A stretch of DNA of 64,000 bases from Dehalococcoidia bacterium (GTDB taxonomy: Bacteria; Chloroflexota; Dehalococcoidia; UBA2979), in the NCBI GenBank assembly GCA_965262725.1, contig OZ253555.1, positions 1,792,001 through 1,856,000 of the forward strand. Direction: 5' to 3'. A program made the position numbers and the translations under genes. Below the pieces are notes generated by a model. The model saw nothing but the letters and a program-made list of their open reading frames with translations, made no database searches and was not told where the DNA came from. Positions within the stretch are counted from its first letter, which is position 1, and each line of letters starts with the position of its first letter. Of this stretch, positions 1 to 64,000 are shown piece by piece.

Positions 1-2
1 CG

Positions 3-725
3 CAGGTCGGAGGCGACCGGCTTGCCCATTGACTCGGCATCGCCCGCGAAGTCGAGCACGTCGTCGACGATCTGGAAGGCCATCCCGAGGCGCTGCCCGT
101 ACCGCTGCATCGCCTCGATCGCCGCATCCTCCGCACCCGCGACGATGGCACCCCCCTCGGCAGCCGTTGCGAAGAGCGAGGCCGTCTTGCCGGCGATGCG
201 GTCGAAGTAGCGTTGCACGTCCTCGGAGTACTCGAAGGCGGAGAGATCCTGCTGGAGCTCCCCGGTCGCCATCACGCGGAGCGTCCGTGCGAAGGCGCGG
301 ATCGCGCGGATGTTGCCGGTCTCGGCGACGAAGTCGGCCGCGTGGGCGAACATGTAGTCGCCGAGCATGACGCTCGGGCCGTTCTTGAAGAGCGCGGCGG
401 CGGTCGGGCGCCCGCGGCGCTCCGGCGAGGCGTCGATCACGTCGTCGTGCACGAGCGTCGCGGTGTGGAGCAGTTCGACGCTCGCCGCGAGCGGGACGAG
501 CCGTGCCGGCTCGTAGCGCCCGAAACGGCCGGCGAGAAGCGCGACCGCAGGGCGCATGCGCTTCCCGCTGCCCGCGAGCACCGCGCCGAGCATCTCGCGA
601 AGCCACGGGGCCTCGACCTCGGCGAGCGAGGCGAGCTTGGCGTCGACGAGCGGGAGGTCGCCTGCGACCGGGCCGTAGAGCCCGGGCGATACCGAGGAGG
701 GGCGCCCGCCCGCTGAGCTCGCCAT
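3..725 (-). CDS. Polyprenyl diphosphate synthase (trans-IPPS family), runs off the window edge
   Basis: My translation from ATG at 725 gives GKRMRP, ELLHTATLVHDDVID..RRG (first Asp-rich motif), GKTASLF and AFQIVDDVLD (second Asp-rich motif). Not in the ORF track because no stop lies inside the window. Confidence 0.92.
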   Translation of the reverse strand, partial: MASSAGGRPSSVSPGLYGPVAGDLPLVDAKLASLAEVEAPWLREMLGAVLAGSGKRMRPAVALLAGRFGRYEPARLVPLAASVELLHTATLVHDDVIDASPERRGRPTAAALFKNGPSVMLGDYMFAHAADFVAETGNIRAIRAFARTLRVMATGELQQDLSAFEYSEDVQRYFDRIAGKTASLFATAAEGGAIVAGAEDAAIEAMQRYGQRLGMAFQIVDDVLDFAGDAESMGKPVASDL

Positions 726-764
726 CTCTCCGCGCGCCTCCGTCCGCTTCTCCTGCGATACCTC

Positions 765-1616
765 TCAGCCTGTGAGCGTGAAGCCGAAGAGCCTCGCCGC
801 GTTCTCGGCCGTCGCTCTGGCCACGACGCGCTCGCTCTCCCCGCGCAGCGCCGCGACCTCGCGCACGGTGTAGGCGACGTATGCGGGTTCGTTGCGACGC
901 CCGCGGTGCGGTACCGGCGTCAGGTACGGGCAGTCGGTTTCGACGAGCATAGCCGTGAGTGGCGTCTCGCGCGCCACCGAGCGCCCCCGCTCGTTGCCGC
1001 CGTAGGTCACCGTGCCCGGGATCGAGAGGAGGAAACCGAGCTCGACGTAGCGGCGTCCGAGCCCGGTGTCGCCGGCGAAGCAGTGCATCATCCCGATCTC
1101 GCGGTCGGCGCCGAGGTAGCGGCCGGCGCGCGACGCCCACGTCCTGAGCTCCTCGTAGCACTCCTCGTCGGCCCCGCGCGAGTGGATCACCACCGGTAGC
1201 GCGAGCTCGCGGGCCAGTTGGAGCTGCCAGCGGAGCGCGAGCTCCTGATCGGGGCGCGGCGAGAGCTCGCGGTAGAGGTCGAGCCCGATCTCGCCGACCG
1301 CCGCCAGCTCCCCGCTCGCGGCGCCCTCCGCGAGGAGCGTCGCGAGCTCCTCCCGCTCGACCGCGAGACGCGACGCCTCGTGCGGGTGCAGGCCGGCGGC
1401 TGCGTGCACGCGCGGCTCGGAGCACGCGAGCTGAAGCGACTCCGCGCTGGTCGCGAGGTCGACGCCGACCTCGACGATCGCGCTGAGGCCGGCCTTCCAG
1501 GCGCGCGCGAGCACCTCCTCGTGGTCTGAGCGGAGCTCGGGCGACCAGGAGTGCGCGTGCGCGTCGACGAGGGGCGCGTCGATGGCGGCGAGATCCGGCG
1601 CCTCGGCCGCGCTCAC
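765..1616 (-). CDS. tatD: TatD family hydrolase
   Basis: C-terminal part of ORF 765..2681: VDAHAH, GLHPH, VGEIGLD, VIHSR, MHCF, LVETDCPY..RNEP. The GTG start overlaps the metG stop (GTGA). Confidence 0.92.
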   Translation of the reverse strand: MSAAEAPDLAAIDAPLVDAHAHSWSPELRSDHEEVLARAWKAGLSAIVEVGVDLATSAESLQLACSEPRVHAAAGLHPHEASRLAVEREELATLLAEGAASGELAAVGEIGLDLYRELSPRPDQELALRWQLQLARELALPVVIHSRGADEECYEELRTWASRAGRYLGADREIGMMHCFAGDTGLGRRYVELGFLLSIPGTVTYGGNERGRSVARETPLTAMLVETDCPYLTPVPHRGRRNEPAYVAYTVREVAALRGESERVVARATAENAARLFGFTLTG

Positions 1617-3316
1617 GATCCCCCGCCGAGGCGCGCCTCTTCCTCGTCGACCATCGCGACATCGAGCTTGCGGAAGAGCGGGCGCGGCTCGGGGAGCGGC
1701 GTTCCGGCCGGGACCTCGGCGCGGCGCCAGCCCGCCTGCTGGATCTCGCCGGAGTGGCCGAGCATTCGCCACGCCTCGGGCGAGGTGAAGGGGAGGAAGG
1801 GCTGGAGCAGCGTCGCGATTCCCGAGATCACGTTGAGAGCAGTGTGGAGCGTCTCCGCGGCGTGGGCGCGGTCCTCCCTGATCGCGACCCACGGCGCTCG
1901 CTCCTCGAGGTAGCGGTTCGTCTCCCCCGCGAGGGCCATCGGCACGCCGAGAGCGGCGCGCAGCCGCACCGCCTCCAGGTGATCCGCCGCCTCCCCGAAG
2001 GCGGCGTCCGCGCGCTCGAGCAGCGCGCTCGACTCGGGCGCCAGGGGCGTGGACGGCTCGGGCACGCGACCGTCGAAGTGTCGGTACGTGATCGTGAGCA
2101 CGCGGTTGACGAGGTTTCCCCACCTGGCGACGAGCTCGTCGTTCACGCGGCGCACGTAGTCGGCCCACGTGAAGTCGGAGTCGGAGGTCTCGGGCATCAC
2201 CGCGGTCAGGACATAACGCAAGGGATCGGGGTCGTGGCGGTCGAGGTAGTCCGGCATCCAGACCGCCCAGTTGCGGCTCGAGGAGGCCTTGGAGCCCGAG
2301 ATCGTCACGTACTGGTTCGCCGGGACGTCGTAGGGGAGGTTGAGGTCCCCGTACCCCATGAGCATCGCGGGCCAGACCATCGTGTGAAAGGGGACGTTGT
2401 CCTTCCCCTGGAAGTAGATCGTCCGGCAGGCCGGGTCGAGCCAGAAGGCCTTCCATGCGCCGGGATCGCCGCTGCCCTGCGCCCACTCGCGGGTCGCCGA
2501 GAGGTAGCCGATCACGGCCTCGAACCAGACGTAGATGCGCTTGCTCTCGTAGCCCTCGACGGGGACGGGGATCCCCCACTCGATGTCGCGCGTGATCGCG
2601 CGGTCGCGGAGACCCTCGCGCAGCTGGCCGAGCGTGAAGTTGCGCACGGCCGGGCGCCAGTGCTCCTGCGCCTCGACCCACGCCAGGAGTTGCTTGTTAA
2701 ACGCCGGGAGCCGCAGGAAGAAGTGCGTCGAGGAGCGCGGCTCGGGGGTCGCGTCGGAGAGGCGCGAGCGCGGGGTGATGAGATCGAGCGCATCGAGCGT
2801 CGAGCCGCAGCTGTCGCACTGGTCGCCACGCGCGCCGTCGTCGCCGCAGCGGGGGCATGTCCCCTCCACGTAGCGGTCGGGGAGGAAGCGCCTCGCGACG
2901 GCGTCGTAGAGGAGCGTCTGCTCCGCCTCATGCAGGTAGCCGTGCTCCTTCAGGCGCAGGAAAATGTCCTGCGTCACCGAGACGTGGTTGTCGGTGTCAG
3001 TCGAGGTGAAGAGGTCGAACGAGATCCCGAAGCGCTCCCACGTGTCGAGGAAGCTCTCGTGGAAGCGACGGAAGACCGCCTCGGGCGTCGTGCCCTCCTG
3101 CTCGGCACGCACCGTCACCGGCGTCCCGTGGGCGTCGGAGCCCGACACCATCAGGGTGCGGTGCCCGCGCATGCGGTGGTAGCGCGCGACGATGTCGGCC
3201 GGCAGGTAGGCGCCGGCGATCTGCCCCGCGTGCAGCGGGCTGTTCGCATAGGGCCAGGCGACGCAGATGAGGACCGCCGGGATCCCAGAGTCGCCGTCGC
3301 GCTCGTTCTCGGGCAT
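1613..3316 (-). CDS. metG: Methionine--tRNA ligase
   Basis: AWPYAN..HAGQ (HIGH-like), GSDAHG, Zn knuckle CPRC..GDQCDSCG, YVWFEA, GKDNVPFH, KASSS (KMSKS-like). ATG at 3316. Confidence 0.95.
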   Translation of the reverse strand: MPENERDGDSGIPAVLICVAWPYANSPLHAGQIAGAYLPADIVARYHRMRGHRTLMVSGSDAHGTPVTVRAEQEGTTPEAVFRRFHESFLDTWERFGISFDLFTSTDTDNHVSVTQDIFLRLKEHGYLHEAEQTLLYDAVARRFLPDRYVEGTCPRCGDDGARGDQCDSCGSTLDALDLITPRSRLSDATPEPRSSTHFFLRLPAFNKQLLAWVEAQEHWRPAVRNFTLGQLREGLRDRAITRDIEWGIPVPVEGYESKRIYVWFEAVIGYLSATREWAQGSGDPGAWKAFWLDPACRTIYFQGKDNVPFHTMVWPAMLMGYGDLNLPYDVPANQYVTISGSKASSSRNWAVWMPDYLDRHDPDPLRYVLTAVMPETSDSDFTWADYVRRVNDELVARWGNLVNRVLTITYRHFDGRVPEPSTPLAPESSALLERADAAFGEAADHLEAVRLRAALGVPMALAGETNRYLEERAPWVAIREDRAHAAETLHTALNVISGIATLLQPFLPFTSPEAWRMLGHSGEIQQAGWRRAEVPAGTPLPEPRPLFRKLDVAMVDEEEARLGGGS

Positions 3317-3654
3317 CGGTCTGATGGTAGCAGCGTCGCCCGCTGCGCTATATCTGGTCGACCGGCGCCTGATCGGGTCGTGCACCGCCGCCGGCGCGCC
3401 CGCTCCTCCCCGGGCATCGGCCGGGTGCGGGCGTGCCGCGTTGCGTCCTCCGGGCGGCGGCCGTACCATCGCTGGCACGCACCGAGGCGGTGCGGTCGGG
3501 CGAGCCTGCAGGGCCCGCCGAGGCGCAGGACCGGAGAAACCGCCGGGTGATCCGACCGAGCGTGATGGGCAAGGACCCCGCCGCACACCGGTGGGGTCCT
3601 CGTGTATCTGCGGCGCCTCCGGGAGCGCCGCGTAACTGGCGATGACGGAATCGA

Positions 3655-3687
3655 GACGGCCCCCGCCAGCGGGGGCCGTCCGGTTTT
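3655..3687 (+). terminator. Terminator-like hairpin in the guaB3 leader
   Basis: GACGGCCCCCG-CCAG-CGGGGGCCGTC followed by CGGTTTT, about 50 nt before the guaB3 start. Confidence 0.5.
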
Positions 3688-3738
3688 CGGGGGTGGGAAC
3701 GGCGTGCGGGCGACGCGGAGTGCTAGGGAGTGGCGGCA

Positions 3739-4941
3739 ATGACGACTGAGACGCGCCTCGGGCTGGCGAAAGCCGGCGATGCGGGCTTCGAGGCGCCACG
3801 CAAGCAGCTGGAGCAGGCCTGGGGATTCGACGACGTCGCGATCGTGCCGGGCGCGGTCACGACCAATCCCGACCTCGTGAGCACGAGCATGGCGCTCGGC
3901 GAGCGGAGCTTCGCGCTGCCGATCCTCGCCTCGGCGATGGACGCCGTCGTCGACCCCTCGTTCGCCGCAGCGCTCTCGCGCGCCGGCGGGCTCGCCGTTC
4001 TCAACCTGGAGGGGGTGCAGACCCGCTACGACGACCCCTCCGCGGTGCTGGCGGAGATCGCCTCGGCGGGGATGGAAGAATCCACCGCCGTCATCCAGCG
4101 CTCCTACGAGCCGCCGATCCGCGACGATCTCGTCGCCCGCCGCATCCAGGAGATCCGCGCGATGGGCGCGGTCGTCGCCGTCTCCGCCACGCCCCAGAAC
4201 ACGAAGCGCCTCGCGCCGATCGCCGTCGAGGCCGGCGCCGACTTCTTCGTCGTCCAGTCGACCGTGACGACTGCCCGGCACGTCTCCAGCTCGCTACGCG
4301 GGCTTCAGCTCGACGACCTCGTTCGCCAGCTCGACCCGTTGCCCGTGCTCGTCGGCAACACCGTCGACTTCGGGGCGACGCTGGAGTTGATGGAGATGGG
4401 TGTCGCCGGCGTCCTGGTCGGCGTGGGCCCTGGCGCCGCCTGCACGTCTCGCGAGGTGCTGGGCATCGGCATCCCGCAGGTCTCCGCGACGCTTGAGACG
4501 GCGCATGCGCGCGACGTCTTCTTCGCCCGGACCGGCCGCTACGTCCCGATCATCACCGACGGCGGGATCCGCACCGGTGGTGACGTCGCGAAGGCGATCT
4601 GCGCGGGGGCCGACGCCGTGATGATCGGCTCGCCGTTCGCCTCGACGCTGGAGGCGCCCGGCCACGGCTGCCACTGGGGCATGGCCGCGCCGCACGCGAC
4701 GCTCCCGCGCGGTGTTCGCGTCCACGTAGGGCAGCCGCACTCGCTGGAGACCCTGCTCTTCGGGCCGACCTCGCGGACCGACGGGACGGAGAACCTGGTC
4801 GGGGCGCTGCGCACGTCGATGGCGACCTGTGGCGCCCTCTCCATCCGCGAGTTCCACGATGCGCGCATGGTGGTTGCCCCCGCGATCAAGACGGAGGGCA
4901 AGATCTACCAGATGGCGCAGCAGCGCTCCGCCGCGCCCTAG
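3739..4941 (+). CDS. guaB: GuaB3 family IMP dehydrogenase-related protein
   Basis: WGFDDVAIVP, ASAMDAVV, GVGPGAACTSR (catalytic Cys), ITDGG, HWGMA; no CBS domains. ATG 3739 follows AGGGAG. Confidence 0.9.
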   Translation: MTTETRLGLAKAGDAGFEAPRKQLEQAWGFDDVAIVPGAVTTNPDLVSTSMALGERSFALPILASAMDAVVDPSFAAALSRAGGLAVLNLEGVQTRYDDPSAVLAEIASAGMEESTAVIQRSYEPPIRDDLVARRIQEIRAMGAVVAVSATPQNTKRLAPIAVEAGADFFVVQSTVTTARHVSSSLRGLQLDDLVRQLDPLPVLVGNTVDFGATLELMEMGVAGVLVGVGPGAACTSREVLGIGIPQVSATLETAHARDVFFARTGRYVPIITDGGIRTGGDVAKAICAGADAVMIGSPFASTLEAPGHGCHWGMAAPHATLPRGVRVHVGQPHSLETLLFGPTSRTDGTENLVGALRTSMATCGALSIREFHDARMVVAPAIKTEGKIYQMAQQRSAAP

Positions 4942-4968
4942 CCCTTCGCCCGCGAGGCCGGGTCGAGG

Positions 4969-5910
4969 TCAGGGAGCGGGAGGGCGCTCGTCGCGCGGGT
5001 AGCCTCGCCGTGCCTCCACCACGCGCACGATTCCCCGCAGGTCGCGGTGCCGGCCCAGGTCGAGCTCCGGGCCGAGCGCCTCGATGAGCAGGTCCTCGAC
5101 GAAGGCGGCCTGCCCGGCGCCCACCTCGAGCAGCGCGGCGTGCGGGCCCGGCGCGAGATGCGCCGGCAGCTGCGCGACCAGGCGGCGGATGACGGCGAGG
5201 CCGTCCTCGCCGCCGTCGACGGCGAGATCCGGCTCCGCCTCGCGGATCTCCGGCGGGAGCAGCGCGAGCTCCCCGCTCGGGATGTAGGGGAGGTTCGCGA
5301 GAACGACGTCGACGGGCTCGCCCACCGGCTCGAGCAGGTCGCCCGCGAGCAGCACGACGCGATCCTCGAGACCGAGGCGGCGGCGGTTGCGCCCGGCCCA
5401 CGCGAGCGCCGCCGTCGAGGCGTCGGTGGCGAGGACCGTCACCGTCGGGGCGTGCCGGGCGACGGCGAGAGCCACCGTGCCCGGCCCCGTTCCGACGTCG
5501 GCGACGAGGACGCGCCGACGGGCGCGCGGGTGGTCGCGGATCGCCGCGAGCGCGGCCTCCACCAGCGTCTCCGTCTCCGGCCTCGGGATCAGCGCGCCGG
5601 GCCCGACGAGATAGCTGAGGCCGTGGAACTCGCGCGTGCCGGTGATGTAGGCGAGGGGCTCGCCGCCGAGCCGGCGCGCGTGGAGCTCACGGAACCGCGG
5701 CCACGCCTCCGCCGACGGCGGCCCGGCTCCGTGCGCGATCACCTGGGCGCGATCGAGGCCTGACGCCTCGCCGTAGAGGAGCTCCGCCTCGAGGCGCGCC
5801 TCGGCGGCATCGCCCGATCGGCGCCTCGAGAGGAGCTCGCCCGCGGCTCCCGCGAGCAGCGCGCGGAGCGGCCCGGGCGGCCGGGCGCCTCCGGTCGGTG
5901 GATCGGGCAT
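4969..5910 (-). CDS. prmC: Release factor glutamine methyltransferase (HemK)
   Basis: GEPLAYITG..F, LIPRPETETLVE, DVGTGPG, ANLPYI, AVDGGEDGL, LEVG. Confidence 0.92.
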   Translation of the reverse strand: MPDPPTGGARPPGPLRALLAGAAGELLSRRRSGDAAEARLEAELLYGEASGLDRAQVIAHGAGPPSAEAWPRFRELHARRLGGEPLAYITGTREFHGLSYLVGPGALIPRPETETLVEAALAAIRDHPRARRRVLVADVGTGPGTVALAVARHAPTVTVLATDASTAALAWAGRNRRRLGLEDRVVLLAGDLLEPVGEPVDVVLANLPYIPSGELALLPPEIREAEPDLAVDGGEDGLAVIRRLVAQLPAHLAPGPHAALLEVGAGQAAFVEDLLIEALGPELDLGRHRDLRGIVRVVEARRGYPRDERPPAP

Positions 5911-5960
5911 CGTCTTCCCTCCCCGGGGCGGATGGACGGCGCCACGATATCTCGCCCGCG

Positions 5961-6323
5961 GCCCCGGCGCGGCTCCGGCGCGGCCCCGGCGCGGCTCCGG
6001 TGCGGCTCCGGCGCGGCCCCGGCGCGGCTCCGGCGCGGCCCCGGCGCGGCTCCGGCGCGGCCCCGGCGCGGCTCCGGTGCGGCTCCGGCGCGGCCCCGGC
6101 GCGGCTCCGGCGCGGCCCCGGCGCGGCTCCGGCGCGGCCCCGGCGCGGCTCCGGTGCGGCTCCGGCGCGGCCCCGGCGCGGCTCCGGCGCGGCCCCGGCG
6201 CGGCTCCGGCGCGGCCCCGGCGCGGCTCCGGTGCGGCTCCGGCGCGGCCCCGGCGCGGCTCCGGCGCGGCCCCGGCGCGACTCCGGCGCGGCCCCGGCGC
6301 GGCCCCGGCGCGGCCCCGGCGCG
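5961..6323. repeat. 33 x 11-bp GC-rich tandem repeat GCYCCGGCGCG with a 77-bp higher-order period
   Basis: Units counted directly. The variant unit GCTCCGGTGCG recurs with its T at 6001, 6078, 6155 and 6232. Lies between divergent prmC and qor. Confidence 0.95.
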
Positions 6324-6374
6324 GCGCGCTGATAGGATCGGCTTCCCCGAGGGCGGTCCGCGTGAGGAGGAGCG

Positions 6375-7349
6375 ATGCGAGCGATCCGCGTCCACGAGAC
6401 GGGCGGCCCCGAGGCCCTTCGCGCCGAGGAGCTGCCGAAGCCGGAGCCCGGTCCTGGCGAGGCGCTGGTCGCCGTCGCGGCGGCCGGCATCAACTTCATC
6501 GACATCTACCAGCGCTCGGGGCTCTACGCGCTGCCGCTGCCGTTCACGGCCGGATCGGAGGCCGCAGGGACGGTCGAGGCGGTCGGGGAGGGCGTCTCCG
6601 AGGTCGCGGTCGGCGACGCGGTCGCCTACTGCGGCGTGCTCGGCGCCTACGCCGAGTACGCGGTCGTGCCGGTGGATCGGCTGGTGCGCATTCCCGACGG
6701 CGTCACGCCCCACCAGGCGGCGGCGCTGATGCTGCAGGGGATGACCGCGCACTACCTCGCGGTGGACACCTTCCCGCTCTCGCGCGGCGACACGGCCCTC
6801 GTCCACGCCGCTGCCGGCGGCGTCGGCCTCCTGCTCACGCAGATCGCGAAGCGGCGCCAGGCGGTGGTCGTCGCCACCGTCTCCACGGAGGACAAGGCCG
6901 AGCTCGCCGTGCGCGCCGGCGCCGACCACGTCATCCTCTACCGCGACCGGGACTTCGTCGCCGAGGCAGAGCGGCTCGTTGGACCGCATACCGTCGACGT
7001 CGTCTACGACTCGGTGGGTAACGACACGCTCCGCGGCTCGATGCGCCTGCTCAGGCCGCGCGGGATGCTCGTCTCCTACGGCCAGGCGAGCGGACCGCCC
7101 GATCCCATCGAGACGCGTGAGCTCCAGGATGCAGGCAGCATCTTCCTCACGCGCCCCAGCCTCGCCCACTACATCGCTCGCCGCGACGAGCTCGAGCGGC
7201 GCTCGGCCGAGCTCCTCGGCTGGGTCGCGGACGGCGACCTCGCGCTGCGCATCGACCGCCAGCTTCCCCTCGACGAGGCGGCGGAGGCGCAGCGGCTGCT
7301 CGCCTCCCGCGCCACCGCCGGGAAGCTGCTCCTGGTGACCGGGCGGTAG
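6375..7349 (+). CDS. qor: NADPH:quinone oxidoreductase (MDR family)
   Basis: [42 protein letters not shown]; strong SD GAGGAGG. Confidence 0.92.
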
Positions 7350-7414
7350 ACAGCCCCGGCTGGGGGCTCTCGCGGCCTCAAGCGGCCGCTGGCAGCGCGG
7401 GGTATCCTCTGTCG

Positions 7415-8302
7415 GTGAGCGAACTGAGCATTCTCGAGCGCCCGGAGCTCCGCCGGCCGCTGCTGATCACGGCCTTCGCCGGGTGGAACGACGCGGGCAG
7501 CTCCGCCACCGGGGTGATCCGCCATCTGCTCAGGCGCTGGCGCTGCGAGACGCTCGCCGAGATCGACCCCGAGCCCTACTACGACTTCACGCAGGCCCGT
7601 CCGACGGTCCGGATCGTCGACGGCGAGCGGGTCATCGAGTGGCCGCGGAACCGCTTCTCGTGGCGGACGCTGGAGGGCGGCGATCGCGATCTGATCCTCT
7701 TCTCCGGCATCGAGCCGCACACCGGCTGGCGCGGCTACGTCGGCTGCCTCATGGAGCTGTGCCGGGTCTTCGACGTCTCGGGCGTGATCACGCTCGGGGC
7801 CCTGCTGGCGGAGGTGAGCCACGCGCGACCGGTGCCGCTGCTCGGCTCCTCGGCGGATGACTACCTGGCTCGCCGCCTCGACCTGGGCGCGCAGGGCGCG
7901 AGCGGGTACGAGGGCCCCACGGGCGTGGTCGGCGTGCTCTCGCAGGCCGTGCGCGAGGCCGGGGTCGCCTCCGCCTCGCTGTGGGCGAGCGTGCCGTTCT
8001 ACGTGAACGCGTCGCCGAACCCCAAGGGTGCCCTCGCGCTCCTGGAGCGCCTCAACGACGGCCTTGAGCTCAAGCTCTCACTGCACGATCTGGAGGTCTT
8101 CGCCGCCCGCTTCGATGCGCAGGTGCAGGCGGAGGTGGAGAAGGATCCGCAGATGGTGGAGTACGCGCGCCGCATCGAGGAGCAGCTCGACTCCGCGGAG
8201 GACGGGACGGGCTCCACCCCCACTCCCCCTGCCGAGCTGCCGGACGCGGCGTCGATGGTGGAGGAGCTCGAGCGCTTCCTGCGCGAGCAGCGCGATAGCT
8301 GA
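7415..8302 (+). CDS. PAC2 (proteasome assembly chaperone) family protein
   Basis: AFAGWNDAG, YYDFTQARP, GIEPH, YEGPTG, LWASVP.Y, C-terminal ELERFLREQ. Confidence 0.85.
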   Translation: MSELSILERPELRRPLLITAFAGWNDAGSSATGVIRHLLRRWRCETLAEIDPEPYYDFTQARPTVRIVDGERVIEWPRNRFSWRTLEGGDRDLILFSGIEPHTGWRGYVGCLMELCRVFDVSGVITLGALLAEVSHARPVPLLGSSADDYLARRLDLGAQGASGYEGPTGVVGVLSQAVREAGVASASLWASVPFYVNASPNPKGALALLERLNDGLELKLSLHDLEVFAARFDAQVQAEVEKDPQMVEYARRIEEQLDSAEDGTGSTPTPPAELPDAASMVEELERFLREQRDS

Positions 8303-8494
8303 CGTGCGTCGAGCGGCTGCCACAGCGGGGCATCGCCGCCGCGCCCGTGGCGAGACGGGATGAGGCAGCGGGCGGTGCTCGCCTCCGCCGCCTGACGTCC
8401 GCACTCCAGACCTGCAATTCCGGGATGCCAGCCTGCATGATTGCGCGGCTGCTAGACTTCGCGCGACGAAGCGGCACACCCGGGGAGGTGACGT

Positions 8495-9004
8495 GTGGCT
8501 GTCCAGCTGATCGTGGCCCATCAGACGGCGGAGAGCCCGGAGCTCATTAATCATGTTCGCGAGGTGATCGCCGCGGACCCCGAGGCGGAGTTCGTTCTCC
8601 TGGTCCCGGCGACGCCCGCCCGCGAGCTTCGCACCGGCGAGACCGGACGCGGCCAGGCGATCGCCGGCATCAGGGGAGGCAGCGCTGCCGCGCTCCTGCG
8701 AGCGGCCGGCGTGCGCGTGCGTCGCGTGGCGGTCGGGGACCGCGATCCGGTCACGGCAGCCGGGGCGGAAGTCGAGGCCCATCCCGGCGAGTACGCGGGC
8801 GTGGTCGTGGTGACGCTCCCTCCGGGCTTCTCGCGCTGGCTGCGGCGCGATCTCCCTCACCAGGTGGAGAGCCGCGTCGGACTCCCGGTCACCCATGTCG
8901 TCGCGCATTCGGCCGGCGGCGAGCCACGCCCGGCGGGCGAGGAGCATCCGCTGAGCAAGAGCGCGGCCGTTCAGGAGTTCCTGCAGGAGACGCAGTGGCG
9001 GTAG
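8495..9004 (+). CDS. Hypothetical protein, possibly universal-stress-protein-like fold
   Basis: GTG after GGAGG. LIVAHQT..LLVPATP..VGDRDP..VVVTLP..SRWLRRDLP..LPVTHV resembles small USP-like proteins. Confidence 0.6.
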   Translation: MAVQLIVAHQTAESPELINHVREVIAADPEAEFVLLVPATPARELRTGETGRGQAIAGIRGGSAAALLRAAGVRVRRVAVGDRDPVTAAGAEVEAHPGEYAGVVVVTLPPGFSRWLRRDLPHQVESRVGLPVTHVVAHSAGGEPRPAGEEHPLSKSAAVQEFLQETQWR

Positions 9005-9201
9005 TCGGCCCCGCCTCCGGCAGATCGTGGTTGGTTCGCCGGGCGCGCCGCTTGCGGTAGGGCCGCCGGTGCCCGGGCTGGAGGATGCCGTTCGCTCGCG
9101 GGCGGATCGCCCACCTGGCCCGCCCGCGCCGGGGTACGGCGACCGCCGTCGGCCCTTGCCCCCTCGGTCGGTGATGCTACCCTAGGGCCACGACGACACG
9201 A

Positions 9202-9334
9202 GCGTGTCTTTAAGGCCGGTCCGGCGAGGCCGGGAAGGGACGCAGCATGAGCCTCCACATCTGCGCACCTTTCGCGTCCGCTCGCGTGGGCGCCGCCAGC
9301 AGGCCCTCTCGCCCCGTCGAGAGGGTTCTTTTTT
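9202..9334 (+). promoter_or_regulatory. PyrR-binding site and attenuator terminator
   Basis: CTTTAA (9208-9213) plus GGTCCGGCGAGGCC (9218-9231) match the PyrR binding-loop consensus. Hairpin CCCTCTCG..CGAGAGGG with TTCTTTTTT at 9304-9334 lies just before pyrR. Confidence 0.88.
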
Positions 9335-9376
9335 GCGGTGACCTCCTGACGCCGCCGGCGATCGGAGGTCGCGCCG

Positions 9377-9958
9377 ATGAATGACCCGATCACGACGCCG
9401 GCCGCCTCCGCGGAGCCAGCCAGCTCGCTTCTGCTCGACTCCGGCGGCGTTCGCCGCACCATCACCCGCATGGCGCACGAGATCGCGGAGCGCAACGAGG
9501 GCGTGCGCGACATCGTGCTGGCGGGCGTGCATCGCCGGGGCGTCCCGCTGGCGCGGCGCCTGGCCGAGGAGATCGAGCGCTTCGCGAACGTGCGTCCGCT
9601 CCTCGGCTCGCTCGACGTGACGATGCACCGTGACGACTTCGCCGCGCGCGGCCTGCGCAGCGAGCCGCGCGAGAGCGCGCTCCCCGACGTGGAGGGACGC
9701 ATCGTCGTGCTGGTCGACGACGTGCTCTACACGGGGCGCACCGTCCGCGCCGCGCTCGACGCGCTCACCGACTTCGGGCGGCCGAGCACCGTGCGCCTCG
9801 CCGTCCTCGTCGACCGGGGGCACCGCGAGCTCCCGATCCGCGCCGACATCGTCGGTAAGAACATTCCCACGGCCCGCGGTGACTCCGTCCGCGTCCTGCT
9901 CGCGGAGGAGGACGGCTGCGACGCCGTGCTCGTGCTGTCGGGGAGGAGCCAGCGATGA
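9377..9958 (+). CDS. pyrR: Pyrimidine operon regulator / uracil phosphoribosyltransferase
   Basis: RMAHEIAERN, LDVTMHRDD, LVDDVLYTGRT, DRGHRELPIRAD. Confidence 0.95.
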   Translation: MNDPITTPAASAEPASSLLLDSGGVRRTITRMAHEIAERNEGVRDIVLAGVHRRGVPLARRLAEEIERFANVRPLLGSLDVTMHRDDFAARGLRSEPRESALPDVEGRIVVLVDDVLYTGRTVRAALDALTDFGRPSTVRLAVLVDRGHRELPIRADIVGKNIPTARGDSVRVLLAEEDGCDAVLVLSGRSQR

Positions 9959-11067
9959 CCGCCCAGCTGCCCGGGAGCGCCGCGCGCGCGACGAAAGACG
10001 CCGAGCAGCGCGGTCTCCACGCCACGACCGTGACAGAGGCGCCGGCCGGCCCCGCCGTCGGGGAGGCGGAGAGCCCGCCCCCCGGGCCCGTCTGGAGCCA
10101 GCGCCACCTGCTCGACCTCGACGTCGTCTCGCCCGCCGAGATCGACTCCGTTCTCACGCTCGCCGACCGGATGCTGGAGATACTGGAGCGCCGCATCGCG
10201 CGCGTCCCCGCGCTCCGTGGATTCACCGTCTTCACGCTCTTCTACGAGCCCTCCACCCGCACGCGCGCCTCCTTCGAGCTCGCCGGGAAGGTGCTGGGCG
10301 CCGACGTGGTGAACGTGAGCCCGCAGAGCGCCTCCGTCCAGAAGGGCGAGTCGCTCGTCGACACGGTGCGCACGCTCTCCGCGATGGAGGCGAACGCGAT
10401 CGTGATGAGGCATGGGAGCGCCGGCGCCCCCTACCTGGCCGCGCGGCACTCCGACGCCTCGATCGTGAACGCGGGGGACGGGGCGCATGCGCATCCGACG
10501 CAGGCGCTGCTCGACCTCTTCACGATCCGCCGCCAGCTCGGCGGCGTTGCCGGCCGGCGCATCGTGATGATCGGCGACATCGCCCACTCCCGCGTGGCGC
10601 GCTCCGACATCTGGGGGCTCACCGCCATGGGGGCGGAGGTCGTGATCTGCGGCCCGCCGACGCTGCTCCCGAGGGGGCTGCGGGCCGGCGCGCGGCCGGC
10701 TCACGCCGCCGAGGCGCTGCCGACGGTGCGCGTCGAGACCGACATTCGCCGCGCCATCGCGGGAGCCGATGTCGTGATGGCGCTCAGGCTCCAGGCCGAG
10801 CGCCAGCAGGGAGGCCTGCTCCCCTCCCTCCGTGAGTACGCCCGGCTCTACCAGGTCACGGCGGAGCGCTTCGCGCTGGCGCGGCCGGGCGCGCTGCTGA
10901 TGCACCCCGGACCGAAGAACGAGGGCGTGGAGATAGCCTCCGACATCGCCTCGGGCGATCACTCCATCATCGAGCGTCAGGTCACCAACGGCGTCGCGGT
11001 GCGGATGGCGCTGCTCTACCTCCTCTCCGGCCGCAGCGTGCCGCAGGCGTCGGAGGTGGGCCCGTGA
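9955..11067 (+). CDS. pyrB: Aspartate carbamoyltransferase catalytic subunit
   Basis: FYEPSTRTRASF, KGESL.DT, NAGDG.HAHPTQ, RLQAER, HPGP.N. Confidence 0.95.
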   Translation: MTAQLPGSAARATKDAEQRGLHATTVTEAPAGPAVGEAESPPPGPVWSQRHLLDLDVVSPAEIDSVLTLADRMLEILERRIARVPALRGFTVFTLFYEPSTRTRASFELAGKVLGADVVNVSPQSASVQKGESLVDTVRTLSAMEANAIVMRHGSAGAPYLAARHSDASIVNAGDGAHAHPTQALLDLFTIRRQLGGVAGRRIVMIGDIAHSRVARSDIWGLTAMGAEVVICGPPTLLPRGLRAGARPAHAAEALPTVRVETDIRRAIAGADVVMALRLQAERQQGGLLPSLREYARLYQVTAERFALARPGALLMHPGPKNEGVEIASDIASGDHSIIERQVTNGVAVRMALLYLLSGRSVPQASEVGP

Positions 11068-12413
11068 CGACGCTCGCCATCCACAACGGCCGCGTGATCG
11101 ACCCGGCGCTCGGCCGGGACGGCATCGCCGACGTCGTGATCGTCGACGGCCGCGTCGCGCGTGTCGGGCCCGGCGAGGGGGAGATGGTCGTCGAGGCGGA
11201 GCGCATCGACGCCACCGGGCTCGTCGTCGCCCCCGGCTTCGTCGACCTGCACTGCCACCTCAGGGAACCCGGCTTCGAGTACAAGGAGACGATCGCCTCC
11301 GGCACGCGCGCCGCCGCGCGCGGCGGCTTCACGACTCTCTGCGCCATGCCGAACACCGAGCCGCCGCTCGACTCGCGGGCGGCCGTGGAGTCGGTGCTGA
11401 AGGAGGTCGAATCCTCCGCCCTCGTGCGGGTGCTCCCGGTGGGCTGCATCACGCGCGGCCGCGCCGGGCGCGAGCTCGCGCCGGCCGGGGAGCTCGTCGC
11501 GAGCGGCGTCGTCGCGCTCTCCGACGACGGGGACGCCGTCTCCGATCCCCACGTGATGCGGCAGGCGCTCTCCTACTCGACGGCGTTCGGGCTCCCGATC
11601 GCGCAGCACTGCGAGGATCCGGGGCTCGTGCGAGACGGGCAGATGCACGAGGGCTGGGTCGCCACCAGGCTCGGCCTCCGGGGCCGCCCGGCGAGCGCCG
11701 AGGAGACGCTCGTCGCGCGCGACATCGCGCTCGCCGAGCAGAGCGGCGCCCACCTGCACGTGGCGCACATCTCCACCGCGGGCGCGGTCGCGCTGGTGCG
11801 GGCGGCCCGGGCGCGCGGGGCCCACGTCACCGCCGAGGTGACGCCCCACCACCTGACGCTCACCCACGAGGCCGTCGCCTTCCGCCCGGGCGGTCGCTAT
11901 CGGGAGCTGCACTACGACACCCACGCCAAGGTGAATCCGCCGCTGCGCGAGGAGGCGGACGTGGACGCCTGCGTCGACGCGCTGCGCGAGGGCGTGATCG
12001 ACGCGGTCGCGACCGACCACGCGCCGCACGCCGGCAGCGACAAGGAGATCGAGTTCGACCTGGCCGCTCCGGGCATCAGCGGGCTCGAGACCGCCTTCGG
12101 GCTCCTGATGTCGCTGGTGCATCGGGGCGCGCTGACGCTCCCCGAGCTCGTGGAGCGCCTCACGGTCGGCCCGGCGCGGGCCTGGAGGCTCGACGAGCGC
12201 CCGGGGCTTGAGGGGCTCGGCACGCTGGCGCCGGGCGCCGTGGGGGACGCCGTGGTGCTCGACCCGGAGGCGTCGTGGCTGGTCGATCCCGACCGCTTCG
12301 CCTCGCTCGGGCGCAATACCCCCCTCGCCGGCCGGAGCCTGCGCGGCCGCGTCGCCGCGACGGTCTTCGCGGGACGCCTCGTCCACCGGCTCGACGCGGT
12401 GGGCGTCCTCTGA
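11064..12413 (+). CDS. pyrC: Dihydroorotase
   Basis: DLHCHLREPG, MPNT, HCED, HIST, KVNPPLR, ATDHAPH. Confidence 0.95.
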   Translation: MTTLAIHNGRVIDPALGRDGIADVVIVDGRVARVGPGEGEMVVEAERIDATGLVVAPGFVDLHCHLREPGFEYKETIASGTRAAARGGFTTLCAMPNTEPPLDSRAAVESVLKEVESSALVRVLPVGCITRGRAGRELAPAGELVASGVVALSDDGDAVSDPHVMRQALSYSTAFGLPIAQHCEDPGLVRDGQMHEGWVATRLGLRGRPASAEETLVARDIALAEQSGAHLHVAHISTAGAVALVRAARARGAHVTAEVTPHHLTLTHEAVAFRPGGRYRELHYDTHAKVNPPLREEADVDACVDALREGVIDAVATDHAPHAGSDKEIEFDLAAPGISGLETAFGLLMSLVHRGALTLPELVERLTVGPARAWRLDERPGLEGLGTLAPGAVGDAVVLDPEASWLVDPDRFASLGRNTPLAGRSLRGRVAATVFAGRLVHRLDAVGVL

Positions 12414-12468
12414 TGTCCGCACCCCCGGGAGCAGCGCCGGCGGTCTCCTCGCCCGGGGGCCGGCCGTG

Positions 12469-13623
12469 ATGGCGGTGCCGCTGCCTGCCGCGCCGCGCGC
12501 GGCGGCCCGGCTCGTGCTCGCCGACGGCCGCGTCTTCGAGGGCGAGGCGGTAGGCGCCGACGGGCGCGCGACGGGCGAGGTCGTCTTCACCACCTCGATG
12601 ACCGGCTACCAGGAGGCGCTGACCGACCCCTCCTACGGCGGCCAGGTGCTCGTCATGACCTACCCGCTGCAGGGCAACTACGGCGTGAACGCGGTCGACT
12701 CCGAGAGCGCTCGCATCCAGGTGCGCGGCTTCGTGGTGCGCGAGCTCACCGACCTGCCCTCGCACTGGCGCTCGCGCGGCACGCTCGACGACTACCTGAA
12801 GGAGAACGGCGTGCCCGGGATCGCCGGCATCGACACCAGGGCCCTCACCCGCCATCTCCGCACCCGCGGGGTGCTGATGGGGACGGTGACGAGCGACGAG
12901 AGCGCCGAGGAGGCGCTCGCGCGGCTCCGCCGCACTCCCGACTACGCCGCGGGCGACTACGTCGCGGCGGTCTCCACGCGCGAGCCCTACGCCTTCCCCG
13001 CTGAGAGCGCCCCCGCCGAGGGGGCGCCCCACATCGTGATCGTCGACCTCGGCGTGAAGCGCAACATCCTGCGCATCCTGGCGGGCCGCGGCTGCCGGGT
13101 GACGACCGTGCCCCACACGGCGTCGTCCTCCGAGATCCGCCGGCTCGCCCCGGACGGGATCGTGCTCTCGCCGGGGCCGGGCGACCCGATGCTCCTCGAC
13201 GACGTCGTCCTCGCGACGCGGGAGCTGGTCGGAGCCTGCCCCATGCTCGGGATCTGCCTCGGGCACCAGGTACTGGGACGCGTCTTCGGGGCCAGAACCT
13301 ATAAGCTGCCGTTCGGGCACCGTGGGGCGAACCACCCGGTGCGCGACCTCCGGACGGGGCGCGTGTGGATCACGTCGCAGAACCACGGATTCGCCGTCGA
13401 CGGCGCGGAGCTCGCGCCGGAGATGCGCGTGGAGCAGCAGCACCTCAACGACGGCACGGTCGAGGGCCTGGTGCACGCGGAGCTGCCCATCTTTACGATC
13501 CAGTATCACTCGGAGGCATCTCCGGGGCCGCACGACACGGAGTTCTTGTTCGATCGCTTCCTCGCCTCGGTCCGAGGCGGCGGGGCGCTCGCGGCGGTGG
13601 GTGAGCGGGCGGGGGGAGCGTGA
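12469..13623 (+). CDS. carA: Carbamoyl-phosphate synthase small subunit
   Basis: GEVVFTTSMTGYQE, SPGPGDP, GICLGHQ, SQNHGF, QYHSEASPGPHD. Confidence 0.95.
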   Translation: MAVPLPAAPRAAARLVLADGRVFEGEAVGADGRATGEVVFTTSMTGYQEALTDPSYGGQVLVMTYPLQGNYGVNAVDSESARIQVRGFVVRELTDLPSHWRSRGTLDDYLKENGVPGIAGIDTRALTRHLRTRGVLMGTVTSDESAEEALARLRRTPDYAAGDYVAAVSTREPYAFPAESAPAEGAPHIVIVDLGVKRNILRILAGRGCRVTTVPHTASSSEIRRLAPDGIVLSPGPGDPMLLDDVVLATRELVGACPMLGICLGHQVLGRVFGARTYKLPFGHRGANHPVRDLRTGRVWITSQNHGFAVDGAELAPEMRVEQQHLNDGTVEGLVHAELPIFTIQYHSEASPGPHDTEFLFDRFLASVRGGGALAAVGERAGGA

Positions 13624-14084
13624 TGGCGACGGTCAGGCGTGCAGAGGCTGAAGACGCCGCGGCGATCTCGGCGATCATCGGGGAGATCCTGGGGGAGGGC
13701 CTCGCGATCTCGTTCGAGCGCGCGCTCGACCCGGGCGAGGTGGCGACGTTGATCGAGCGCCAGGGGAGCGCCGGCGCGACGTTCGTCGCCGAGGAGGGCG
13801 GCGCCGTCGTCGCCTTCGGCTCCGTCGATCCTGGTCCCGCCGACCCGGGCGAGTGCGCCCTCGGCTCGTGGGTGCGCCGCGAGCAGCGCCGTCGCGGCAT
13901 CGGCACCGCCCTCGCGGAGGTCGCGCTCGCCTTCGCGCGCGAGCAGGGCTACCGGCGCATCCGGGGCCGGCTCCCGGGCGGCAACGAACCAGCGCTCTCC
14001 TACCTCTCGGCGATCGGCGCCCTGGTCCCCCTCACCAACCCCGGCGCCACCTTCGAGCTCCCGCTCTACCCGGAGCCGTCGTGA
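13620..14084 (+). CDS. GNAT family N-acetyltransferase
   Basis: VRRAEAED, and RRRGIGTAL acetyl-CoA motif A; overlaps the carA stop. Confidence 0.8.
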   Translation: MMATVRRAEAEDAAAISAIIGEILGEGLAISFERALDPGEVATLIERQGSAGATFVAEEGGAVVAFGSVDPGPADPGECALGSWVRREQRRRGIGTALAEVALAFAREQGYRRIRGRLPGGNEPALSYLSAIGALVPLTNPGATFELPLYPEPS

Positions 14085-14896
14085 GCGACGCCTACCCGCC
14101 GCCGTATCTCCCGGGCGAGGAGGAGGAGGCCGGCTGGGCCGGCCCCGACGGGGCGCTCGAGAGCGCCGCCGAGTACCGGGCGCGCCGCGACCGGGACTGG
14201 GAGCGCTTGCTTGGGGGCGCGGGCCCGCTTCCGGACTTCTGGGAGCGCTACGCCGAGCGTTCGCACGGCTGGCGGCAGTGGATCGCCTTCCTGCAGCCGC
14301 TGGGGAAGGAGCGCCCGGATCTCTTCGCTCCGCTGGAGCCGCTCTTCGAGCGCCTGCGAGCCGCCGGGGGCGTGGAGATCCCCCCGGTCGAGTACCTGCA
14401 CACGACCGCGATCCAGGTCGGCTGGATGATGGCTTCGGACGTGATGTGGTCGCAGGTGGAGTCGTTCTACGTGAACGCGTCGCCGCGCATCCACCGCATC
14501 GCCCCGTTCACCCTCCGCCTCGGCGGGATCTCCGTGACCGAGGAGACGCTCTACCTCGGCGTCGACGACGGCTATGCGCTGCGCGAGGTTCGCCGCCAGG
14601 TGGGGCTCGGTGTGCCGAAGGTGTCGCAGGTGATGCGCGGCGTCGACCCGCAGGTGACGCCACGCGGCGACCGCCTCATGCCGGTGATGCACCTCGCCCA
14701 TTTTGCCGGGGCCGACCGCCGAGCGGTCGCCAGCGCCGTCGAGGAGCTCCGCGACATCGAGCTCGGCGAGGTCGAGGTGACCCAGATCAAGATGGCGCGG
14801 ATGTCCCCCGATCCCGACATCCGCACGCCGGAGCCCGATGTGATCGCCGAGGTCGGCCTGCTCGGGGCGGCCTACCGGACGGGGTACCACAACTGA
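14081..14896 (+). CDS. 2H phosphoesterase / 2'-5' RNA ligase-like protein (second motif degenerate)
   Basis: GTGA overlap with the GNAT stop. YLHTT (HxT motif), PFTLRLGG, and PVMHLAH at the second motif position. Confidence 0.55.
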   Translation: MSDAYPPPYLPGEEEEAGWAGPDGALESAAEYRARRDRDWERLLGGAGPLPDFWERYAERSHGWRQWIAFLQPLGKERPDLFAPLEPLFERLRAAGGVEIPPVEYLHTTAIQVGWMMASDVMWSQVESFYVNASPRIHRIAPFTLRLGGISVTEETLYLGVDDGYALREVRRQVGLGVPKVSQVMRGVDPQVTPRGDRLMPVMHLAHFAGADRRAVASAVEELRDIELGEVEVTQIKMARMSPDPDIRTPEPDVIAEVGLLGAAYRTGYHN

Positions 14897-17800
14897 GCCC
14901 GCCGGCCCTCGCCGACGCCCCCCTATCGAACGGCGCGGGCGCCGCCGCCGGACAGCCACGGAAGGTCCTGATCATCGGCTCGGGTCCGATCGTGATCGGG
15001 CAGGCGGCGGAGTTCGACTACGCCGGGACGCAGGCCTGCCTGGCGATGCGCGAAGAGGGGATCACCTCGGTCCTTGTCAACTCCAACCCGGCGACGATCA
15101 TGACCGACGAGGGGGTAGCCGACGTCGTCTACATCGAACCGCTCACCGTCGAGGCGATCACGCGCGTGATCGCCCGGGAGCGGCCGGACGGCCTGCTGCC
15201 GACGCTCGGGGGGCAGACCGGCCTCAACCTCGCGGTCGAGCTCGCCGAGGCCGGGGTGCTGGAGCGCTACGGCGTGCGCATGCTCGGGACCCCACTCGAG
15301 TCGATACGCCTCGCCGAGGATCGTGAGAGCTTCCGCGGGCTGCTGCGCGAGATCGGCGAGCCCACGCCCGAGTCGGTGATCGTCGAGTCGTGGTCAGACG
15401 CGGAGCGAGCGCTCGCGGCCATCGGCCTCCCTGCCGTGATCCGCCCCGCCTACACGCTCGGCGGCACGGGCGGCGGCGTCGCGCACACAGCCGAGGAGTA
15501 CGAGCGCATCGTGCGCTCGGGGCTCTCCGCATCCCCGATCGGGCAGGTGCTGGTGGAGCGCTCGCTGCTCGGCTGGAAGGAGATCGAGTACGAGGTGATG
15601 CGCGACGGCGCGGACACCTGCATCACGGTCTGCAACATGGAGAACCTGGACCCGATGGGGGTTCACACCGGCGACTCCATCGTCGTCGCGCCCTCGCAGA
15701 CCCTCTCCGACCAGGAGTACCAGATGCTGCGGACGAGTTCCCTGCGCATCATCCGCGCGCTCGGCATCGAGGGGGGCTGCAACGTGCAGCTGGCGCTCGC
15801 GCCGCGGCCCGACGTGGTGGCGTGGGAGGGCTCGGAGGGGGCGCGGGATCGCCGCGAGGCGCTGCCGTACTACGTGATCGAGGTGAACCCCCGCGTCTCC
15901 CGCTCCTCGGCGCTCGCGTCGAAGGTGACGGGCTACCCGATCGCGCGGGTGGCGGCGAAGATCGCCATCGGCCGCCGCCTCGACGAGATCGCGAACTCCG
16001 TGACAGGGCGGACGACCGCCGCCTTCGAGCCGGCGCTCGACTACTGCGTGGTGAAGATCCCGCGCTGGCCCTTCGACAAGTTCCCCGCCGGCGACCGCAC
16101 CCTCGGCACGCAGATGAAGGCCACCGGCGAGGTGATGGCGGCGGACCGCACCTTCGAGGCGGCGCTCCAGAAGGCGCTTCGCTCGCTCGAGGTGTCGGGG
16201 CACTCGCTCCTGTGGGAGCACCCCTCCTGGAAGCGCGTGTCCGGGGAGGGGGGTGTCGAGCCGCCGCTTGCGGCGACCGACGATCGGCTCTGGGCGCTCC
16301 TCGCGCACCTGCGCCGGGACGCGAGCCCCGTCGAGGTCGCCCGTCGCACCGGCATCGATCCCTGGTTCACGGAGCGGCTCGGGCGCATCGTCGCCATGGA
16401 GCGCCGGCTCCTGGCGGAGGACCTCACGCCGTCGTTGCTGCTCGCGGCCAAGCGCATGGGCTTCGCCGACGCGGCCATCGCGGAGCTGGCGGACCGGCTG
16501 CCGGAGCAGGTGCGCGCCCTCCGCGAGCGGTGGGGGCTCCTGCCCGTCTACAAGATGGTGGACACGTGCGCCGCAGAGTTCGACGCGCAGACACCGTACT
16601 TCTACTCCTGCTACGAGCAGGAGAACGAGGCGCCCCCGATCGAGCGCGACAAGATGCTCGTGATCGGGTCGGGGCCGATCCGCATCGGTCAGGGCATCGA
16701 GTTCGACTACTGCTCCGTGCAGGCGGCGCGTGCGCTGAGGCGGGCCGGGGTCGCCGCCATCCTCGCCAACTCCAACCCGGAGACCGTCTCGACGGACTTC
16801 GACACCTCCGATCGCCTCTACTTCGAACCGCTCGACGAGGAGTCCGTCCGCGACCTGCTCGCGAACGAGGCGGGCGAAACCGGCGAGGCGCCGTCCTCGA
16901 TCGTGCAGTTCGGCGGCCAGACGGCGGTGAACATGGCGCCGGTTCTCCAGCGGGCCGCGCTCCCGGTGGCGGGCTCCTCGCCCGAGTCGATTGACATCGC
17001 CGAGGACCGCCGCCGCTTCGAGGCGCTGGTCACCGGGCTCTCGATCCCACAGCCGCCGGGCGTGGCGGTGGAGACGCTGGAGGAAGCGCTCCCGACCGCC
17101 GACGCCATCGGCTACCCCGTGCTCGTCCGGCCCTCCTACGTGCTGGGCGGCCGGGCGATGGAGATCGTGCAGAATCCCAGGGAGCTGAGGCGCTACTTCC
17201 TCGCCGCGCGCGATGAGGGCTCCGGTCCGATCCTGATCGACCGCTACCTCGAGGGGATGGAGGTCGAGGTCGACGCCATCTCCGACGGGGAGCACGTGCT
17301 GATCCCCGGCATCCTGGAGCACGTGGAGCGCGCCGGCGTCCACTCGGGGGACTCGATGGCCGTCTACCCCCCGCAGTATCTCAGCGAGGAGCAGCGCGGC
17401 GCGATCGTCGACTACACCACGCGCATGGCGCTCGCCCTCGGCGTGCTCGGGCTGATGAACGTGCAGTACGTGATCGCGCCCGAGGCGGAGGCCGACGGCC
17501 CCGGCGTCTTCGTGATCGAGGTCAACCCCCGCTCCTCGCGCACCGTCCCCTTCATCTCCAAGGTCACCGGCGTGCCGATGGTGGAGCTCGCGGTCGGCGT
17601 GATGCTGGGGCGAACGCTCGCCGAGCAGGGCTACACCGACGGGCTGTGGCCGGAGCCGCCGCTGGTGGCCGTGAAGGCGCCGGTCTTCTCGATGTCGAAG
17701 CTCGGCGGCGTCGACACCTTCCTCGGCCCCGAGATGAAGTCGACCGGGGAGGTCATGGGCGTCGACGTCACCTTCGAGGCCGCCGTCCGCAAGGCGCTCA

Positions 17801-18285
17801 TCGCCTCCGATCTCGACCTCCACCCCGGCACCCCGGTCCTGCTCTCGCTCGCGGACCGCTCGAAATCCGAGGCCGTCCCGCTTATCCGCACCCTCCACCG
17901 CGCCGGCTGCCCCCTCTACGCGACGCCCGGCACCGCCGACCTCGTCGCGGCGCTCGGCATACCGGTCTCGCGCGTCACCAAGTTGACCGACGACGGCCGC
18001 GAGCCCCGCGAGCCGGTCGAGGGGCAGCCGACGGTGGCCGAGGTGATCGGCGACGGCCGCGTCCGCGCCGTCGTCAACACGCTCGAGGGGAAGAGCACGA
18101 CCCACATCCGCGACGGCTTCTACATCCGGCGGCAGGCCACAGAGCAGCGCATTCCCTGCTTCACCTCGCTCGACACGGCGGGAGCGGCGATCCGCGCGCT
18201 CGCCCACCCCGGCTCCTACGAGATCCGCCCGCTCACCGAGTACCGCAGCGGCATCGCCGCCGCGGCGCGGGGCCAGGCGGAGTGA
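14893..18285 (+). CDS. carB: Carbamoyl-phosphate synthase large subunit (probable CTG start)
   Basis: KVLIIGSGPIVIGQAAEFDYAG, NSNPATIMTD, EVNPR, duplicated ATP-grasp domains and a C-terminal MGS domain. No in-frame ATG/GTG/TTG near the N-terminus; CTG at 14893 overlaps the upstream TGA. Confidence 0.93.
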   Translation: MSPPALADAPLSNGAGAAAGQPRKVLIIGSGPIVIGQAAEFDYAGTQACLAMREEGITSVLVNSNPATIMTDEGVADVVYIEPLTVEAITRVIARERPDGLLPTLGGQTGLNLAVELAEAGVLERYGVRMLGTPLESIRLAEDRESFRGLLREIGEPTPESVIVESWSDAERALAAIGLPAVIRPAYTLGGTGGGVAHTAEEYERIVRSGLSASPIGQVLVERSLLGWKEIEYEVMRDGADTCITVCNMENLDPMGVHTGDSIVVAPSQTLSDQEYQMLRTSSLRIIRALGIEGGCNVQLALAPRPDVVAWEGSEGARDRREALPYYVIEVNPRVSRSSALASKVTGYPIARVAAKIAIGRRLDEIANSVTGRTTAAFEPALDYCVVKIPRWPFDKFPAGDRTLGTQMKATGEVMAADRTFEAALQKALRSLEVSGHSLLWEHPSWKRVSGEGGVEPPLAATDDRLWALLAHLRRDASPVEVARRTGIDPWFTERLGRIVAMERRLLAEDLTPSLLLAAKRMGFADAAIAELADRLPEQVRALRERWGLLPVYKMVDTCAAEFDAQTPYFYSCYEQENEAPPIERDKMLVIGSGPIRIGQGIEFDYCSVQAARALRRAGVAAILANSNPETVSTDFDTSDRLYFEPLDEESVRDLLANEAGETGEAPSSIVQFGGQTAVNMAPVLQRAALPVAGSSPESIDIAEDRRRFEALVTGLSIPQPPGVAVETLEEALPTADAIGYPVLVRPSYVLGGRAMEIVQNPRELRRYFLAARDEGSGPILIDRYLEGMEVEVDAISDGEHVLIPGILEHVERAGVHSGDSMAVYPPQYLSEEQRGAIVDYTTRMALALGVLGLMNVQYVIAPEAEADGPGVFVIEVNPRSSRTVPFISKVTGVPMVELAVGVMLGRTLAEQGYTDGLWPEPPLVAVKAPVFSMSKLGGVDTFLGPEMKSTGEVMGVDVTFEAAVRKALIASDLDLHPGTPVLLSLADRSKSEAVPLIRTLHRAGCPLYATPGTADLVAALGIPVSRVTKLTDDGREPREPVEGQPTVAEVIGDGRVRAVVNTLEGKSTTHIRDGFYIRRQATEQRIPCFTSLDTAGAAIRALAHPGSYEIRPLTEYRSGIAAAARGQAE

Positions 18286-18983
18286 GCGCCGGCCCCCGGG
18301 CCGCCCCCCAACGGCAGCCCGGTGCGGTGCTCTTCGACCTCGACGGGACGCTCCTGGATTCGCTGGGATCGGTGGCGGACGCGCTCGTGGAGACGCTCGC
18401 GGTGCGCGGTCACCGGGTCACCCACCGGGCAGTATTCGACGCCCTCGGCCCCTCCTTCGTCGAGACGATTGCGGCGTTGACCGGTCTCTCTCTCGAGAAG
18501 GCGGAGACCCTCGCCGACGACTACCGCGGGATCTACTACGACCGCTACTACGACGGCGTGCATCCGCTGCCCGGCGCGGAGGCGCTCCTCGCGGCCCTTG
18601 GGGCCGCGGGGATCCCGCTCGCGCTGGTCACCAGCAGGCGCGAGCGCTACGCGCACCTCGTGCTCGCCCGCCACAGCTGGGCGGGGTACTTTCCCGTCGT
18701 GGTCGGCCACGACACGGCGGCCGCGCCGAAGCCCGACCCCGCGCCGGTGGTGTACGCCCTCCGCGGACTCGGCGCCGGCGCCGCGTCCGCCGCCTTCGTC
18801 GGCGACACCGGCGAGGACATGGCGTCGGCGCGGGCCGCCGGCGTCGGGACCGTGGTCGGCCTCACCCACATCCGCTCGCCGGGCGAGCTCGGGACCTCCG
18901 GCGCGACGCACCTTGCCCCGGATCTCGCCGCTGTCGGCACCCTCCTCGGCGTGCCGCTCGCGGTCCCGCGCGGCGCGGCATGA
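18282..18983 (+). CDS. HAD family hydrolase
   Basis: VLFDLDGTLLDS, LVTS, KPDP, FVGDT.ED; GTGA overlap with carB. Confidence 0.88.
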   Translation: MSAGPRAAPQRQPGAVLFDLDGTLLDSLGSVADALVETLAVRGHRVTHRAVFDALGPSFVETIAALTGLSLEKAETLADDYRGIYYDRYYDGVHPLPGAEALLAALGAAGIPLALVTSRRERYAHLVLARHSWAGYFPVVVGHDTAAAPKPDPAPVVYALRGLGAGAASAAFVGDTGEDMASARAAGVGTVVGLTHIRSPGELGTSGATHLAPDLAAVGTLLGVPLAVPRGAA

Positions 18984-19756
18984 GGAGCGTCGTCGCGGGG
19001 GTGACGGAGAGCGCGCGCCTCTACGGCGACACGCACGTGCTCTGGTGCGCGGAGCCGGACGATCTGCGATCGGCGAGCCCGGGCTCCTTCGTGATGGCCT
19101 ACGTCGGCGACGGGCACGACCCGCTGCTCGGCCGGCCACTGTCGATCCATCGCCGCCGGCAGGGCCCGGGAGGTCCTGAGTTCGCGCTGCTCTTCGACGT
19201 GGTCGGCCGCGGAACCGCGTGGCTGGCGGACCGTGGCCCCGGCGATCCCGTGCGCGTGGTCGGGCCGCTGGGCCGTCCCTTCGAGCCCCGCCCGCAGGTC
19301 CAGCGGATGCTGCTGGTGGGCGGCGGCATCGGCTGCGCGCCCCTCGTCTGGCTCGCCGACGAGCTCGTGGCCGAGGGGCGCGAGGTGACGCTCGTGCTGG
19401 GCGGGCGCGGGGCGGCGCAGATCTTCCCGGCGCCGCAGCTCCCCCCGGACGTCGAGGTCGTCGTCACCACCGAGGACGGCTCGCTGGGGGAGACGGGGCG
19501 CGTGACGGCGCCCTTCGAGCGGCTGCTCGGCTGGTGTGATCAGGCTTTCGCCTGCGGTCCAGAGCCGATGTTCGAGGCGCTGCACGATGTGCTTCGCCGC
19601 AGCACGTCGCGGACGCCGGTGCAGGCGCTGCTCGAGGCGCAGATGGCATGCGGGTTCGGGATCTGCTACAGCTGCGCGGTGTTCCCGCGCCGCGGCGGCG
19701 TGAAGCTCGTGTGCACGGACGGGCCGATGTTCGAGCTCCGGGATCTCTACGGGTGA
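18980..19756 (+). CDS. pyrK: Dihydroorotate dehydrogenase electron transfer subunit
   Basis: RPLSI, GPLG, VGGGIG.AP, ACGPEPM, and the 2Fe-2S motif MACGFGICYSC..VCTDGP. Confidence 0.92.
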   Translation: MRSVVAGVTESARLYGDTHVLWCAEPDDLRSASPGSFVMAYVGDGHDPLLGRPLSIHRRRQGPGGPEFALLFDVVGRGTAWLADRGPGDPVRVVGPLGRPFEPRPQVQRMLLVGGGIGCAPLVWLADELVAEGREVTLVLGGRGAAQIFPAPQLPPDVEVVVTTEDGSLGETGRVTAPFERLLGWCDQAFACGPEPMFEALHDVLRRSTSRTPVQALLEAQMACGFGICYSCAVFPRRGGVKLVCTDGPMFELRDLYG

Positions 19757-20112
19757 GGCGCGAGCTCCTCGTGAGCTACGCGATCGTGGGCCTGGGGCTG
19801 CTCTCCGGGCTCCTGGTCGGGGGCGTCCTCACGGACGCAGAGTCGGCCCTCCTGGGCTGGTTGCTGGGAGCGGGAATGGGCCTCACCGCGGGCGCCTTCG
19901 TGGCGGCCATCCTCGCGGGCGTGCCGCTCGCGGGGCGCCGGAGAGAGGCGGCCGCTTCCCGGGGAGGTCAGAGGGCCCCCGATCCGCTCGCCCATCTTCG
20001 CCTCCCCGGCGCCGCTGACGATCCCGCCGAAGCGGACGCGGGCTCGCCGGGGGAGGACGGGACCGCCGGCATCGCCGGACTGGGCCGCGGCGGCAACGGA
20101 CGCGCCCTCTAA
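19753..20112 (+). CDS. Small hypothetical membrane protein
   Basis: GTGA overlap with pyrK; two Gly-rich hydrophobic segments. Confidence 0.55.
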   Translation: MRRELLVSYAIVGLGLLSGLLVGGVLTDAESALLGWLLGAGMGLTAGAFVAAILAGVPLAGRRREAAASRGGQRAPDPLAHLRLPGAADDPAEADAGSPGEDGTAGIAGLGRGGNGRAL

Positions 20113-20232
20113 ACGCCCCCGGTGAACTGGCGATCGGCCCGGCGATCGGCCTCTTCGCAGTCGTTCACGGCAGCTCACCGGTGGGCCCAGGCGGCAGGGG
20201 TTCGAGGGCGTGAGGGCCAATGCGGTAGCCGC

Positions 20233-21477
20233 GTGAGCATCAGGCAGGCACCCGCCCCCCGGAGGTACCATGGGCTCGACGGCCTCCGGGGCTTCGCGAT
20301 GCTGCTCGGCATCGTCCTGCACGCGAGCCTTCCCTACTTCTCCCGCCTGATCGGTATCGAGGCCGTGTGGCCGGCGGACGACGACCAGTCCGTCCTGCTC
20401 CTTCTGGTGTTCGATCTCATCCACATCTGGCGGATGCCCGTCTTCTTCCTGCTCGCGGGCTTCTTCGCCCACCTTGTGCTGGAGCGCCGCTCCGACTCGT
20501 CCTTCATCCTCGACCGGCTGCGAAGGATCGCCCTGCCGCTCGTGATCTTCGGGCCCGTCATGGCCGTCACCCTTCCGCCGATATGGATCTACGGATGGTT
20601 CGGGGCGATTTCGCCCGAGACGTTCCGGGACGGGCTGATGGAGAGGCGTGGCCTCGAGTCCAGCGGCGACCTCGTCGCCCACCTCTGGTTCCTCTACTAC
20701 CTCCTGCTGATGTACGCGGCACTGGTGGCCGTGCGTTCCCTAGGAGGGCCGTGGAAGTCCCGCATACGCGCCCGCCTCGCCCTCGGCAGGTACCTCGGCA
20801 ACGCCGTCTACACCCCGGCCCCCGTGCTGCTGGCGCTCGGGGCCGTCCTCCTTCTCGTCATGCGCGCGGGCGACGAGTCAAAGCCCATTTGGCCGCTGAA
20901 CGCGCCGGACGTTCTCTACGGGATGCTCTTCTTCTCCTACGGGTACGGGCTCTACGCCCGAAGGGAGCTCATCGACAGACTCCGGTCCGCGGACGTGGTC
21001 GCAGCGCTGTGGATCGTCACCGGTGCGCTCTTCCTGGCGCACGTGGTCCTGGCAGGGGCGATAGACGAGGCGTCGAAGCAGGGCGGGGACGCCGAGGCGG
21101 TCGGCCTCCTCGAGCTGGCCGGGACCGCTCTCTACGGATCGCTGGCAGCCCTGTTCAGCGTCGGGCTGATCGGGCTCTTCGAGCTCCTCCTGCGGTCAGG
21201 GCGAGCCTCGGTGCGCTGGCTCGCGGACTCGTCGTACTGGATCTACATCATGCATCTACCGGTCGTCGCCTTCCTGACCTTCTGTCTCGCCCATCTCGAC
21301 AGGCGGGGGTGGCTGGAGCACGTGACCGGCTTCGATTGGAGCGCGGAGCTGAAGTTCCTCGCGGCGTGCACCGTGACCGGCGCCGTGGGAATCGTCACCT
21401 ACCGCTACCTCGTCCGGTACACCCTCCTCGGGGTTCTCTTGAACGGCAGGAGACCCGCGGCCATCGACAGCGCGTGA
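20233..21477 (+). CDS. Acyltransferase family 3 (OpgC/MdoC-like) membrane protein
   Basis: LDGLRGFAMLLGIVLH, HIWRMPVFFLLAGFF, HLWFLYYL, SYWIYIMH. Confidence 0.88.
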   Translation: MSIRQAPAPRRYHGLDGLRGFAMLLGIVLHASLPYFSRLIGIEAVWPADDDQSVLLLLVFDLIHIWRMPVFFLLAGFFAHLVLERRSDSSFILDRLRRIALPLVIFGPVMAVTLPPIWIYGWFGAISPETFRDGLMERRGLESSGDLVAHLWFLYYLLLMYAALVAVRSLGGPWKSRIRARLALGRYLGNAVYTPAPVLLALGAVLLLVMRAGDESKPIWPLNAPDVLYGMLFFSYGYGLYARRELIDRLRSADVVAALWIVTGALFLAHVVLAGAIDEASKQGGDAEAVGLLELAGTALYGSLAALFSVGLIGLFELLLRSGRASVRWLADSSYWIYIMHLPVVAFLTFCLAHLDRRGWLEHVTGFDWSAELKFLAACTVTGAVGIVTYRYLVRYTLLGVLLNGRRPAAIDSA

Positions 21478-21716
21478 CCCGTCGCCCCGCGCGTGCCCCT
21501 CGATGGACCCGCCACGGGGGCGACAACCCGGTGCAGACCGAAGTCGAGGTCGCCGCGCGGTAGGCGCAGGGCGTGCTGCCGCGGCCCCCGGCGAGCGCAG
21601 AGGACGGACCGGGTGCTCGCGAGAACCCGTTGACGAAGGGCGCGGGGGCCCGGGCCGGCGGCGCCCACCGCGCCGCCCGGAGTGCGCCTTCACCGCCCCC
21701 GCGGGGAGGGGGGCCC

Positions 21717-22865
21717 TTAGCGAAGCTGCGCGGCGAAGCGGTCGAGTTCGACGTAGTGGTCGGCGAGCGCGCGCATCTCGATCGAGGTGCTTCCGGCGAA
21801 CGCGACGACCTCGGCCCGGACGCCCCGGGACTGCACCATCTCCACCGCGCGCGCAAAGTCCGAGTCGCCGGAGACGACGGCCACCACGTCGAGGCGTTCC
21901 GACATCGTCACCAGGTCGATGGCCATCTCGACGTCGAAGTTCCCCTTCACCGATCCGTCCGCGAAGCGCTTCAGAGGCTTCGTGACGATGCGGTAGGCGT
22001 GGCGCACGAAGGGCGCGACGAACTTCTGCTGCTCCACGGCCTCGCGCTGGTCATCCGAGACCGGGGCGTAGGCCGTCGCGCGCACCAGGTCCCGGCCCTC
22101 GCTCAGCATCGCGAGCAGCTTCCCCATGTCGAGTGGCGCCGCGCCGGCGTCGAGGCCGTAGAGGACGTTGGGGACGTCGACGAAGACGCCGAGCCGCGGC
22201 TTGCGCGCCGCGCGGTCGAGCCGGACCGCGAGCTCGTCGACGCTGGCGCCGAGCTGCAGGATCGCGCTGCGCTGGCTCGCGATCTCGTCGGCGAGCCGCT
22301 CGAGCCGTTCCAGGCGCGCCTCCACCGCGTTCAGCGCATCGCTTGTGCGTCGGCGGGGCGCCGGGCTCGCAGGCGCAGCCGGCGCCTCCTCCGTTGGCAC
22401 GTCGTCGGCGGTGTTCTCTCCCCCGCCTTCGGCCGGCGCTTCGTCGGCTGAGGGCTTGCTCGCGCGCGAGCGGCGCCTCCGCGTCGGCGTCGGGGGCGTC
22501 GGGGGCGCCTCGTCGGCCTCACCGGGTGGGGTCGCGGCCTCCGCCGGTGCTTCGGTGGTCTCGGGCTTGCTCGCGCGCGGGCGCCGCCTGCGGGCCGGCC
22601 TCTTCGCCGCCGCCCCGTCGGCCTCATCCGAGAGCGTCGCGGCCTCGGCGGCCTCGGCGGCCTCGGCGGCCTCGGCCGTCTCGGTGGTCTCGGCGGTCTC
22701 GGCGGTCTCGGCGGTCTCGGCGGTCTCGGCGGTCTCGGGAGCCATCTCCTCCTCGGCGGCCCCGGCCTCCGCCGCGGGCCGCCCCGGGCGGCGCCTCGCG
22801 ATCAACGAACGGGTCTCACCTGTGCCGCCGCGCCGGCGTCCACTACCGTTTCCGCGAGTGCTCAC
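21717..22865 (-). CDS. NYN (LabA/DUF88) domain protein with long disordered N-terminus
   Basis: C-terminal VFVDVPN..KGNFDVEMAID..VSGDSDF..GVRAEV; N-terminal Ala/Glu/Thr and Arg-rich low complexity plus a coiled coil. Confidence 0.85.
   Translation of the reverse strand: MSTRGNGSGRRRGGTGETRSLIARRRPGRPAAEAGAAEEEMAPETAETAETAETAETAETTETAEAAEAAEAAEAATLSDEADGAAAKRPARRRRPRASKPETTEAPAEAATPPGEADEAPPTPPTPTRRRRSRASKPSADEAPAEGGGENTADDVPTEEAPAAPASPAPRRRTSDALNAVEARLERLERLADEIASQRSAILQLGASVDELAVRLDRAARKPRLGVFVDVPNVLYGLDAGAAPLDMGKLLAMLSEGRDLVRATAYAPVSDDQREAVEQQKFVAPFVRHAYRIVTKPLKRFADGSVKGNFDVEMAIDLVTMSERLDVVAVVSGDSDFARAVEMVQSRGVRAEVVAFAGSTSIEMRALADHYVELDRFAAQLR
22638..22737 (-). repeat. 9-bp coding tandem repeats (ETA/EAA) in the NYN gene
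   Basis: GCGGTCTCG / GCGGCCTCG units on the + strand. Confidence 0.8.
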
Positions 22866-23908
22866 GCGACCCTGCTCTCGCCGGCGAACTGCAGGACGGA
22901 GCAGCGCGCGGCCACCTGCTCGGCAAGCCCCGCGAGCGCTGTCGCCGCCTCGGAGTCGGAGTCGCCGATCACGACGGGGACACCCGCGTCGGATCCCTCA
23001 CGCACGGCCCGGTCAAGCGGGATCTCGCCGAGAAACTCGAGCCCGAGCTCCTCGGCGGCGACACGGGCGCCTCCGCGTCCGAAGACGTCGCCGGCCATGT
23101 TCTCGACGAGACCGAAGACCGCGACGCCGAGGCGGTCGAACATCCCAACGGCCTTCTTCGCGTCCTCGATCGCGACGTCCTGCGGCGTCGAGACGATGAC
23201 GGCCCCGGCGATCGCCGCTTCCTGCGCCATCGACATCGAGGCGTCCGATGTGCCCGGGGGCAGGTCGATCACCAGGTAGTCGAGCTCGCCCCAGTCGACG
23301 TCGTGCATCAGCTGCCGGATCCCGGAGCCGATCATCGGCCCGCGCCACACGACCGGCGTCCCCTCGGGGAGGACGAAGCCGATCGAGACGGCCCGCACGC
23401 CGTGCGCCTCGAGCGAGTGGAGGCCCTGTTGCCCCCCCGCGAGCCCGCCCGCCGGCAGGCCGAGCATGGTCGGGATGTTCGGGCCGGTGATATCGCCGTC
23501 CAGGATTCCGACCGCGGCGCCGTGGCGTGCCAGGGCGACGGCGAGGTTGGTGGCCACCGTCGACTTCCCGACGCCGCCCTTGTTGGAGGCCACGGCGATC
23601 ACGTTCTTCACGCCGGCTATGGGCTTCGGCCCGCCCTCGCGGGCGGCCTGCGCCCTCACACGCGCGCCCCACTCGATCTCGACGCTCTCGACGCCGGGGA
23701 CCCCGGCGAGGGCCGCTCGCACGTCGCCGTCGATCTGCTCCTTGAGAGGGCACGCGGGCGTGGTCAGTTCGAGCTCGAAACGGACCGCGCCGCCGACGAC
23801 GGAGAGCTCGTGGACCATCCCGAGGGAGACGATGTCGCGGTGAAGCTCGGGGTCCTTGACCGAGCGCAGCGCCTCCAGAACGGCGCTCTGCTCAGCGACT
23901 GCTGTCAC
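22862..23908 (-). CDS. mrp: Mrp/NBP35 Fe-S cluster carrier ATPase
   Basis: N-terminal DPEL..LTTPACP (DUF59), NKGGVGKST, WRGPM, DLPPGT, VENM. Confidence 0.92.
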   Translation of the reverse strand: MTAVAEQSAVLEALRSVKDPELHRDIVSLGMVHELSVVGGAVRFELELTTPACPLKEQIDGDVRAALAGVPGVESVEIEWGARVRAQAAREGGPKPIAGVKNVIAVASNKGGVGKSTVATNLAVALARHGAAVGILDGDITGPNIPTMLGLPAGGLAGGQQGLHSLEAHGVRAVSIGFVLPEGTPVVWRGPMIGSGIRQLMHDVDWGELDYLVIDLPPGTSDASMSMAQEAAIAGAVIVSTPQDVAIEDAKKAVGMFDRLGVAVFGLVENMAGDVFGRGGARVAAEELGLEFLGEIPLDRAVREGSDAGVPVVIGDSDSEAATALAGLAEQVAARCSVLQFAGESRVA

Positions 23909-24277
23909 GTGTTCTCCTCATCTGCCAGCTCACGGGGCAGCCGGGATGAAGGTTCGCGGGGAACCATTCGGGCCCGGCTGCGTTATCAAGATCACACCCG
24001 CATCCAGAGTCCCGCCGGTTCGGCCGTCGGATGACCGAGTGAAGCGGGGAACGGGCGAGCGGACGGCGGCGCAGCCGCTCGGACGCCGCCAGTATACGCA
24101 GCGCCGAGAGTAGGCGGAACCATGCGCGGTGGTTATCGCAGGATTATTACGTTTTTACGATACTATACTGGACGATCGGAGGCACCGGCGGTATGATTCA
24201 CATAATCCGCCACGTGAGGAGTGACTCGGGTGCGGGCGGATGAGCAGTCACCAGACGAGGCTGCTGGAGGAGGTGGG

Positions 24278-24517
24278 ATGATGACAACGGCGAGAACGCA
24301 GCGCGGCGTGCAGTGCCAGGCTCACCACTGGGTCATCGACGCCCCCAACGGGCGCGAGAGCGGCGGAACCTGCAAGCGCTGCGGCGCGAAGCGCGTCTTC
24401 CCGAACTCCACCGAGAGCGTGATGTGGGAGCGAGGGAACACGATCCGCAGCGACCTTCAGACCTTCGCGCGTCCCACGACCCTGCGACTCTCCGATGACG
24501 CGGAGTACGAGGAATAG
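24278..24517 (+). CDS. Small Zn-ribbon-like hypothetical protein
   Basis: SD GGAGGAGG; CQAHHWVID..GTCKRCGA; followed by a hairpin. Confidence 0.7.
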   Translation: MMTTARTQRGVQCQAHHWVIDAPNGRESGGTCKRCGAKRVFPNSTESVMWERGNTIRSDLQTFARPTTLRLSDDAEYEE

Positions 24518-24542
24518 CGACCCGGCTGCCGCTCCGTAGCCG

Positions 24543-24572
24543 GAGGGGCGGCGTCGAGAGGCGCCGCCCCTC
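24543..24572 (+). terminator. GC-rich hairpin after the Zn-ribbon gene
   Basis: GAGGGGCGGCGTC-GAGA-GGCGCCGCCCCTC, weak U tail. Confidence 0.45.
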
Positions 24573-24608
24573 TTCACCTCGGGCTCACGCGTGTTCGGCG
24601 GTCCGCGT

Positions 24609-25616
24609 ATGATCGCGCAGGAGGGCGCGCCGGTGGATCTCTCCGTCGATCTGGCACCGCGGGGGAAGCGACAGCTCTGGCTTCGCAACCCGGTGATGAC
24701 CGCCTCCGGCACCTCCTCGAACGGTCTCGAGCTCGCCAGGCGCTTCGATATCGAGGCGCTGGGCGCGATCGTCTCGAAGGGCACGACGCTGCGCCCGCGC
24801 CGCGGCAATCCGACACCCCGAACCGTCGAGACGGCGGGCGGGATGCTGAACTCGATCGGATTCCAGAACGTCGGTGTCGGCGCCCTGATCCGCGGGCTGG
24901 CGCCGGTGTGGGCGCGCTGGGATGTTCCGGCGATCGTCAACATCATGGGCGACACCCTCGACGAGTACGGGCGGCTCGCCGAGCGGCTCGACGACATCGC
25001 GGGCGTCGCCGGGCTCGAGGTCAACGTCTCGTGCCCCAACGTCGAGGTCGGCGGGATGGAGTTCGGGCAGGATCCCGCGCTCGCCGCCGACGTGGTGCGG
25101 GTGGTGCGCCGGCAGAGCTCGCTCCCGTGCCTCGTGAAGATCACGCCCAGCGTCGCCGATGTGCGCCCCGTGGTGGAGGCCGTCGCGGAGGCCGGCGCCG
25201 ACGCCGTCACCGTGATGAACACGGTGCCGGGCATGGCCATCGATCGCGAGCGCCGTCGCCCGCTACTCGGCTCGGTCTTCGGCGGACTCTCCGGCCCGGC
25301 GATCAAGCCCATCGCACTGCGCAACGTCTGGTTGGCGGCCTCCGTGACGTCGATCCCTGTCGTCGCCTCGGGCGGGATCATGACGGGCGGGGACGCGGCG
25401 GAGTTCTTGCTCGCGGGCGCCTCCGCCGTCCAGGTCGGAACGGCCAGCTTCCTCGACCCCCGCGCGCCGTGGAACGTGCTCGAGGAGCTCGTGGCGTGGT
25501 GCGAGTCGGAGGGAGTCGAGGCCCTCGACGAGATCGTCGGCGCGGCACGCCCGGGCGGCGGGCCGCCGCCCGTAGCGCGCGTCGCGGCCGTTCCTCCCGC
25601 CGCGGGCGGCTCCTGA
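24609..25616 (+). CDS. pyrD: Dihydroorotate dehydrogenase (class 1B catalytic subunit)
   Basis: NPVMTASGT, KGTT..R.GNP, NSIGFQN, EVNVSCPNV, GGLSGPAIKP. Confidence 0.93.
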   Translation: MIAQEGAPVDLSVDLAPRGKRQLWLRNPVMTASGTSSNGLELARRFDIEALGAIVSKGTTLRPRRGNPTPRTVETAGGMLNSIGFQNVGVGALIRGLAPVWARWDVPAIVNIMGDTLDEYGRLAERLDDIAGVAGLEVNVSCPNVEVGGMEFGQDPALAADVVRVVRRQSSLPCLVKITPSVADVRPVVEAVAEAGADAVTVMNTVPGMAIDRERRRPLLGSVFGGLSGPAIKPIALRNVWLAASVTSIPVVASGGIMTGGDAAEFLLAGASAVQVGTASFLDPRAPWNVLEELVAWCESEGVEALDEIVGAARPGGGPPPVARVAAVPPAAGGS

Positions 25617-25759
25617 GCGGCCGGCGGCTCCGCATCCCGTCTGCGGGCTCGCCGGGATGTGCTCGATCGGGGCGCTCGCGCCCCCGCCTGGTGGGGAGCT
25701 GCGGCGGGGCTCGTTGACCCGTGCCCGCGATGCGCCGTAGCGTCGTGGAGTCGGCCGAT

Positions 25760-25836
25760 CGGGGCGTAGCTCAGCCTGGCAGAGCGCTGCGTTTGGGACG
25801 CAGAGGTCCGCAGTTCAAATCTGCGCGCCCCGACCA
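25760..25836 (+). tRNA. tRNA-Pro (anticodon TGG)
   Basis: Acceptor stem CGGGGCG/CGCCCCG plus ACCA; anticodon arm CTGCG-TTTGGGA-CGCAG; T loop TTCAAAT. Confidence 0.96.
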
Positions 25837-25998
25837 CGGGCCGCGTGCTCCGGAGGAGCCGCCGGACCGGTGGGCGACCGCCTCGCGGGGCGCCGGGTGA
25901 GCCCACAGAGCGCCGTGGCCGGTCGCCTCCCGCGTTGTGGGGCTTTCGGGCTGCTGCTACGATCCGCCCCTCCGCGACGTCGCTCCAGGGGGCGGGCC

Positions 25999-26217
25999 AT
26001 GCTGAACGAACTGCCTCCGTACGTGCTCGTCGCGCGGATCGGCTCGATCCTGGGGATGGCGCTCGCTCTCTCCATCGGGCTGCTGCTCTTGATCGGCGGC
26101 TCCGTGCTCCCCTCCGTCGTGGCGTTTGCCGCCTTCGCCCCTGCGTTCGGCCTGATGGTGCTGGTGGAGCGCCTCGCGGAGGGGCGCTCCGGCGGCCGCA
26201 CGCCGCCCGAGGCGTAG
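25999..26217 (+). CDS. Small two-helix membrane protein
   Basis: MLNELPPYVLVARIG followed by two hydrophobic segments. Confidence 0.55.
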   Translation: MLNELPPYVLVARIGSILGMALALSIGLLLLIGGSVLPSVVAFAAFAPAFGLMVLVERLAEGRSGGRTPPEA

Positions 26218-26350
26218 CGACGGCGCAGCCCGCGTACACCCGGGCGGTGCCCCGGACGTTCCGTTCGGCGGCGGTGCGGGGTTCCGTGCGCGAGCCGGCG
26301 AACTGCCCTCGGCCGCGGCGGCGGTCCGAGGATGGGGCAGGGCAGCGCCG

Positions 26351-27169
26351 CTACTTCTCGATGATCTCGATCTCGAGGATGGCGTCGCCGGGCCCCGGGG
26401 CGCTGGCCGGATCGCGCGCGGTTAGCGCGCTCAGCACCTCCATCCCCGACGTGACGCGCCCGAAGGCGGTGAAGTCGTCGGCGAGGTGCGGCGTCGGAGC
26501 GAGCGTGATGAAGAACTGCGAGCCGTTGACGATGCTGCCGGCCTTCGCCATCGAGATGACGCCCGCGTCGAACGGGATGCTGTTGTGCTCTTCGTCGAGG
26601 TGGTAGCCGGCTCCGCCGAAGCCCGTGCCGGTGGGATCGCCGGCCTGCGCGACGAAGCCGGGCACGACGCGGTGGAAGGTCAGCCCCTCGTAGAAGCGGT
26701 TGCGCGCGAGGAAGACGAAGTTGTTGACGTAACCGGGAGCCTCGCCGGGTAGCAGCTCGATGCGCACCTCGCCGAGCTCGGTGCGAATCACCGCCTCGTA
26801 GCTGGCGCTCGTGTCGATTGCGAGCTGGGGCGGGGAGTCGTAGCTGCGGACGATCGCCTCGTCCCCGGCGCCATCGGACGGGTCGGTGGTCGCGCCCGGT
26901 GCCTCCGCGGTCGGAGTGGCGGTCGCCTCCCCCTCGACGGAGGGGACGTTGGGGGACGTGGTGCGTGTGGTTCCAGAGGTGCACTCCGTCGCGAAGATGA
27001 TGCTGCCGAGAGAGAGCACCAGCACGATGATCCCGCCGAGGTAGAACGCGCGCTGGTTGCGCTGCAGGTAGCCCATGAAGCCCGGGAACTCGATGGTTCC
27101 GGCGGGCTCGTAGCCGGCCGGCCGGCGCTGGCGCCGCCTCTTGCGCCGTCTTTGTCGGTCGTTGCTCAC
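26351..27169 (-). CDS. Membrane-anchored cyclophilin-type peptidylprolyl isomerase
   Basis: GTG after AGGAG; basic N-terminus and one TM segment; FHRVVPGFVAQAGDP, SMAK, NGSQFFIT, FGRV. Confidence 0.9.
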   Translation of the reverse strand: MSNDRQRRRKRRRQRRPAGYEPAGTIEFPGFMGYLQRNQRAFYLGGIIVLVLSLGSIIFATECTSGTTRTTSPNVPSVEGEATATPTAEAPGATTDPSDGAGDEAIVRSYDSPPQLAIDTSASYEAVIRTELGEVRIELLPGEAPGYVNNFVFLARNRFYEGLTFHRVVPGFVAQAGDPTGTGFGGAGYHLDEEHNSIPFDAGVISMAKAGSIVNGSQFFITLAPTPHLADDFTAFGRVTSGMEVLSALTARDPASAPGPGDAILEIEIIEK

Positions 27170-27522
27170 TCGGCACTCCTCCGCCCGCCTCGTCCCGAGC
27201 CGGCACCACCCTCCGCGCGTTCCCCAGCAGGGGGCGCAGTCGCCGGGCGGCATCCACCCTACGGCCGCTGACGGCAGCGCTCCACTGCCGGCGGCCGCTG
27301 CTGCTGCCTGCCGGTCTGGCCGCCAACGCGCGGCTCAGCTCGCCCCGGGTGGGTCGGGCGATCGACGGCCGGGGTTGGCGGCCCGCCCGCTCGCCCTCCA
27401 CGCTCGCCGAACGCAGCGCCTCCCCGGGATGCGCCCCGGGGCTGTGTGGCGCCCGGGGTGCCTGCGAGCGGCTCGCCGCGTTCCGGAAGGACACCCATGG
27501 TCCGCTCGCCTCGCGGGCCGGA

Positions 27523-27552
27523 TTGGCGAAGACGCATGGGCGAATGTACAAT
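27523..27552 (+). promoter_or_regulatory. Candidate sigma70-type promoter for the LRR gene
   Basis: TTGGCG-N18-TACAAT in an otherwise very GC-rich intergenic region. Confidence 0.4.
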
Positions 27553-27797
27553 AGTCACGGCGGGGAACGGTTGCAGGGTTGCCTTGTGATTCATGCTGCT
27601 CCCAGGCCCGACAGCCACCTGCGCGCCCCGCTCGTCGCGGCCTCCGGTGAGCGCTCTTCCCGGCGGCACGGTTTGCCGCGGCCGGGCGCAGCGGCAGGTC
27701 CCGCTGGCCGTCGCAGTATCCGAGCCGCCCCCGGGGCGCCTCCGGGAGGTGACGCCCACCCGGCGGTGGCGGCCGCCGCCGCGACGCAGGGCGACCG

Positions 27798-30596
27798 ATG
27801 AGCCGCCGCTCTTTCGTCGCCGGCGCAGCCGCCGTGGCGGTCGTGATCGCGACCGTGCTGGTCGGGCACGCACCGGCGACGCCAGCCGCGGCCCAAGCCC
27901 CTCACATCTGCGATAACGGCACCGTCATCACCGACCCGACGGACACCGAGCTCGTCGCGGATTGCAAGATCCTCTGGGGCGCGAAGGAGGCGATCGAGGG
28001 CACGGGCCTCAACGTCAAGCGATGGCTCGACTGGGGCGCCACGAAGGCACTCTCGCAGTGGGAGGGAGTCACCGTCGGCGGCGACCCGAGGCGGGTGACG
28101 GAGTTCGAGCTGGCAGCCAACGACGGCAGCGAAGGTTACAGAGGGAATGTTCCGGCCGCGCTCGGGAGCCTCACAGGGCTGGTGAAGTTGAGGCTGCACT
28201 GGCACCACAATCTAGGCGGCAGCTACGGAGTCGGCGGAATCCCCTCGGAGCTCGGCAACCTCGTGAACCTGGTGCACCTGGTGATCAGTTACACACAGGT
28301 CGACGGTGAGATCCCATCCTCGATTGGAAACCTCACCAAGCTGGAACATCTCGACCTCGGAGGAAACAGTCTGTCCGGCGGCATACCGTCGGAGATATGG
28401 AACCTCACGGAGTTGCATACGCTGCGTCTCCACGCCAACGGACTCACGGGAACGATTTCCTCGGATGTGAAGAAGCTTACCAAGCTCAAGACGTTGAACC
28501 TGCATGGAAACAGCTTCTCCGGAAGCATACCCGCCGAGATCGCACAGCTTGCCGAGCTGGACAACTTGACTCTATATGAGAACGAATTCACCGGTACTAT
28601 TCCTCCAGCCATTGGCAATATGCCGAAGCTGACAACCCTGGATTTGAGATCGAATCAACTCACGGGTTCCATCCCCGGAACCCTTGTGAATCTGCTGCCC
28701 GAACTGGATCACCTGAGACTTAACGGCAACTCCTTCTCCGGCTGCGTGCCGCCGCTCTTGCTCGAGGTCGAATACAACGACCTTCCGTCCATCATGGAGT
28801 ACTACGAACTCCCGCTTTGCGGGTCGAGCACTAACACCAACCAGAACCAGGCTCCCGCGATCTCGTCGGCGGCGGTAGACGGCGACATGCTCACGCTGAC
28901 GTACAACGAGCCCCTCGACGAGACCTCGCAGCCGGCCATGACGGCGTACACCGTCACGGTGGACACCGTGGGCCGAGGGGTGACCGGTGTCGTCGTGAGC
29001 GGGAGCACCGTGACGCTCACCCTCGCCTCGGCGGTCGTCGGCGGCGAGGTGGTCCTCGTGAGCTACGACGCGCCGCAGACGGGCTTGGTGCAGGATACGA
29101 GCAGGACGGCCGCGGCCCGCCTGACCGACGAACCCGTGGAGAACGTCACCAACAACGACCCGTTCTTCACCACGGCCCCGTACTCGTTCACCATCGATGA
29201 GAACACGCGGGCTGTCGGGATGGTGCTCGCGGACGACGTGGATATCCAGGACACCGTCGGTTACAGGCTGACGCCAGCAGTCCCGCCCGACGACGGCCTG
29301 CTCTTCGGCATCACGAACGCCGGCGACCTGTTCTTCAAGCTGTCGACCGGCGCTGACTACGAGCACCCCGGATCCGTCGAGCGCAGCAATGTCGACCGGA
29401 ACGTCTACTGGGCGACCGTCGTGGCGACGAGCGGAACCGGCGACCGCACGAGCACGACGACCGAGCAGGTGACCGTGACGATCACCAACGTGGAGGAGGC
29501 CGGCGAACTGCGCTTCTCCTCGGAGCAGCCGCAGGTGGGGACGTCGCTGCTCGCCACGGTCGACGACCCGGACGGCAGCGTCTCCGACACCACGTGGAAG
29601 TGGGAAATCTCCTCGGACCAGAGCAACTGGACGACCCTGACGCACGAGACCACGCCCAATACGCCATCGTCCTCGTACGCCCCGGTCGCGGCCGATGAGA
29701 ACAAGTACATCCGCGTCACAGCCGAGTACACCGACGCGGTGCCGGGCGCGGATGAGGTCCAGCGGACGCTCACCAGCGCGGTCCAGGTCGCGCCGGACAA
29801 CAACACCGCGCCCACGTTCGAGCCGAGCGAGACGGGTCGGCGAAGCGTGGAGGAGGGCACCGGACCGAGGGAGCCCATCGGCCCGCCGGTCGAGGCCACC
29901 GACGCTGACACCGACACGCTCACGTACAGCCTCGGCGGCACGGACGCAGACTCCTTCGACATCGTCCCGTCGTCCGGACAGCTGCTGACCACGGCGCCGC
30001 TCGACTACGAGACGAAGGACAGCTACGAGGTCAGCGTCACTGCCACGGACCCGTCCGGTGAGACGGCCACGATCACCGTGACGATCACAGTCATCGATGT
30101 AGAGCCGGAGGACTGGCTCAACCCGCCGGACAACGGTGGCGGCGGCGGTGGCGGCGGTGGCGGCGGTGGCGGCGGTGGCGGCGGTGGCACCACCACCTTC
30201 AACGGGGGTGGCGGGGGTGGCGGGGGCGGTGGCGGTGGCGGCGGCGGAAGTCCCAGGCCGAGCGACGAGGACTTCGAGTGGAACGTGACGGGCGACATCG
30301 ATCCACTGGACTCCGCCAACAGCGATGCCACCGGCCTCTGGGGCGACGGCACGACGCTGTGGGTCGGTCAGAACGGAGACGGCACGAAGGACGGCGTCTT
30401 CGCCTACGACCTGACGAGCCACGAGCGCGTGGCCGATCTCGAGTTCGACCTGGCCGAGGAGAACCGCGCGCCGCGGGGCGTCTGGTCCGACCACGAGACG
30501 ATGTGGGTCTCCGACAGCGGGCAGGACCGCGTCTTCGCCTACGACCTCGAGAGCGGAGAGCGCCTCGAGGACCGGGAGTTCGAGTTCGCCGCCCGC
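27798..30596 (+). CDS. Large secreted LRR/SwmB/cadherin/beta-propeller protein, exon 1 (933 codons)
   Basis: Signal peptide, plant-type LRRs (LxxLxLxxNxLSGxIPxxI), SwmB-like repeat, cadherin-like repeats (LDYETKDSY), poly-Gly, GLWGDGTTLWV-type repeats. Interrupted at phase 0 by the group II intron. Confidence 0.85.
30134..30247 (+). repeat. GGT/GGC codon repeats encoding two poly-Gly linkers
   Basis: Directly visible. Confidence 0.85.
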
Positions 30597-31458
30597 GTGC
30601 GTCCGGAAGTCGAAGGGGTGGTGACGTGATGACGTGACCGGTCCGGAGACATGCTCGTTGCTGCCAGCCGGTGAGAGTCCGGCACGGGTAACTGTCAGGA
30701 GGCCCGTTAGCAGGTCGGCGGCGTGGACGGGAAACGGTCTGCGTCGAAGCCCGACGTCAAGAGCCCTATGAGGGGGAGCAAACGTGCGGTCCGCAGCATG
30801 ACGCGAAGTCTGCCGCGCCGTGAGACTCGCCTGTCTATTGACAGGACCAAGGAGGAGCCGAGCCCGGGTGGTCAGGGCGAAGGCCATGGACGAGGTGAAG
30901 ATCCTGGAATGCAGCCTCAAGAAACCTCCCGGCGTATGGGACGTGGAACGTACGGAAGGTAGCGACGGGAACCGGAGAAGCCCTCCCCGGCCCGGCACCC
31001 TGTGAGAGGGCGTCGGAGCGAGGCGTCCTATAACCGGTCAGAGCCGGGAAGTGGACAGCCAGCCGGAAGGGTGGCGGAGGGGGTCGTAGTACCGCTGGAG
31101 CCGGACGGACAACATAACCGCCGGTGATGGGAAGGACCCCTACTTTGTCCGTGCATGTTGCTGGGGGTGTGGACTGGTGAGTGCCCCTCGGGGCTAGCAA
31201 CCACTTGGTAGGGTTCGAGGCTCTCCGCACATGCTGTACCGGCTGGCCAAGGCACGACCCACGTTGTGGGGAGCGCTGCATGCCATCTGGTGAAGGGCAT
31301 CGGTGAGCCGGATGAGGGAGAACCTCACGTCCGGTTCGATGTGGCAGGGGCTGGAGACGGACGCTGCTATGGCCGTGGAGTTGGGCACCACCGGGAAACC
31401 GGCTTGGAACTGATGCGCCACCGCCTACGGCTCGCACCGCGCCAGCCCCTGACCCTAC
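30597..31458 (+). mobile_element. ORF-less group II intron, copy 1 (862 nt)
   Basis: 5' GTGCG; domain V GAGCCGGATGAGGGAGAACCTCACGTCCGGTTC (31305-31337, AGC triad); domain VI stem with bulged A31452; ends CCCTAC; no RT ORF; matches 61597-62458; excision restores the host frame. Confidence 0.93.
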
Positions 31459-33267
31459 AACCGCGACGCCCGTGGCATCTGGTCGGACGGCGAGGTGATG
31501 TGGGTGCTGGACGACAGCAGGCGCACGATCTTCACCTACGCGGTCGAGAGCGGGGAGTCCACGGGCGACTACGGGCTCGACTCCAGCAACAGCGAGCCGC
31601 ACGGAATCTGGTCGGACGGCTTCGCGATCTGGGTCTCGGACGGCACGGAGCGCAGGATCTTCGCCTACGTCCAGCAGGGTCAGGGCCTCACGCGCGTCAC
31701 GGACGAGGAGTTCCCCAACACGGTGCTGACGCGGGCCGGCAACAACAGCCCGCGCGGTATCTGGTCCGACGGTGTCCTGATGTACGTGGTCGATGCCCAC
31801 GACGACCGCATCTACACCTACAACATGCCGCCCGCCATCGACGCGCGGCTCGCATCGCTGACCCTGAGCGACGTCGATATCGGGGACTTCTCGAGCTACC
31901 GCACCGGGTACACGGGCGTCTCCGGTGACGGCGTGACGGTGACGACCATCGTCGCCGCCGCGACGCAGCCCGACGCCGCGGTGGAGCCAGCACCCGCTGA
32001 CGAGGACGGCGATGCGCGGAACGGACACCAGGTCGGAACGGCAGGGGATCCCGAGATCACGGTCACCGTGACCTCGCCGGACGGCAGCCGCACCAGAACC
32101 TACCGCGTTCAGATCGAGAGCGCCGAGCCCGGTCCCGTCGTGCCGGAGTGGACGCTCAGCGACTGCCTGAACGGCCTGACCAAGGGCAGCCTGAGCTACG
32201 TGGTGTTCGGGGGTGGGAGCATCGCGGACCTCATGGATTGCTTCCGCGGCCGCAGCGTGGCGGCCCTGTGGGGTAACCCCGACCAGACCTGGATCCCGCT
32301 GGTCTTCGGGGCGCCGCAGTACGTGAACCTCCGCTTCACCGACTACTACGCGGAGGGCATCGCCCCCTTCACGCCCTTCATCGCCTGGCGCGATCTCAGG
32401 GAGCGCCCCGTGGTGCGCCGACGGGCGCCGGTTCAGGACGTGAACGCGCAGCCCTCGTCGGGGACTACGAGCGGCGCGTCGCCGGAGCCGGCGCCCGAGG
32501 CACAGCAGCGGCAAGCGGTCTGGCGCGTGATCGGGAACACGGGCGGCGACGGCGTCTCCCACCGCAACGCCTGCTCGGACGGCGCGCGGCTGTCGAAGAT
32601 CGGTGGCTGGGCGGACGGCACCGAGGTGGAGGTGCTGGAGGAGGGTAGCGGGAACTGCGAGGGCTGGCTGCGGGTGCGTGCGGGCGAGGTGACGTCGTGG
32701 GTGCGCGAGGAGTACCTCGTCGAGCCGGGCGGCGCGGAGCCGGATCCGGCGCCTGAGGCGCAGCAACTGCAAGCGGTCTGGCGCGTGATCGGGAACACGG
32801 GCGGCGACGGCGTCTCCCACCGCAACGCCTGCTCGGACGGCGCGCGGCTGTCGGAGATCGGTGGCTGGGCGGACGGCACCGAGGTGGAGGTGCTGGAGGA
32901 GGGTAGCGGGAGCTGCGAGGGCTGGCTGTGGGTGCGTGCGGGCGAGGTGACGTCGTGGGTGCGCGAGGAGTACCTGGTCGAGCCGGGCGCCGCCTCGCCG
33001 GAGCCGGCGCCCGGGGCACAGCAACAGCAAGCGATCTGGCACATGATTGGGTACACGGGCGGGGACGGCGTCTCTCACCGCGACGTCTGCTCGGACGACG
33101 CGCGGCTGTCGGAGATCGGCGGCTGGGCGGCCGGCACCGAGGTGGAGGTGCTGGAGGAGGGTAGCGGGAGCTGTGAGGGCTGGCTGCGGGTGCGTGCGGG
33201 CGGGGTGACGTCGTGGGTGCGCGAGGAGTACCTCGTCGCGTCAACGATGGGGACGGGCCAGGACTAG
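31459..33267 (+). CDS. Large secreted LRR protein, exon 2 (propeller repeats, beta-sandwich, 3 SH3-like repeats)
   Basis: Begins NRDARGIWSDGEVMWV, completing a repeat like EFDLAEENRAPRGVWSDHETMWV in exon 1; in frame with ORF 31495..33267. Confidence 0.85.
   Translation, partial: NRDARGIWSDGEVMWVLDDSRRTIFTYAVESGESTGDYGLDSSNSEPHGIWSDGFAIWVSDGTERRIFAYVQQGQGLTRVTDEEFPNTVLTRAGNNSPRGIWSDGVLMYVVDAHDDRIYTYNMPPAIDARLASLTLSDVDIGDFSSYRTGYTGVSGDGVTVTTIVAAATQPDAAVEPAPADEDGDARNGHQVGTAGDPEITVTVTSPDGSRTRTYRVQIESAEPGPVVPEWTLSDCLNGLTKGSLSYVVFGGGSIADLMDCFRGRSVAALWGNPDQTWIPLVFGAPQYVNLRFTDYYAEGIAPFTPFIAWRDLRERPVVRRRAPVQDVNAQPSSGTTSGASPEPAPEAQQRQAVWRVIGNTGGDGVSHRNACSDGARLSKIGGWADGTEVEVLEEGSGNCEGWLRVRAGEVTSWVREEYLVEPGGAEPDPAPEAQQLQAVWRVIGNTGGDGVSHRNACSDGARLSEIGGWADGTEVEVLEEGSGSCEGWLWVRAGEVTSWVREEYLVEPGAASPEPAPGAQQQQAIWHMIGYTGGDGVSHRDVCSDDARLSEIGGWAAGTEVEVLEEGSGSCEGWLRVRAGGVTSWVREEYLVASTMGTGQD
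32512..33236 (+). repeat. Three near-identical 258-bp (86-aa) coding repeats
   Basis: Units start at 32512, 32770 and 33028: QAVWRVIGNTGGDGVSHR..GWLRVRAGEVTSWVREEYL. Confidence 0.9.
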
Positions 33268-33417
33268 AGGCCCGGCCGCGCCGGGCGACCCCGGCGGTGG
33301 CCGGTTGGGTGCCGGCGCAGGCGCCCTCGTCTCCACGGAGCGCGCCGCCTGCGGTTGAAGTGTCCCCCCGGCGCGAGCCCACCCTGTCCAGCACCGATTC
33401 GGCCCGAGCGAACGCAC

Positions 33418-34719
33418 ATGAACGCCGCCCGACACTCACCGGCCAGCGCGGCGAAGCTCGTCGAGGCTTACGGCGCGGTCCGCCAGGCGAGCGAGCAGTT
33501 CGCAGCGCCGCTCGCCATCGAGGACTACATGGTGCAGGCGGTTCCCGACGCGAGCCCGACGAAGTGGCACCTCGCTCACGTCTCCTGGTTCTTCGAGACC
33601 TTTCTCCTCAGGCCACACCTGAACGAATACCGCCCGCTCGACGAACGCTTCCGCGATCTCTTCAATTCCTACTACAACGCCATCGGGCCCCAGCACAGCA
33701 GGCCCGACCGGGGGGTGATCTCGCGGCCGACGGTCGCCGAGGTCTACGAGTACCGAAAGCACGTGGACGACGGCATGCTCGTGTTGCTGGAGCATGCGGA
33801 CGAGCATCACCTGCAGGAGATCTCCCCGCTGGTCGAGCTGGGCCTCCACCACGAGCAGCAGCACCATGAATTGATGGTCGCCGACCTGAAGTACAATTTC
33901 TCGGTCAACCCGCTGAAGCCCGCCTATCACGATGTAGCGATCCCTCAGGGCGTCTCGACCCCGCCCCTGGACTGGGTCGAGCACCCCGGAGGCGTGACGC
34001 AGTCCGGGTGGGACGGCGAGACCTTCGCATTCGACCATGAATTGCCGCGGCACGATGTCTTGCTCTATCCGCACCGAATGGCCTCCCGGCTCGTCACCAA
34101 CGGTGAGTTCATGGCCTTCATGGCGGACGGCGGCTATGAGCGCTCCGAACTCTGGTTGTCGCAGGGTTGGGCGACGGTCAACCAGGAACGGTGGAGGTCG
34201 CCGCTCTACTGGGAGCACGTCGACGGCGAGTGGTGGCACTACACGCTCTCAGGCATGCAGAGGGTGGACGAGCACGCTCCCGTGGTTCACGTCAGCTACT
34301 TCGAGGCGAGCGCCTACGCGAGCTGGGCGGGCAAGCGCCTGCCGCGGGAAGACGAATGGGAGCATCATGCATCGCCGCTCCCGATCGAGGGCCACTTCGT
34401 CGACGATCGCCTCTACCATCCCGTCGCGCTCGACACCGGCACCGGCACCGGCACCGGCACACCGACGGACGGCCTCCAGCAGATGTACGGCGATGTGTGG
34501 GAGTGGACGAGTTCCGCATTCTTGCCGTACCCGGGCTTCCGGCCATTGGAGGGCGCGGCCGGCGAGTACAACGGCAAGTTCATGATGGGCCAGATGGTGC
34601 TCCGCGGCGGATCTGTCGCCACCCCCCGCGACCATATGCGGGTGAGCTACCGCAACTTCTTCTATCCGCCCGACCGCTGGCAGTTCATGGGCTTCCGTCT
34701 GGCCGAGGACCTCGGCTAG
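33418..34719 (+). CDS. egtB: Ergothioneine biosynthesis sulfoxide synthase
   Basis: DASPTKWHLAH, FNSYY, HHEQQHHE (Fe ligands), FGE-sulfatase domain, EYNGKFM, YRNFF..RWQF.GFRLA. Confidence 0.92.
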   Translation: MNAARHSPASAAKLVEAYGAVRQASEQFAAPLAIEDYMVQAVPDASPTKWHLAHVSWFFETFLLRPHLNEYRPLDERFRDLFNSYYNAIGPQHSRPDRGVISRPTVAEVYEYRKHVDDGMLVLLEHADEHHLQEISPLVELGLHHEQQHHELMVADLKYNFSVNPLKPAYHDVAIPQGVSTPPLDWVEHPGGVTQSGWDGETFAFDHELPRHDVLLYPHRMASRLVTNGEFMAFMADGGYERSELWLSQGWATVNQERWRSPLYWEHVDGEWWHYTLSGMQRVDEHAPVVHVSYFEASAYASWAGKRLPREDEWEHHASPLPIEGHFVDDRLYHPVALDTGTGTGTGTPTDGLQQMYGDVWEWTSSAFLPYPGFRPLEGAAGEYNGKFMMGQMVLRGGSVATPRDHMRVSYRNFFYPPDRWQFMGFRLAEDLG

Positions 34720-34832
34720 CTCGAGTTCGCCGATGTCGACGACGCAGAACCCGGGCTCGCGTGCCCGTCGGGACTGATGCCCGCGCGGCTCGCTCAGGAA
34801 GGACGCGAGACGATCGGACAGCAGGACCCGCG

Positions 34833-35831
34833 ATGACCGGCCGCTTCACCATCACCGCTCACACGTCGGCGGACGACGAGCACCTGTCCGCCGTGGCGGA
34901 GATCGTCCAGGGACTGACGGGCGACCCCAAGACCCTGAGCCCGAGATTCCTCTACCACGATGAGGGTTCCCGGCTATTCGACGAGATCACGCGCCTCGAC
35001 GAGTACTACCCCACGCGGGTCGAGCAGTCGTTGCTCGAACGCTTCGGCGCTGAGATCGTCGACGACATTCGACCCAGCGAAATAGTCGAGCTGGGGCCCG
35101 GGAGCGGGGCCAAGAGCGGGATGCTGGTCGGCCCGGGGCTGCGGGCCGGAACACTCGCCCGCTACATCCCCTTCGACATCAGCGAGTCGGCGGTCCGCGG
35201 AAGCGCATCATCGCTGCTCGCGGCGTATCCGTATCTCGACGAGATTGCCGGCGTCGTGGGTGACTTCGGTCGCCACCTCTCCGCCATACCCTCCACACAC
35301 GGAACGCGCCTCATCGCCTTTCTGGGCTCGACGATCGGGAACCTCCATCCCGGCGAGCAGCGCCGACTCCTCGGGGACCTGCGTGGACTGATGGCGCGGA
35401 GCGACGACGCTTTGCTCATCGGCGTGGACCTCGTCAAGGAACGTGCCGTCCTCGAGGCGGCCTACAACGACCGCGAGGGCGTCACGGCCCTCTTCAATCT
35501 CAACTCGCTGAGGGCGGCGAACGATCTGCTGGGGGTCGACATCGACACCGGCCTGTTCAGGCATCGCGCCTTCTTCAATGCCGAGCATTCGCGGATCGAG
35601 ATGCGCCTGGAGGCGAGCGCCGAGGTCTCGTTCACGCTGCCCGCGCGTGGGGACACCGTCCGTGTCCGTGCGGGCGAGACGATCTGGACCGAGAGCTCCT
35701 ACAAGTTCACCAGGGAGGGATTCGCCGAGACGCTGCGCGACTCGGGGTTCGGACGCGCGCGGTGGTACACGGACCCCGAGGAGATGTTCGCGCTCGTGCT
35801 GGCCCGCCCCGGCCCGCCCGAGGCGATCTAG
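34833..35831 (+). CDS. egtD: L-histidine N-alpha-methyltransferase
   Basis: PKTL..Y..GS.LFDEIT.LDEYYPTR, ELGPGSG, FLGSTIGN, AYND..GVT, WTESSYKF. Confidence 0.92.
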   Translation: MTGRFTITAHTSADDEHLSAVAEIVQGLTGDPKTLSPRFLYHDEGSRLFDEITRLDEYYPTRVEQSLLERFGAEIVDDIRPSEIVELGPGSGAKSGMLVGPGLRAGTLARYIPFDISESAVRGSASSLLAAYPYLDEIAGVVGDFGRHLSAIPSTHGTRLIAFLGSTIGNLHPGEQRRLLGDLRGLMARSDDALLIGVDLVKERAVLEAAYNDREGVTALFNLNSLRAANDLLGVDIDTGLFRHRAFFNAEHSRIEMRLEASAEVSFTLPARGDTVRVRAGETIWTESSYKFTREGFAETLRDSGFGRARWYTDPEEMFALVLARPGPPEAI

Positions 35832-36670
35832 CGGCGCATCTCCCACGTCACGATCCCGATCTCCCGGAACCCCACCGGGATCCTGATGCCCTCGGGCTCA
35901 CTCCACCACCGCTCCATCAGGTCGCACATCCTCCGGTCCTTCTGCGAGTGCGGGCGCAGCCAGAGCATGCGCCGCGCGAGCGTCCGCGCCTCGTCTGGAG
36001 CGAGGGGCGCCGGCGCCGAGCCGGTCACCACGCGTCGCACCTCGTAGGGGCTCCCGAGAGCCCCGAGCAGCGCCACGAACTCCCGCAGCCCCGGAAGTGT
36101 CTGCAACGGCTCCCCGTGGACCGCCTCGAAGAGGTCGGCGAGCTGAGAACCCCGCGGGAACCGCGCCAGCGCGACCACGCAGAGGCGCCGGGCACTCCGC
36201 TCCATCGCCTCGATGAAGGGGACGGGCGCGCGGATGTCGTAGAGGCAGTGGGCGGCCAGCGCCACGTCGGCCTGCTCTGTCCAGGCCGCAGCTGGCCATC
36301 GGACGTCGTGCACGGACACGTTTGTCGCATCCGCCGCAGCGACGCCCTCGGCGAGCACGCGGCGCATGGCGGGCGAGGGCTCGATCGCGATGACACGCCT
36401 CACCCGGCGCGAGAGCGGGAGGGCGAAGCGCCCGCCGCCGGCGCCGATGTCGAGCCAGGAGTCCTCGCGGCGCGAGAGGGATGCCAGCACGTCGGACTCG
36501 GCGGCGGAGGGCTGCCCCGGCCGGAAGCGCCCGGCGACCGGCGCGTAGTAGTCGTGGGTCGGTTCGACCTCGCGGACCCGAGCGACCTGCTCGGCGTCGG
36601 CTTCGACGAGCCCGGCCCAGGCCTCGCGGGCTGCGTCGATCGATGGTCTGAGCGCGTGCACGGGCTCCAT
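35828..36670 (-). CDS. Class I SAM-dependent methyltransferase
   Basis: WLDIGAGGG, AIEPSPAM; ATG after GGAGGT. Confidence 0.8.
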   Translation of the reverse strand: MEPVHALRPSIDAAREAWAGLVEADAEQVARVREVEPTHDYYAPVAGRFRPGQPSAAESDVLASLSRREDSWLDIGAGGGRFALPLSRRVRRVIAIEPSPAMRRVLAEGVAAADATNVSVHDVRWPAAAWTEQADVALAAHCLYDIRAPVPFIEAMERSARRLCVVALARFPRGSQLADLFEAVHGEPLQTLPGLREFVALLGALGSPYEVRRVVTGSAPAPLAPDEARTLARRMLWLRPHSQKDRRMCDLMERWWSEPEGIRIPVGFREIGIVTWEMRR

Positions 36671-36983
36671 CTCTCGACCTCCGAGCGCTCCTACCCACGG
36701 CCGTCGCATCCGCGGTGTCGGAGGCTCCTCACGGAGCAGATTCCACTACCGCGCCAGGATCGCGCCACCGCATCGCGCGACGGGATGCCGCACGTCGGCC
36801 ACGCCACGGGAGCCGACCGGCGCCGAAGGCACGCCGCCGCCCGGGCTCACCTCGCGGCGCATGCCTGCGACGCGCGGCGGGGCGACATCGCCCGTGCCGC
36901 CCGCGACCGCCAAACCGAGGAGCAGCGGAGCGGCGGGTCAACGGGCGGCCCGCCACCGCGAGGCCGTGCTCTGCGTCGGAGTC

Positions 36984-37445
36984 TCACCTGCGCGACTGGT
37001 CGGCTTCCAGCTGTTCGCGGACGCGCGAGACGAACTGATCGAAGAGCCGATCGGAGACGAACTTGATCAGGCGGGAGCCCATCTGCGCCATGCGGCCGCC
37101 GACGTTGGCGACGGCCTCGACGGAGGACTCGGTCCCGCCGTCCTCCAGGGCCTTCAGCTCGCCGCGCATCTCCACATCGGCGCTGCCGTCGCCCACCCCG
37201 TGCGCGACGACGCGCATCCTGTAGTGCTCGGCGTCCAGCTCCTCGAAGCGCCCTGAGCCCCGGTACCTGGCCTGCACCGGCCCGACCTTGATGCCCAGCC
37301 GGCCGGCGAACTCGAGTCCCTCGGTCGTCTCGGTCAGCTCCGCGCCCGGCACGCACGCGACCACCCGCTCGGGATCGGTGAGGAACTCCCAGACGCGATC
37401 GATCGGAGCGTTCACGCGGAAGGTCTTCTCGACTCGGACTTCCAT
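36984..37445 (-). CDS. coxG: CoxG / SRPBCC family protein
   Basis: VWEFLTDPE.V..CVPGA, KVGPV..Y.G, GGRMAQMGSR; divergent from coxM. Confidence 0.8.
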   Translation of the reverse strand: MEVRVEKTFRVNAPIDRVWEFLTDPERVVACVPGAELTETTEGLEFAGRLGIKVGPVQARYRGSGRFEELDAEHYRMRVVAHGVGDGSADVEMRGELKALEDGGTESSVEAVANVGGRMAQMGSRLIKFVSDRLFDQFVSRVREQLEADQSRR

Positions 37446-37539
37446 CCCATCACTCCCTCTGCTCCGGGGGGGCGCGTTCCCCGCTACACTGTCGCCGGGC
37501 GCAAACGATCGTTATCGGCGTCCGTCAAGGAGAAGACCC

Positions 37540-38406
37540 GTGATTCCCGGACCGTTCGACTACTTCGCCCCGTCCACTCTAGACGAAGCCTTGGCCCTGC
37601 TCTCAGATCACGGCCCCGATGCGAGAGTGCTCGCAGGGGGTCAGAGCCTGATACCTCTGATGAAGCTGCGGCTCGCCGAACCGTCGGTGCTCGTCGACCT
37701 GAACCGCGTGCATGGGCTCGGCGGGGTCGAGGAGCGAGGCGATCATCTCCGGATCGGCGCGATGACGCGTCACGCCGCGCTCGAGACCTCCGAGCTGATC
37801 AACTCGCGTTACCCGCTGATAGCGGAGGCCGCGCCCGTGATCGCCGACCCGCTGGTGCGAAATCGCGGCACCACCGGCGGCTCCCTGGCCCACGCCGACC
37901 CCGCCGGAGATCTCGGGTCGGTCATGACCGCGCTCGGCGCCGAGATCGTCGTCACCGGTCCCTCGGGCGCGCGCACACTCCCGATCGACGACCTGCTGCT
38001 GGGTCCGTTTACCACCACGCTGGAGGACGGCGAGATCATGACCGAGGTGCGCGTCCCCCTCCCCCGGGCGGGAAGCGCGGGCACCTACGAGAAGCTCGAG
38101 CGGAAGGTCGGCGACTTCGCCACGGCCGCCGTCGCCGTCCAGCTCACCCGGGAGCGCGGTAGCTGCGCGTCGATCGGGATCGCTCTCACCGCGGTCGGGC
38201 CCACCACCATCCGTGCCAGCGCGGCCGAGGACTTCCTCCGGGGAGGCGGCATGGGCGAGCCGGAGCTCCGCGCCGCCGCCGAGCTCGCGGCCGAGGCCGC
38301 GGAGCCGGCCGCCGACCTACGGGGATCCGAGGAATACAAGCGGGACATGGTGCGGGTTCTGACCCTGCGAGCGCTCAGGCGAGCGGTCGCACGAGCGGGA
38401 GGGTAG
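37540..38406 (+). CDS. coxM: CO dehydrogenase medium (FAD) subunit
   Basis: AGGQSLIPLMKLR, VRNRGTTGGSLAHADP, ERKVGDFA. Confidence 0.9.
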   Translation: MIPGPFDYFAPSTLDEALALLSDHGPDARVLAGGQSLIPLMKLRLAEPSVLVDLNRVHGLGGVEERGDHLRIGAMTRHAALETSELINSRYPLIAEAAPVIADPLVRNRGTTGGSLAHADPAGDLGSVMTALGAEIVVTGPSGARTLPIDDLLLGPFTTTLEDGEIMTEVRVPLPRAGSAGTYEKLERKVGDFATAAVAVQLTRERGSCASIGIALTAVGPTTIRASAAEDFLRGGGMGEPELRAAAELAAEAAEPAADLRGSEEYKRDMVRVLTLRALRRAVARAGG

Positions 38407-38410
38407 AGAG

Positions 38411-38881
38411 ATGCCACAGATCGAGGTAACGGTGAACGGCACCGCCCATCAGGTGGATGTCGAGCCCCGCCTGCTCCTCGTGCACCTGATCCGCGAGGAT
38501 CTCGCGCTCACGGGGACGCACATCGGCTGCGACACCACGCACTGCGGCGCCTGCACGGTCCTGCTCGACGGGGTGCCGGTGAAGTCCTGCACGATCTTCG
38601 CCGTCCAGGCCGATGGCGGCGAGATCAAAACGGTCGAGGGGCTGGAGCAAGGCGGCGTGCTCCATCCGATACAGCAGGCGTTCATGGAGAAGCACGGCCT
38701 GCAGTGCGGATTCTGCACACCGGGGATGATGCTGACGGGCGCCGCGCTGCTGGAGCGCAATCCTGATCCCGACGAGGCGGAGGTGCGCCGAGCCATCTCG
38801 GGCAATCTCTGCCGCTGCACCGGCTACGTGAACATCGTCGAGTCCGTGCGGCACGCCGCCCAGACGTTGCGGGGGAGTTGA
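38411..38881 (+). CDS. coxS: CO dehydrogenase small (2Fe-2S) subunit
   Basis: GCDTTHCGAC..SC, QCGFCTPG, NLCRCTGY. Confidence 0.92.
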   Translation: MPQIEVTVNGTAHQVDVEPRLLLVHLIREDLALTGTHIGCDTTHCGACTVLLDGVPVKSCTIFAVQADGGEIKTVEGLEQGGVLHPIQQAFMEKHGLQCGFCTPGMMLTGAALLERNPDPDEAEVRRAISGNLCRCTGYVNIVESVRHAAQTLRGS

Positions 38882-38883
38882 CC

Positions 38884-41259
38884 ATGACGACCAGGACGAG
38901 CGCCGAGATCGGCGGCATGGGGCACAGCGTCCGCCGCAAGGAGGATGCCCGCTTCATCCGGGGCAGAGGCAACTATGTGGACGACGTCGTCCGGCCGGGG
39001 ATGCTCTACATGGACATCGTCCGGAGCCCCTACGCGCACGCCCGCATCACGAGCATCGACTCCGAGCGGGCGCTCCAGGTTCCCGGCGTCCTCGCCGTCA
39101 TCACCGGCGAGACGCTGAAGGAATACAACCTGCACTGGATGCCGACTCTGATGTCCGACACGCAGATGGTGCTGCCGGTGGAGAAGGTGATGTTCGCGGG
39201 GCAGGAGGTCGCCGCGGTGGTGGCGACCAGCCGCTACGCTGCGGCCGACGGCGTCGAGGCGGTGGAGGTGGAGTACGAGCGGCTGCCGGTCGTTGTGGAC
39301 CCCTTCCGGGCGCTGGAGCCGGATGCCCCCGTGCTTCGCGACGACAAGGAGGGGAAGACCGACAACCACATCTTCCACTGGGAGGTCGGGGACAAGGCCG
39401 CGACCGACCGCGCCTTCGAGGAGGCGGAGGTGACGGTCCAGCAGGATCTCTACATCCCGCGCATCCACGTGGCCTCCATCGAGACCTGCGGGTGCGTCGC
39501 CGAGTTCGACGCCGCGACCGGCCAGCTGACGGTATGGATGACCACGCAGGCCCCTCATGCGGTGCGGACCGTGTTCGCCCTGGTGGCGGGCCACGTCGGC
39601 CTCTCCGAGGAGAAGATCCGGATCATCTCGCCGGATATCGGCGGGGGTTTCGGCGGCAAGGTACCGGTCTACCCCGGCTATGTGATCGCGGTCGCCGCGG
39701 CGGTCGTCACCGGACACCCCATCAAGTGGATCGAGGACCGCATCGAGAACCTGCAGGCGGACTCCTTCGGCCGCGACTATCACATGGCGGCGGAGCTGGC
39801 CGCGACGCGCGACGGCAAGATGACGGCGCTGCGGATCAAGACCCTGGCCGATCACGGATACACCGACGCCGCTGCGAACCCCTCGAAGTTTCCGGCGGGG
39901 CTGTTCTCGATCTGCACGGGCTCGTACGACTTCGAGCAGGCCTTCGCCGAGGTGGACGGCGTCTACACGAACAAGCCCCCCGGCGGGATCGCCTACCGCT
40001 GCTCGTTCCGCGTCACCGAGGCCGTGCACGCGATCGAGCGCCTCGTCGACGTGCTGGCGAGCGAGCTGGAGATGGACCCGGCCAAGCTCCGGAAGAGGAA
40101 CTTCATCACGCCCGACGCCTTCCCCTACCAGTCGGTGCTCGGCTGGGAGTACGACAGCGGGAACTACGAGGGTGCACTCGACCTCGCGATGGAGATGATC
40201 GGCTACGACGAGCTCCGCCGGGAGCAGGCCGAGAAGCGCGCGCGCGGCGAGTTGATGGGGATCGGCATCTCGAGCTTCACCGAGATCGTGGGGGCGGGTC
40301 CCTCGAAGCACTTCGACATCCTCGGGCTGAAGATGTTCGACAGCTGCGAGATCCGCGTGCATCCGACCGGCAAGGCCACGGCCCGATTCGGCACGAAGTC
40401 GCAGGGGCAGGGCCACGAGACCACTTACGCCCAGATCATCGCGGAGGAGCTCGGCATCCCCTCGAGCGACATCGCCGTCGAGGAGGGAGACACGGACACC
40501 GCGCCCTACGGTCTCGGCACCTATGCCAGCCGCAGCACGCCCACCGCCGGGGCGGCGGGATCCGTGGCGGCGACCAGGATCCGCGAGAAGGCGCGGAAGA
40601 TCGCAGCCCATCTCCTGCGGGCGGAAGAGATCGTGGAGGATGACCTCGAGTGGGAGCCGGGGCGCTTCTTCGTAGCGAGCGATCCGTCGAAGGGCGTGAC
40701 GATTCAGGAGATCGCCCTTGCCGCCTACACGGACTTCCCGGAGGGTCTGGAGGGCGGCCTCGAGGCCGTCTCCTACTACGACCCCCCCAACCTCACCTTC
40801 CCCTTCGGCAGCTACATCTGTGTGGTCGACATCGACACCGGCACCGGCGAGATCAGCATCCGCCGCTTCGTGGCCGTGGACGACTGCGGCAACATCATCA
40901 ATCCGATGATCGTCGACGGGCAGATCCACGGCGGGCTCGCGATGGGGCTGGCGCCGGCGCTCTTCGAGGAGCTCTCCTACGACGAGAGCGGGAACCCGCT
41001 CAGCGCGAGCTTCACCGATTATCTTCTGCCGACCGCCGTGGAGACGCCGCGATGGGAGACGGGAAAGACGACGACGCCCTCTCCGCACCACCCGCTGGGT
41101 GCCAAGGGTGTGGGCGAGTCGGCCACCGTCGGGGCGCCGCCGGCGATCGCCAATGCGGTGGTGGACGCGCTCTCGCACCTGGGCGTGCGCCACATCGACA
41201 TCCCGATCACGCCGGACAAGGTGTGGGCGCTGCTCCGGGAGCACGGGGTGACCGACTAG
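38884..41259 (+). CDS. coxL: Aerobic CO dehydrogenase large subunit, form I
   Basis: Active-site motif AYRCSFR (form I signature), GGGFGGK, QGQGHET; M-S-L gene order. Confidence 0.95.
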   Translation: MTTRTSAEIGGMGHSVRRKEDARFIRGRGNYVDDVVRPGMLYMDIVRSPYAHARITSIDSERALQVPGVLAVITGETLKEYNLHWMPTLMSDTQMVLPVEKVMFAGQEVAAVVATSRYAAADGVEAVEVEYERLPVVVDPFRALEPDAPVLRDDKEGKTDNHIFHWEVGDKAATDRAFEEAEVTVQQDLYIPRIHVASIETCGCVAEFDAATGQLTVWMTTQAPHAVRTVFALVAGHVGLSEEKIRIISPDIGGGFGGKVPVYPGYVIAVAAAVVTGHPIKWIEDRIENLQADSFGRDYHMAAELAATRDGKMTALRIKTLADHGYTDAAANPSKFPAGLFSICTGSYDFEQAFAEVDGVYTNKPPGGIAYRCSFRVTEAVHAIERLVDVLASELEMDPAKLRKRNFITPDAFPYQSVLGWEYDSGNYEGALDLAMEMIGYDELRREQAEKRARGELMGIGISSFTEIVGAGPSKHFDILGLKMFDSCEIRVHPTGKATARFGTKSQGQGHETTYAQIIAEELGIPSSDIAVEEGDTDTAPYGLGTYASRSTPTAGAAGSVAATRIREKARKIAAHLLRAEEIVEDDLEWEPGRFFVASDPSKGVTIQEIALAAYTDFPEGLEGGLEAVSYYDPPNLTFPFGSYICVVDIDTGTGEISIRRFVAVDDCGNIINPMIVDGQIHGGLAMGLAPALFEELSYDESGNPLSASFTDYLLPTAVETPRWETGKTTTPSPHHPLGAKGVGESATVGAPPAIANAVVDALSHLGVRHIDIPITPDKVWALLREHGVTD

Positions 41260-41312
41260 GAGATCAAGGCGGTCCCGCCGGCGGGCGGTCGCCGCACTGT
41301 GGAGCTGGGGCG

Positions 41313-42326
41313 ATGTTGTCATCGGATGATCCGCTGGGACGGGCGGTCGAGCTGCGCGAGCGGCGGACGCCCTTCGCGCTCGCCACGGTGGTCGCCTGCC
41401 GCCGCCCGACCTCGGCATACCCGGGCGCGAAGGCGATCATCGAGGCCGGGGGTGCGTTCAGCGGCTGGGTGGGCGGGAGCTGCGCGCAGCCGCTCGTGCT
41501 GCGCGAGGCGCTGGCGGCAATCGAGGACGGCCGTCCCCGCCTGCTGCGGATCAGCCCCGATCCCCCTTCCCCCGACGGAGTGGAGGAGGGAGTGATCCAA
41601 CTCGCGATGCCGTGCCAGAGCCAGGGATCACTCGAGATCTACGTCGAGCCGTTTCTGCCGCGCCCGGAACTCGTGGTGATCGGGGAGACGCCGCTGGCCC
41701 AGGCCCTGGCCCGGGCAGGCACCCTGATCGGGTTCGACGTCGTCGTCAGCGATCCGGACGCCACGGCGGAGCGGTTCCCCGATGCCGCCGTGATCGAAGC
41801 CGATCTGGAGGCGGCCGCGCGGAGGATGGGAGCCGGAAGCTACGTCGTGGTCGCGACGCAGGGGCAGTACGACGAAGATGCGGTCTCCGCGGCTCTGCGT
41901 TCCGAGGCCGACTACGTGGGTCTCGTCGCGAGCTCGAAGCGGGCCGCCTCCGTCCTCCAGTACCTGCGGGACAGCGGCTTCAGCCCCGGCGAGCTGGAGC
42001 CGCTCATGTGCCCGGCCGGACTCGATCTCGGCGCCGTGACGCCCGAGGAGATTGCACTCAGCATCGCCGCCGAGATCCTGCAGGTGAGGCGAGGCGGTCA
42101 GGACGGGCATTTGCGGGCATCCTCGGAGCCCGCCTCCGCGGAGGGCGGGGTCTCCGAGGCGCTGGATCCCGTCTGCGGGATGGTGGTCGGCGTCGCGTCG
42201 GCGCGCTACGTGTCCGAGCACGAGGGTCGGCCGGTCTACTTCTGCGCCGCCGGGTGCCGCGAGCGCTTCGTGCAGGAGCCCGAGCGCTATCTCCCTCTCC
42301 TCTCCTCGCTCCCGGGCCGGCCGTGA
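41313..42326 (+). CDS. XdhC/CoxF family maturation protein with C-terminal YHS/TRASH domain
   Basis: GWVGGSC, MPCQSQG, CPAGLDLGAVTPEEIALSI, then DPVCGM..YFCAAGC..F..EPERY. Confidence 0.85.
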   Translation: MLSSDDPLGRAVELRERRTPFALATVVACRRPTSAYPGAKAIIEAGGAFSGWVGGSCAQPLVLREALAAIEDGRPRLLRISPDPPSPDGVEEGVIQLAMPCQSQGSLEIYVEPFLPRPELVVIGETPLAQALARAGTLIGFDVVVSDPDATAERFPDAAVIEADLEAAARRMGAGSYVVVATQGQYDEDAVSAALRSEADYVGLVASSKRAASVLQYLRDSGFSPGELEPLMCPAGLDLGAVTPEEIALSIAAEILQVRRGGQDGHLRASSEPASAEGGVSEALDPVCGMVVGVASARYVSEHEGRPVYFCAAGCRERFVQEPERYLPLLSSLPGRP

Positions 42327-42366
42327 ACGACGGGGGCGTCGGCTCCTGCAACAGCGGCGGCTCCCG

Positions 42367-42981
42367 GTGACGGCGCCCGTCTGCGGGCTCGTCCTCGCTG
42401 CGGGCACATCGAGTCGCCTCGGACAGCCGAAGCAGCTGCTCCCCTACCGGGGCACGATCCTGCTCGACTGGGTCGTGCGCACCGCCGAGGCCGCGGCGAG
42501 CCTCGATCGGGTGACGGTGGTGCTGGGTGGCGCCGCCCGCGAGGTCCGCGAGCGGCTGACGCCCGGGCGGGCTCGGATCGTGGAGAACCCGGACTTCGGC
42601 GAGGGGTGCTCGTCGTCGTACCAGGCGGGGATCGCCTCGCTCGACGCTTCGACGGCCGCCGTGGTGGTCGTGCTCGGTGACCAGCCCGGCGTCGAGGTCG
42701 AGAGCATCGACCTGCTCGTCTCCGAGTGGCGTCGCGTCGGAGCGAGGATCATGGCTACCTCGTACCGGGGCGAGCGCGGTCATCCGCTGCTCTTCTCCCG
42801 CGAGCTGTTCGGCGAACTGAACGGGCTCCACGGTGACAAGGCCGCCTGGAAGGTCCTCGATCGCAACCCCGGCCGGGTTCACGATGTCCCGGTGGACCGG
42901 CAGCTCCCGCGCGACGTCGATACCTGGCGTGACTACGAGGCGGTCGCAGCGGAGCGGGGCCCGCGCCCTGCCGGCCGCTGA
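42367..42981 (+). CDS. mocA: Molybdenum cofactor cytidylyltransferase-like nucleotidyltransferase
   Basis: LAAGTSSRLGQPKQLL, LGDQP, GHPLLF, DVDT. Confidence 0.8.
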   Translation: MTAPVCGLVLAAGTSSRLGQPKQLLPYRGTILLDWVVRTAEAAASLDRVTVVLGGAAREVRERLTPGRARIVENPDFGEGCSSSYQAGIASLDASTAAVVVVLGDQPGVEVESIDLLVSEWRRVGARIMATSYRGERGHPLLFSRELFGELNGLHGDKAAWKVLDRNPGRVHDVPVDRQLPRDVDTWRDYEAVAAERGPRPAGR

Positions 42982-43005
42982 CGGCCCTCGTCCCGGAGAG
43001 AGGTC

Positions 43006-44154
43006 ATGCGGGACGTTCTGGCCGACCTCGAGCGCTGGCAGCGGCAGTCCGAGCAAATCGCCATGGCCACCCTCGTCGATGTCCGTGGCTCGGCGCCGCG
43101 GCTCCCGGGCGCGCGGTTCTGTGTGACCGGGGGCGGTGAGGTCAGCGGCTCGGTCAGCGGCGGGTGCATCGAGGCGGATCTCTTCGAGCACGCGATGGGA
43201 GTCCTGGAGAGCGACCGGCCGGCGCTCGTCCAGTACGGGATCTCCGACGAGCTCGCCTTCGAGGTCGGCCTCAGCTGCGGGGGCGAGATCGAGGTGCTGG
43301 TCGAGCCGTTCCGCCCGGACGCCGCCTGGGAGGGGCTTCGCGGCGCGCTGCTCGGCCAGCGGTCGGCGGCTCTCGCCGTCGGCCTCGAACCGGAGGCGCT
43401 GACCGGGCGCAGGATGGTCGTGTTCGAGGACGGAGCGCTAGCCGGAGGCATCGGCGACGAGCTCGACGGCGCGATCGCCGGCGAGGCCCGCAGCCTCCTG
43501 CTCACGGGCGGGACGCGCAGGCTCGGGCTCGCGGGGCCCCCTGGTGACTGCGTCGTGTTCCTGGAGGCCTTTCGGCCTCCCGCTCACCTGTTCCTGCTCG
43601 GGGCCGCTTTCGTCGCCCCTCCTCTCGCCCGGATGGCGAGCGAGGCGGGCTTCCGCGTCACGGTCATCGATCCGCGGGCCGCGTTCGCGACGAGGGAGCG
43701 GTTCCCGAGCGCGGACGATGTCGTGGTGGGCTGGCCCGACGAGGTTCTGAAGCGGGCCGCACTCGGCACCCACTCCTACGTCGTGATGTTGCTCCACGAC
43801 GCGAAGTTCGATGTGCCGGCGCTGCTCCCCGTCCTCGCGTCGGACGCTCGATACGTCGGGGTCCTGGGAAGCCGCCGAACCCACGAGCGGCGCCTCGACC
43901 AGCTCCGGGAGCGCGGATGCAGCGAGACGGCGCTCGCCCGGCTGCGGGCCCCGATCGGCCTCGACCTCGGCGGAAGGGAGCCCGCGGAGATCGCGGTCTC
44001 GATCCTCGCGGAGATGCTCGCCGTCAGATACGGCCGGGAGACGGGGCGGCCGGCGCTCACCTCCGGCGCGACGGATCCCAGCGGCGAGGCTCAGGCGGAG
44101 ATGAACGCCTCGAGCAAGGGCGCGACATCGGCGGGGCTCCCCTTGGGCATGTAG
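43006..44154 (+). CDS. XdhC/CoxI family protein
   Basis: GSAPR, GSVSGGCIE, VGLSCGG, HDAKFD, APIGLDLG. Confidence 0.85.
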   Translation: MRDVLADLERWQRQSEQIAMATLVDVRGSAPRLPGARFCVTGGGEVSGSVSGGCIEADLFEHAMGVLESDRPALVQYGISDELAFEVGLSCGGEIEVLVEPFRPDAAWEGLRGALLGQRSAALAVGLEPEALTGRRMVVFEDGALAGGIGDELDGAIAGEARSLLLTGGTRRLGLAGPPGDCVVFLEAFRPPAHLFLLGAAFVAPPLARMASEAGFRVTVIDPRAAFATRERFPSADDVVVGWPDEVLKRAALGTHSYVVMLLHDAKFDVPALLPVLASDARYVGVLGSRRTHERRLDQLRERGCSETALARLRAPIGLDLGGREPAEIAVSILAEMLAVRYGRETGRPALTSGATDPSGEAQAEMNASSKGATSAGLPLGM

Positions 44155-45089
44155 ATGATCTGCAGGTCGGCGCCGTTGTTGGCGCGCTGCCGCAGCCGCT
44201 CCTGCACCTCCGGCATCGTTCCCACCACCTCGTTCTCCCGGACCATGCGGTCGCTGATGCCGACCATCGCCTTCTCGCGGTCGTGGGACTCCGCCCACTC
44301 CGCCTGCACTGCGCGGACCTCCTCCCCCCAGCCGATCCGGCTCAGCATCTCGTGGTAGAAATTCCACATGCGGTTGATGTAGTTCTCGATCCGCGCCCTC
44401 GCCTCGTACATCGTCTGCTCGTCGTTGACGCCGTCCAGCAGGTAGATCGGTGTGTGCGGGGCGATCGTGATCTCGGAGACATCCCGTCCCGCCGTCGCGG
44501 CGCCCGTGCGCAGGTAGTCGCGGAGGTCTCCCATCTGGGCCGTCGGCCAGTGCACCGGCATGATGCCGTCCGCGATCTCGCCGGACTGCACGAGTGACTT
44601 CGGCGTGATCGCGCCGATCCAGACGGGGACGTCGTCGCGCGGCCGGTCGTACTTGATGCTGAAGCCGCGATCGAGCGTGAAGATCTCTCCGTGGTAGTGC
44701 AGCCGCTCGCCACGGATCAGGATCTTGAAGATCTCGGTGTACTCGCGGAGGCGCCTGAGCGGCCGCCGGAACGGCACGCCGTGCATCTGCTCGACGACCA
44801 GCTGGCTCGAGACGCCGATGCCCAGCATCATGCGGCCCCCCGAGATCAGCTCGAGGGTCGCGTACTCCTCGGCGAGGACGGCGGGCGAGCGCGAGAAGAC
44901 GTTGACGATCGTCGTGCCGATCTGGATCCGCGAGGTGTTCTGCGCAATCACGGCGAGCCATGGGATCGCCGAGAGCTGCCATGCCTCCGGCACCGCCACC
45001 AGCTCGTAGCCGAGATCCTCCGCGATACGGATCTTCTCGATCGTCGAGCGCCAGTCGCTCCCGAACCCCGTCATCAGCCCCAGTCGCAT
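44091..45089 (-). CDS. LLM class flavin-dependent oxidoreductase
   Basis: VPEAW, IGTTIVNVFSRSPA, ISGGR..LGIG, VPVWIGA, GEIADG. Confidence 0.88.
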   Translation of the reverse strand: MRLGLMTGFGSDWRSTIEKIRIAEDLGYELVAVPEAWQLSAIPWLAVIAQNTSRIQIGTTIVNVFSRSPAVLAEEYATLELISGGRMMLGIGVSSQLVVEQMHGVPFRRPLRRLREYTEIFKILIRGERLHYHGEIFTLDRGFSIKYDRPRDDVPVWIGAITPKSLVQSGEIADGIMPVHWPTAQMGDLRDYLRTGAATAGRDVSEITIAPHTPIYLLDGVNDEQTMYEARARIENYINRMWNFYHEMLSRIGWGEEVRAVQAEWAESHDREKAMVGISDRMVRENEVVGTMPEVQERLRQRANNGADLQIIYMPKGSPADVAPLLEAFISA

Positions 45090-45413
45090 CTTGGTTCCTC
45101 CGCCCGAGCGCCGGTGGGTGACTCCGATCCCGACGCCGCATCGCGGCCGGGTCGGCCGACGAGTGGCAGCTTACCGATCCGGCACGGGTCGTGGTCGCGC
45201 TCGCGGCGATGGGCGTCCGGATCGCCTCAACGCGCGTGACCTGAACTCGGGAGCCGTCCGCGAGATGAGGCGGGCGGTGAGCGGGCGCGAGGGCGGTCGC
45301 CGGGGAGCGGGCACGGTGGGCGGACGCGACCCGGTGTCCGTGACCGCCCGGGGACGAAGGCAGGGAGTACTCTCCCGGTAGCGACGAGGCGGTTGGTCGA
45401 GGAGGCGGGACCC

Positions 45414-46421
45414 ATGCGGCTTGGAGTGCGCGTGCTCAGGGGCCCCGACTGGCGTACGTCGGTGGAGAAGGTTCGGGTCGCCGAGCAGCTTGGCTACGAG
45501 ATGGTGGTGGCGACCGATCCCGGGATCATTCCCTGGCTGACCATCCTTGCAACGCACACCGAGCGGATCCTGCTCGGCTCATCGATCGTCAACGTCTACC
45601 CCCGCAGCCCGGCACTCCTCGCCCAGGACTTTGCGGCCCTCGACGAGATCAGCGGCGGCCGCGCCGTGCTCGGCATCGGCGTCTCCAGCCCCCAGCTCAA
45701 CGAGCAGTACCACGGTGTCCGCTTCGAGCGGCCGCTCAGGCGGCTCCGCGAGTACGTCGAGATCGTGAACCTGCTCTTCTCCGGACAAGAGCTGGTCTAC
45801 GAGGGGGAGATCTTCCGCATGGACGATCGATTTCGGCTGACTCGCTCCGCGAACCCTCCCAGGGATCACGTCCCGATCTGGATCGGGGCGGTCTCGCCCG
45901 CCTCGATCCGCCAGACCGGCGAGGTAGCCGACGGCATCATCCCCGTCTACTGGCCACGGGAGCACTTCGGGACGCTTCGGGACGAGCTGGAGGAGGGGGC
46001 GAGCGGCGCCGGTCGCGCCGGCTTCCCGTTCACCATGGCGCCGCAGACGCACGTCTATGTGCTCAACGGTCGCCGCGACGAGGAGCTCTGGCGGGCGGCG
46101 CGCAGGCCGATCTGGCAGTACATCAATCGGATGGGGCCGTTCTACTGGCCCATGCTCGCCCGCCTCGGCTTCGAGGCGGAGGTGGAAGCCTCCCGCGCCG
46201 CGTGGGCTCGACGGGACCGGGAGGGATCGGTCGCCGCCATCAGTGAACGTATGGTGCGTTCGATCCACGTGATCGGGCCCATCGAATCCGTTCGGGAGCA
46301 GCTCCAGGAGCGCTCCCGGCTCGGGGCGGATCTGCAGCTCCTCTATACGCCGGAGATCGGGGAGCCCGACTACGACGACCCGGTCGCTATCGGTCGCCAG
46401 CTCGAGTCCTATCTCTCGTAG
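45414..46421 (+). CDS. LLM class flavin-dependent oxidoreductase (paralog of the divergent neighbour)
   Basis: LGSSIVNVYPRSPA, ISGGRAVLGIG, VPIWIGA, GEVADG; ATG after GGAGG. Confidence 0.88.
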   Translation: MRLGVRVLRGPDWRTSVEKVRVAEQLGYEMVVATDPGIIPWLTILATHTERILLGSSIVNVYPRSPALLAQDFAALDEISGGRAVLGIGVSSPQLNEQYHGVRFERPLRRLREYVEIVNLLFSGQELVYEGEIFRMDDRFRLTRSANPPRDHVPIWIGAVSPASIRQTGEVADGIIPVYWPREHFGTLRDELEEGASGAGRAGFPFTMAPQTHVYVLNGRRDEELWRAARRPIWQYINRMGPFYWPMLARLGFEAEVEASRAAWARRDREGSVAAISERMVRSIHVIGPIESVREQLQERSRLGADLQLLYTPEIGEPDYDDPVAIGRQLESYLS

Positions 46422-46528
46422 CGCGCAACGCGCCGCCGGCCGAGCCGGGTGGACCGGACGCCGGCCCGATCATGGGGAGGCACGCGTGACGCGCGGGGTT
46501 CCCGGCGCGTCCACCCGGCGGGAACGAC

Positions 46529-48307
46529 CTACCTCGGCGGAAGCCGGTCCTGCGCCTCCCACACACGGTCGAGGATCGGGCGGCCCTCGCCGGCCGGATC
46601 CACGAGCTCGGGCCGGTACGGCCAGCGGAGCGTGCTGTTGTGGGCGCGGATCACGACGGGGCGAATGCGGTAGCCGATCAACCGCTCGGCGGTGAATCCC
46701 AGCTCGAGGAGTATCCCGTGCGTCGTCTCGGCGGGGTCGTACTGGTCGAAGATGAAGTTGCCCAGGGCGTAGGCGACGAGTGCACCGTCAAAATGCTCGA
46801 CCGCCTGCACCCAGTGTGGATGGTTGCCGAAGAGAAGAGTCGCCCCCGCCCCGACCGCGATCCCGCCGAGCTCGAGCTGGGAGGCAATCGGTTCGGACGT
46901 CTCCTCCACGCCCCAGCTCGTCCCGACGACGACGTGATCCGCGATGTCCAGCGCCGCGCTCACGTCCTCGCGGAGGCTCGCGGCGTCGAGCGGGGCCGTA
47001 CCCGGGAAATGGTCCGTCGCCGCGTACCAGGACGCTATCGTGTCGTAGCCGAGGAAGGCGAAGCGCACGGGTCCCTGCGCGGTGTCGACGCTCAGCACGG
47101 CTGGCGCACGGGCGGAAGCCAGGTCCGGGCCGGCGCCGGCGGTCGCGATGCCCGCCTCGTGCAGTCGCCCCAGCGTGTCGAGCAGTGCATCGGCCCCGGG
47201 GCACTCCTCCCAGCAGTCCAGCATGTGGTTGCCGTTCGTCAGGACCACGTCCAGGCCCGCGTCCGACAGCGCGGGAACGGCCCGGGCGCTGCCCTGCAGC
47301 ACGAACGTTTCGACGCAGGGCGTCGCCTCCCCGAGATCCGTCAGCGGCGCATCGAGCGACGAAACGGCGATGTCCGCGGCCAGGGTCACGTCGCGCACGC
47401 CATCGAACATCGCTCCGTAGTCATCGAGGATGGCGAGCACGAAGTTGGTGCAGCGCACCGGGAGCAACTCGCCCGTAACCAGCATGCCCACGGGGTCGAA
47501 CGGTGTCGGCAGCTCACCCTCGGCGACGGTGAGTTCGCCGGCATCTGCCGCGGGAGCCCCGATCCAGCGCACGAGGCGCAGCGGCGACTTCCACGCTGCG
47601 TCGCGGTACGGGTCGTGACCGCCGACGGTGAGTGCCAGCACACCGATGTCCAGCCGCTCGGGTTCGACCAGCGCGAACGCGCCCGGCGTCGACGCGACAC
47701 GCTCCGTGATCTCACCATCCGGCAGCAGGTCCGCCTCCCACTCGGCGGTCGGGAGGCCGAGGGCATCCCCGATCGCTGGCGCCTGCGAAGCGGGAAGGTA
47801 GACCGTGATCGGCTGCGGGCTACCACCGAAGTCGGACCAGTCGCGGGCGTCGCCCCGCACGATGCGCACGACGTCGCCGTAACCGAGATCCAGGACATCG
47901 CGCCGCTGATCCGTGATCGCCGCCCAGCGCCAGAGCACGACCCGCCGAAAGCCGGGCAGCGGCCTCTCCGACACCACGTATCGCGCCTCGGTGTCGCCTT
48001 CATCACCGGACGTGTCGGACGCGGGGTCCTCGGGGGGCACGGGAGTCACGGGCGCGGGGGTGGCGGTCGGGGTGTGCGAGGGGGCTGCGGTGGCGGTGGG
48101 TGGTGGCGGGGTGGCGGGGTCGCTTCCCGTGCACGCCGCTGCGGCGACCAGTAGCAACGTGGCCGCGGCGAGCGCCAGCGGAATCCTCGGCCTGCGAGCG
48201 CCGTGGAGCGGCGGCAGGGAGCGCCTTCGGCGGCGCCGGGCGACCCGCTGGCCGGGCGTGCGTGCGGGCAGCGGCGTCCGGCGGCGGCCTCGCCGGGAGC
48301 CGGTCAC
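46529..48307 (-). CDS. CapA/PGA_cap family metallophosphoesterase-like lipoprotein (start uncertain)
   Basis: Lipobox AAAC, Pro/Thr linker, NGNHMLD, SWGVE, GNHPHWVQ, YALGNFIFDQ. Confidence 0.8.
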   Translation of the reverse strand: MTGSRRGRRRTPLPARTPGQRVARRRRRRSLPPLHGARRPRIPLALAAATLLLVAAAACTGSDPATPPPPTATAAPSHTPTATPAPVTPVPPEDPASDTSGDEGDTEARYVVSERPLPGFRRVVLWRWAAITDQRRDVLDLGYGDVVRIVRGDARDWSDFGGSPQPITVYLPASQAPAIGDALGLPTAEWEADLLPDGEITERVASTPGAFALVEPERLDIGVLALTVGGHDPYRDAAWKSPLRLVRWIGAPAADAGELTVAEGELPTPFDPVGMLVTGELLPVRCTNFVLAILDDYGAMFDGVRDVTLAADIAVSSLDAPLTDLGEATPCVETFVLQGSARAVPALSDAGLDVVLTNGNHMLDCWEECPGADALLDTLGRLHEAGIATAGAGPDLASARAPAVLSVDTAQGPVRFAFLGYDTIASWYAATDHFPGTAPLDAASLREDVSAALDIADHVVVGTSWGVEETSEPIASQLELGGIAVGAGATLLFGNHPHWVQAVEHFDGALVAYALGNFIFDQYDPAETTHGILLELGFTAERLIGYRIRPVVIRAHNSTLRWPYRPELVDPAGEGRPILDRVWEAQDRLPPR

Positions 48308-48492
48308 CGTGCGGCCAGCCGAACGCGCCGGCCGCGGGTACTCAGCGCGGATCCGGAGCGGCAGTGCTCACGTCCGTCGAGAACACGGCGGACCAGCGCG
48401 TCCCGGACTCAGCTGCGCCCCCGGCGGTGGCCCCGTCGATACGCGGTCGCCCTTCACGCTCTCTCCAGCTCCCCTCCCGGCGGCGCCGGGGA

Positions 48493-49555
48493 CTAGGGTG
48501 CGCGCTCCATCTCGGTCACCATGAAGTCCCGCACGAGGGGGAAGACGGGACGGCGCCAGTCCGTGGCCCAGTCTCCGCCGCGCACGCGGATCAGGAAGGC
48601 GAAGACGTAGCCCTCGCTCAAGCCGTCGCCGGGGCGGGCGTAGCCGGCGGAGACGCGGTAGCCCGTTGGAAACGGCGAGGTCCAGTAGCCCGCCTTCTGA
48701 CCGTAGGTGTAGCCCTCCACGCCGAAGTCGGGAGGGAACGGCCAGAAGTCGTCGCCCAGGTCGGGCCTCGTCGCCAGGTCGAGCAGGTAGACCGTTCGCT
48801 CCACGTCCAGCTGCTCGCCCCGCACCAGCGAGGCCCAGACTCGAGCCATGTCGGGGGCCGTCATGTGCGCGTACCGCCAGCTGTGTTCGAACTCCGAGGC
48901 GTCCGACACGCCGGCTCGCTCGAGTACGTCGGCGATCTGCTCGGACGTCACGAGCTCATTGACGAGGTCGGAAGCCCAGTCGAGCGACTGTGCGAGCACG
49001 ACCTCGACGTGTGGCTGGATCGCCTCGAACTCGAGCAACCCCTCCTGCACCGCGCGCAGGGCCGTGATCATGATCACGATCTTGCCCGCCGAGGCCGGGT
49101 ACTGGCCGTGCTCGGGCTGTACGGCGATGGTGGCTTCGCAGTCGAGGTCGACGAGCGCCAGGCCCCAGCCCCCGGTGAGACCGTCCATCGTCTCCTCGAC
49201 GGCCTCTCGCAGCGCGACGCCGCGCTCCTCGAGCCCCGTGCAACGCGCCGTTCGCGGGTCGGGGGTGGGCGTGGGAGGGGGCGTGGGGGGTCGGTGTCGG
49301 CCTGGCGGTGGGGGACGGCTCAGGCGCGGGGGGAGGCGTCACGGACGGTGTGGAGGTCGCGGTGGGGAGCACGGCGCGTGCCGGCGCCACGGTGACCCCG
49401 ACCGCGGACCCGGCGGCGCTCGAGGGCTCGCCGTCCGGGCTCCCGCCGCTGCATGCCAGCATGACCGAGATGGCTACGGCCGCTGCGATGGCGACCACGG
49501 CCCTGCTGCCGCCGATCACCGGCGGCAGCGGACGGTTTCGGGCGCCTCCGCTCAT
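48493..49555 (-). pseudogene. Class A beta-lactamase-like serine hydrolase lipoprotein, split by a 1-nt frameshift
   Basis: Signal peptide/lipobox (MLAC) and Pro/Thr linker in one frame; SAGK (SxxK) and QKAG in another. Removing one base from the G6 run at 49285-49290 fuses them. Confidence 0.7.
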
Positions 49556-49941
49556 CCGAGCCTCCCCCGCTCAGCCAGACACAGCCCCTGTGAAGAGAGC
49601 CTCGCGCCCGATCGGAGTGCGCCTCACCCGAGCACCCCTCACCCAAGCCTAGTCGTGTCTCGGGAATTGCGGTGAGCTTCAGCGAGAGCTCTCGCGGGGG
49701 TACATCCGGGCCGGGAACCGCCCGGGTGGGGCGGCGACCAGGAGAGGCGCCGACCAACGTGCTCCTGCCCCGCCGGCGTACGCCGCCGGCCACGTTGACG
49801 TCGAGCGTGCGCTGAATGGCGCGCCTGTCCGCGCGTGCCGACTCCGCTCTCTGCGGGGGCGCGGCCCCCACCCACGAGGAGGCATAACGAGTGTGCTAGC
49901 TTAGCGAACGGCTCACGTGCGGGCGGCAATCGAGGTGCTCA

Positions 49942-51171
49942 ATGGAATGGACCGACACCGGGGAACAGGCGGCCTTCCGGGCCGCCGTGCGCGACCTGAT
50001 CGCGACGCGGACGCCCGAGCGGTACCTGCGGCTGGCCGAGAGCAACCACCGCGGCTCCTTCTTCCAGTGGCAGGTCGACCGCAAGTCGGCCGATCCGGCC
50101 GCCACCGAGGCGGCCGACGAATGGTTCGCGGCGGTCGCCGAGAGGGGCTGGGTCGCTCCGCACTGGCCGCCCGAGTACGGCGGAGGCGGGCTCACCCCGA
50201 TGGAGCAATACATCTCCAACGAGGAGATGGCGCGCGCGAACCTCCCCTCCGTGGGCAGCAACGTCGGGATCGGCATGCTGGGCCCGGCCCTGATCGTGCA
50301 CGGCACCGACGAGCAGAAGCATCGCTTCCTGCCCCCGATCCTGAGGGGTGAGGTGATCTGGGCGCAGGGCTTCTCCGAGCCGGGTGCCGGCTCCGACCTC
50401 GCCTCGCTCCAGACCCGGGCGATCCGGGACGGTGACGAGTACGTGGTGAACGGCCAGAAGATCTGGACGACCCACGGCCACTATGCCGACTGGATCCTGC
50501 TGCTCTGTCGAACAGACCCGGCGGCGCCGAAGCATCGCGGGATCACCTTCCTGCTCGTGGACATGAGCTCGCCGGGGGTGTCGGTGCGGCCGATCGTCGA
50601 TGCCGGCTGGGGACATGAGATCAACGAGGACTTCTTCGAGGACGTGCGCGTTCCCGCGGACCAGATCGTCGGGGAGGAGAACCGCGGCTGGTACGTGGCG
50701 ATGACGCTGCTCGACAACGAGCGTTCGAACATCAGCCGAGCAGTGTCGCTGCAGCGGCGTCTCGACCGCCTTCTCGGCTACCTCCGCAGCGAGGAGGGCG
50801 CGGCGCGATCGAGGGTGGCGGAGCTGGACTCGCTGCGCCAGCAGGTCGCCGCCCACTTCGTGGAGGCGGGCGTGATGCACAACTTCTCGCTCCGTATCAT
50901 CACCCTGCAGGGCGCGGGCCAGGTGCCGAACCACGAGGCGTCGGTCGGGAAGCTGTTCGGGTCGGAGGTGGGGCAGCGACTCGAGCACACGGGAACGAAG
51001 ATGTTCGGGCTCTACGCGAACCTCTGGGACGAGCGGGAGCCGCGATCCCCGATGGAGGCATCGTTCACGCGCGGCTACGTCGCCTCCATCCCGGGGACCG
51101 TCGCCGGGGGAAGCTCCGAGATCCAGCGCAACGTGATCGCCACGCGCGGGCTGGGGCTCCCGCGAGGCTAG
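49942..51171 (+). CDS. Acyl-CoA dehydrogenase
   Basis: WAQGFSEPGAGSDLASL, NGQKIWTT, TLLDNER, GGSSEIQRNVIA. Confidence 0.92.
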   Translation: MEWTDTGEQAAFRAAVRDLIATRTPERYLRLAESNHRGSFFQWQVDRKSADPAATEAADEWFAAVAERGWVAPHWPPEYGGGGLTPMEQYISNEEMARANLPSVGSNVGIGMLGPALIVHGTDEQKHRFLPPILRGEVIWAQGFSEPGAGSDLASLQTRAIRDGDEYVVNGQKIWTTHGHYADWILLLCRTDPAAPKHRGITFLLVDMSSPGVSVRPIVDAGWGHEINEDFFEDVRVPADQIVGEENRGWYVAMTLLDNERSNISRAVSLQRRLDRLLGYLRSEEGAARSRVAELDSLRQQVAAHFVEAGVMHNFSLRIITLQGAGQVPNHEASVGKLFGSEVGQRLEHTGTKMFGLYANLWDEREPRSPMEASFTRGYVASIPGTVAGGSSEIQRNVIATRGLGLPRG

Positions 51172-51228
51172 GACGGGCGTCGCCGTCCCGGGCGCCGCAG
51201 GCGAATCGGCCGGGAGGAGGAGCAGGAG

Positions 51229-52083
51229 ATGGCGCTCTCCGGCGTTGACCTGGGCAGCCTGGAGGCCGCCGTCTTCGAGCTCCGCGGCGGGATCGCCGTG
51301 GTCACGCTGAACCGCCCGGAGGCGCTGAACGCCCTCAACAGCGCGATGCACCGGGATATCGCGGCCTGCTGGGAGGAGATCAATCACAACGAGGCGATCC
51401 GCGCCGCGGTGGTCACGGGATCCGGTCGCTTCTTCTGTGCAGGCCGCGACATCAAGGAGTTCGTCGGCACCTACGGGGCCGGTGAAGCCAGGGCGCTGCG
51501 GCCGGTGGACGACCCCGACCACGAGATGTTCGGGGCGACGGTCAACCACTGGCATCTCCGCAAGCCCCTGATCGGCGCCCTCAACGGGCCAGCGGTGGGC
51601 GGCGGGCTCGAGATGGCGATCATGTGCGACATGATCGTGATGGCCGAGGAGGCGTACATCGCCGACCTGCACGCGAAGATCAACGCCGGCGGCATGACCT
51701 CGATGAACACGTTCCTGCCGCCCATGATCGCGCGCGAACTCACGATGACGGACCGCCGCCTCAGCGCCGAGGAGTGCCAGCTCTGGGGCTTCGCGAACGA
51801 CGTCGCGCCCAGGAGCCGCGTGCTAGAGAGGGCACTCGAGCTGGCGGAGGCGACGGCCCGGATGGGCCCCGACTCGATACGGCACCTCAAGCGGGGCTCG
51901 CTGGAGCTCCAGCTCGCCTCCGGGAACATCGCGAGTCCGGAGCGCCACCAGGAACGGCTGCGGACGCTGCGCGAGCGGCGGGCCAGGACGGCCGGCGACC
52001 GCGACCTGATGGAGGGGATGAAGGCCTTCGTCGAGAAGCGCGGAGCACGGTACGAGCGCCCCGTCGGGGGTGGCCGGGGATAG
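51229..52083 (+). CDS. Enoyl-CoA hydratase/isomerase family protein
   Basis: LNRPEALNAL, FCAGRD, KPLIGALNG.AVGGGLE, EGMKAFVEKR. Confidence 0.88.
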   Translation: MALSGVDLGSLEAAVFELRGGIAVVTLNRPEALNALNSAMHRDIAACWEEINHNEAIRAAVVTGSGRFFCAGRDIKEFVGTYGAGEARALRPVDDPDHEMFGATVNHWHLRKPLIGALNGPAVGGGLEMAIMCDMIVMAEEAYIADLHAKINAGGMTSMNTFLPPMIARELTMTDRRLSAEECQLWGFANDVAPRSRVLERALELAEATARMGPDSIRHLKRGSLELQLASGNIASPERHQERLRTLRERRARTAGDRDLMEGMKAFVEKRGARYERPVGGGRG

Positions 52084-52147
52084 CGAGGCCGGCCGGCGCG
52101 ACGCCCGCAGGGGCGCGAGCCGGCCCAAATGGGGAGGACGTGGCAAC

Positions 52148-53125
52148 GTGGTCAAGCTCATCGACGTGCATCGCCATCTCTGGGGGTTCGACTGGTTCCC
52201 ACCCAGCCACCTCCCGAAGCTCACCGCCGAGTCGCTCGCCCGGCGGACGGGGCGCACCGTCGAGCAGGTGATGGAGCGGATCCGGCAGTCGCCGACGATG
52301 GAGCCGTCGGGGGCGGGCGCCGTCTCCGAGATGGAGCACTACGGGATCGACCATTCGGTCATCCAGACGCTCGACTGGGGACTCGCCTACGGACCGGAGG
52401 AGGACAACCAGCTGGATGTGGAGGAGTTCCACCGGCTCACCTACGAGGCGGCGGCGCGCCATCCCGGGAAGCTGTGGGCAATGTGCGGCGTCGATCCGCG
52501 CCGGCCGCGCGCCGTCGCGTTCTTCGAGGATTGCGTCAAGAACCAGGGGGCCGTCGGCCTCAAGGTCTATCCACCCAACGGCTACCAGGCGAACGACGAG
52601 CGCTGCTTCCCGATGTACGAGAAGGCAATAGAGCTGGATGTCCCCGCGCTCATACACACGGGCGGGAACATCTGGGCGTGGGCCGAGTGGGTGGAGCTGG
52701 TGGCCCGCCGCTACCCCGATCTGCGCATCATCATGGGTCACGCGAACCTCTCGGGGCCCTTCGAGAGCGGGACCTACTGGCGCGGACTGATCGCCGCCTC
52801 GAACAAGCGCAACGTGTGGCTCGATCTCACCGACTGGCAGGTCACCGGTGCCGTCGACGGGGACAACATCCCGCAGCTTCTCAGGGTGATCCGCATATTC
52901 CTCGACCGTGTCGGCCCCGACCGCATCGTCTGGGGGACCGATCTGCCGCAGGCCGGTGTCGGGAGCCGCGCCCGCGGCAGGACCGAGACCTGGACCGACA
53001 TCTTCAAGAACCTCCCGGACTGGGGGGCGCGGCACGGGATCGACTTCACGGAGGAGGAGCGCGACGGGATCTGCTTCCGGGCCGCCGAGCAGGCCTTCAG
53101 CAATGTCGACTTCGACGCGACGTAG
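52148..53125 (+). CDS. Amidohydrolase family protein (Amidohydro_2)
   Basis: IDVHRH, GLKVYP, LIHTG, IMGHA, IVWGTD.P; GTG after GGAGG. Confidence 0.85.
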   Translation: MVKLIDVHRHLWGFDWFPPSHLPKLTAESLARRTGRTVEQVMERIRQSPTMEPSGAGAVSEMEHYGIDHSVIQTLDWGLAYGPEEDNQLDVEEFHRLTYEAAARHPGKLWAMCGVDPRRPRAVAFFEDCVKNQGAVGLKVYPPNGYQANDERCFPMYEKAIELDVPALIHTGGNIWAWAEWVELVARRYPDLRIIMGHANLSGPFESGTYWRGLIAASNKRNVWLDLTDWQVTGAVDGDNIPQLLRVIRIFLDRVGPDRIVWGTDLPQAGVGSRARGRTETWTDIFKNLPDWGARHGIDFTEEERDGICFRAAEQAFSNVDFDAT

Positions 53126-53175
53126 ATCGTGGGGAGCGCTGCATCCCATAGGCCGCAGGCGGGGAGGGTAGCCCG

Positions 53176-55560
53176 GTGACGGATCACCCGATCGCCGGCA
53201 CGGTCGTCCTCGACTTGAGCGAGGGCGTCGCCGGCGGCTACGGCTCGTGGCTGCTCGCCTCGCTCGGGGCGCGCGTCCTCAAGGTCGAGCCTCCCGGCGG
53301 GGAGCGGCTGCGCCGGCTGGGTCCCTTCCCGGGCGATAGGCCCGACCCCGAGCGGGGCGGGCTGCACCTCGCCCTCAACGCCGGCAAGGAGAGCGTCGTC
53401 CTGGACCTGCGGAACGCCTCCGGACGGCGCGAGCTGGGGCGGCTCCTCGACTCGGCGGAGATCCTGATCGAGTCGGCGGGATCCGGCGCGATGGATGCGC
53501 TCGGTCTCGGCTACCGCGAGCTCTCGGCGGAGCGCCCGGCGCTCGTCTGGGCCTCTCACTCGCCCTTCGGCCTGGAGGGGCCCTACGCCGGACGCCTGGG
53601 TTCTGAGATCGTCGACTACGCGATGGGTGGCTGGATGTACTTCTGCGGGGAGCCGGGGCGGCCCCCGCTGATGGTTCCCGGCTACCAGGCGGAACTCCAC
53701 GCCGGGATGCAGCTCGCCGCCGGCTCGCTGGCGGCGCTCTGGCACGCGCGCCGCTCCGGCGCCGGGCAGCGCGTCGACGTGTCGACCTTCGAGTCGATGG
53801 TGAGCGCGCACGTGTTCCTGTTCTCGAACTGGATGCAGGAGGGCAAGGTGGAGCGGCGGCGGGGCACGACGCTGCTTGCCTGCGCGGACGGCCTGCTGCT
53901 TCTGACCTACCCGCGGCCTCAGCTCTACGCGCTGATAGGCGAGCCGGAGCGGGCCGACGACCCGCGGTGGGAGGATCCGTCCCGCTTGGCCGAGGCGGAG
54001 GATGAGATGCTCGGGCGGGTCGCGGGATGGGTGGCGAACCGGACGAGGGCGGAGGTGCACGAGCGCGCCCAGGAGATCCGCGTCCACTCGCTGACCCCCG
54101 TCGATTCGGTCGAGGAGCTCGCCGCCTCGCCGCAGCTCGCGTTCCGCGGGTGGTGGCGGAGCGTCGAGCATCCGCTGGCCGGAGCCCTCGAGCTCCCCGG
54201 GCCGCCGTGGATGATGTCGCGGAGCCGGACCGGCACGGACATTCCGGCGCCCCGGCTGGGGGCCCACGACGCCGTCGGCGAGGCCGGGGCGCGGTCCCGG
54301 GCCGGAGGCGGGGGCACATATCCATTCAGTGGGCTTCGGGTGGTCGAGGTGACGAACAGCTGGGCGGGTCCTCTCTGCGGGATGCACTTCGCCGACCTCG
54401 GGGCGGACGTGATCGTGGTGGATCCCCCGGTCGCGCAGGCCACCCGTTCGTGGCACTTCCCGGCCGGGCAGAGCTGGCCGCGCGCCTACGACCGCGGGCA
54501 CGGCTTCCACCAATTCAACCGCAACAAGCGCGGAGTCTCCTTCGAGCTGACGACCGACGGGGGCCGGGAGCTCTTCCTGCGGCTGATCGAGACCGCCGAC
54601 GTGCTCATCGAGAACAACAGCCCCGGCGTGTTCCCGCGGCTCGGTCTGCCCTTCGATGTACTGGAGCGCCGCAACCCGCGGCTGATCAGTTGCTCGATCC
54701 CGGCCTTCGGATCGGAGGGACCGTTCGCACCATACCGGGCGGCCGGCTCGAATATGGAGGCGACGACGACGGTGGTCTCGCGCACCGGCTACGGGCCCGG
54801 GGAGCTCGAGGCCACCGGTTCCTTCCACACCGATCCGATCGGGGGCACGCACGCGACGATCGGCATCATCGCCGCGCTGCTGGAGCGAGAGCGAAGCGGG
54901 CTCGGGCAGCACATCGAAGTGCCGCTTCTGGAGAGCGGCGCGATCTTCGCCATCGACTCGCTGATGGACTACCGGCTCAACGGGCGGATCGCGGGTCCTC
55001 TCGCGAACCGCTCAGAGCGCTGCGCGCCGCAGGGCGCGTACCGCTCCGCGGGCGACGACTGCTGGCTCGCGCTGGCCGCTGAGACCGACGACCAGTGGCG
55101 CCGGCTCTGCGCCGTGGTGGAGCGTCCCGAACTGGCCGAGCGCTTCCCCACCGTCGAGGCCCGCCGGGCGGCGCACGATGAGATTGACCGGGCAATCGAG
55201 GGCTGGAGTGTGGGCCTCGATCACAACGAGGCGGCGCGGCGCCTGCAGGCGGCGGGCGTGTCGGCGGGTCCCGTTCTCGCGAACTGGGAACTCGTCGGCG
55301 ATCCGCACCTCCACGAGCGCGGCTACTGGGTCGACACGGTGCATCCCGAGGTGGGCTACCAGCGCTACGAGGGTCTCCCCTGGAAGCTGTCACGGACACC
55401 GCCCGCGACGAGAGCCCGGCCCGCTCCGCTCTTCGGGCAGCACAACGCGGACGTGATCGTGGGGGACCTCGGTCTCGACGAGGCGCATCTTGCGACGCTT
55501 CGCGAGTCCGGCGCCGTCCTGGACGCGCCCCGCAGCCTGCGCGTGATGCCGCGCCGGTAG
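53176..55560 (+). CDS. Family III CoA-transferase (CaiB/BaiF), tandem double-domain form
   Basis: Two domains: LGARVLKVEPP..LNAGKES and WAGP..ADLGADV..NRNKRG; C-terminal APLFGQHN. Confidence 0.88.
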   Translation: MTDHPIAGTVVLDLSEGVAGGYGSWLLASLGARVLKVEPPGGERLRRLGPFPGDRPDPERGGLHLALNAGKESVVLDLRNASGRRELGRLLDSAEILIESAGSGAMDALGLGYRELSAERPALVWASHSPFGLEGPYAGRLGSEIVDYAMGGWMYFCGEPGRPPLMVPGYQAELHAGMQLAAGSLAALWHARRSGAGQRVDVSTFESMVSAHVFLFSNWMQEGKVERRRGTTLLACADGLLLLTYPRPQLYALIGEPERADDPRWEDPSRLAEAEDEMLGRVAGWVANRTRAEVHERAQEIRVHSLTPVDSVEELAASPQLAFRGWWRSVEHPLAGALELPGPPWMMSRSRTGTDIPAPRLGAHDAVGEAGARSRAGGGGTYPFSGLRVVEVTNSWAGPLCGMHFADLGADVIVVDPPVAQATRSWHFPAGQSWPRAYDRGHGFHQFNRNKRGVSFELTTDGGRELFLRLIETADVLIENNSPGVFPRLGLPFDVLERRNPRLISCSIPAFGSEGPFAPYRAAGSNMEATTTVVSRTGYGPGELEATGSFHTDPIGGTHATIGIIAALLERERSGLGQHIEVPLLESGAIFAIDSLMDYRLNGRIAGPLANRSERCAPQGAYRSAGDDCWLALAAETDDQWRRLCAVVERPELAERFPTVEARRAAHDEIDRAIEGWSVGLDHNEAARRLQAAGVSAGPVLANWELVGDPHLHERGYWVDTVHPEVGYQRYEGLPWKLSRTPPATRARPAPLFGQHNADVIVGDLGLDEAHLATLRESGAVLDAPRSLRVMPRR

Positions 55561-55579
55561 GGGAGAGATTGCGGGCGCT

Positions 55580-56365
55580 CTAGCGGCCGCGGCGTCGCTG
55601 ACGGCGGGCGTAGGAGCGGATCGCGCGCAGAAAGTCGATACGGCGGAATGCCGGCCAGAAGGCGTCGCAGAAGTAGTACTCGCTGTATGCGCTTTGCCAG
55701 AGCATGAACCCGGACAGCCGCAACTCCCCGGACGTGCGAATCACGAGGTCCGGATCGGGCACGTCCGGCGCGTAGAGGTAGCGGGCGATCTCCTCGGCGT
55801 CGAGGACGCGCGCGACATCCTCGAGCGAGTCGCCGCGCTCTAGGTGGTCGACGACCAGGCGGCGGACCGCGTCCACGATTTCGTCGCGCCCGCCGTATCC
55901 AACCGCCACGAGCAGGTCGCCGCCCGTGTTCGCGGCGGTCACCTGCTCCACGCGCTCGATGGCCCCGATCGTCGACTCGGGCAGCAGGTCCCGGCGGCCG
56001 ACCGCCCGGATGCGCCGCGGCAGCGCCGCCCGGCGCTGCTGTTCGGCGAGGCCCTCAACTCGCGTTTCCACGATCTCGAAGATGGCGTCGAGCTCGGCAG
56101 GGGGGCGCTGGAAGTTCTCCGTCGAGAGCACCCAGATCGTGACGACCCTGATGCCCAGTTCGTCGCACCAGCCGATCAGCCGCTCGACGTTATCCGCACC
56201 CTCGCGGTGTCCATCTCCGACCCGTGCGAGACTAGATGTCCGCGCGAAGCGGCGGTTGCCGTCGGGCAGGATGCCGACGTGTTGCGGGATCGCGCCTCGG
56301 CGAACATCCGCCTCGAGCTGTCGCTCGTAGTAGCGATAGACGAGCCCGAGCAGCATCCGCAGCAT
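55580..56365 (-). CDS. uppS: cis-isoprenyl diphosphate synthase (UppS family)
   Basis: HVGILPDGNRR, LSTENF.R, GYGGRDEI, DLVIRTSGELRLSGF. ATG 56365 follows GGGAGG; an alternative in-frame ATG is at 56506. Confidence 0.88.
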   Translation of the reverse strand: MLRMLLGLVYRYYERQLEADVRRGAIPQHVGILPDGNRRFARTSSLARVGDGHREGADNVERLIGWCDELGIRVVTIWVLSTENFQRPPAELDAIFEIVETRVEGLAEQQRRAALPRRIRAVGRRDLLPESTIGAIERVEQVTAANTGGDLLVAVGYGGRDEIVDAVRRLVVDHLERGDSLEDVARVLDAEEIARYLYAPDVPDPDLVIRTSGELRLSGFMLWQSAYSEYYFCDAFWPAFRRIDFLRAIRSYARRQRRRGR

Positions 56366-56668
56366 GTGCGCGCCTCCCCGCTTGCGGCGTGCGAACAGTC
56401 GGAGACTGTGCGTGGCCTGGAGCGGAAGGTAGCGAGTCGCGGCCCCCCACGGAAATTGCGCGGCCGCATGATCGTGAGAACCGACTCGCCGGTGCGGCTG
56501 GCTCATCCTTCTCTCTCCGGTCGATTCCTGGACGGGTGGCGCGCGTACGAAGACGTTCGGTCGACATAACCTGGCGGAGACGGCGGAGGCTGCCGGCCGC
56601 CTTGAGAGAACTCCCGGGGCGGGGCATAGTCGCATCGTCGGGCGTCTGCACGGGGCGGGGGAGAGCAC

Positions 56669-57496
56669 ATGGCTGGACTGACTCTGACTGGAATCGAGAA
56701 CAAGGTAGCGGTGGTCACCGGCGCGGGCCGCATGAAGAGTATCGGGCGAAGCATCGCCGTCGAGCTCGCCAAGGCGGGAGCCGACGTTGCCATCACGGGC
56801 ACGGGGCGTCCGCCCGAGCGCTACCCGGACGACGAGAAGGCCGCTGGCTGGCGCGATGTCGCCTCGGTCGCCGAGGAAATCGAGGCCGCCGGGCGAAGGG
56901 CCCTGCCCCTCGTGAGCGACGTTGGCGACGAGGGTTCCGTGCGCGACCTCCTCGACCGCACGCTCGCCGAGTTCGGGCGCGTGGACTTCATCGTGAACAA
57001 CGCCGGCGCCGCCCGCGGCCCCGACCGAGTCCCTGTTGTCGACATGCCCGTCGATGTCTGGGACACGGTGCTGCGCGTCAACCTGCGGGGCGCATTCCTC
57101 ATGTCGAAGGTCTTTGGCCAGCAGCTCATAGATGCCGGGAACGGTGGCGCTATCGTCAACATCTCCTCGATCGGGGGGAAGATGCTCGGCCCGAACGCTG
57201 CCGCCTACGTCGCGAGCAAGGCCGGCCTCCAGGGGCTGACCGGCTCCATGGCTCAGGAGATCGGGTGCCACGGTGTTCGCGTGAACGCCATCTGCCCCGG
57301 GTTCGTCGATACGTCGCGCGTGGCCGACCTCTTCGATGATCCGGAGTTCGACGCCCGCGTCGCGCGCATCCCGCTCGGGCGCGTCGGCCTCGGCGAGGAC
57401 GTCGGCTGGGCGGCCGTCTACCTCTGTAGTGATCAGGGCTCGTGGATCACGGGCCAGTCCATCAACGTGTGCGGGGGCGCCGCGGTCGCGCGTTGA
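56669..57496 (+). CDS. SDR family oxidoreductase
   Basis: VVTGAGR..SIG, VNNAG, NISS, YVASK, VNAICPG, ITGQ. Confidence 0.92.
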   Translation: MAGLTLTGIENKVAVVTGAGRMKSIGRSIAVELAKAGADVAITGTGRPPERYPDDEKAAGWRDVASVAEEIEAAGRRALPLVSDVGDEGSVRDLLDRTLAEFGRVDFIVNNAGAARGPDRVPVVDMPVDVWDTVLRVNLRGAFLMSKVFGQQLIDAGNGGAIVNISSIGGKMLGPNAAAYVASKAGLQGLTGSMAQEIGCHGVRVNAICPGFVDTSRVADLFDDPEFDARVARIPLGRVGLGEDVGWAAVYLCSDQGSWITGQSINVCGGAAVAR

Positions 57497-57743
57497 CCGG
57501 CGAGCGCGCTCCCCTGCAAGCGGTGGTCGGTGGCGACGCGCATCACTGATGCTGCCGGCGTGAAGCTGCTGCCGACCGCAACATAAGATGGTGGAGGCAG
57601 GAGGAGGCTCGGGCCCTCCAGAACCAGGGCATCTGCGGCGCCGCTCAGGGTCGGAGTCGGGCTGGGCCCGCACGATCCCGTACGGGTTCAGGGCTGGCGT
57701 GCCTGGTCGAGACTGGACCCGCGCTGACGTTCGTCGCTTCACG

Positions 57744-59697
57744 TTGTGTATCGGCCCGAGGCTACCTTACCCCGGATCCAGAGCGCCAGGCTAACTGGCG
57801 AGTAGGCAGGAGGTGGAAGTCCTCTATGGCAAAGAGCTAGCCACTCATGTCATTCCGCGAGCCGTGCGCGGGTCGTCGCGAGGCGGCTTGTGAAGCGTCG
57901 GCAGCGGGGTGTGCGGGCGGGGCTAATGAGCATCGAAAGGGCCATTTGGGGTGCCGAGGCTCTTGGATTGGTCGAAGGCAATACCGGCGACGGCGCTACT
58001 GGCGAGTCGTGGTCGGGCCCCACGGTGTCGAAGACCCCATGCACGCACACACGTCTATCGCCGGGACTTGGGAGAGCTGCGCGTTGTCCCGACGAGTCGT
58101 ACGCCGGGACCGCGTCGGGAAGGGACGTAAACCGTAGCCGATGATGAACGATGCGCAGCAGTCTGATGGGGCCGTACGAGCGATGAAGGCGGCGAACAAG
58201 GGGGCGCGAGCCCCGGCGGAGTCGCTGGAGCAAAGGGCCCCAACCGAGAGGAATCCTCAAAGCACCGGCACGGTCCGGACGCAGAGTCGGGGTGCGGTGT
58301 CACCCGGAGCGGAGAGGATACGGCAGTTCGTGGAACGGAAGCCGGGAGAGAAACTCACCGCGCTCTTGCACCACATCACGCCGGAGGCGCTGCGGGAGGC
58401 GTATCTCGCGTTGAAGCGGGATGCGGCTCCGGGCGTGGACGGGGTGAGGTGGCGAGAATACGGGGACGGGCTGGACGAGCGATTGCTCGACCTGCATGGC
58501 CGCGTACACCGTGGAGCGTACCGGGCGAAGCCCGTCAGGCGGGTAGAGATACCCAAGCCGGACGGGGGAATACGGCCGCTCGGTATCGTCTCGCTGGAGG
58601 ACAAGATCGTTCAGCGGGCGGTGGTGGACAATCTTTTGAACCCGATTTACGAGTCGGGCTACTACGGCTTCTCGCATGGCTTCAGGCCGGGGCGTTCGGC
58701 GCATGACGCGCTGGACGCACTGGCCTACGCGGTCGAACGGCGCAAGGTCAGCTGGATTGTCGAGGTGGACATCCGGGAGTTCTTCGGCAGCATCGACCGG
58801 GGGCGGCTGATGTCGTTTCTGGAGATGCGCATCGGGGACCAGCGGGTGTTGCGCCTGATACGAAAGTGGCTGAGCGTCGGCGTCATGGACGCGGAGCCGG
58901 AAGTCGATTTCGTGCGGGGGATGCCGCAGGGGGCGCCGATATCGCCGCTGCTTGCGAACGTGTACCTGCACAACGTGCTCGACGACTGGTTTGCGCGCGA
59001 GTGGCGACCGCGGGAGGTCCGGGGCGAGGCGTACATCGTGCGGTATGCCGATGACTTCGTCCTGGGGTTCCAGCACCGCAGCGATGCGGTGCGGTTCATG
59101 GAGGCACTCCGGGAGCGGTTCGCGGCCTACGGGCTGGAGCTGCACCCGGAGAAGACCCGTCTACTTGAGTTCGGCAGGTTCGCGCTGGCGAACAGGCGGA
59201 AGCGCGGGGAGGGCCGACCGGAGACGTTCGACTTTCTCGGCATGACGCACTACTGCCGGACCCGACGCGACGGGAGATTCGGGCTGGGGCGCAAGCCCGT
59301 TGCGAAGCGGATGCGCCGGACGCTGAAGGCCATCAAGGCCGAGTTGTGGCGGCGCATGCACGACAACCCCGTGACGACGGGGCAGTGGCTGGGGCGGGTA
59401 CTGCGTGGGTGGCTTGGCTACTACGCGGTGCCGACCAGCTCGCCGGCGCTCACGCGGTTTGTTCGTTTCGTGAAGCGGCTCTGGCTGCGCGTTCTCCGAC
59501 GGCGGTCGCAGCGCGACCGTTTCACGTGGGAGCGCATCCTTGCCCTGTGCCAGAAACACTGGCCCCGAATCTCCATCCTTCACCCGTGGCCTGCGGAGCG
59601 ATTTGCCGTCACGCACTTGAGGTAGGAGCCGGATGCCCGAGAGGGCACGTCCGGATCTGTGCGGGGGGTGCCGGGCAACCGGCATCCCTACCGCGAA
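57744..59697 (+). mobile_element. Full-length group II intron (bacterial class E-like); ends uncertain by 1-2 nt
   Basis: 5' TTGTG; RT ORF; domain V GAGCCGGATGCCCGAGAGGGCACGTCCGGATC directly after the stop; domain VI with bulged A59690; ends CCGCGAA. Confidence 0.85.
58141..59625 (+). CDS. ltrA: Group II intron reverse transcriptase/maturase (no endonuclease domain)
   Basis: TALLHHI, APGVDG, IPKPDG..RPLGI, GFRPGRS.HDAL, PQGAPISPLLAN.YL, RYADDF, FDFLG, domain X GWLGYY. Confidence 0.95.
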   Translation: MMNDAQQSDGAVRAMKAANKGARAPAESLEQRAPTERNPQSTGTVRTQSRGAVSPGAERIRQFVERKPGEKLTALLHHITPEALREAYLALKRDAAPGVDGVRWREYGDGLDERLLDLHGRVHRGAYRAKPVRRVEIPKPDGGIRPLGIVSLEDKIVQRAVVDNLLNPIYESGYYGFSHGFRPGRSAHDALDALAYAVERRKVSWIVEVDIREFFGSIDRGRLMSFLEMRIGDQRVLRLIRKWLSVGVMDAEPEVDFVRGMPQGAPISPLLANVYLHNVLDDWFAREWRPREVRGEAYIVRYADDFVLGFQHRSDAVRFMEALRERFAAYGLELHPEKTRLLEFGRFALANRRKRGEGRPETFDFLGMTHYCRTRRDGRFGLGRKPVAKRMRRTLKAIKAELWRRMHDNPVTTGQWLGRVLRGWLGYYAVPTSSPALTRFVRFVKRLWLRVLRRRSQRDRFTWERILALCQKHWPRISILHPWPAERFAVTHLR

Positions 59698-61340
59698 CCG
59701 GTGACCGGTGTTGAGCCGTGCGGAGGAGCGCGAAGCGGCCGTCGTGTGAGGTGCGGGAGCCGTTTGTGACTCCCGGAGGAGTGCGCGGCGCTGTCCGGGG
59801 CGTGTGATCAGCAGGGGAGACCGGCGCGGAGGCGATTGCGGACAGGCGGGCGCGCGGCGCTGGTCCGCGAGCGGCGAGGGGGAGCGGCGTCAGGTCGGGA
59901 GCGGGAGCGCGCGCAGCCGTGCGAGGGCATCGGTGAAGTGACCGGCCCATGGCCAGCGCGCCGGCAGATGGAGCGTGAACCGACGAGCAGAGCGGGTCAG
60001 CCGCCCGACGAGAGCGAAGAGCCGCCGCCGGAGCGTCCGGGTGGTGACGATGCGCTCGCCGAGCCCGAGCCGCGCCGTCCAGCGAGCGAGATTGTGGGCG
60101 ATCACCTGGACCGCGAGCCAGGCGCCGTTGGCGGCGAAGCGGCCGGACGGCAGGTGATTGAGCCCCACGCCGTACTTCAGGTCGCGGATCGCGTTCTCGA
60201 CCTCGGCGTGGCGGCGATGGTCGGCCTCCAGTTCGAGCGTCTCCCCGTCGCGGTCGGTGATGAAGGCGTGGTAGCTATACGTCGCGAAGAGAGCGAGCTG
60301 CGAACCAGGCGTCGGCCGCACGCGCCGGACGATGAGCCGCACCGGGACGGCGTCCGGCGCGTGTGCGAACGGCGTGTAGGTCGTCTCTGAGACATCGGCG
60401 CCGCCCTCCAGCCAGTACGGGATCGGCGTCCACTCCTGTTCGGGAATCGCCTCGGTCAGCTTCCGCAGCTTCGGATGCTGGCGGATCGTGACCGAGAAGC
60501 GGACATCCATCTCGCGGCAGGCAGCGACCACCGCGCGGGAGTAGAAGCCGCTGTCGGCGCGCACCGTGAGTTGCCCGTTCGCTCCGGCATCGCGGACTCG
60601 ACCCACCGTCTCCTGTAGGAAGTGGGCGGCGCCCCGGCCGCTGTACGCACGACCCCCGCGCAGCCGGGCCATCAGCACGTCACCCGTCCCGGCCGCCACC
60701 GCGAGCAGCGGGTGATAGCCGCGCGCACCGGTGTAGCCGGGGCGCTGCGCCCCCTCCTTGGCGAAGCCGTAGGTCTCGCACACCGTCGAATCGAGGTCGA
60801 TGGTGAATGGCGCCTCGCCGGGTCCGGCCCCGGCGGCCCAGGCGCGGGCAAGCAGCGCGCGACTGACGCGGTCGAGCTGGCGGACGTGGCCCCAGCGGAA
60901 ACTGCGTAGGAAGGTGCCGAGCGTGGATGGCGCCTTGACGGTGCATCCGAGAACGCGCTCTGTGCCGCCGGCGCGCAACGCATCGGCATCGTCGATGCAG
61001 TCGCCGCCCGCTAGCACGGAGGCGACGAGTGTCGCGACCTTGTCTCCCGCGTTCGCCCTGCCCGGTGCGTCGCCGAGGTCGAGGTGACGGTCGACCAGCT
61101 CCCGCAGGCCGAGACGTTCGGCGAGCGTGGCCGGCAGGAGCAGACCCGCGTGGGCCACCAGGCGGTCGTCGTCGAAGGCGATCGAGAGCCGGGCGGGGCT
61201 GCTCGGTGATAGCATCGAATGGGTGCTCCCTGTTTCCGGTGGATCGTTCGCTTCACGACCATTCTCCCAGATTCAGAGGAGCACCCAATTCCCTCTCTTC
61301 GCGACTGCATCCACGCTCTCCTTCGGTGCATCCGGGCTTA
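59698..61340 (-). mobile_element. IS1380 family insertion sequence (left boundary not resolved)
   Basis: Transposase plus a probable terminus TTCGGTGCATCCGGGCTTA ending near 61340. No clean matching inverted repeat seen at the other end. Confidence 0.55.
59890..61215 (-). CDS. IS1380 family transposase
   Basis: LVAHAGL, APSTLGTFLR, IDLDST, GYHPL, VRADSGFY, HRRHAEVENAIRDLK, LPSGRFAAN, LHLP..WPW. Confidence 0.92.
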   Translation of the reverse strand: MLSPSSPARLSIAFDDDRLVAHAGLLLPATLAERLGLRELVDRHLDLGDAPGRANAGDKVATLVASVLAGGDCIDDADALRAGGTERVLGCTVKAPSTLGTFLRSFRWGHVRQLDRVSRALLARAWAAGAGPGEAPFTIDLDSTVCETYGFAKEGAQRPGYTGARGYHPLLAVAAGTGDVLMARLRGGRAYSGRGAAHFLQETVGRVRDAGANGQLTVRADSGFYSRAVVAACREMDVRFSVTIRQHPKLRKLTEAIPEQEWTPIPYWLEGGADVSETTYTPFAHAPDAVPVRLIVRRVRPTPGSQLALFATYSYHAFITDRDGETLELEADHRRHAEVENAIRDLKYGVGLNHLPSGRFAANGAWLAVQVIAHNLARWTARLGLGERIVTTRTLRRRLFALVGRLTRSARRFTLHLPARWPWAGHFTDALARLRALPLPT

Positions 61341-61382
61341 CGGTGCTCGAGTCAGCCGGCGACCAGCGTTGGGTGGGACATC

Positions 61383-61596
61383 GTGTCGGTGTTGGCCCGG
61401 GGAGCCGCGCGACCGACGAGGCACGCACGCGTCTTCGTGATCGCGCTCCGCTCGACGTGGCTCGAGATGCGCACGCGCTCCGAGTTCATCTCCACGCTCG
61501 GGAACGGCGTGCCCCGCTTCGCCGTTCTCGCCTGGATCGCGGGTCAGAGCGAGGATTCGAGCGTGGTCGCGACCGTATCGGTCGGGATCGTGCTGC
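61383..61596 (+). CDS. ABC-2 type transporter permease, exon 1
   Basis: GTG 61383; ..RFAVLAWIAG..VATVSVGIVL plus 1 nt; interrupted at phase 1 by intron copy 2. Confidence 0.75.
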
Positions 61597-62458
61597 GTGC
61601 GTCCGGAAGTCGAAGGGGTGGTGACGTGATGACGTGACCGGTCCGGAGACATGCTCGTTGCTGCCAGCCGGTGAGAGTCCGGCACGGGTAACTGTCAGGA
61701 GGCCCGTTAGCAGGTCGGCGGCGTGGACGGGAAACGGTCTGCGTCGAAGCCCGACGTCAAGAGCCCTATGAGGGGGAGCAAACGTGCGGTCCGCAGCATG
61801 ACGCGAAGTCTGCCGCGCCGTGAGACTCGCCTGTCTATTGACAGGACCAAGGAGGAGCCGAGCCCGGGTGGTCAGGGCGAAGGCCATGGACGAGGTGAAG
61901 ATCCTGGAATGCAGCCTCAAGAAACCTCCCGGCGTATGGGACGTGGAACGTACGGAAGGTAGCGACGGGAACCGGAGAAGCCCTCCCCGGCCCGGCACCC
62001 TGTGAGAGGGCGTCGGAGCGAGGCGTCCTATAACCGGTCAGAGCCGGGAAGTGGACAGCCAGCCGGAAGGGTGGCGGAGGGGGTCGTAGTACCGCTGGAG
62101 CCGGACGGACAACATAACCGCCGGTGATGGGAAGGACCCCTACTTTGTCCGTGCATGTTGCTGGGGGTGTGGACTGGTGAGTGCCCCTCGGGGCTAGCAA
62201 CCACTTGGTAGGGTTCGAGGCTCTCCGCACATGCTGTACCGGCTGGCCAAGGCACGACCCACGTTGTGGGGAGCGCTGCATGCCATCTGGTGAAGGGCAT
62301 CGGTGAGCCGGATGAGGGAGAACCTCACGTCCGGTTCGATGTGGCAGGGGCTGGAGACGGACGCTGCTATGGCCGTGGAGTTGGGCACCACCGGGAAACC
62401 GGCTTGGAACTGATGCGCCACCGCCTACGGCTCGCACCGCGCCAGCCCCTGACCCTAC
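61597..62458 (+). mobile_element. ORF-less group II intron, copy 2 (862 nt)
   Basis: Line-by-line match to 30597-31458 from GTGCG to CCCTAC; flanks unrelated; no target-site duplication. Confidence 0.93.
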
Positions 62459-63060
62459 TCGTTATCTGGACGGCCGCGGCTTTCCGCGTCAGCTTCACCC
62501 TGCGGAATGAGGCGTTCCTCGGGACGCTCGACCTCAACATGCTCGGCCGCTCGCCGCTGGCTTTGATCACGCTCGGCAAGGCGGCCGCCGTCACGCTCTC
62601 CTTCGTCCCGAACGCGATCGCCGCCCTGATCGTCGTGTTCGCCGTCACGCGCCAGCCGATCACGGTCGCGGCGCTCCCTGCGTTCGCGGTCGCGATGACG
62701 CTGGCGATCCTCGCTCTCCTCGCGGTGGCGTTCGTGCTCTTGCCGATGCTCTTCATCATTGGGAACCGCGCCGGCTCCTTCGCCGCGATCACGCCCTTCG
62801 GCGCCGTGCTGTCGGGCTTCGTCTACCCGATCGATGTCCTCCCGGGCGCGCTCGAGGTCGTGGCCCGCCTCATGCCGACGTCGTGGGCGATGGAGACGGT
62901 CAGGTGGTCGATCTTCGGCGGCCACGACGCCTCCGACTTCGCCGGCCACTGGGCGGTCGCCGCCGCGCTGACCGCGCTCTACGTCGCGATCTCCGTGTGG
63001 CTCTTCCGGGTCGCGGAGACCCGCATACGCCGGAGCGGCAGCGTGGAGGGCGGGTTCTAG
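62459..63060 (+). CDS. ABC-2 type transporter permease, exon 2
   Basis: C+TC = Leu, then VIWTAAAF..LRNEAFLGTLD..SGFVYPIDVLP..PTSWAMETVR; spliced product 271 aa. Confidence 0.8.
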
Positions 63061-63061
63061 C

Positions 63062-63844
63062 ATGGCGGCATTCGCCGCGCAGTCGCGCCTCTCCTACGTC
63101 GCGCTCTTCTACTGGCTCTACCCGTGGGGCTACGTCTCGAACGTCATCCTCGCCCCGTTCTTCCAGCTGCTCACCTTCTCCCTGGTCGCCACCTACGCGA
63201 CCGGCGCCGAGTCGGCGCAGCGCTACATGGTGGGCATGATCACCTGGGCGATCGTCTGGATCGTGATCTCGGGGATCCTGCAGTCGTTCGCCTACGACCG
63301 GGGCTTCGGGACGCTCTCGCTGCTCTTCTCGACGCCGGTCTCGCGGCTGGGCGCGCTCACCGGCCGTGCCGCGCTGCACTTCCCGAACGGTGTGATCAGC
63401 GCCCTCGTGACGATCGCGCTGGCTGCGCTGTTCGCGGGTCTCGACGTGTCCTCGCTCGACTGGGGGACGGCGGCGGCCGCGGTGGTGATGATGTCGCTCG
63501 GCTGTACGACCCTCGGGCTGGTGCTGGGCTGCTGGACGGCGCTCACCCAGGACTGGTTCGTCTCCAACGCCGCGTCCCACGCGCTGCTCATCACCCTCAC
63601 CGGCGTACTGGTCCCCACGGCCGACCTCCCCCCGGTGGCCTCCGACGTCGGCGTGCTGCTGCCGCTGACGCACGGTGTCGAGGCGCTCAGGCAGGCGTTC
63701 GCCGGGGCTTCCATCGCCGATGTCGGAGACGAGCTCGTCCGCGAGGGGCTCGTGGCGCTGGCGTACGGCGTCGCGAGCTACGTCGCGTTTCGTCTGCTGG
63801 AGCGCCATGCCCGGCGCACCGGTGCCCTGGAGCTCACGGGCTAG
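63062..63844 (+). CDS. ABC-2 type transporter permease
   Basis: Multiple TM segments, YDRGFGTL, TGVLVP..LP, PLTHGVEALR. Confidence 0.88.
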   Translation: MAAFAAQSRLSYVALFYWLYPWGYVSNVILAPFFQLLTFSLVATYATGAESAQRYMVGMITWAIVWIVISGILQSFAYDRGFGTLSLLFSTPVSRLGALTGRAALHFPNGVISALVTIALAALFAGLDVSSLDWGTAAAAVVMMSLGCTTLGLVLGCWTALTQDWFVSNAASHALLITLTGVLVPTADLPPVASDVGVLLPLTHGVEALRQAFAGASIADVGDELVREGLVALAYGVASYVAFRLLERHARRTGALELTG

Positions 63845-63855
63845 GGAGGCTTGCC

Positions 63856-63999
63856 ATGGTGGACGGGCCAGCGATCGAGTGCGAGGAGCTCGGGCGCCTC
63901 TACGAGTCGCGGGGGCTGCTGGGGCGCCGCAGCGAGACGGTGGCGCTCGACGGGCTCACGCTCGATATCCCGCGCGGCGCGGTCTTCGGCCTGCTCGGC
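63856..63999 (+). CDS. ABC transporter ATP-binding protein (runs off the window edge)
   Basis: ATG after GGGAGG; MVDGPAIECEELGRLY..ALDGLTLDIPRGAVFGLLG (start of Walker A). Confidence 0.85.
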   Translation, partial: MVDGPAIECEELGRLYESRGLLGRRSETVALDGLTLDIPRGAVFGLLG

Positions 64000-64000
64000 C

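What the first reader, a model, noticed from the sequence alone, without database searches (positions are those of the whole stretch)
30597..62458. Two identical ORF-less group II introns inserted in unrelated protein-coding genes: a spreading non-autonomous intron
Seen: 30597-31458 and 61597-62458 match over 862 nt by eye. Each starts GTGCG, has an intact domain V and a branch-point domain VI, ends AC, encodes no RT, and has no target duplication. Both are in the sense strand of a CDS (phase 0 and phase 1) and both excise to give a continuous frame. Knowledge: bacterial group II introns usually carry their own RT/maturase and tend to sit in mobile DNA or intergenic sites; ORF-less multi-copy forms need a maturase in trans. 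Inference: a recently active, trans-mobilised mini-intron that colonises ordinary genes. Two copies in 64 kb suggest many more genome-wide, giving an intron-rich bacterial genome reminiscent of models for spliceosomal intron spread.
Basis: partly seen in the sequence, partly recalled or inferred. Interest (0 to 1): 0.92.

Follow-up and report, generated by a model that had tools for sequence, protein, structure and literature searches.

The report
Spreading ORF-less group II mini-intron
The two identical 862-base elements are real copies of a reverse-transcriptase-less group II intron that has recently multiplied to 28 copies in this bacterium, mostly by inserting into the reverse-transcriptase gene of its own larger relatives, a rare but already described way for such introns to spread.

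Summary
Window 30597-31458 and 61597-62458 are 100% identical over 862 nt. Each is a complete ORF-less group II intron lying in the sense strand of a real gene, an LRR/cadherin surface protein and an ABC-2 permease. The insertions are precise, with no target duplication. Genome-wide there are 28 copies: 24 identical and 4 later broken by IS elements or another intron. Sixteen sit at one 'home' site inside the RT-coding sequence of two related full-length introns, B (12 of 12 occupied) and C (3 of 3). These are twintrons, and they leave no cognate RT gene uninterrupted. Twelve copies are ectopic. The 11 intact ectopic copies comprise 5 sense in coding sequences, 1 in the nadK leader, 3 antisense to genes and 2 unresolved. 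Ectopic sites match the intron's EBS1/EBS2 guides (9 of 11 against 3.3% background). Orientation follows the replication fork (10 of 11), not host transcription. The element is a single 1,220-nt ORF-deletion derivative. The closest precedents are Thermosynechococcus TeI3/TeI4 and the Methanosarcina nested introns. Splicing and trans-mobilisation remain untested, because no RNA data were available.

The parts
30597..31458 (+). Mini-intron copy A (862 nt, ORF-less group II intron)
61597..62458 (+). Mini-intron copy B, identical to copy A
   Evidence: Boundaries fixed by ungapped alignment to empty-site homologues
30824..30829 (+). EBS2 (GACUCG, intron nt 228-233). The same element in copy B is at 61824-61829
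   Evidence: Covariation with each relative's own 5' exon. Site scoring
30868..30872 (+). EBS1 (GUGGU, intron nt 272-276). In copy B it is at 61868-61872
31305..31337 (+). Domain V. In copy B it is at 62305-62337
   Evidence: RF00029 37.5 bits, RF04357 D5 30.7 bits. Fold
31343..31454 (+). Extended domain VI with bulged branch-point A at 31452. In copy B it spans 62343-62454 with the A at 62452
   Evidence: fold, z = -4.34
27798..30596 (+). 5' exon of host gene A (LRR, SWM-repeat and cadherin domains). The intron is at phase 0. IBS1 is 30592-30596 (CCCGC, 4/5). IBS2 is 30581-30586 (CGAGTT, 6/6, displaced 2 nt)
31459..33267 (+). 3' exon of host gene A (cadherin-like domain). The excised product is 1,535 aa
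61355..61596 (+). 5' exon of host gene B (ABC-2 permease), start uncertain. The frame is open from 61029, but homology to orthologues begins at about 61355. The intron is at phase 1. IBS1 is 61592-61596 (GCTGC, 5/5). IBS2 is 61583-61588 (CGGGAT, 5/6)
62459..63060 (+). 3' exon of host gene B (ABC2_membrane family)
57771..59700 (+). Third, unrelated-type group II intron with an intact RT ORF (58141-59625, 494 aa). It is a possible but distant alternative helper, 37.7% identical to the B RT
59890..61215 (-). DDE transposase (IS) between the third intron and host gene B (context)
63062..63844 (+). Second ABC-2 permease gene directly downstream of host gene B (context)

Best explanation
The 862-nt element is a non-autonomous group II intron. 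It is a IIB-like ribozyme that lost its RT/maturase gene through one 1,220-nt deletion in domain IV. Its retrohoming site lies inside the RT-coding sequence (DIASCFESIP|HDRLM) of two related full-length introns in the same genome, B and C, where it forms twintrons. It has filled every such site. Most likely the B/C-type RT/maturase binds the mini-intron RNA in trans and helps it splice. That protein has no endonuclease domain and can only be translated after the mini-intron has been spliced out of its mRNA. The resulting lariat RNP reverse-splices into single-stranded DNA at replication forks, wherever an 11-nt match to EBS2 (GACUCG) and EBS1 (GUGGU) is exposed on the lagging-strand template, and nascent lagging-strand DNA primes cDNA synthesis. 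Besides the home site this has produced 12 ectopic insertions, including the two in the window. Those two lie in the sense strand only because their host genes are co-oriented with replication. Shown: identity and structure of the element, the deletion origin, the guide-target complementarity, the strand bias, the saturation of the RT genes, and precise insertion into genes that are uninterrupted in relatives. Inferred: splicing in vivo, which RT acts, and the priming mechanism.
For: The genome holds 24 exact copies plus 4 interrupted ones. The mini-intron equals the G003-type intron with one deletion: nt 1-664 match G003 1-659 at 83% and nt 666-862 match G003 1880-2073 at 90%. The home site is identical at 13 copies in 12 B introns and 3 copies in 3 C introns. 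All 12 of 12 B and 3 of 3 C RT ORFs are split at residue 197/198, and the only RT ORFs continuous at that position are 37-40% identical. EBS1 and EBS2 were located by covariation: each of six related introns pairs with its own 5' exon, EBS1 at 4-5 of 5 positions in 6 of 6 introns and EBS2 at 5-6 positions in 5 of 6 (my reading of the alignment). Nine of 11 intact ectopic sites reach IBS1 >=4/5 and IBS2 >=5/6, against 3.3% of 200,000 random genome positions. The IEP has RVT_1 and GIIM domains only, with no endonuclease domain. Ori lies near 0.41 Mb with dnaA at 0.478 Mb, and ter near 2.52 Mb. Ten of 11 solo copies, 10 of 12 B and 3 of 3 C have their sense strand on the lagging-strand template, and the one solo exception is 14 kb from ter. 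A head-to-tail tandem pair at one home site fits re-insertion guided by the 5' exon alone. Empty sites were found in same-genus genomes for copy B and for the DUF429-gene copy. The exact element was found in none of the 40 other related genomes searched.
Against: There is no RNA evidence, since no listed run is on record as RNA, so splicing in vivo is unproven. None of the interrupted host genes is clearly essential. The nadK copy lies 19 nt upstream of the ATG, with the SD downstream of the intron, so it does not force splicing. Three ectopic copies are antisense and simply disrupt their genes. Because every cognate RT gene is interrupted, the proposed helper faces a chicken-and-egg problem. 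No intact autonomous parent with the mini-intron's own EBS was found in this genome or as an exact match in two public collections. Perfect identity of 24 copies could be inflated by polishing of a repeat in the assembly. The Rfam DV-DVI score is 2.5 bits below the gathering score. Contigs from four public runs gave no listed joint across copy B, so no intron-less allele was seen.
Confidence: 0.78

Rival explanations
1. The helper is not the B/C RT but the distantly related RT of the other abundant intron family (the window's third intron type), whose genes are intact. Alternatively the mini-intron self-splices and needs an RT only for mobility.
For: At least 11 copies of that RT are continuous across the region equivalent to the mini-intron's home site. 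At least 6 full-length introns of that type are 99.4-99.9% identical, so they have been recently active. Every B/C RT gene is interrupted.
Against: That RT is only 37.7% identical to the B RT. Its intron matches a different Rfam D1-D4 family, RF02005 rather than RF02003. In the T. elongatus system, trans-action was shown among IEPs that are 84-100% identical (Mohr 2010, passages read). Cross-family maturase action is, from my own knowledge, not the rule.
Confidence: 0.14
2. The copies are relics of a past burst and are no longer mobile or spliced. Their identity is maintained by gene conversion among repeats, and sense-strand copies in genes are simply tolerated knock-outs.
For: Four copies are already broken by IS elements or another intron. 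Antisense insertions show that gene disruption is tolerated. No essential gene is interrupted within its coding sequence.
Against: There are no differences among 24 copies (20,688 nt in total) at unrelated loci. The six clean B composites also differ by 0-1 nt in the 5 that were compared. A tandem re-insertion exists, and related genomes lack the element. Together these point to very recent activity.
Confidence: 0.06
3. Assembly or polishing artefact: a repeat was wrongly placed or homogenised in a single-contig assembly.
For: Perfect identity of all copies. The genome is a single contig with 91.55% estimated completeness.
Against: Each ectopic copy has exact intron boundaries and an upstream sequence complementary to EBS1/EBS2, which an assembler would not create. 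In run X1 the summed contig depth over the intron (934-1282) is about 25 times that of the unique flanking contigs (33-38), although the tool warns that depth is not a copy number.
Confidence: 0.02

Closest known systems
Thermosynechococcus elongatus TeI3 (ORF-less) / TeI4 (RT-encoding) group II introns (Mohr, Ghanem & Lambowitz 2010, PMC2882425; passages read)
   Same: The ORF-less introns derive from one ORF deletion and keep N- and C-terminal ORF remnants. There are many identical copies with good EBS/IBS pairing at new sites. The inner ORF-less intron inserts at a conserved site in related RT-encoding introns, forming twintrons. Insertion into other mobile elements is preferred, and mobilisation in trans by related IEPs is proposed (there it was shown experimentally).
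   Different: In T. elongatus the inner intron sits between the first two ATGs, so the IEP can be made without splicing it, and two TeI4 introns have continuous ORFs. Here the insertion is inside the RT domain (TIGR04416 profile position about 137/140 of 353) and all 15 cognate RT genes are occupied. The intron lineage and host differ (70.6% GC genome). The nearest RT relatives are labelled Actinomycetota, and the IEP has no endonuclease domain. A strong replication-strand bias is seen here. [quoted passage not shown]
Nested group II introns of Methanosarcina acetivorans (as described in Zimmerly & Semper 2015, PMC4424553, passages read; the original Dai & Zimmerly paper on ORF-less and RT-encoding archaeal introns homing into related intron ORFs is recalled by title only and was not read)
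   Same: [quoted passage not shown]
   Different: [quoted passage not shown] Here there are in addition 12 ectopic copies, several of them in host protein-coding genes.
RmInt1-type endonuclease-less introns of Sinorhizobium meliloti, and the lagging-strand bias reported across bacterial group II introns (Miura et al. 2022, PMC8919778, passages read; the RmInt1 mechanism is from my own knowledge and from abstracts listed)
   Same: The IEP has RT and maturase domains only. Insertion orientation is tied to the replication fork, and the home target lies in another mobile element.
   Different: RmInt1 is autonomous. Miura et al. state that low-GC-skew phyla such as Actinobacteriota showed no strand bias for non-class-C introns and that few Actinobacteriota genomes have 10 or more introns. 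This genome has 59 domain V/VI matches and a clear bias. The host phylum was not established here.

Membership tests
Group II intron ribozyme | Conserved 5' GUGYG and 3' AY termini | tested here: met
   The element starts GTGCG and ends CTAC (exact ends fixed by empty-site alignment)
Group II intron ribozyme | Domains I-IV matching a curated covariance model | tested here: met
   RF02003 group-II-D1D4-4, 102.8 bits against gathering score 49, full model 1-138
Group II intron ribozyme | Domain V (34-nt catalytic hairpin) and domain VI with a bulged branch-point A | tested here: met
   RF00029 scores 37.5 bits, 2.5 below the gathering score of 40, because DVI carries a long insertion. The DV part alone aligns with high posterior probability. 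The fold shows the DV hairpin and a bulged A 7 nt from the 3' end, z = -4.34
Group II intron ribozyme | EBS1/EBS2 loops in domain I complementary to the 5' exon (IBS1/IBS2) | tested here: met
   Covariation across six related introns and their own exons. The home site pairs at 5/5 and 6/6. Nine of 11 ectopic sites pass, against 3.3% background
Group II intron ribozyme | Splicing (self- or maturase-assisted) with exon ligation | not testable with these tools
   No run on record as RNA. Contigs gave no listed joint across the intron
ORF-less, trans-mobilised group II intron (TeI3-like) | No RT/maturase ORF; derived from an ORF-containing intron by deletion in domain IV | tested here: met
   The longest sense frame is 83 aa. 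A single 1,220-nt deletion separates it from the G003 intron
ORF-less, trans-mobilised group II intron (TeI3-like) | Closely related IEP-encoding introns in the same genome | tested here: met
   B (12 copies; 86% and 89% identical in the 5' and 3' ribozyme parts) and C (3 copies; 79-81%). All of their RT ORFs are interrupted by the mini-intron itself
ORF-less, trans-mobilised group II intron (TeI3-like) | Several copies at different sites that each fit the intron's EBS | tested here: met
ORF-less, trans-mobilised group II intron (TeI3-like) | Splicing and mobility promoted by an IEP supplied in trans | not testable with these tools
   Needs a mobility assay or RNA data
Twintron | One group II intron lies wholly inside another, with exact intron boundaries | tested here: met
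   Removing the 862 nt from B restores a 461-aa stop-to-stop RT frame carrying RVT_1 and GIIM. The G003 relative has the same RT motif uninterrupted
Twintron | Sequential splicing of the inner and then the outer intron | not testable with these tools
   No RNA data
Named bacterial IEP class (A-F, CL, ML, g1...) | Phylogenetic placement of the IEP with class reference sequences | not tested
   No reference set was at hand. Established here: the IEP has no endonuclease domain, and the nearest relatives are labelled Actinomycetota

The most novel reading that the evidence does not exclude
The mini-intron and its helper form a self-referential circuit. The parasite has occupied the catalytic-domain coding sequence of every cognate RT/maturase gene (15 of 15). 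Maturase can therefore be made only from transcripts in which the parasite has already been spliced, and that splicing itself needs maturase. Such a loop would be an all-or-none, heritable on/off switch for intron mobility. It would also mean one shared trans-acting splicing factor now serves introns that sit in ordinary host genes, giving a living bacterial model of the step from selfish retroelement to a dispersed intron population served by a common splicing apparatus. A further layer exists: a second intron family homes into domain V of this family, in 3 of 3 copies seen across two genomes.
Probability: 0.25. Interest if true: 0.72.

Novelty: new member of a known kind. Interest (0 to 1): 0.5.

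Why it matters
[quoted passage not shown] This genome offers a second, independent natural example in a different intron lineage and a 70.6% GC host. It carries a heavier load: 59 domain V/VI matches in all, and by my rough sum about 2% of the genome. The mini-intron has 24 sequence-identical copies, so it is very recent or still active. It also shows features that make hypotheses testable. All helper RT genes are interrupted inside the RT domain. Insertion orientation is set by the replication fork. Five fresh sense-strand insertions lie in coding sequences whose intron-less orthologues exist in sister genomes. If splicing is confirmed, the system would be a convenient model for how a common trans-acting splicing factor can support intron spread into genes. 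If splicing does not occur, it is simply a mutagenic retroelement burst.

Tried and rejected
RNA evidence: the look-up of sequencing runs listed 23 runs from several studies, and no holder is on record as RNA.

Empty-site alleles: read laying on window 50001-64000 with contigs of X1, X5, X7 and X10 listed no joint 61596->62459. Seventy-eight further joints were not shown, and no listed contig bridges either intron boundary by 31 letters. This says nothing about intron-less alleles or splicing. A joint 58047->59652 seen in three runs has sides of only 24-34 letters and would remove part of domain V, so I treat it as unreliable.

NAD kinase as proof of splicing: rejected. The gene is single-copy, but homology to orthologues starts at the ATG 19 nt after the junction and GGAGGA lies between them. 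The intron is therefore in the leader.

First guess for EBS1 (GCGGU in the 11-nt loop at intron nt 183-193): rejected. That segment is shared by B and G003, whose exons differ. Covariation places EBS1 at nt 272-276.

Twintron in another genome: locus L108 looked as if its RT ORF carried a 1-kb insert, but the extra span is a second, weak RT hit. None of the 80 fetched loci shows two mini-like 5' ends.

Autonomous parent or other hosts: exact-pattern scans for the deletion junction and for the EBS2 hairpin found nothing in metagenome contigs or viral contigs. Records of the window's own genome may be left out of those collections.

Host phylum: the protein-atlas look-up of NadK gave Chloroflexota, Actinomycetota and Gemmatimonadota clusters at 0.96-0.97, so the phylum is left undetermined.

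Two ectopic sites (C1:1963038, low GC with only short ORFs; C1:2536486, no Pfam hit) were not resolved. IEP class assignment was not attempted. Paper supplements were not consulted; the T. elongatus supplementary figures and the Miura et al. supplementary tables may bear on copy-number and insertion-site comparisons.


Full report
OBSERVATION. Window 30597-31458 and 61597-62458 are identical at all 862 positions, and the flanking sequences are unrelated. Rfam's group-II-D1D4-4 model matches both copies over its full length at 102.8 bits, against a gathering score of 49. With permissive thresholds the domain V-VI model RF00029 matches 31303-31458 at 37.5 bits, 2.5 bits under its gathering score. 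The shortfall comes from a long insertion in domain VI; the domain V part aligns cleanly. The element begins GTGCG and ends CTAC. The last 162 nt fold into a domain V hairpin (31305-31337) and a long domain VI (31343-31454) with a bulged A at 31452, 7 nt from the 3' end. The fold energy is -85.6 kcal/mol, z = -4.34, and 0 of 200 shuffles fold as well. The longest sense-strand frame is 83 aa, so there is no RT gene. The exact 31,000-nt spacing is not suspicious: 1 of 276 copy pairs has a spacing that is a multiple of 1000, against 0.28 expected.

HOST GENES IN THE WINDOW. Copy A lies at phase 0 in a 1,535-aa gene (27798-30596 plus 31459-33267). The gene has LRR, SWM-repeat and cadherin domains upstream and a cadherin-like domain downstream. 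GC3 periodicity is in the same register on both sides. Of 40 tblastn HSPs between the computed excised protein and paralogues in the same genome, 23 span the junction by at least 20 residues on each side. Copy B lies at phase 1 in an ABC-2 permease. With the intron removed in silico, the flanks align without a gap across the junction to uninterrupted genes in same-genus genomes G003 (88% over 116 nt) and G001 (85% and 78%). This fixes the intron boundaries and shows there is no target duplication. Homology to these orthologues starts at about window 61355, so the real start is probably there rather than at 61029. A second ABC-2 permease follows at 63062-63844. Upstream lie a DDE transposase (59890-61215, minus strand) and a third, RT-encoding group II intron of a different Rfam type (57771-59700; RF02005, 170 bits; RT ORF 58141-59625).

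GENOME-WIDE PICTURE. The window is C1:1792001-1856000 of a single-contig genome of 3,674,403 bp with 70.6% GC. The 862-mer occurs 24 times without a single difference. Four further copies are interrupted: two by a 2,628-nt IS with terminal inverted repeats, one by a 1,208-nt IS, and one by another intron. Thirteen copies, including a head-to-tail tandem pair, share one upstream flank. They lie inside 12 copies of a related 2,074-nt intron, here called B, which is 86% identical to the mini-intron over nt 1-551 and 89% over nt 666-862. Three more copies lie at the homologous site in 3 copies of a 79-81% related intron, C. Removing the mini-intron from B restores a 461-aa stop-to-stop frame carrying RVT_1 and the group II maturase domain. 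The insertion is at phase 1 in DIASCFESIP|HDRLM, between profile positions 137 and 140 of TIGR04416. A tblastn of that computed protein against the genome shows all 12 of 12 B and 3 of 3 C RT genes split at residue 197/198. The only RT frames continuous at that position are 37-40% identical and belong to the third-intron family. Six B+mini composites have the clean length of 2,935-2,936 nt, and the five of equal length differ by 0-1 nt. All 12 B copies sit at one target (…GAGATATCCGGYGAGGTTG|TCAARGATCTGG…) about 40 nt inside a repeat whose downstream part has 28 genome matches. The nesting is therefore repeat <- B <- mini-intron. In all, RF00029 finds 59 domain V/VI matches in the genome.

ORIGIN. 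The mini-intron aligns to an uninterrupted 2,073-nt intron of same-genus genome G003 over nt 1-664 (83%) and nt 666-862 (90%). The two blocks correspond to G003 nt 1-659 and 1880-2073, so there was one clean deletion of 1,220 nt inside the ORF, with N-terminal ORF remnants retained. G003's RT has the same FESIPH motif uninterrupted. The exact mini-intron was found in none of the 40 other related genomes searched, and 4 of them hold related introns. The RT lineage is common in public genomes labelled Actinomycetota: 524 stretches were confirmed as relatives of the query and the best 80 were kept as loci. None of those 80 loci shows a nested mini-intron. The host's own phylum was not settled.

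TARGET RECOGNITION. I aligned the first 340 nt of six distinct relatives (mini, B, C, and introns of G003, G008 and G018) and compared each with its own 5' exon. Two variable segments covary with the exons. The first is nt 272-276 of the mini-intron (GUGGU), which pairs with exon positions -5 to -1 (ACCGC). B has CAAUU against GGUUG, G008 has GGGAU against AUCCC, and C, G003 and G018 each pair at 4 of 5. The second is nt 228-233 (GACUCG), which pairs with -14 to -9 (CGAGUC). C has GAGUCC against GGACUC, B has CGGAUA against UAUCCG, G003 has AGCCA against UGGCU, and G018 has UGGUG against CACCA. G008 shows no clear match. These segments are EBS1 and EBS2 in the canonical order. Scoring all sites, the home site pairs at 5/5 and 6/6. 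Of the 11 intact ectopic sites, 9 reach IBS1 >=4/5 and IBS2 >=5/6, allowing IBS2 to shift by -2 to +3 nt. Only 3.3% of 200,000 random positions do so. Window copy A scores 4/5 and 6/6 with IBS2 displaced by 2 nt. Copy B scores 5/5 (2 Watson-Crick pairs) and 5/6. The tandem pair fits re-insertion at an occupied site, because only the 5' exon is needed for recognition.

ORIENTATION. Cumulative GC skew has its minimum at 410,248 and its maximum at 2,522,220, and dnaA lies at 478 kb. Ten of 11 solo copies, 10 of 12 B and 3 of 3 C have their sense strand on the strand that is the lagging-strand template. The single solo exception lies 14 kb beyond the skew maximum. The pattern relative to host genes is mixed:

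- Sense in coding sequence (5): the RNase T-like exonuclease, another intron's RT, the LRR/cadherin gene, the ABC-2 permease, and a DUF429-like gene.
- Sense in a leader (1): the nadK copy, 19 nt upstream of the ATG.
- Antisense (3): between HisKA and HATPase_c of a histidine kinase, in a phosphotriesterase, and between the SD and the start codon of an IS630-type transposase.
- Unresolved (2).

The B/C IEP has no endonuclease domain. From established knowledge of endonuclease-less group II introns, which use nascent strands at replication forks as primers (stated in Zimmerly & Semper 2015, passage read), the strand bias is what such a mechanism predicts. Sense orientation in the two window genes is therefore a by-product of those genes being co-oriented with replication.

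MECHANISM AND ITS WEAK POINTS. The best-supported reading is a non-autonomous intron spliced and mobilised in trans by the B/C maturase. It homes efficiently into the RT genes of B and C and occasionally retrotransposes to look-alike sites. Splicing, the identity of the helper, and priming are all inferred. No RNA run was available and the contig laying was uninformative. No essential gene is interrupted within its coding sequence, so nothing forces the conclusion that splicing is efficient. Because all cognate RT genes are occupied, the helper can only be made from already-spliced mRNA. That implies self-splicing, carry-over of protein, or help from the distant third-intron RT (rival 1).

COMPARISON WITH WHAT IS KNOWN. 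Mohr et al. 2010 (PMC2882425, passages read) describe 17 ORF-less TeI3 introns derived from one ORF deletion. They describe twintrons in which identical ORF-less introns sit in TeI4 introns, preferential insertion into mobile elements, and trans-mobilisation by 'driver' IEPs. There the inner intron lies between two start codons, two RT genes are continuous, and few introns lie in genes. Zimmerly & Semper 2015 (PMC4424553, passages read) state that ORF-less introns are rare in bacteria and nearly always accompany related IEP-encoding introns. They also state that bacterial twintrons lie outside housekeeping genes, and that Methanosarcina introns home repeatedly into other introns. Miura et al. 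2022 (PMC8919778, passages read) report lagging-strand bias for several IEP types including ORF-less introns, and that few Actinobacteriota genomes have 10 or more introns. I therefore file it as a new member of a known kind. Its distinctive features are complete occupation of the helper RT genes inside the RT domain, a clear replication-strand bias, and several fresh insertions in host genes.

VERDICT. The element is a genuine, recently amplified ORF-less group II intron and a good candidate model system, but it is not a new principle. Interest 0.5.

Noticed in passing
G000:C1:734423-736345 (outside the window); L141:379-2296 and L142:6171-8086 (G008): A 1,923-nt RT-encoding intron variant sits inside domain V of one mini-intron copy (mini nt 722/723). 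In G008, a different genus of the same family, two B-like introns each carry a 92.7%-identical element at exactly the same domain V position. So 3 of 3 copies seen of this variant are in the catalytic domain V of the B/mini family, which makes it an intron that appears to home into another intron's ribozyme core. Its ~85% relatives, including window 57771-59700, use a different target (…TAAGCCCTGATCCA|CCGAAG…).
   Followed up: partly
window 57771-59700: Third group II intron (RF02005, 170 bits) with an intact 494-aa RT. There are at least 6 full-length copies at 99.4-99.9% identity elsewhere in the genome, and several copies are interrupted at the position equivalent to window 58198-58200.
   Followed up: partly
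G000:C1:549500-551223: Two mini-intron copies lie in direct head-to-tail tandem at one home site inside a B intron. This probably reflects re-insertion at an already occupied site.
   Followed up: no
G000:C1:3058073-3059230 and its matches in G001-G003: Matches to the DUF429-like host gene of one ectopic copy carry 1-2 in-frame TAG (and one TGA) in three same-genus genomes, and several paralogue matches do too. The cause is unexplained. They could be pseudogenes, alignment through frameshifts, or something else.
   Followed up: no
window 59808-61208: Summed contig depth over the DDE transposase region is about 10^4-10^5 in three of four public runs, against about 40-60 on unique flanks. This IS, or close relatives of it, is therefore very abundant in those samples (Pfam DDE_Tnp_1_4).
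   Followed up: no
window 58047-59652: Contigs of three runs show a joint that skips 1,604 nt of the third intron, roughly its RT ORF. The sides are only 24-34 letters and the joint would cut into domain V, so it may be spurious.
   Followed up: no
G000, whole genome: The genome carries a heavy mobile-element load besides the introns: a 2,628-nt IS with terminal inverted repeats (14 near-full copies), a 1,208-nt IS (17 copies), and a repeat with 28 matches that is the target of the B intron. There are also many weak Bac_DnaA-family (AAA) hits, which probably come from IS helper ATPases.
   Followed up: no
window 27798-33267 and paralogues: Host gene A belongs to a large paralogous family of very long LRR/cadherin-repeat proteins. 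A 200-aa piece of it has 60 matches in this genome, in open frames of up to 7,300 aa.
   Followed up: no
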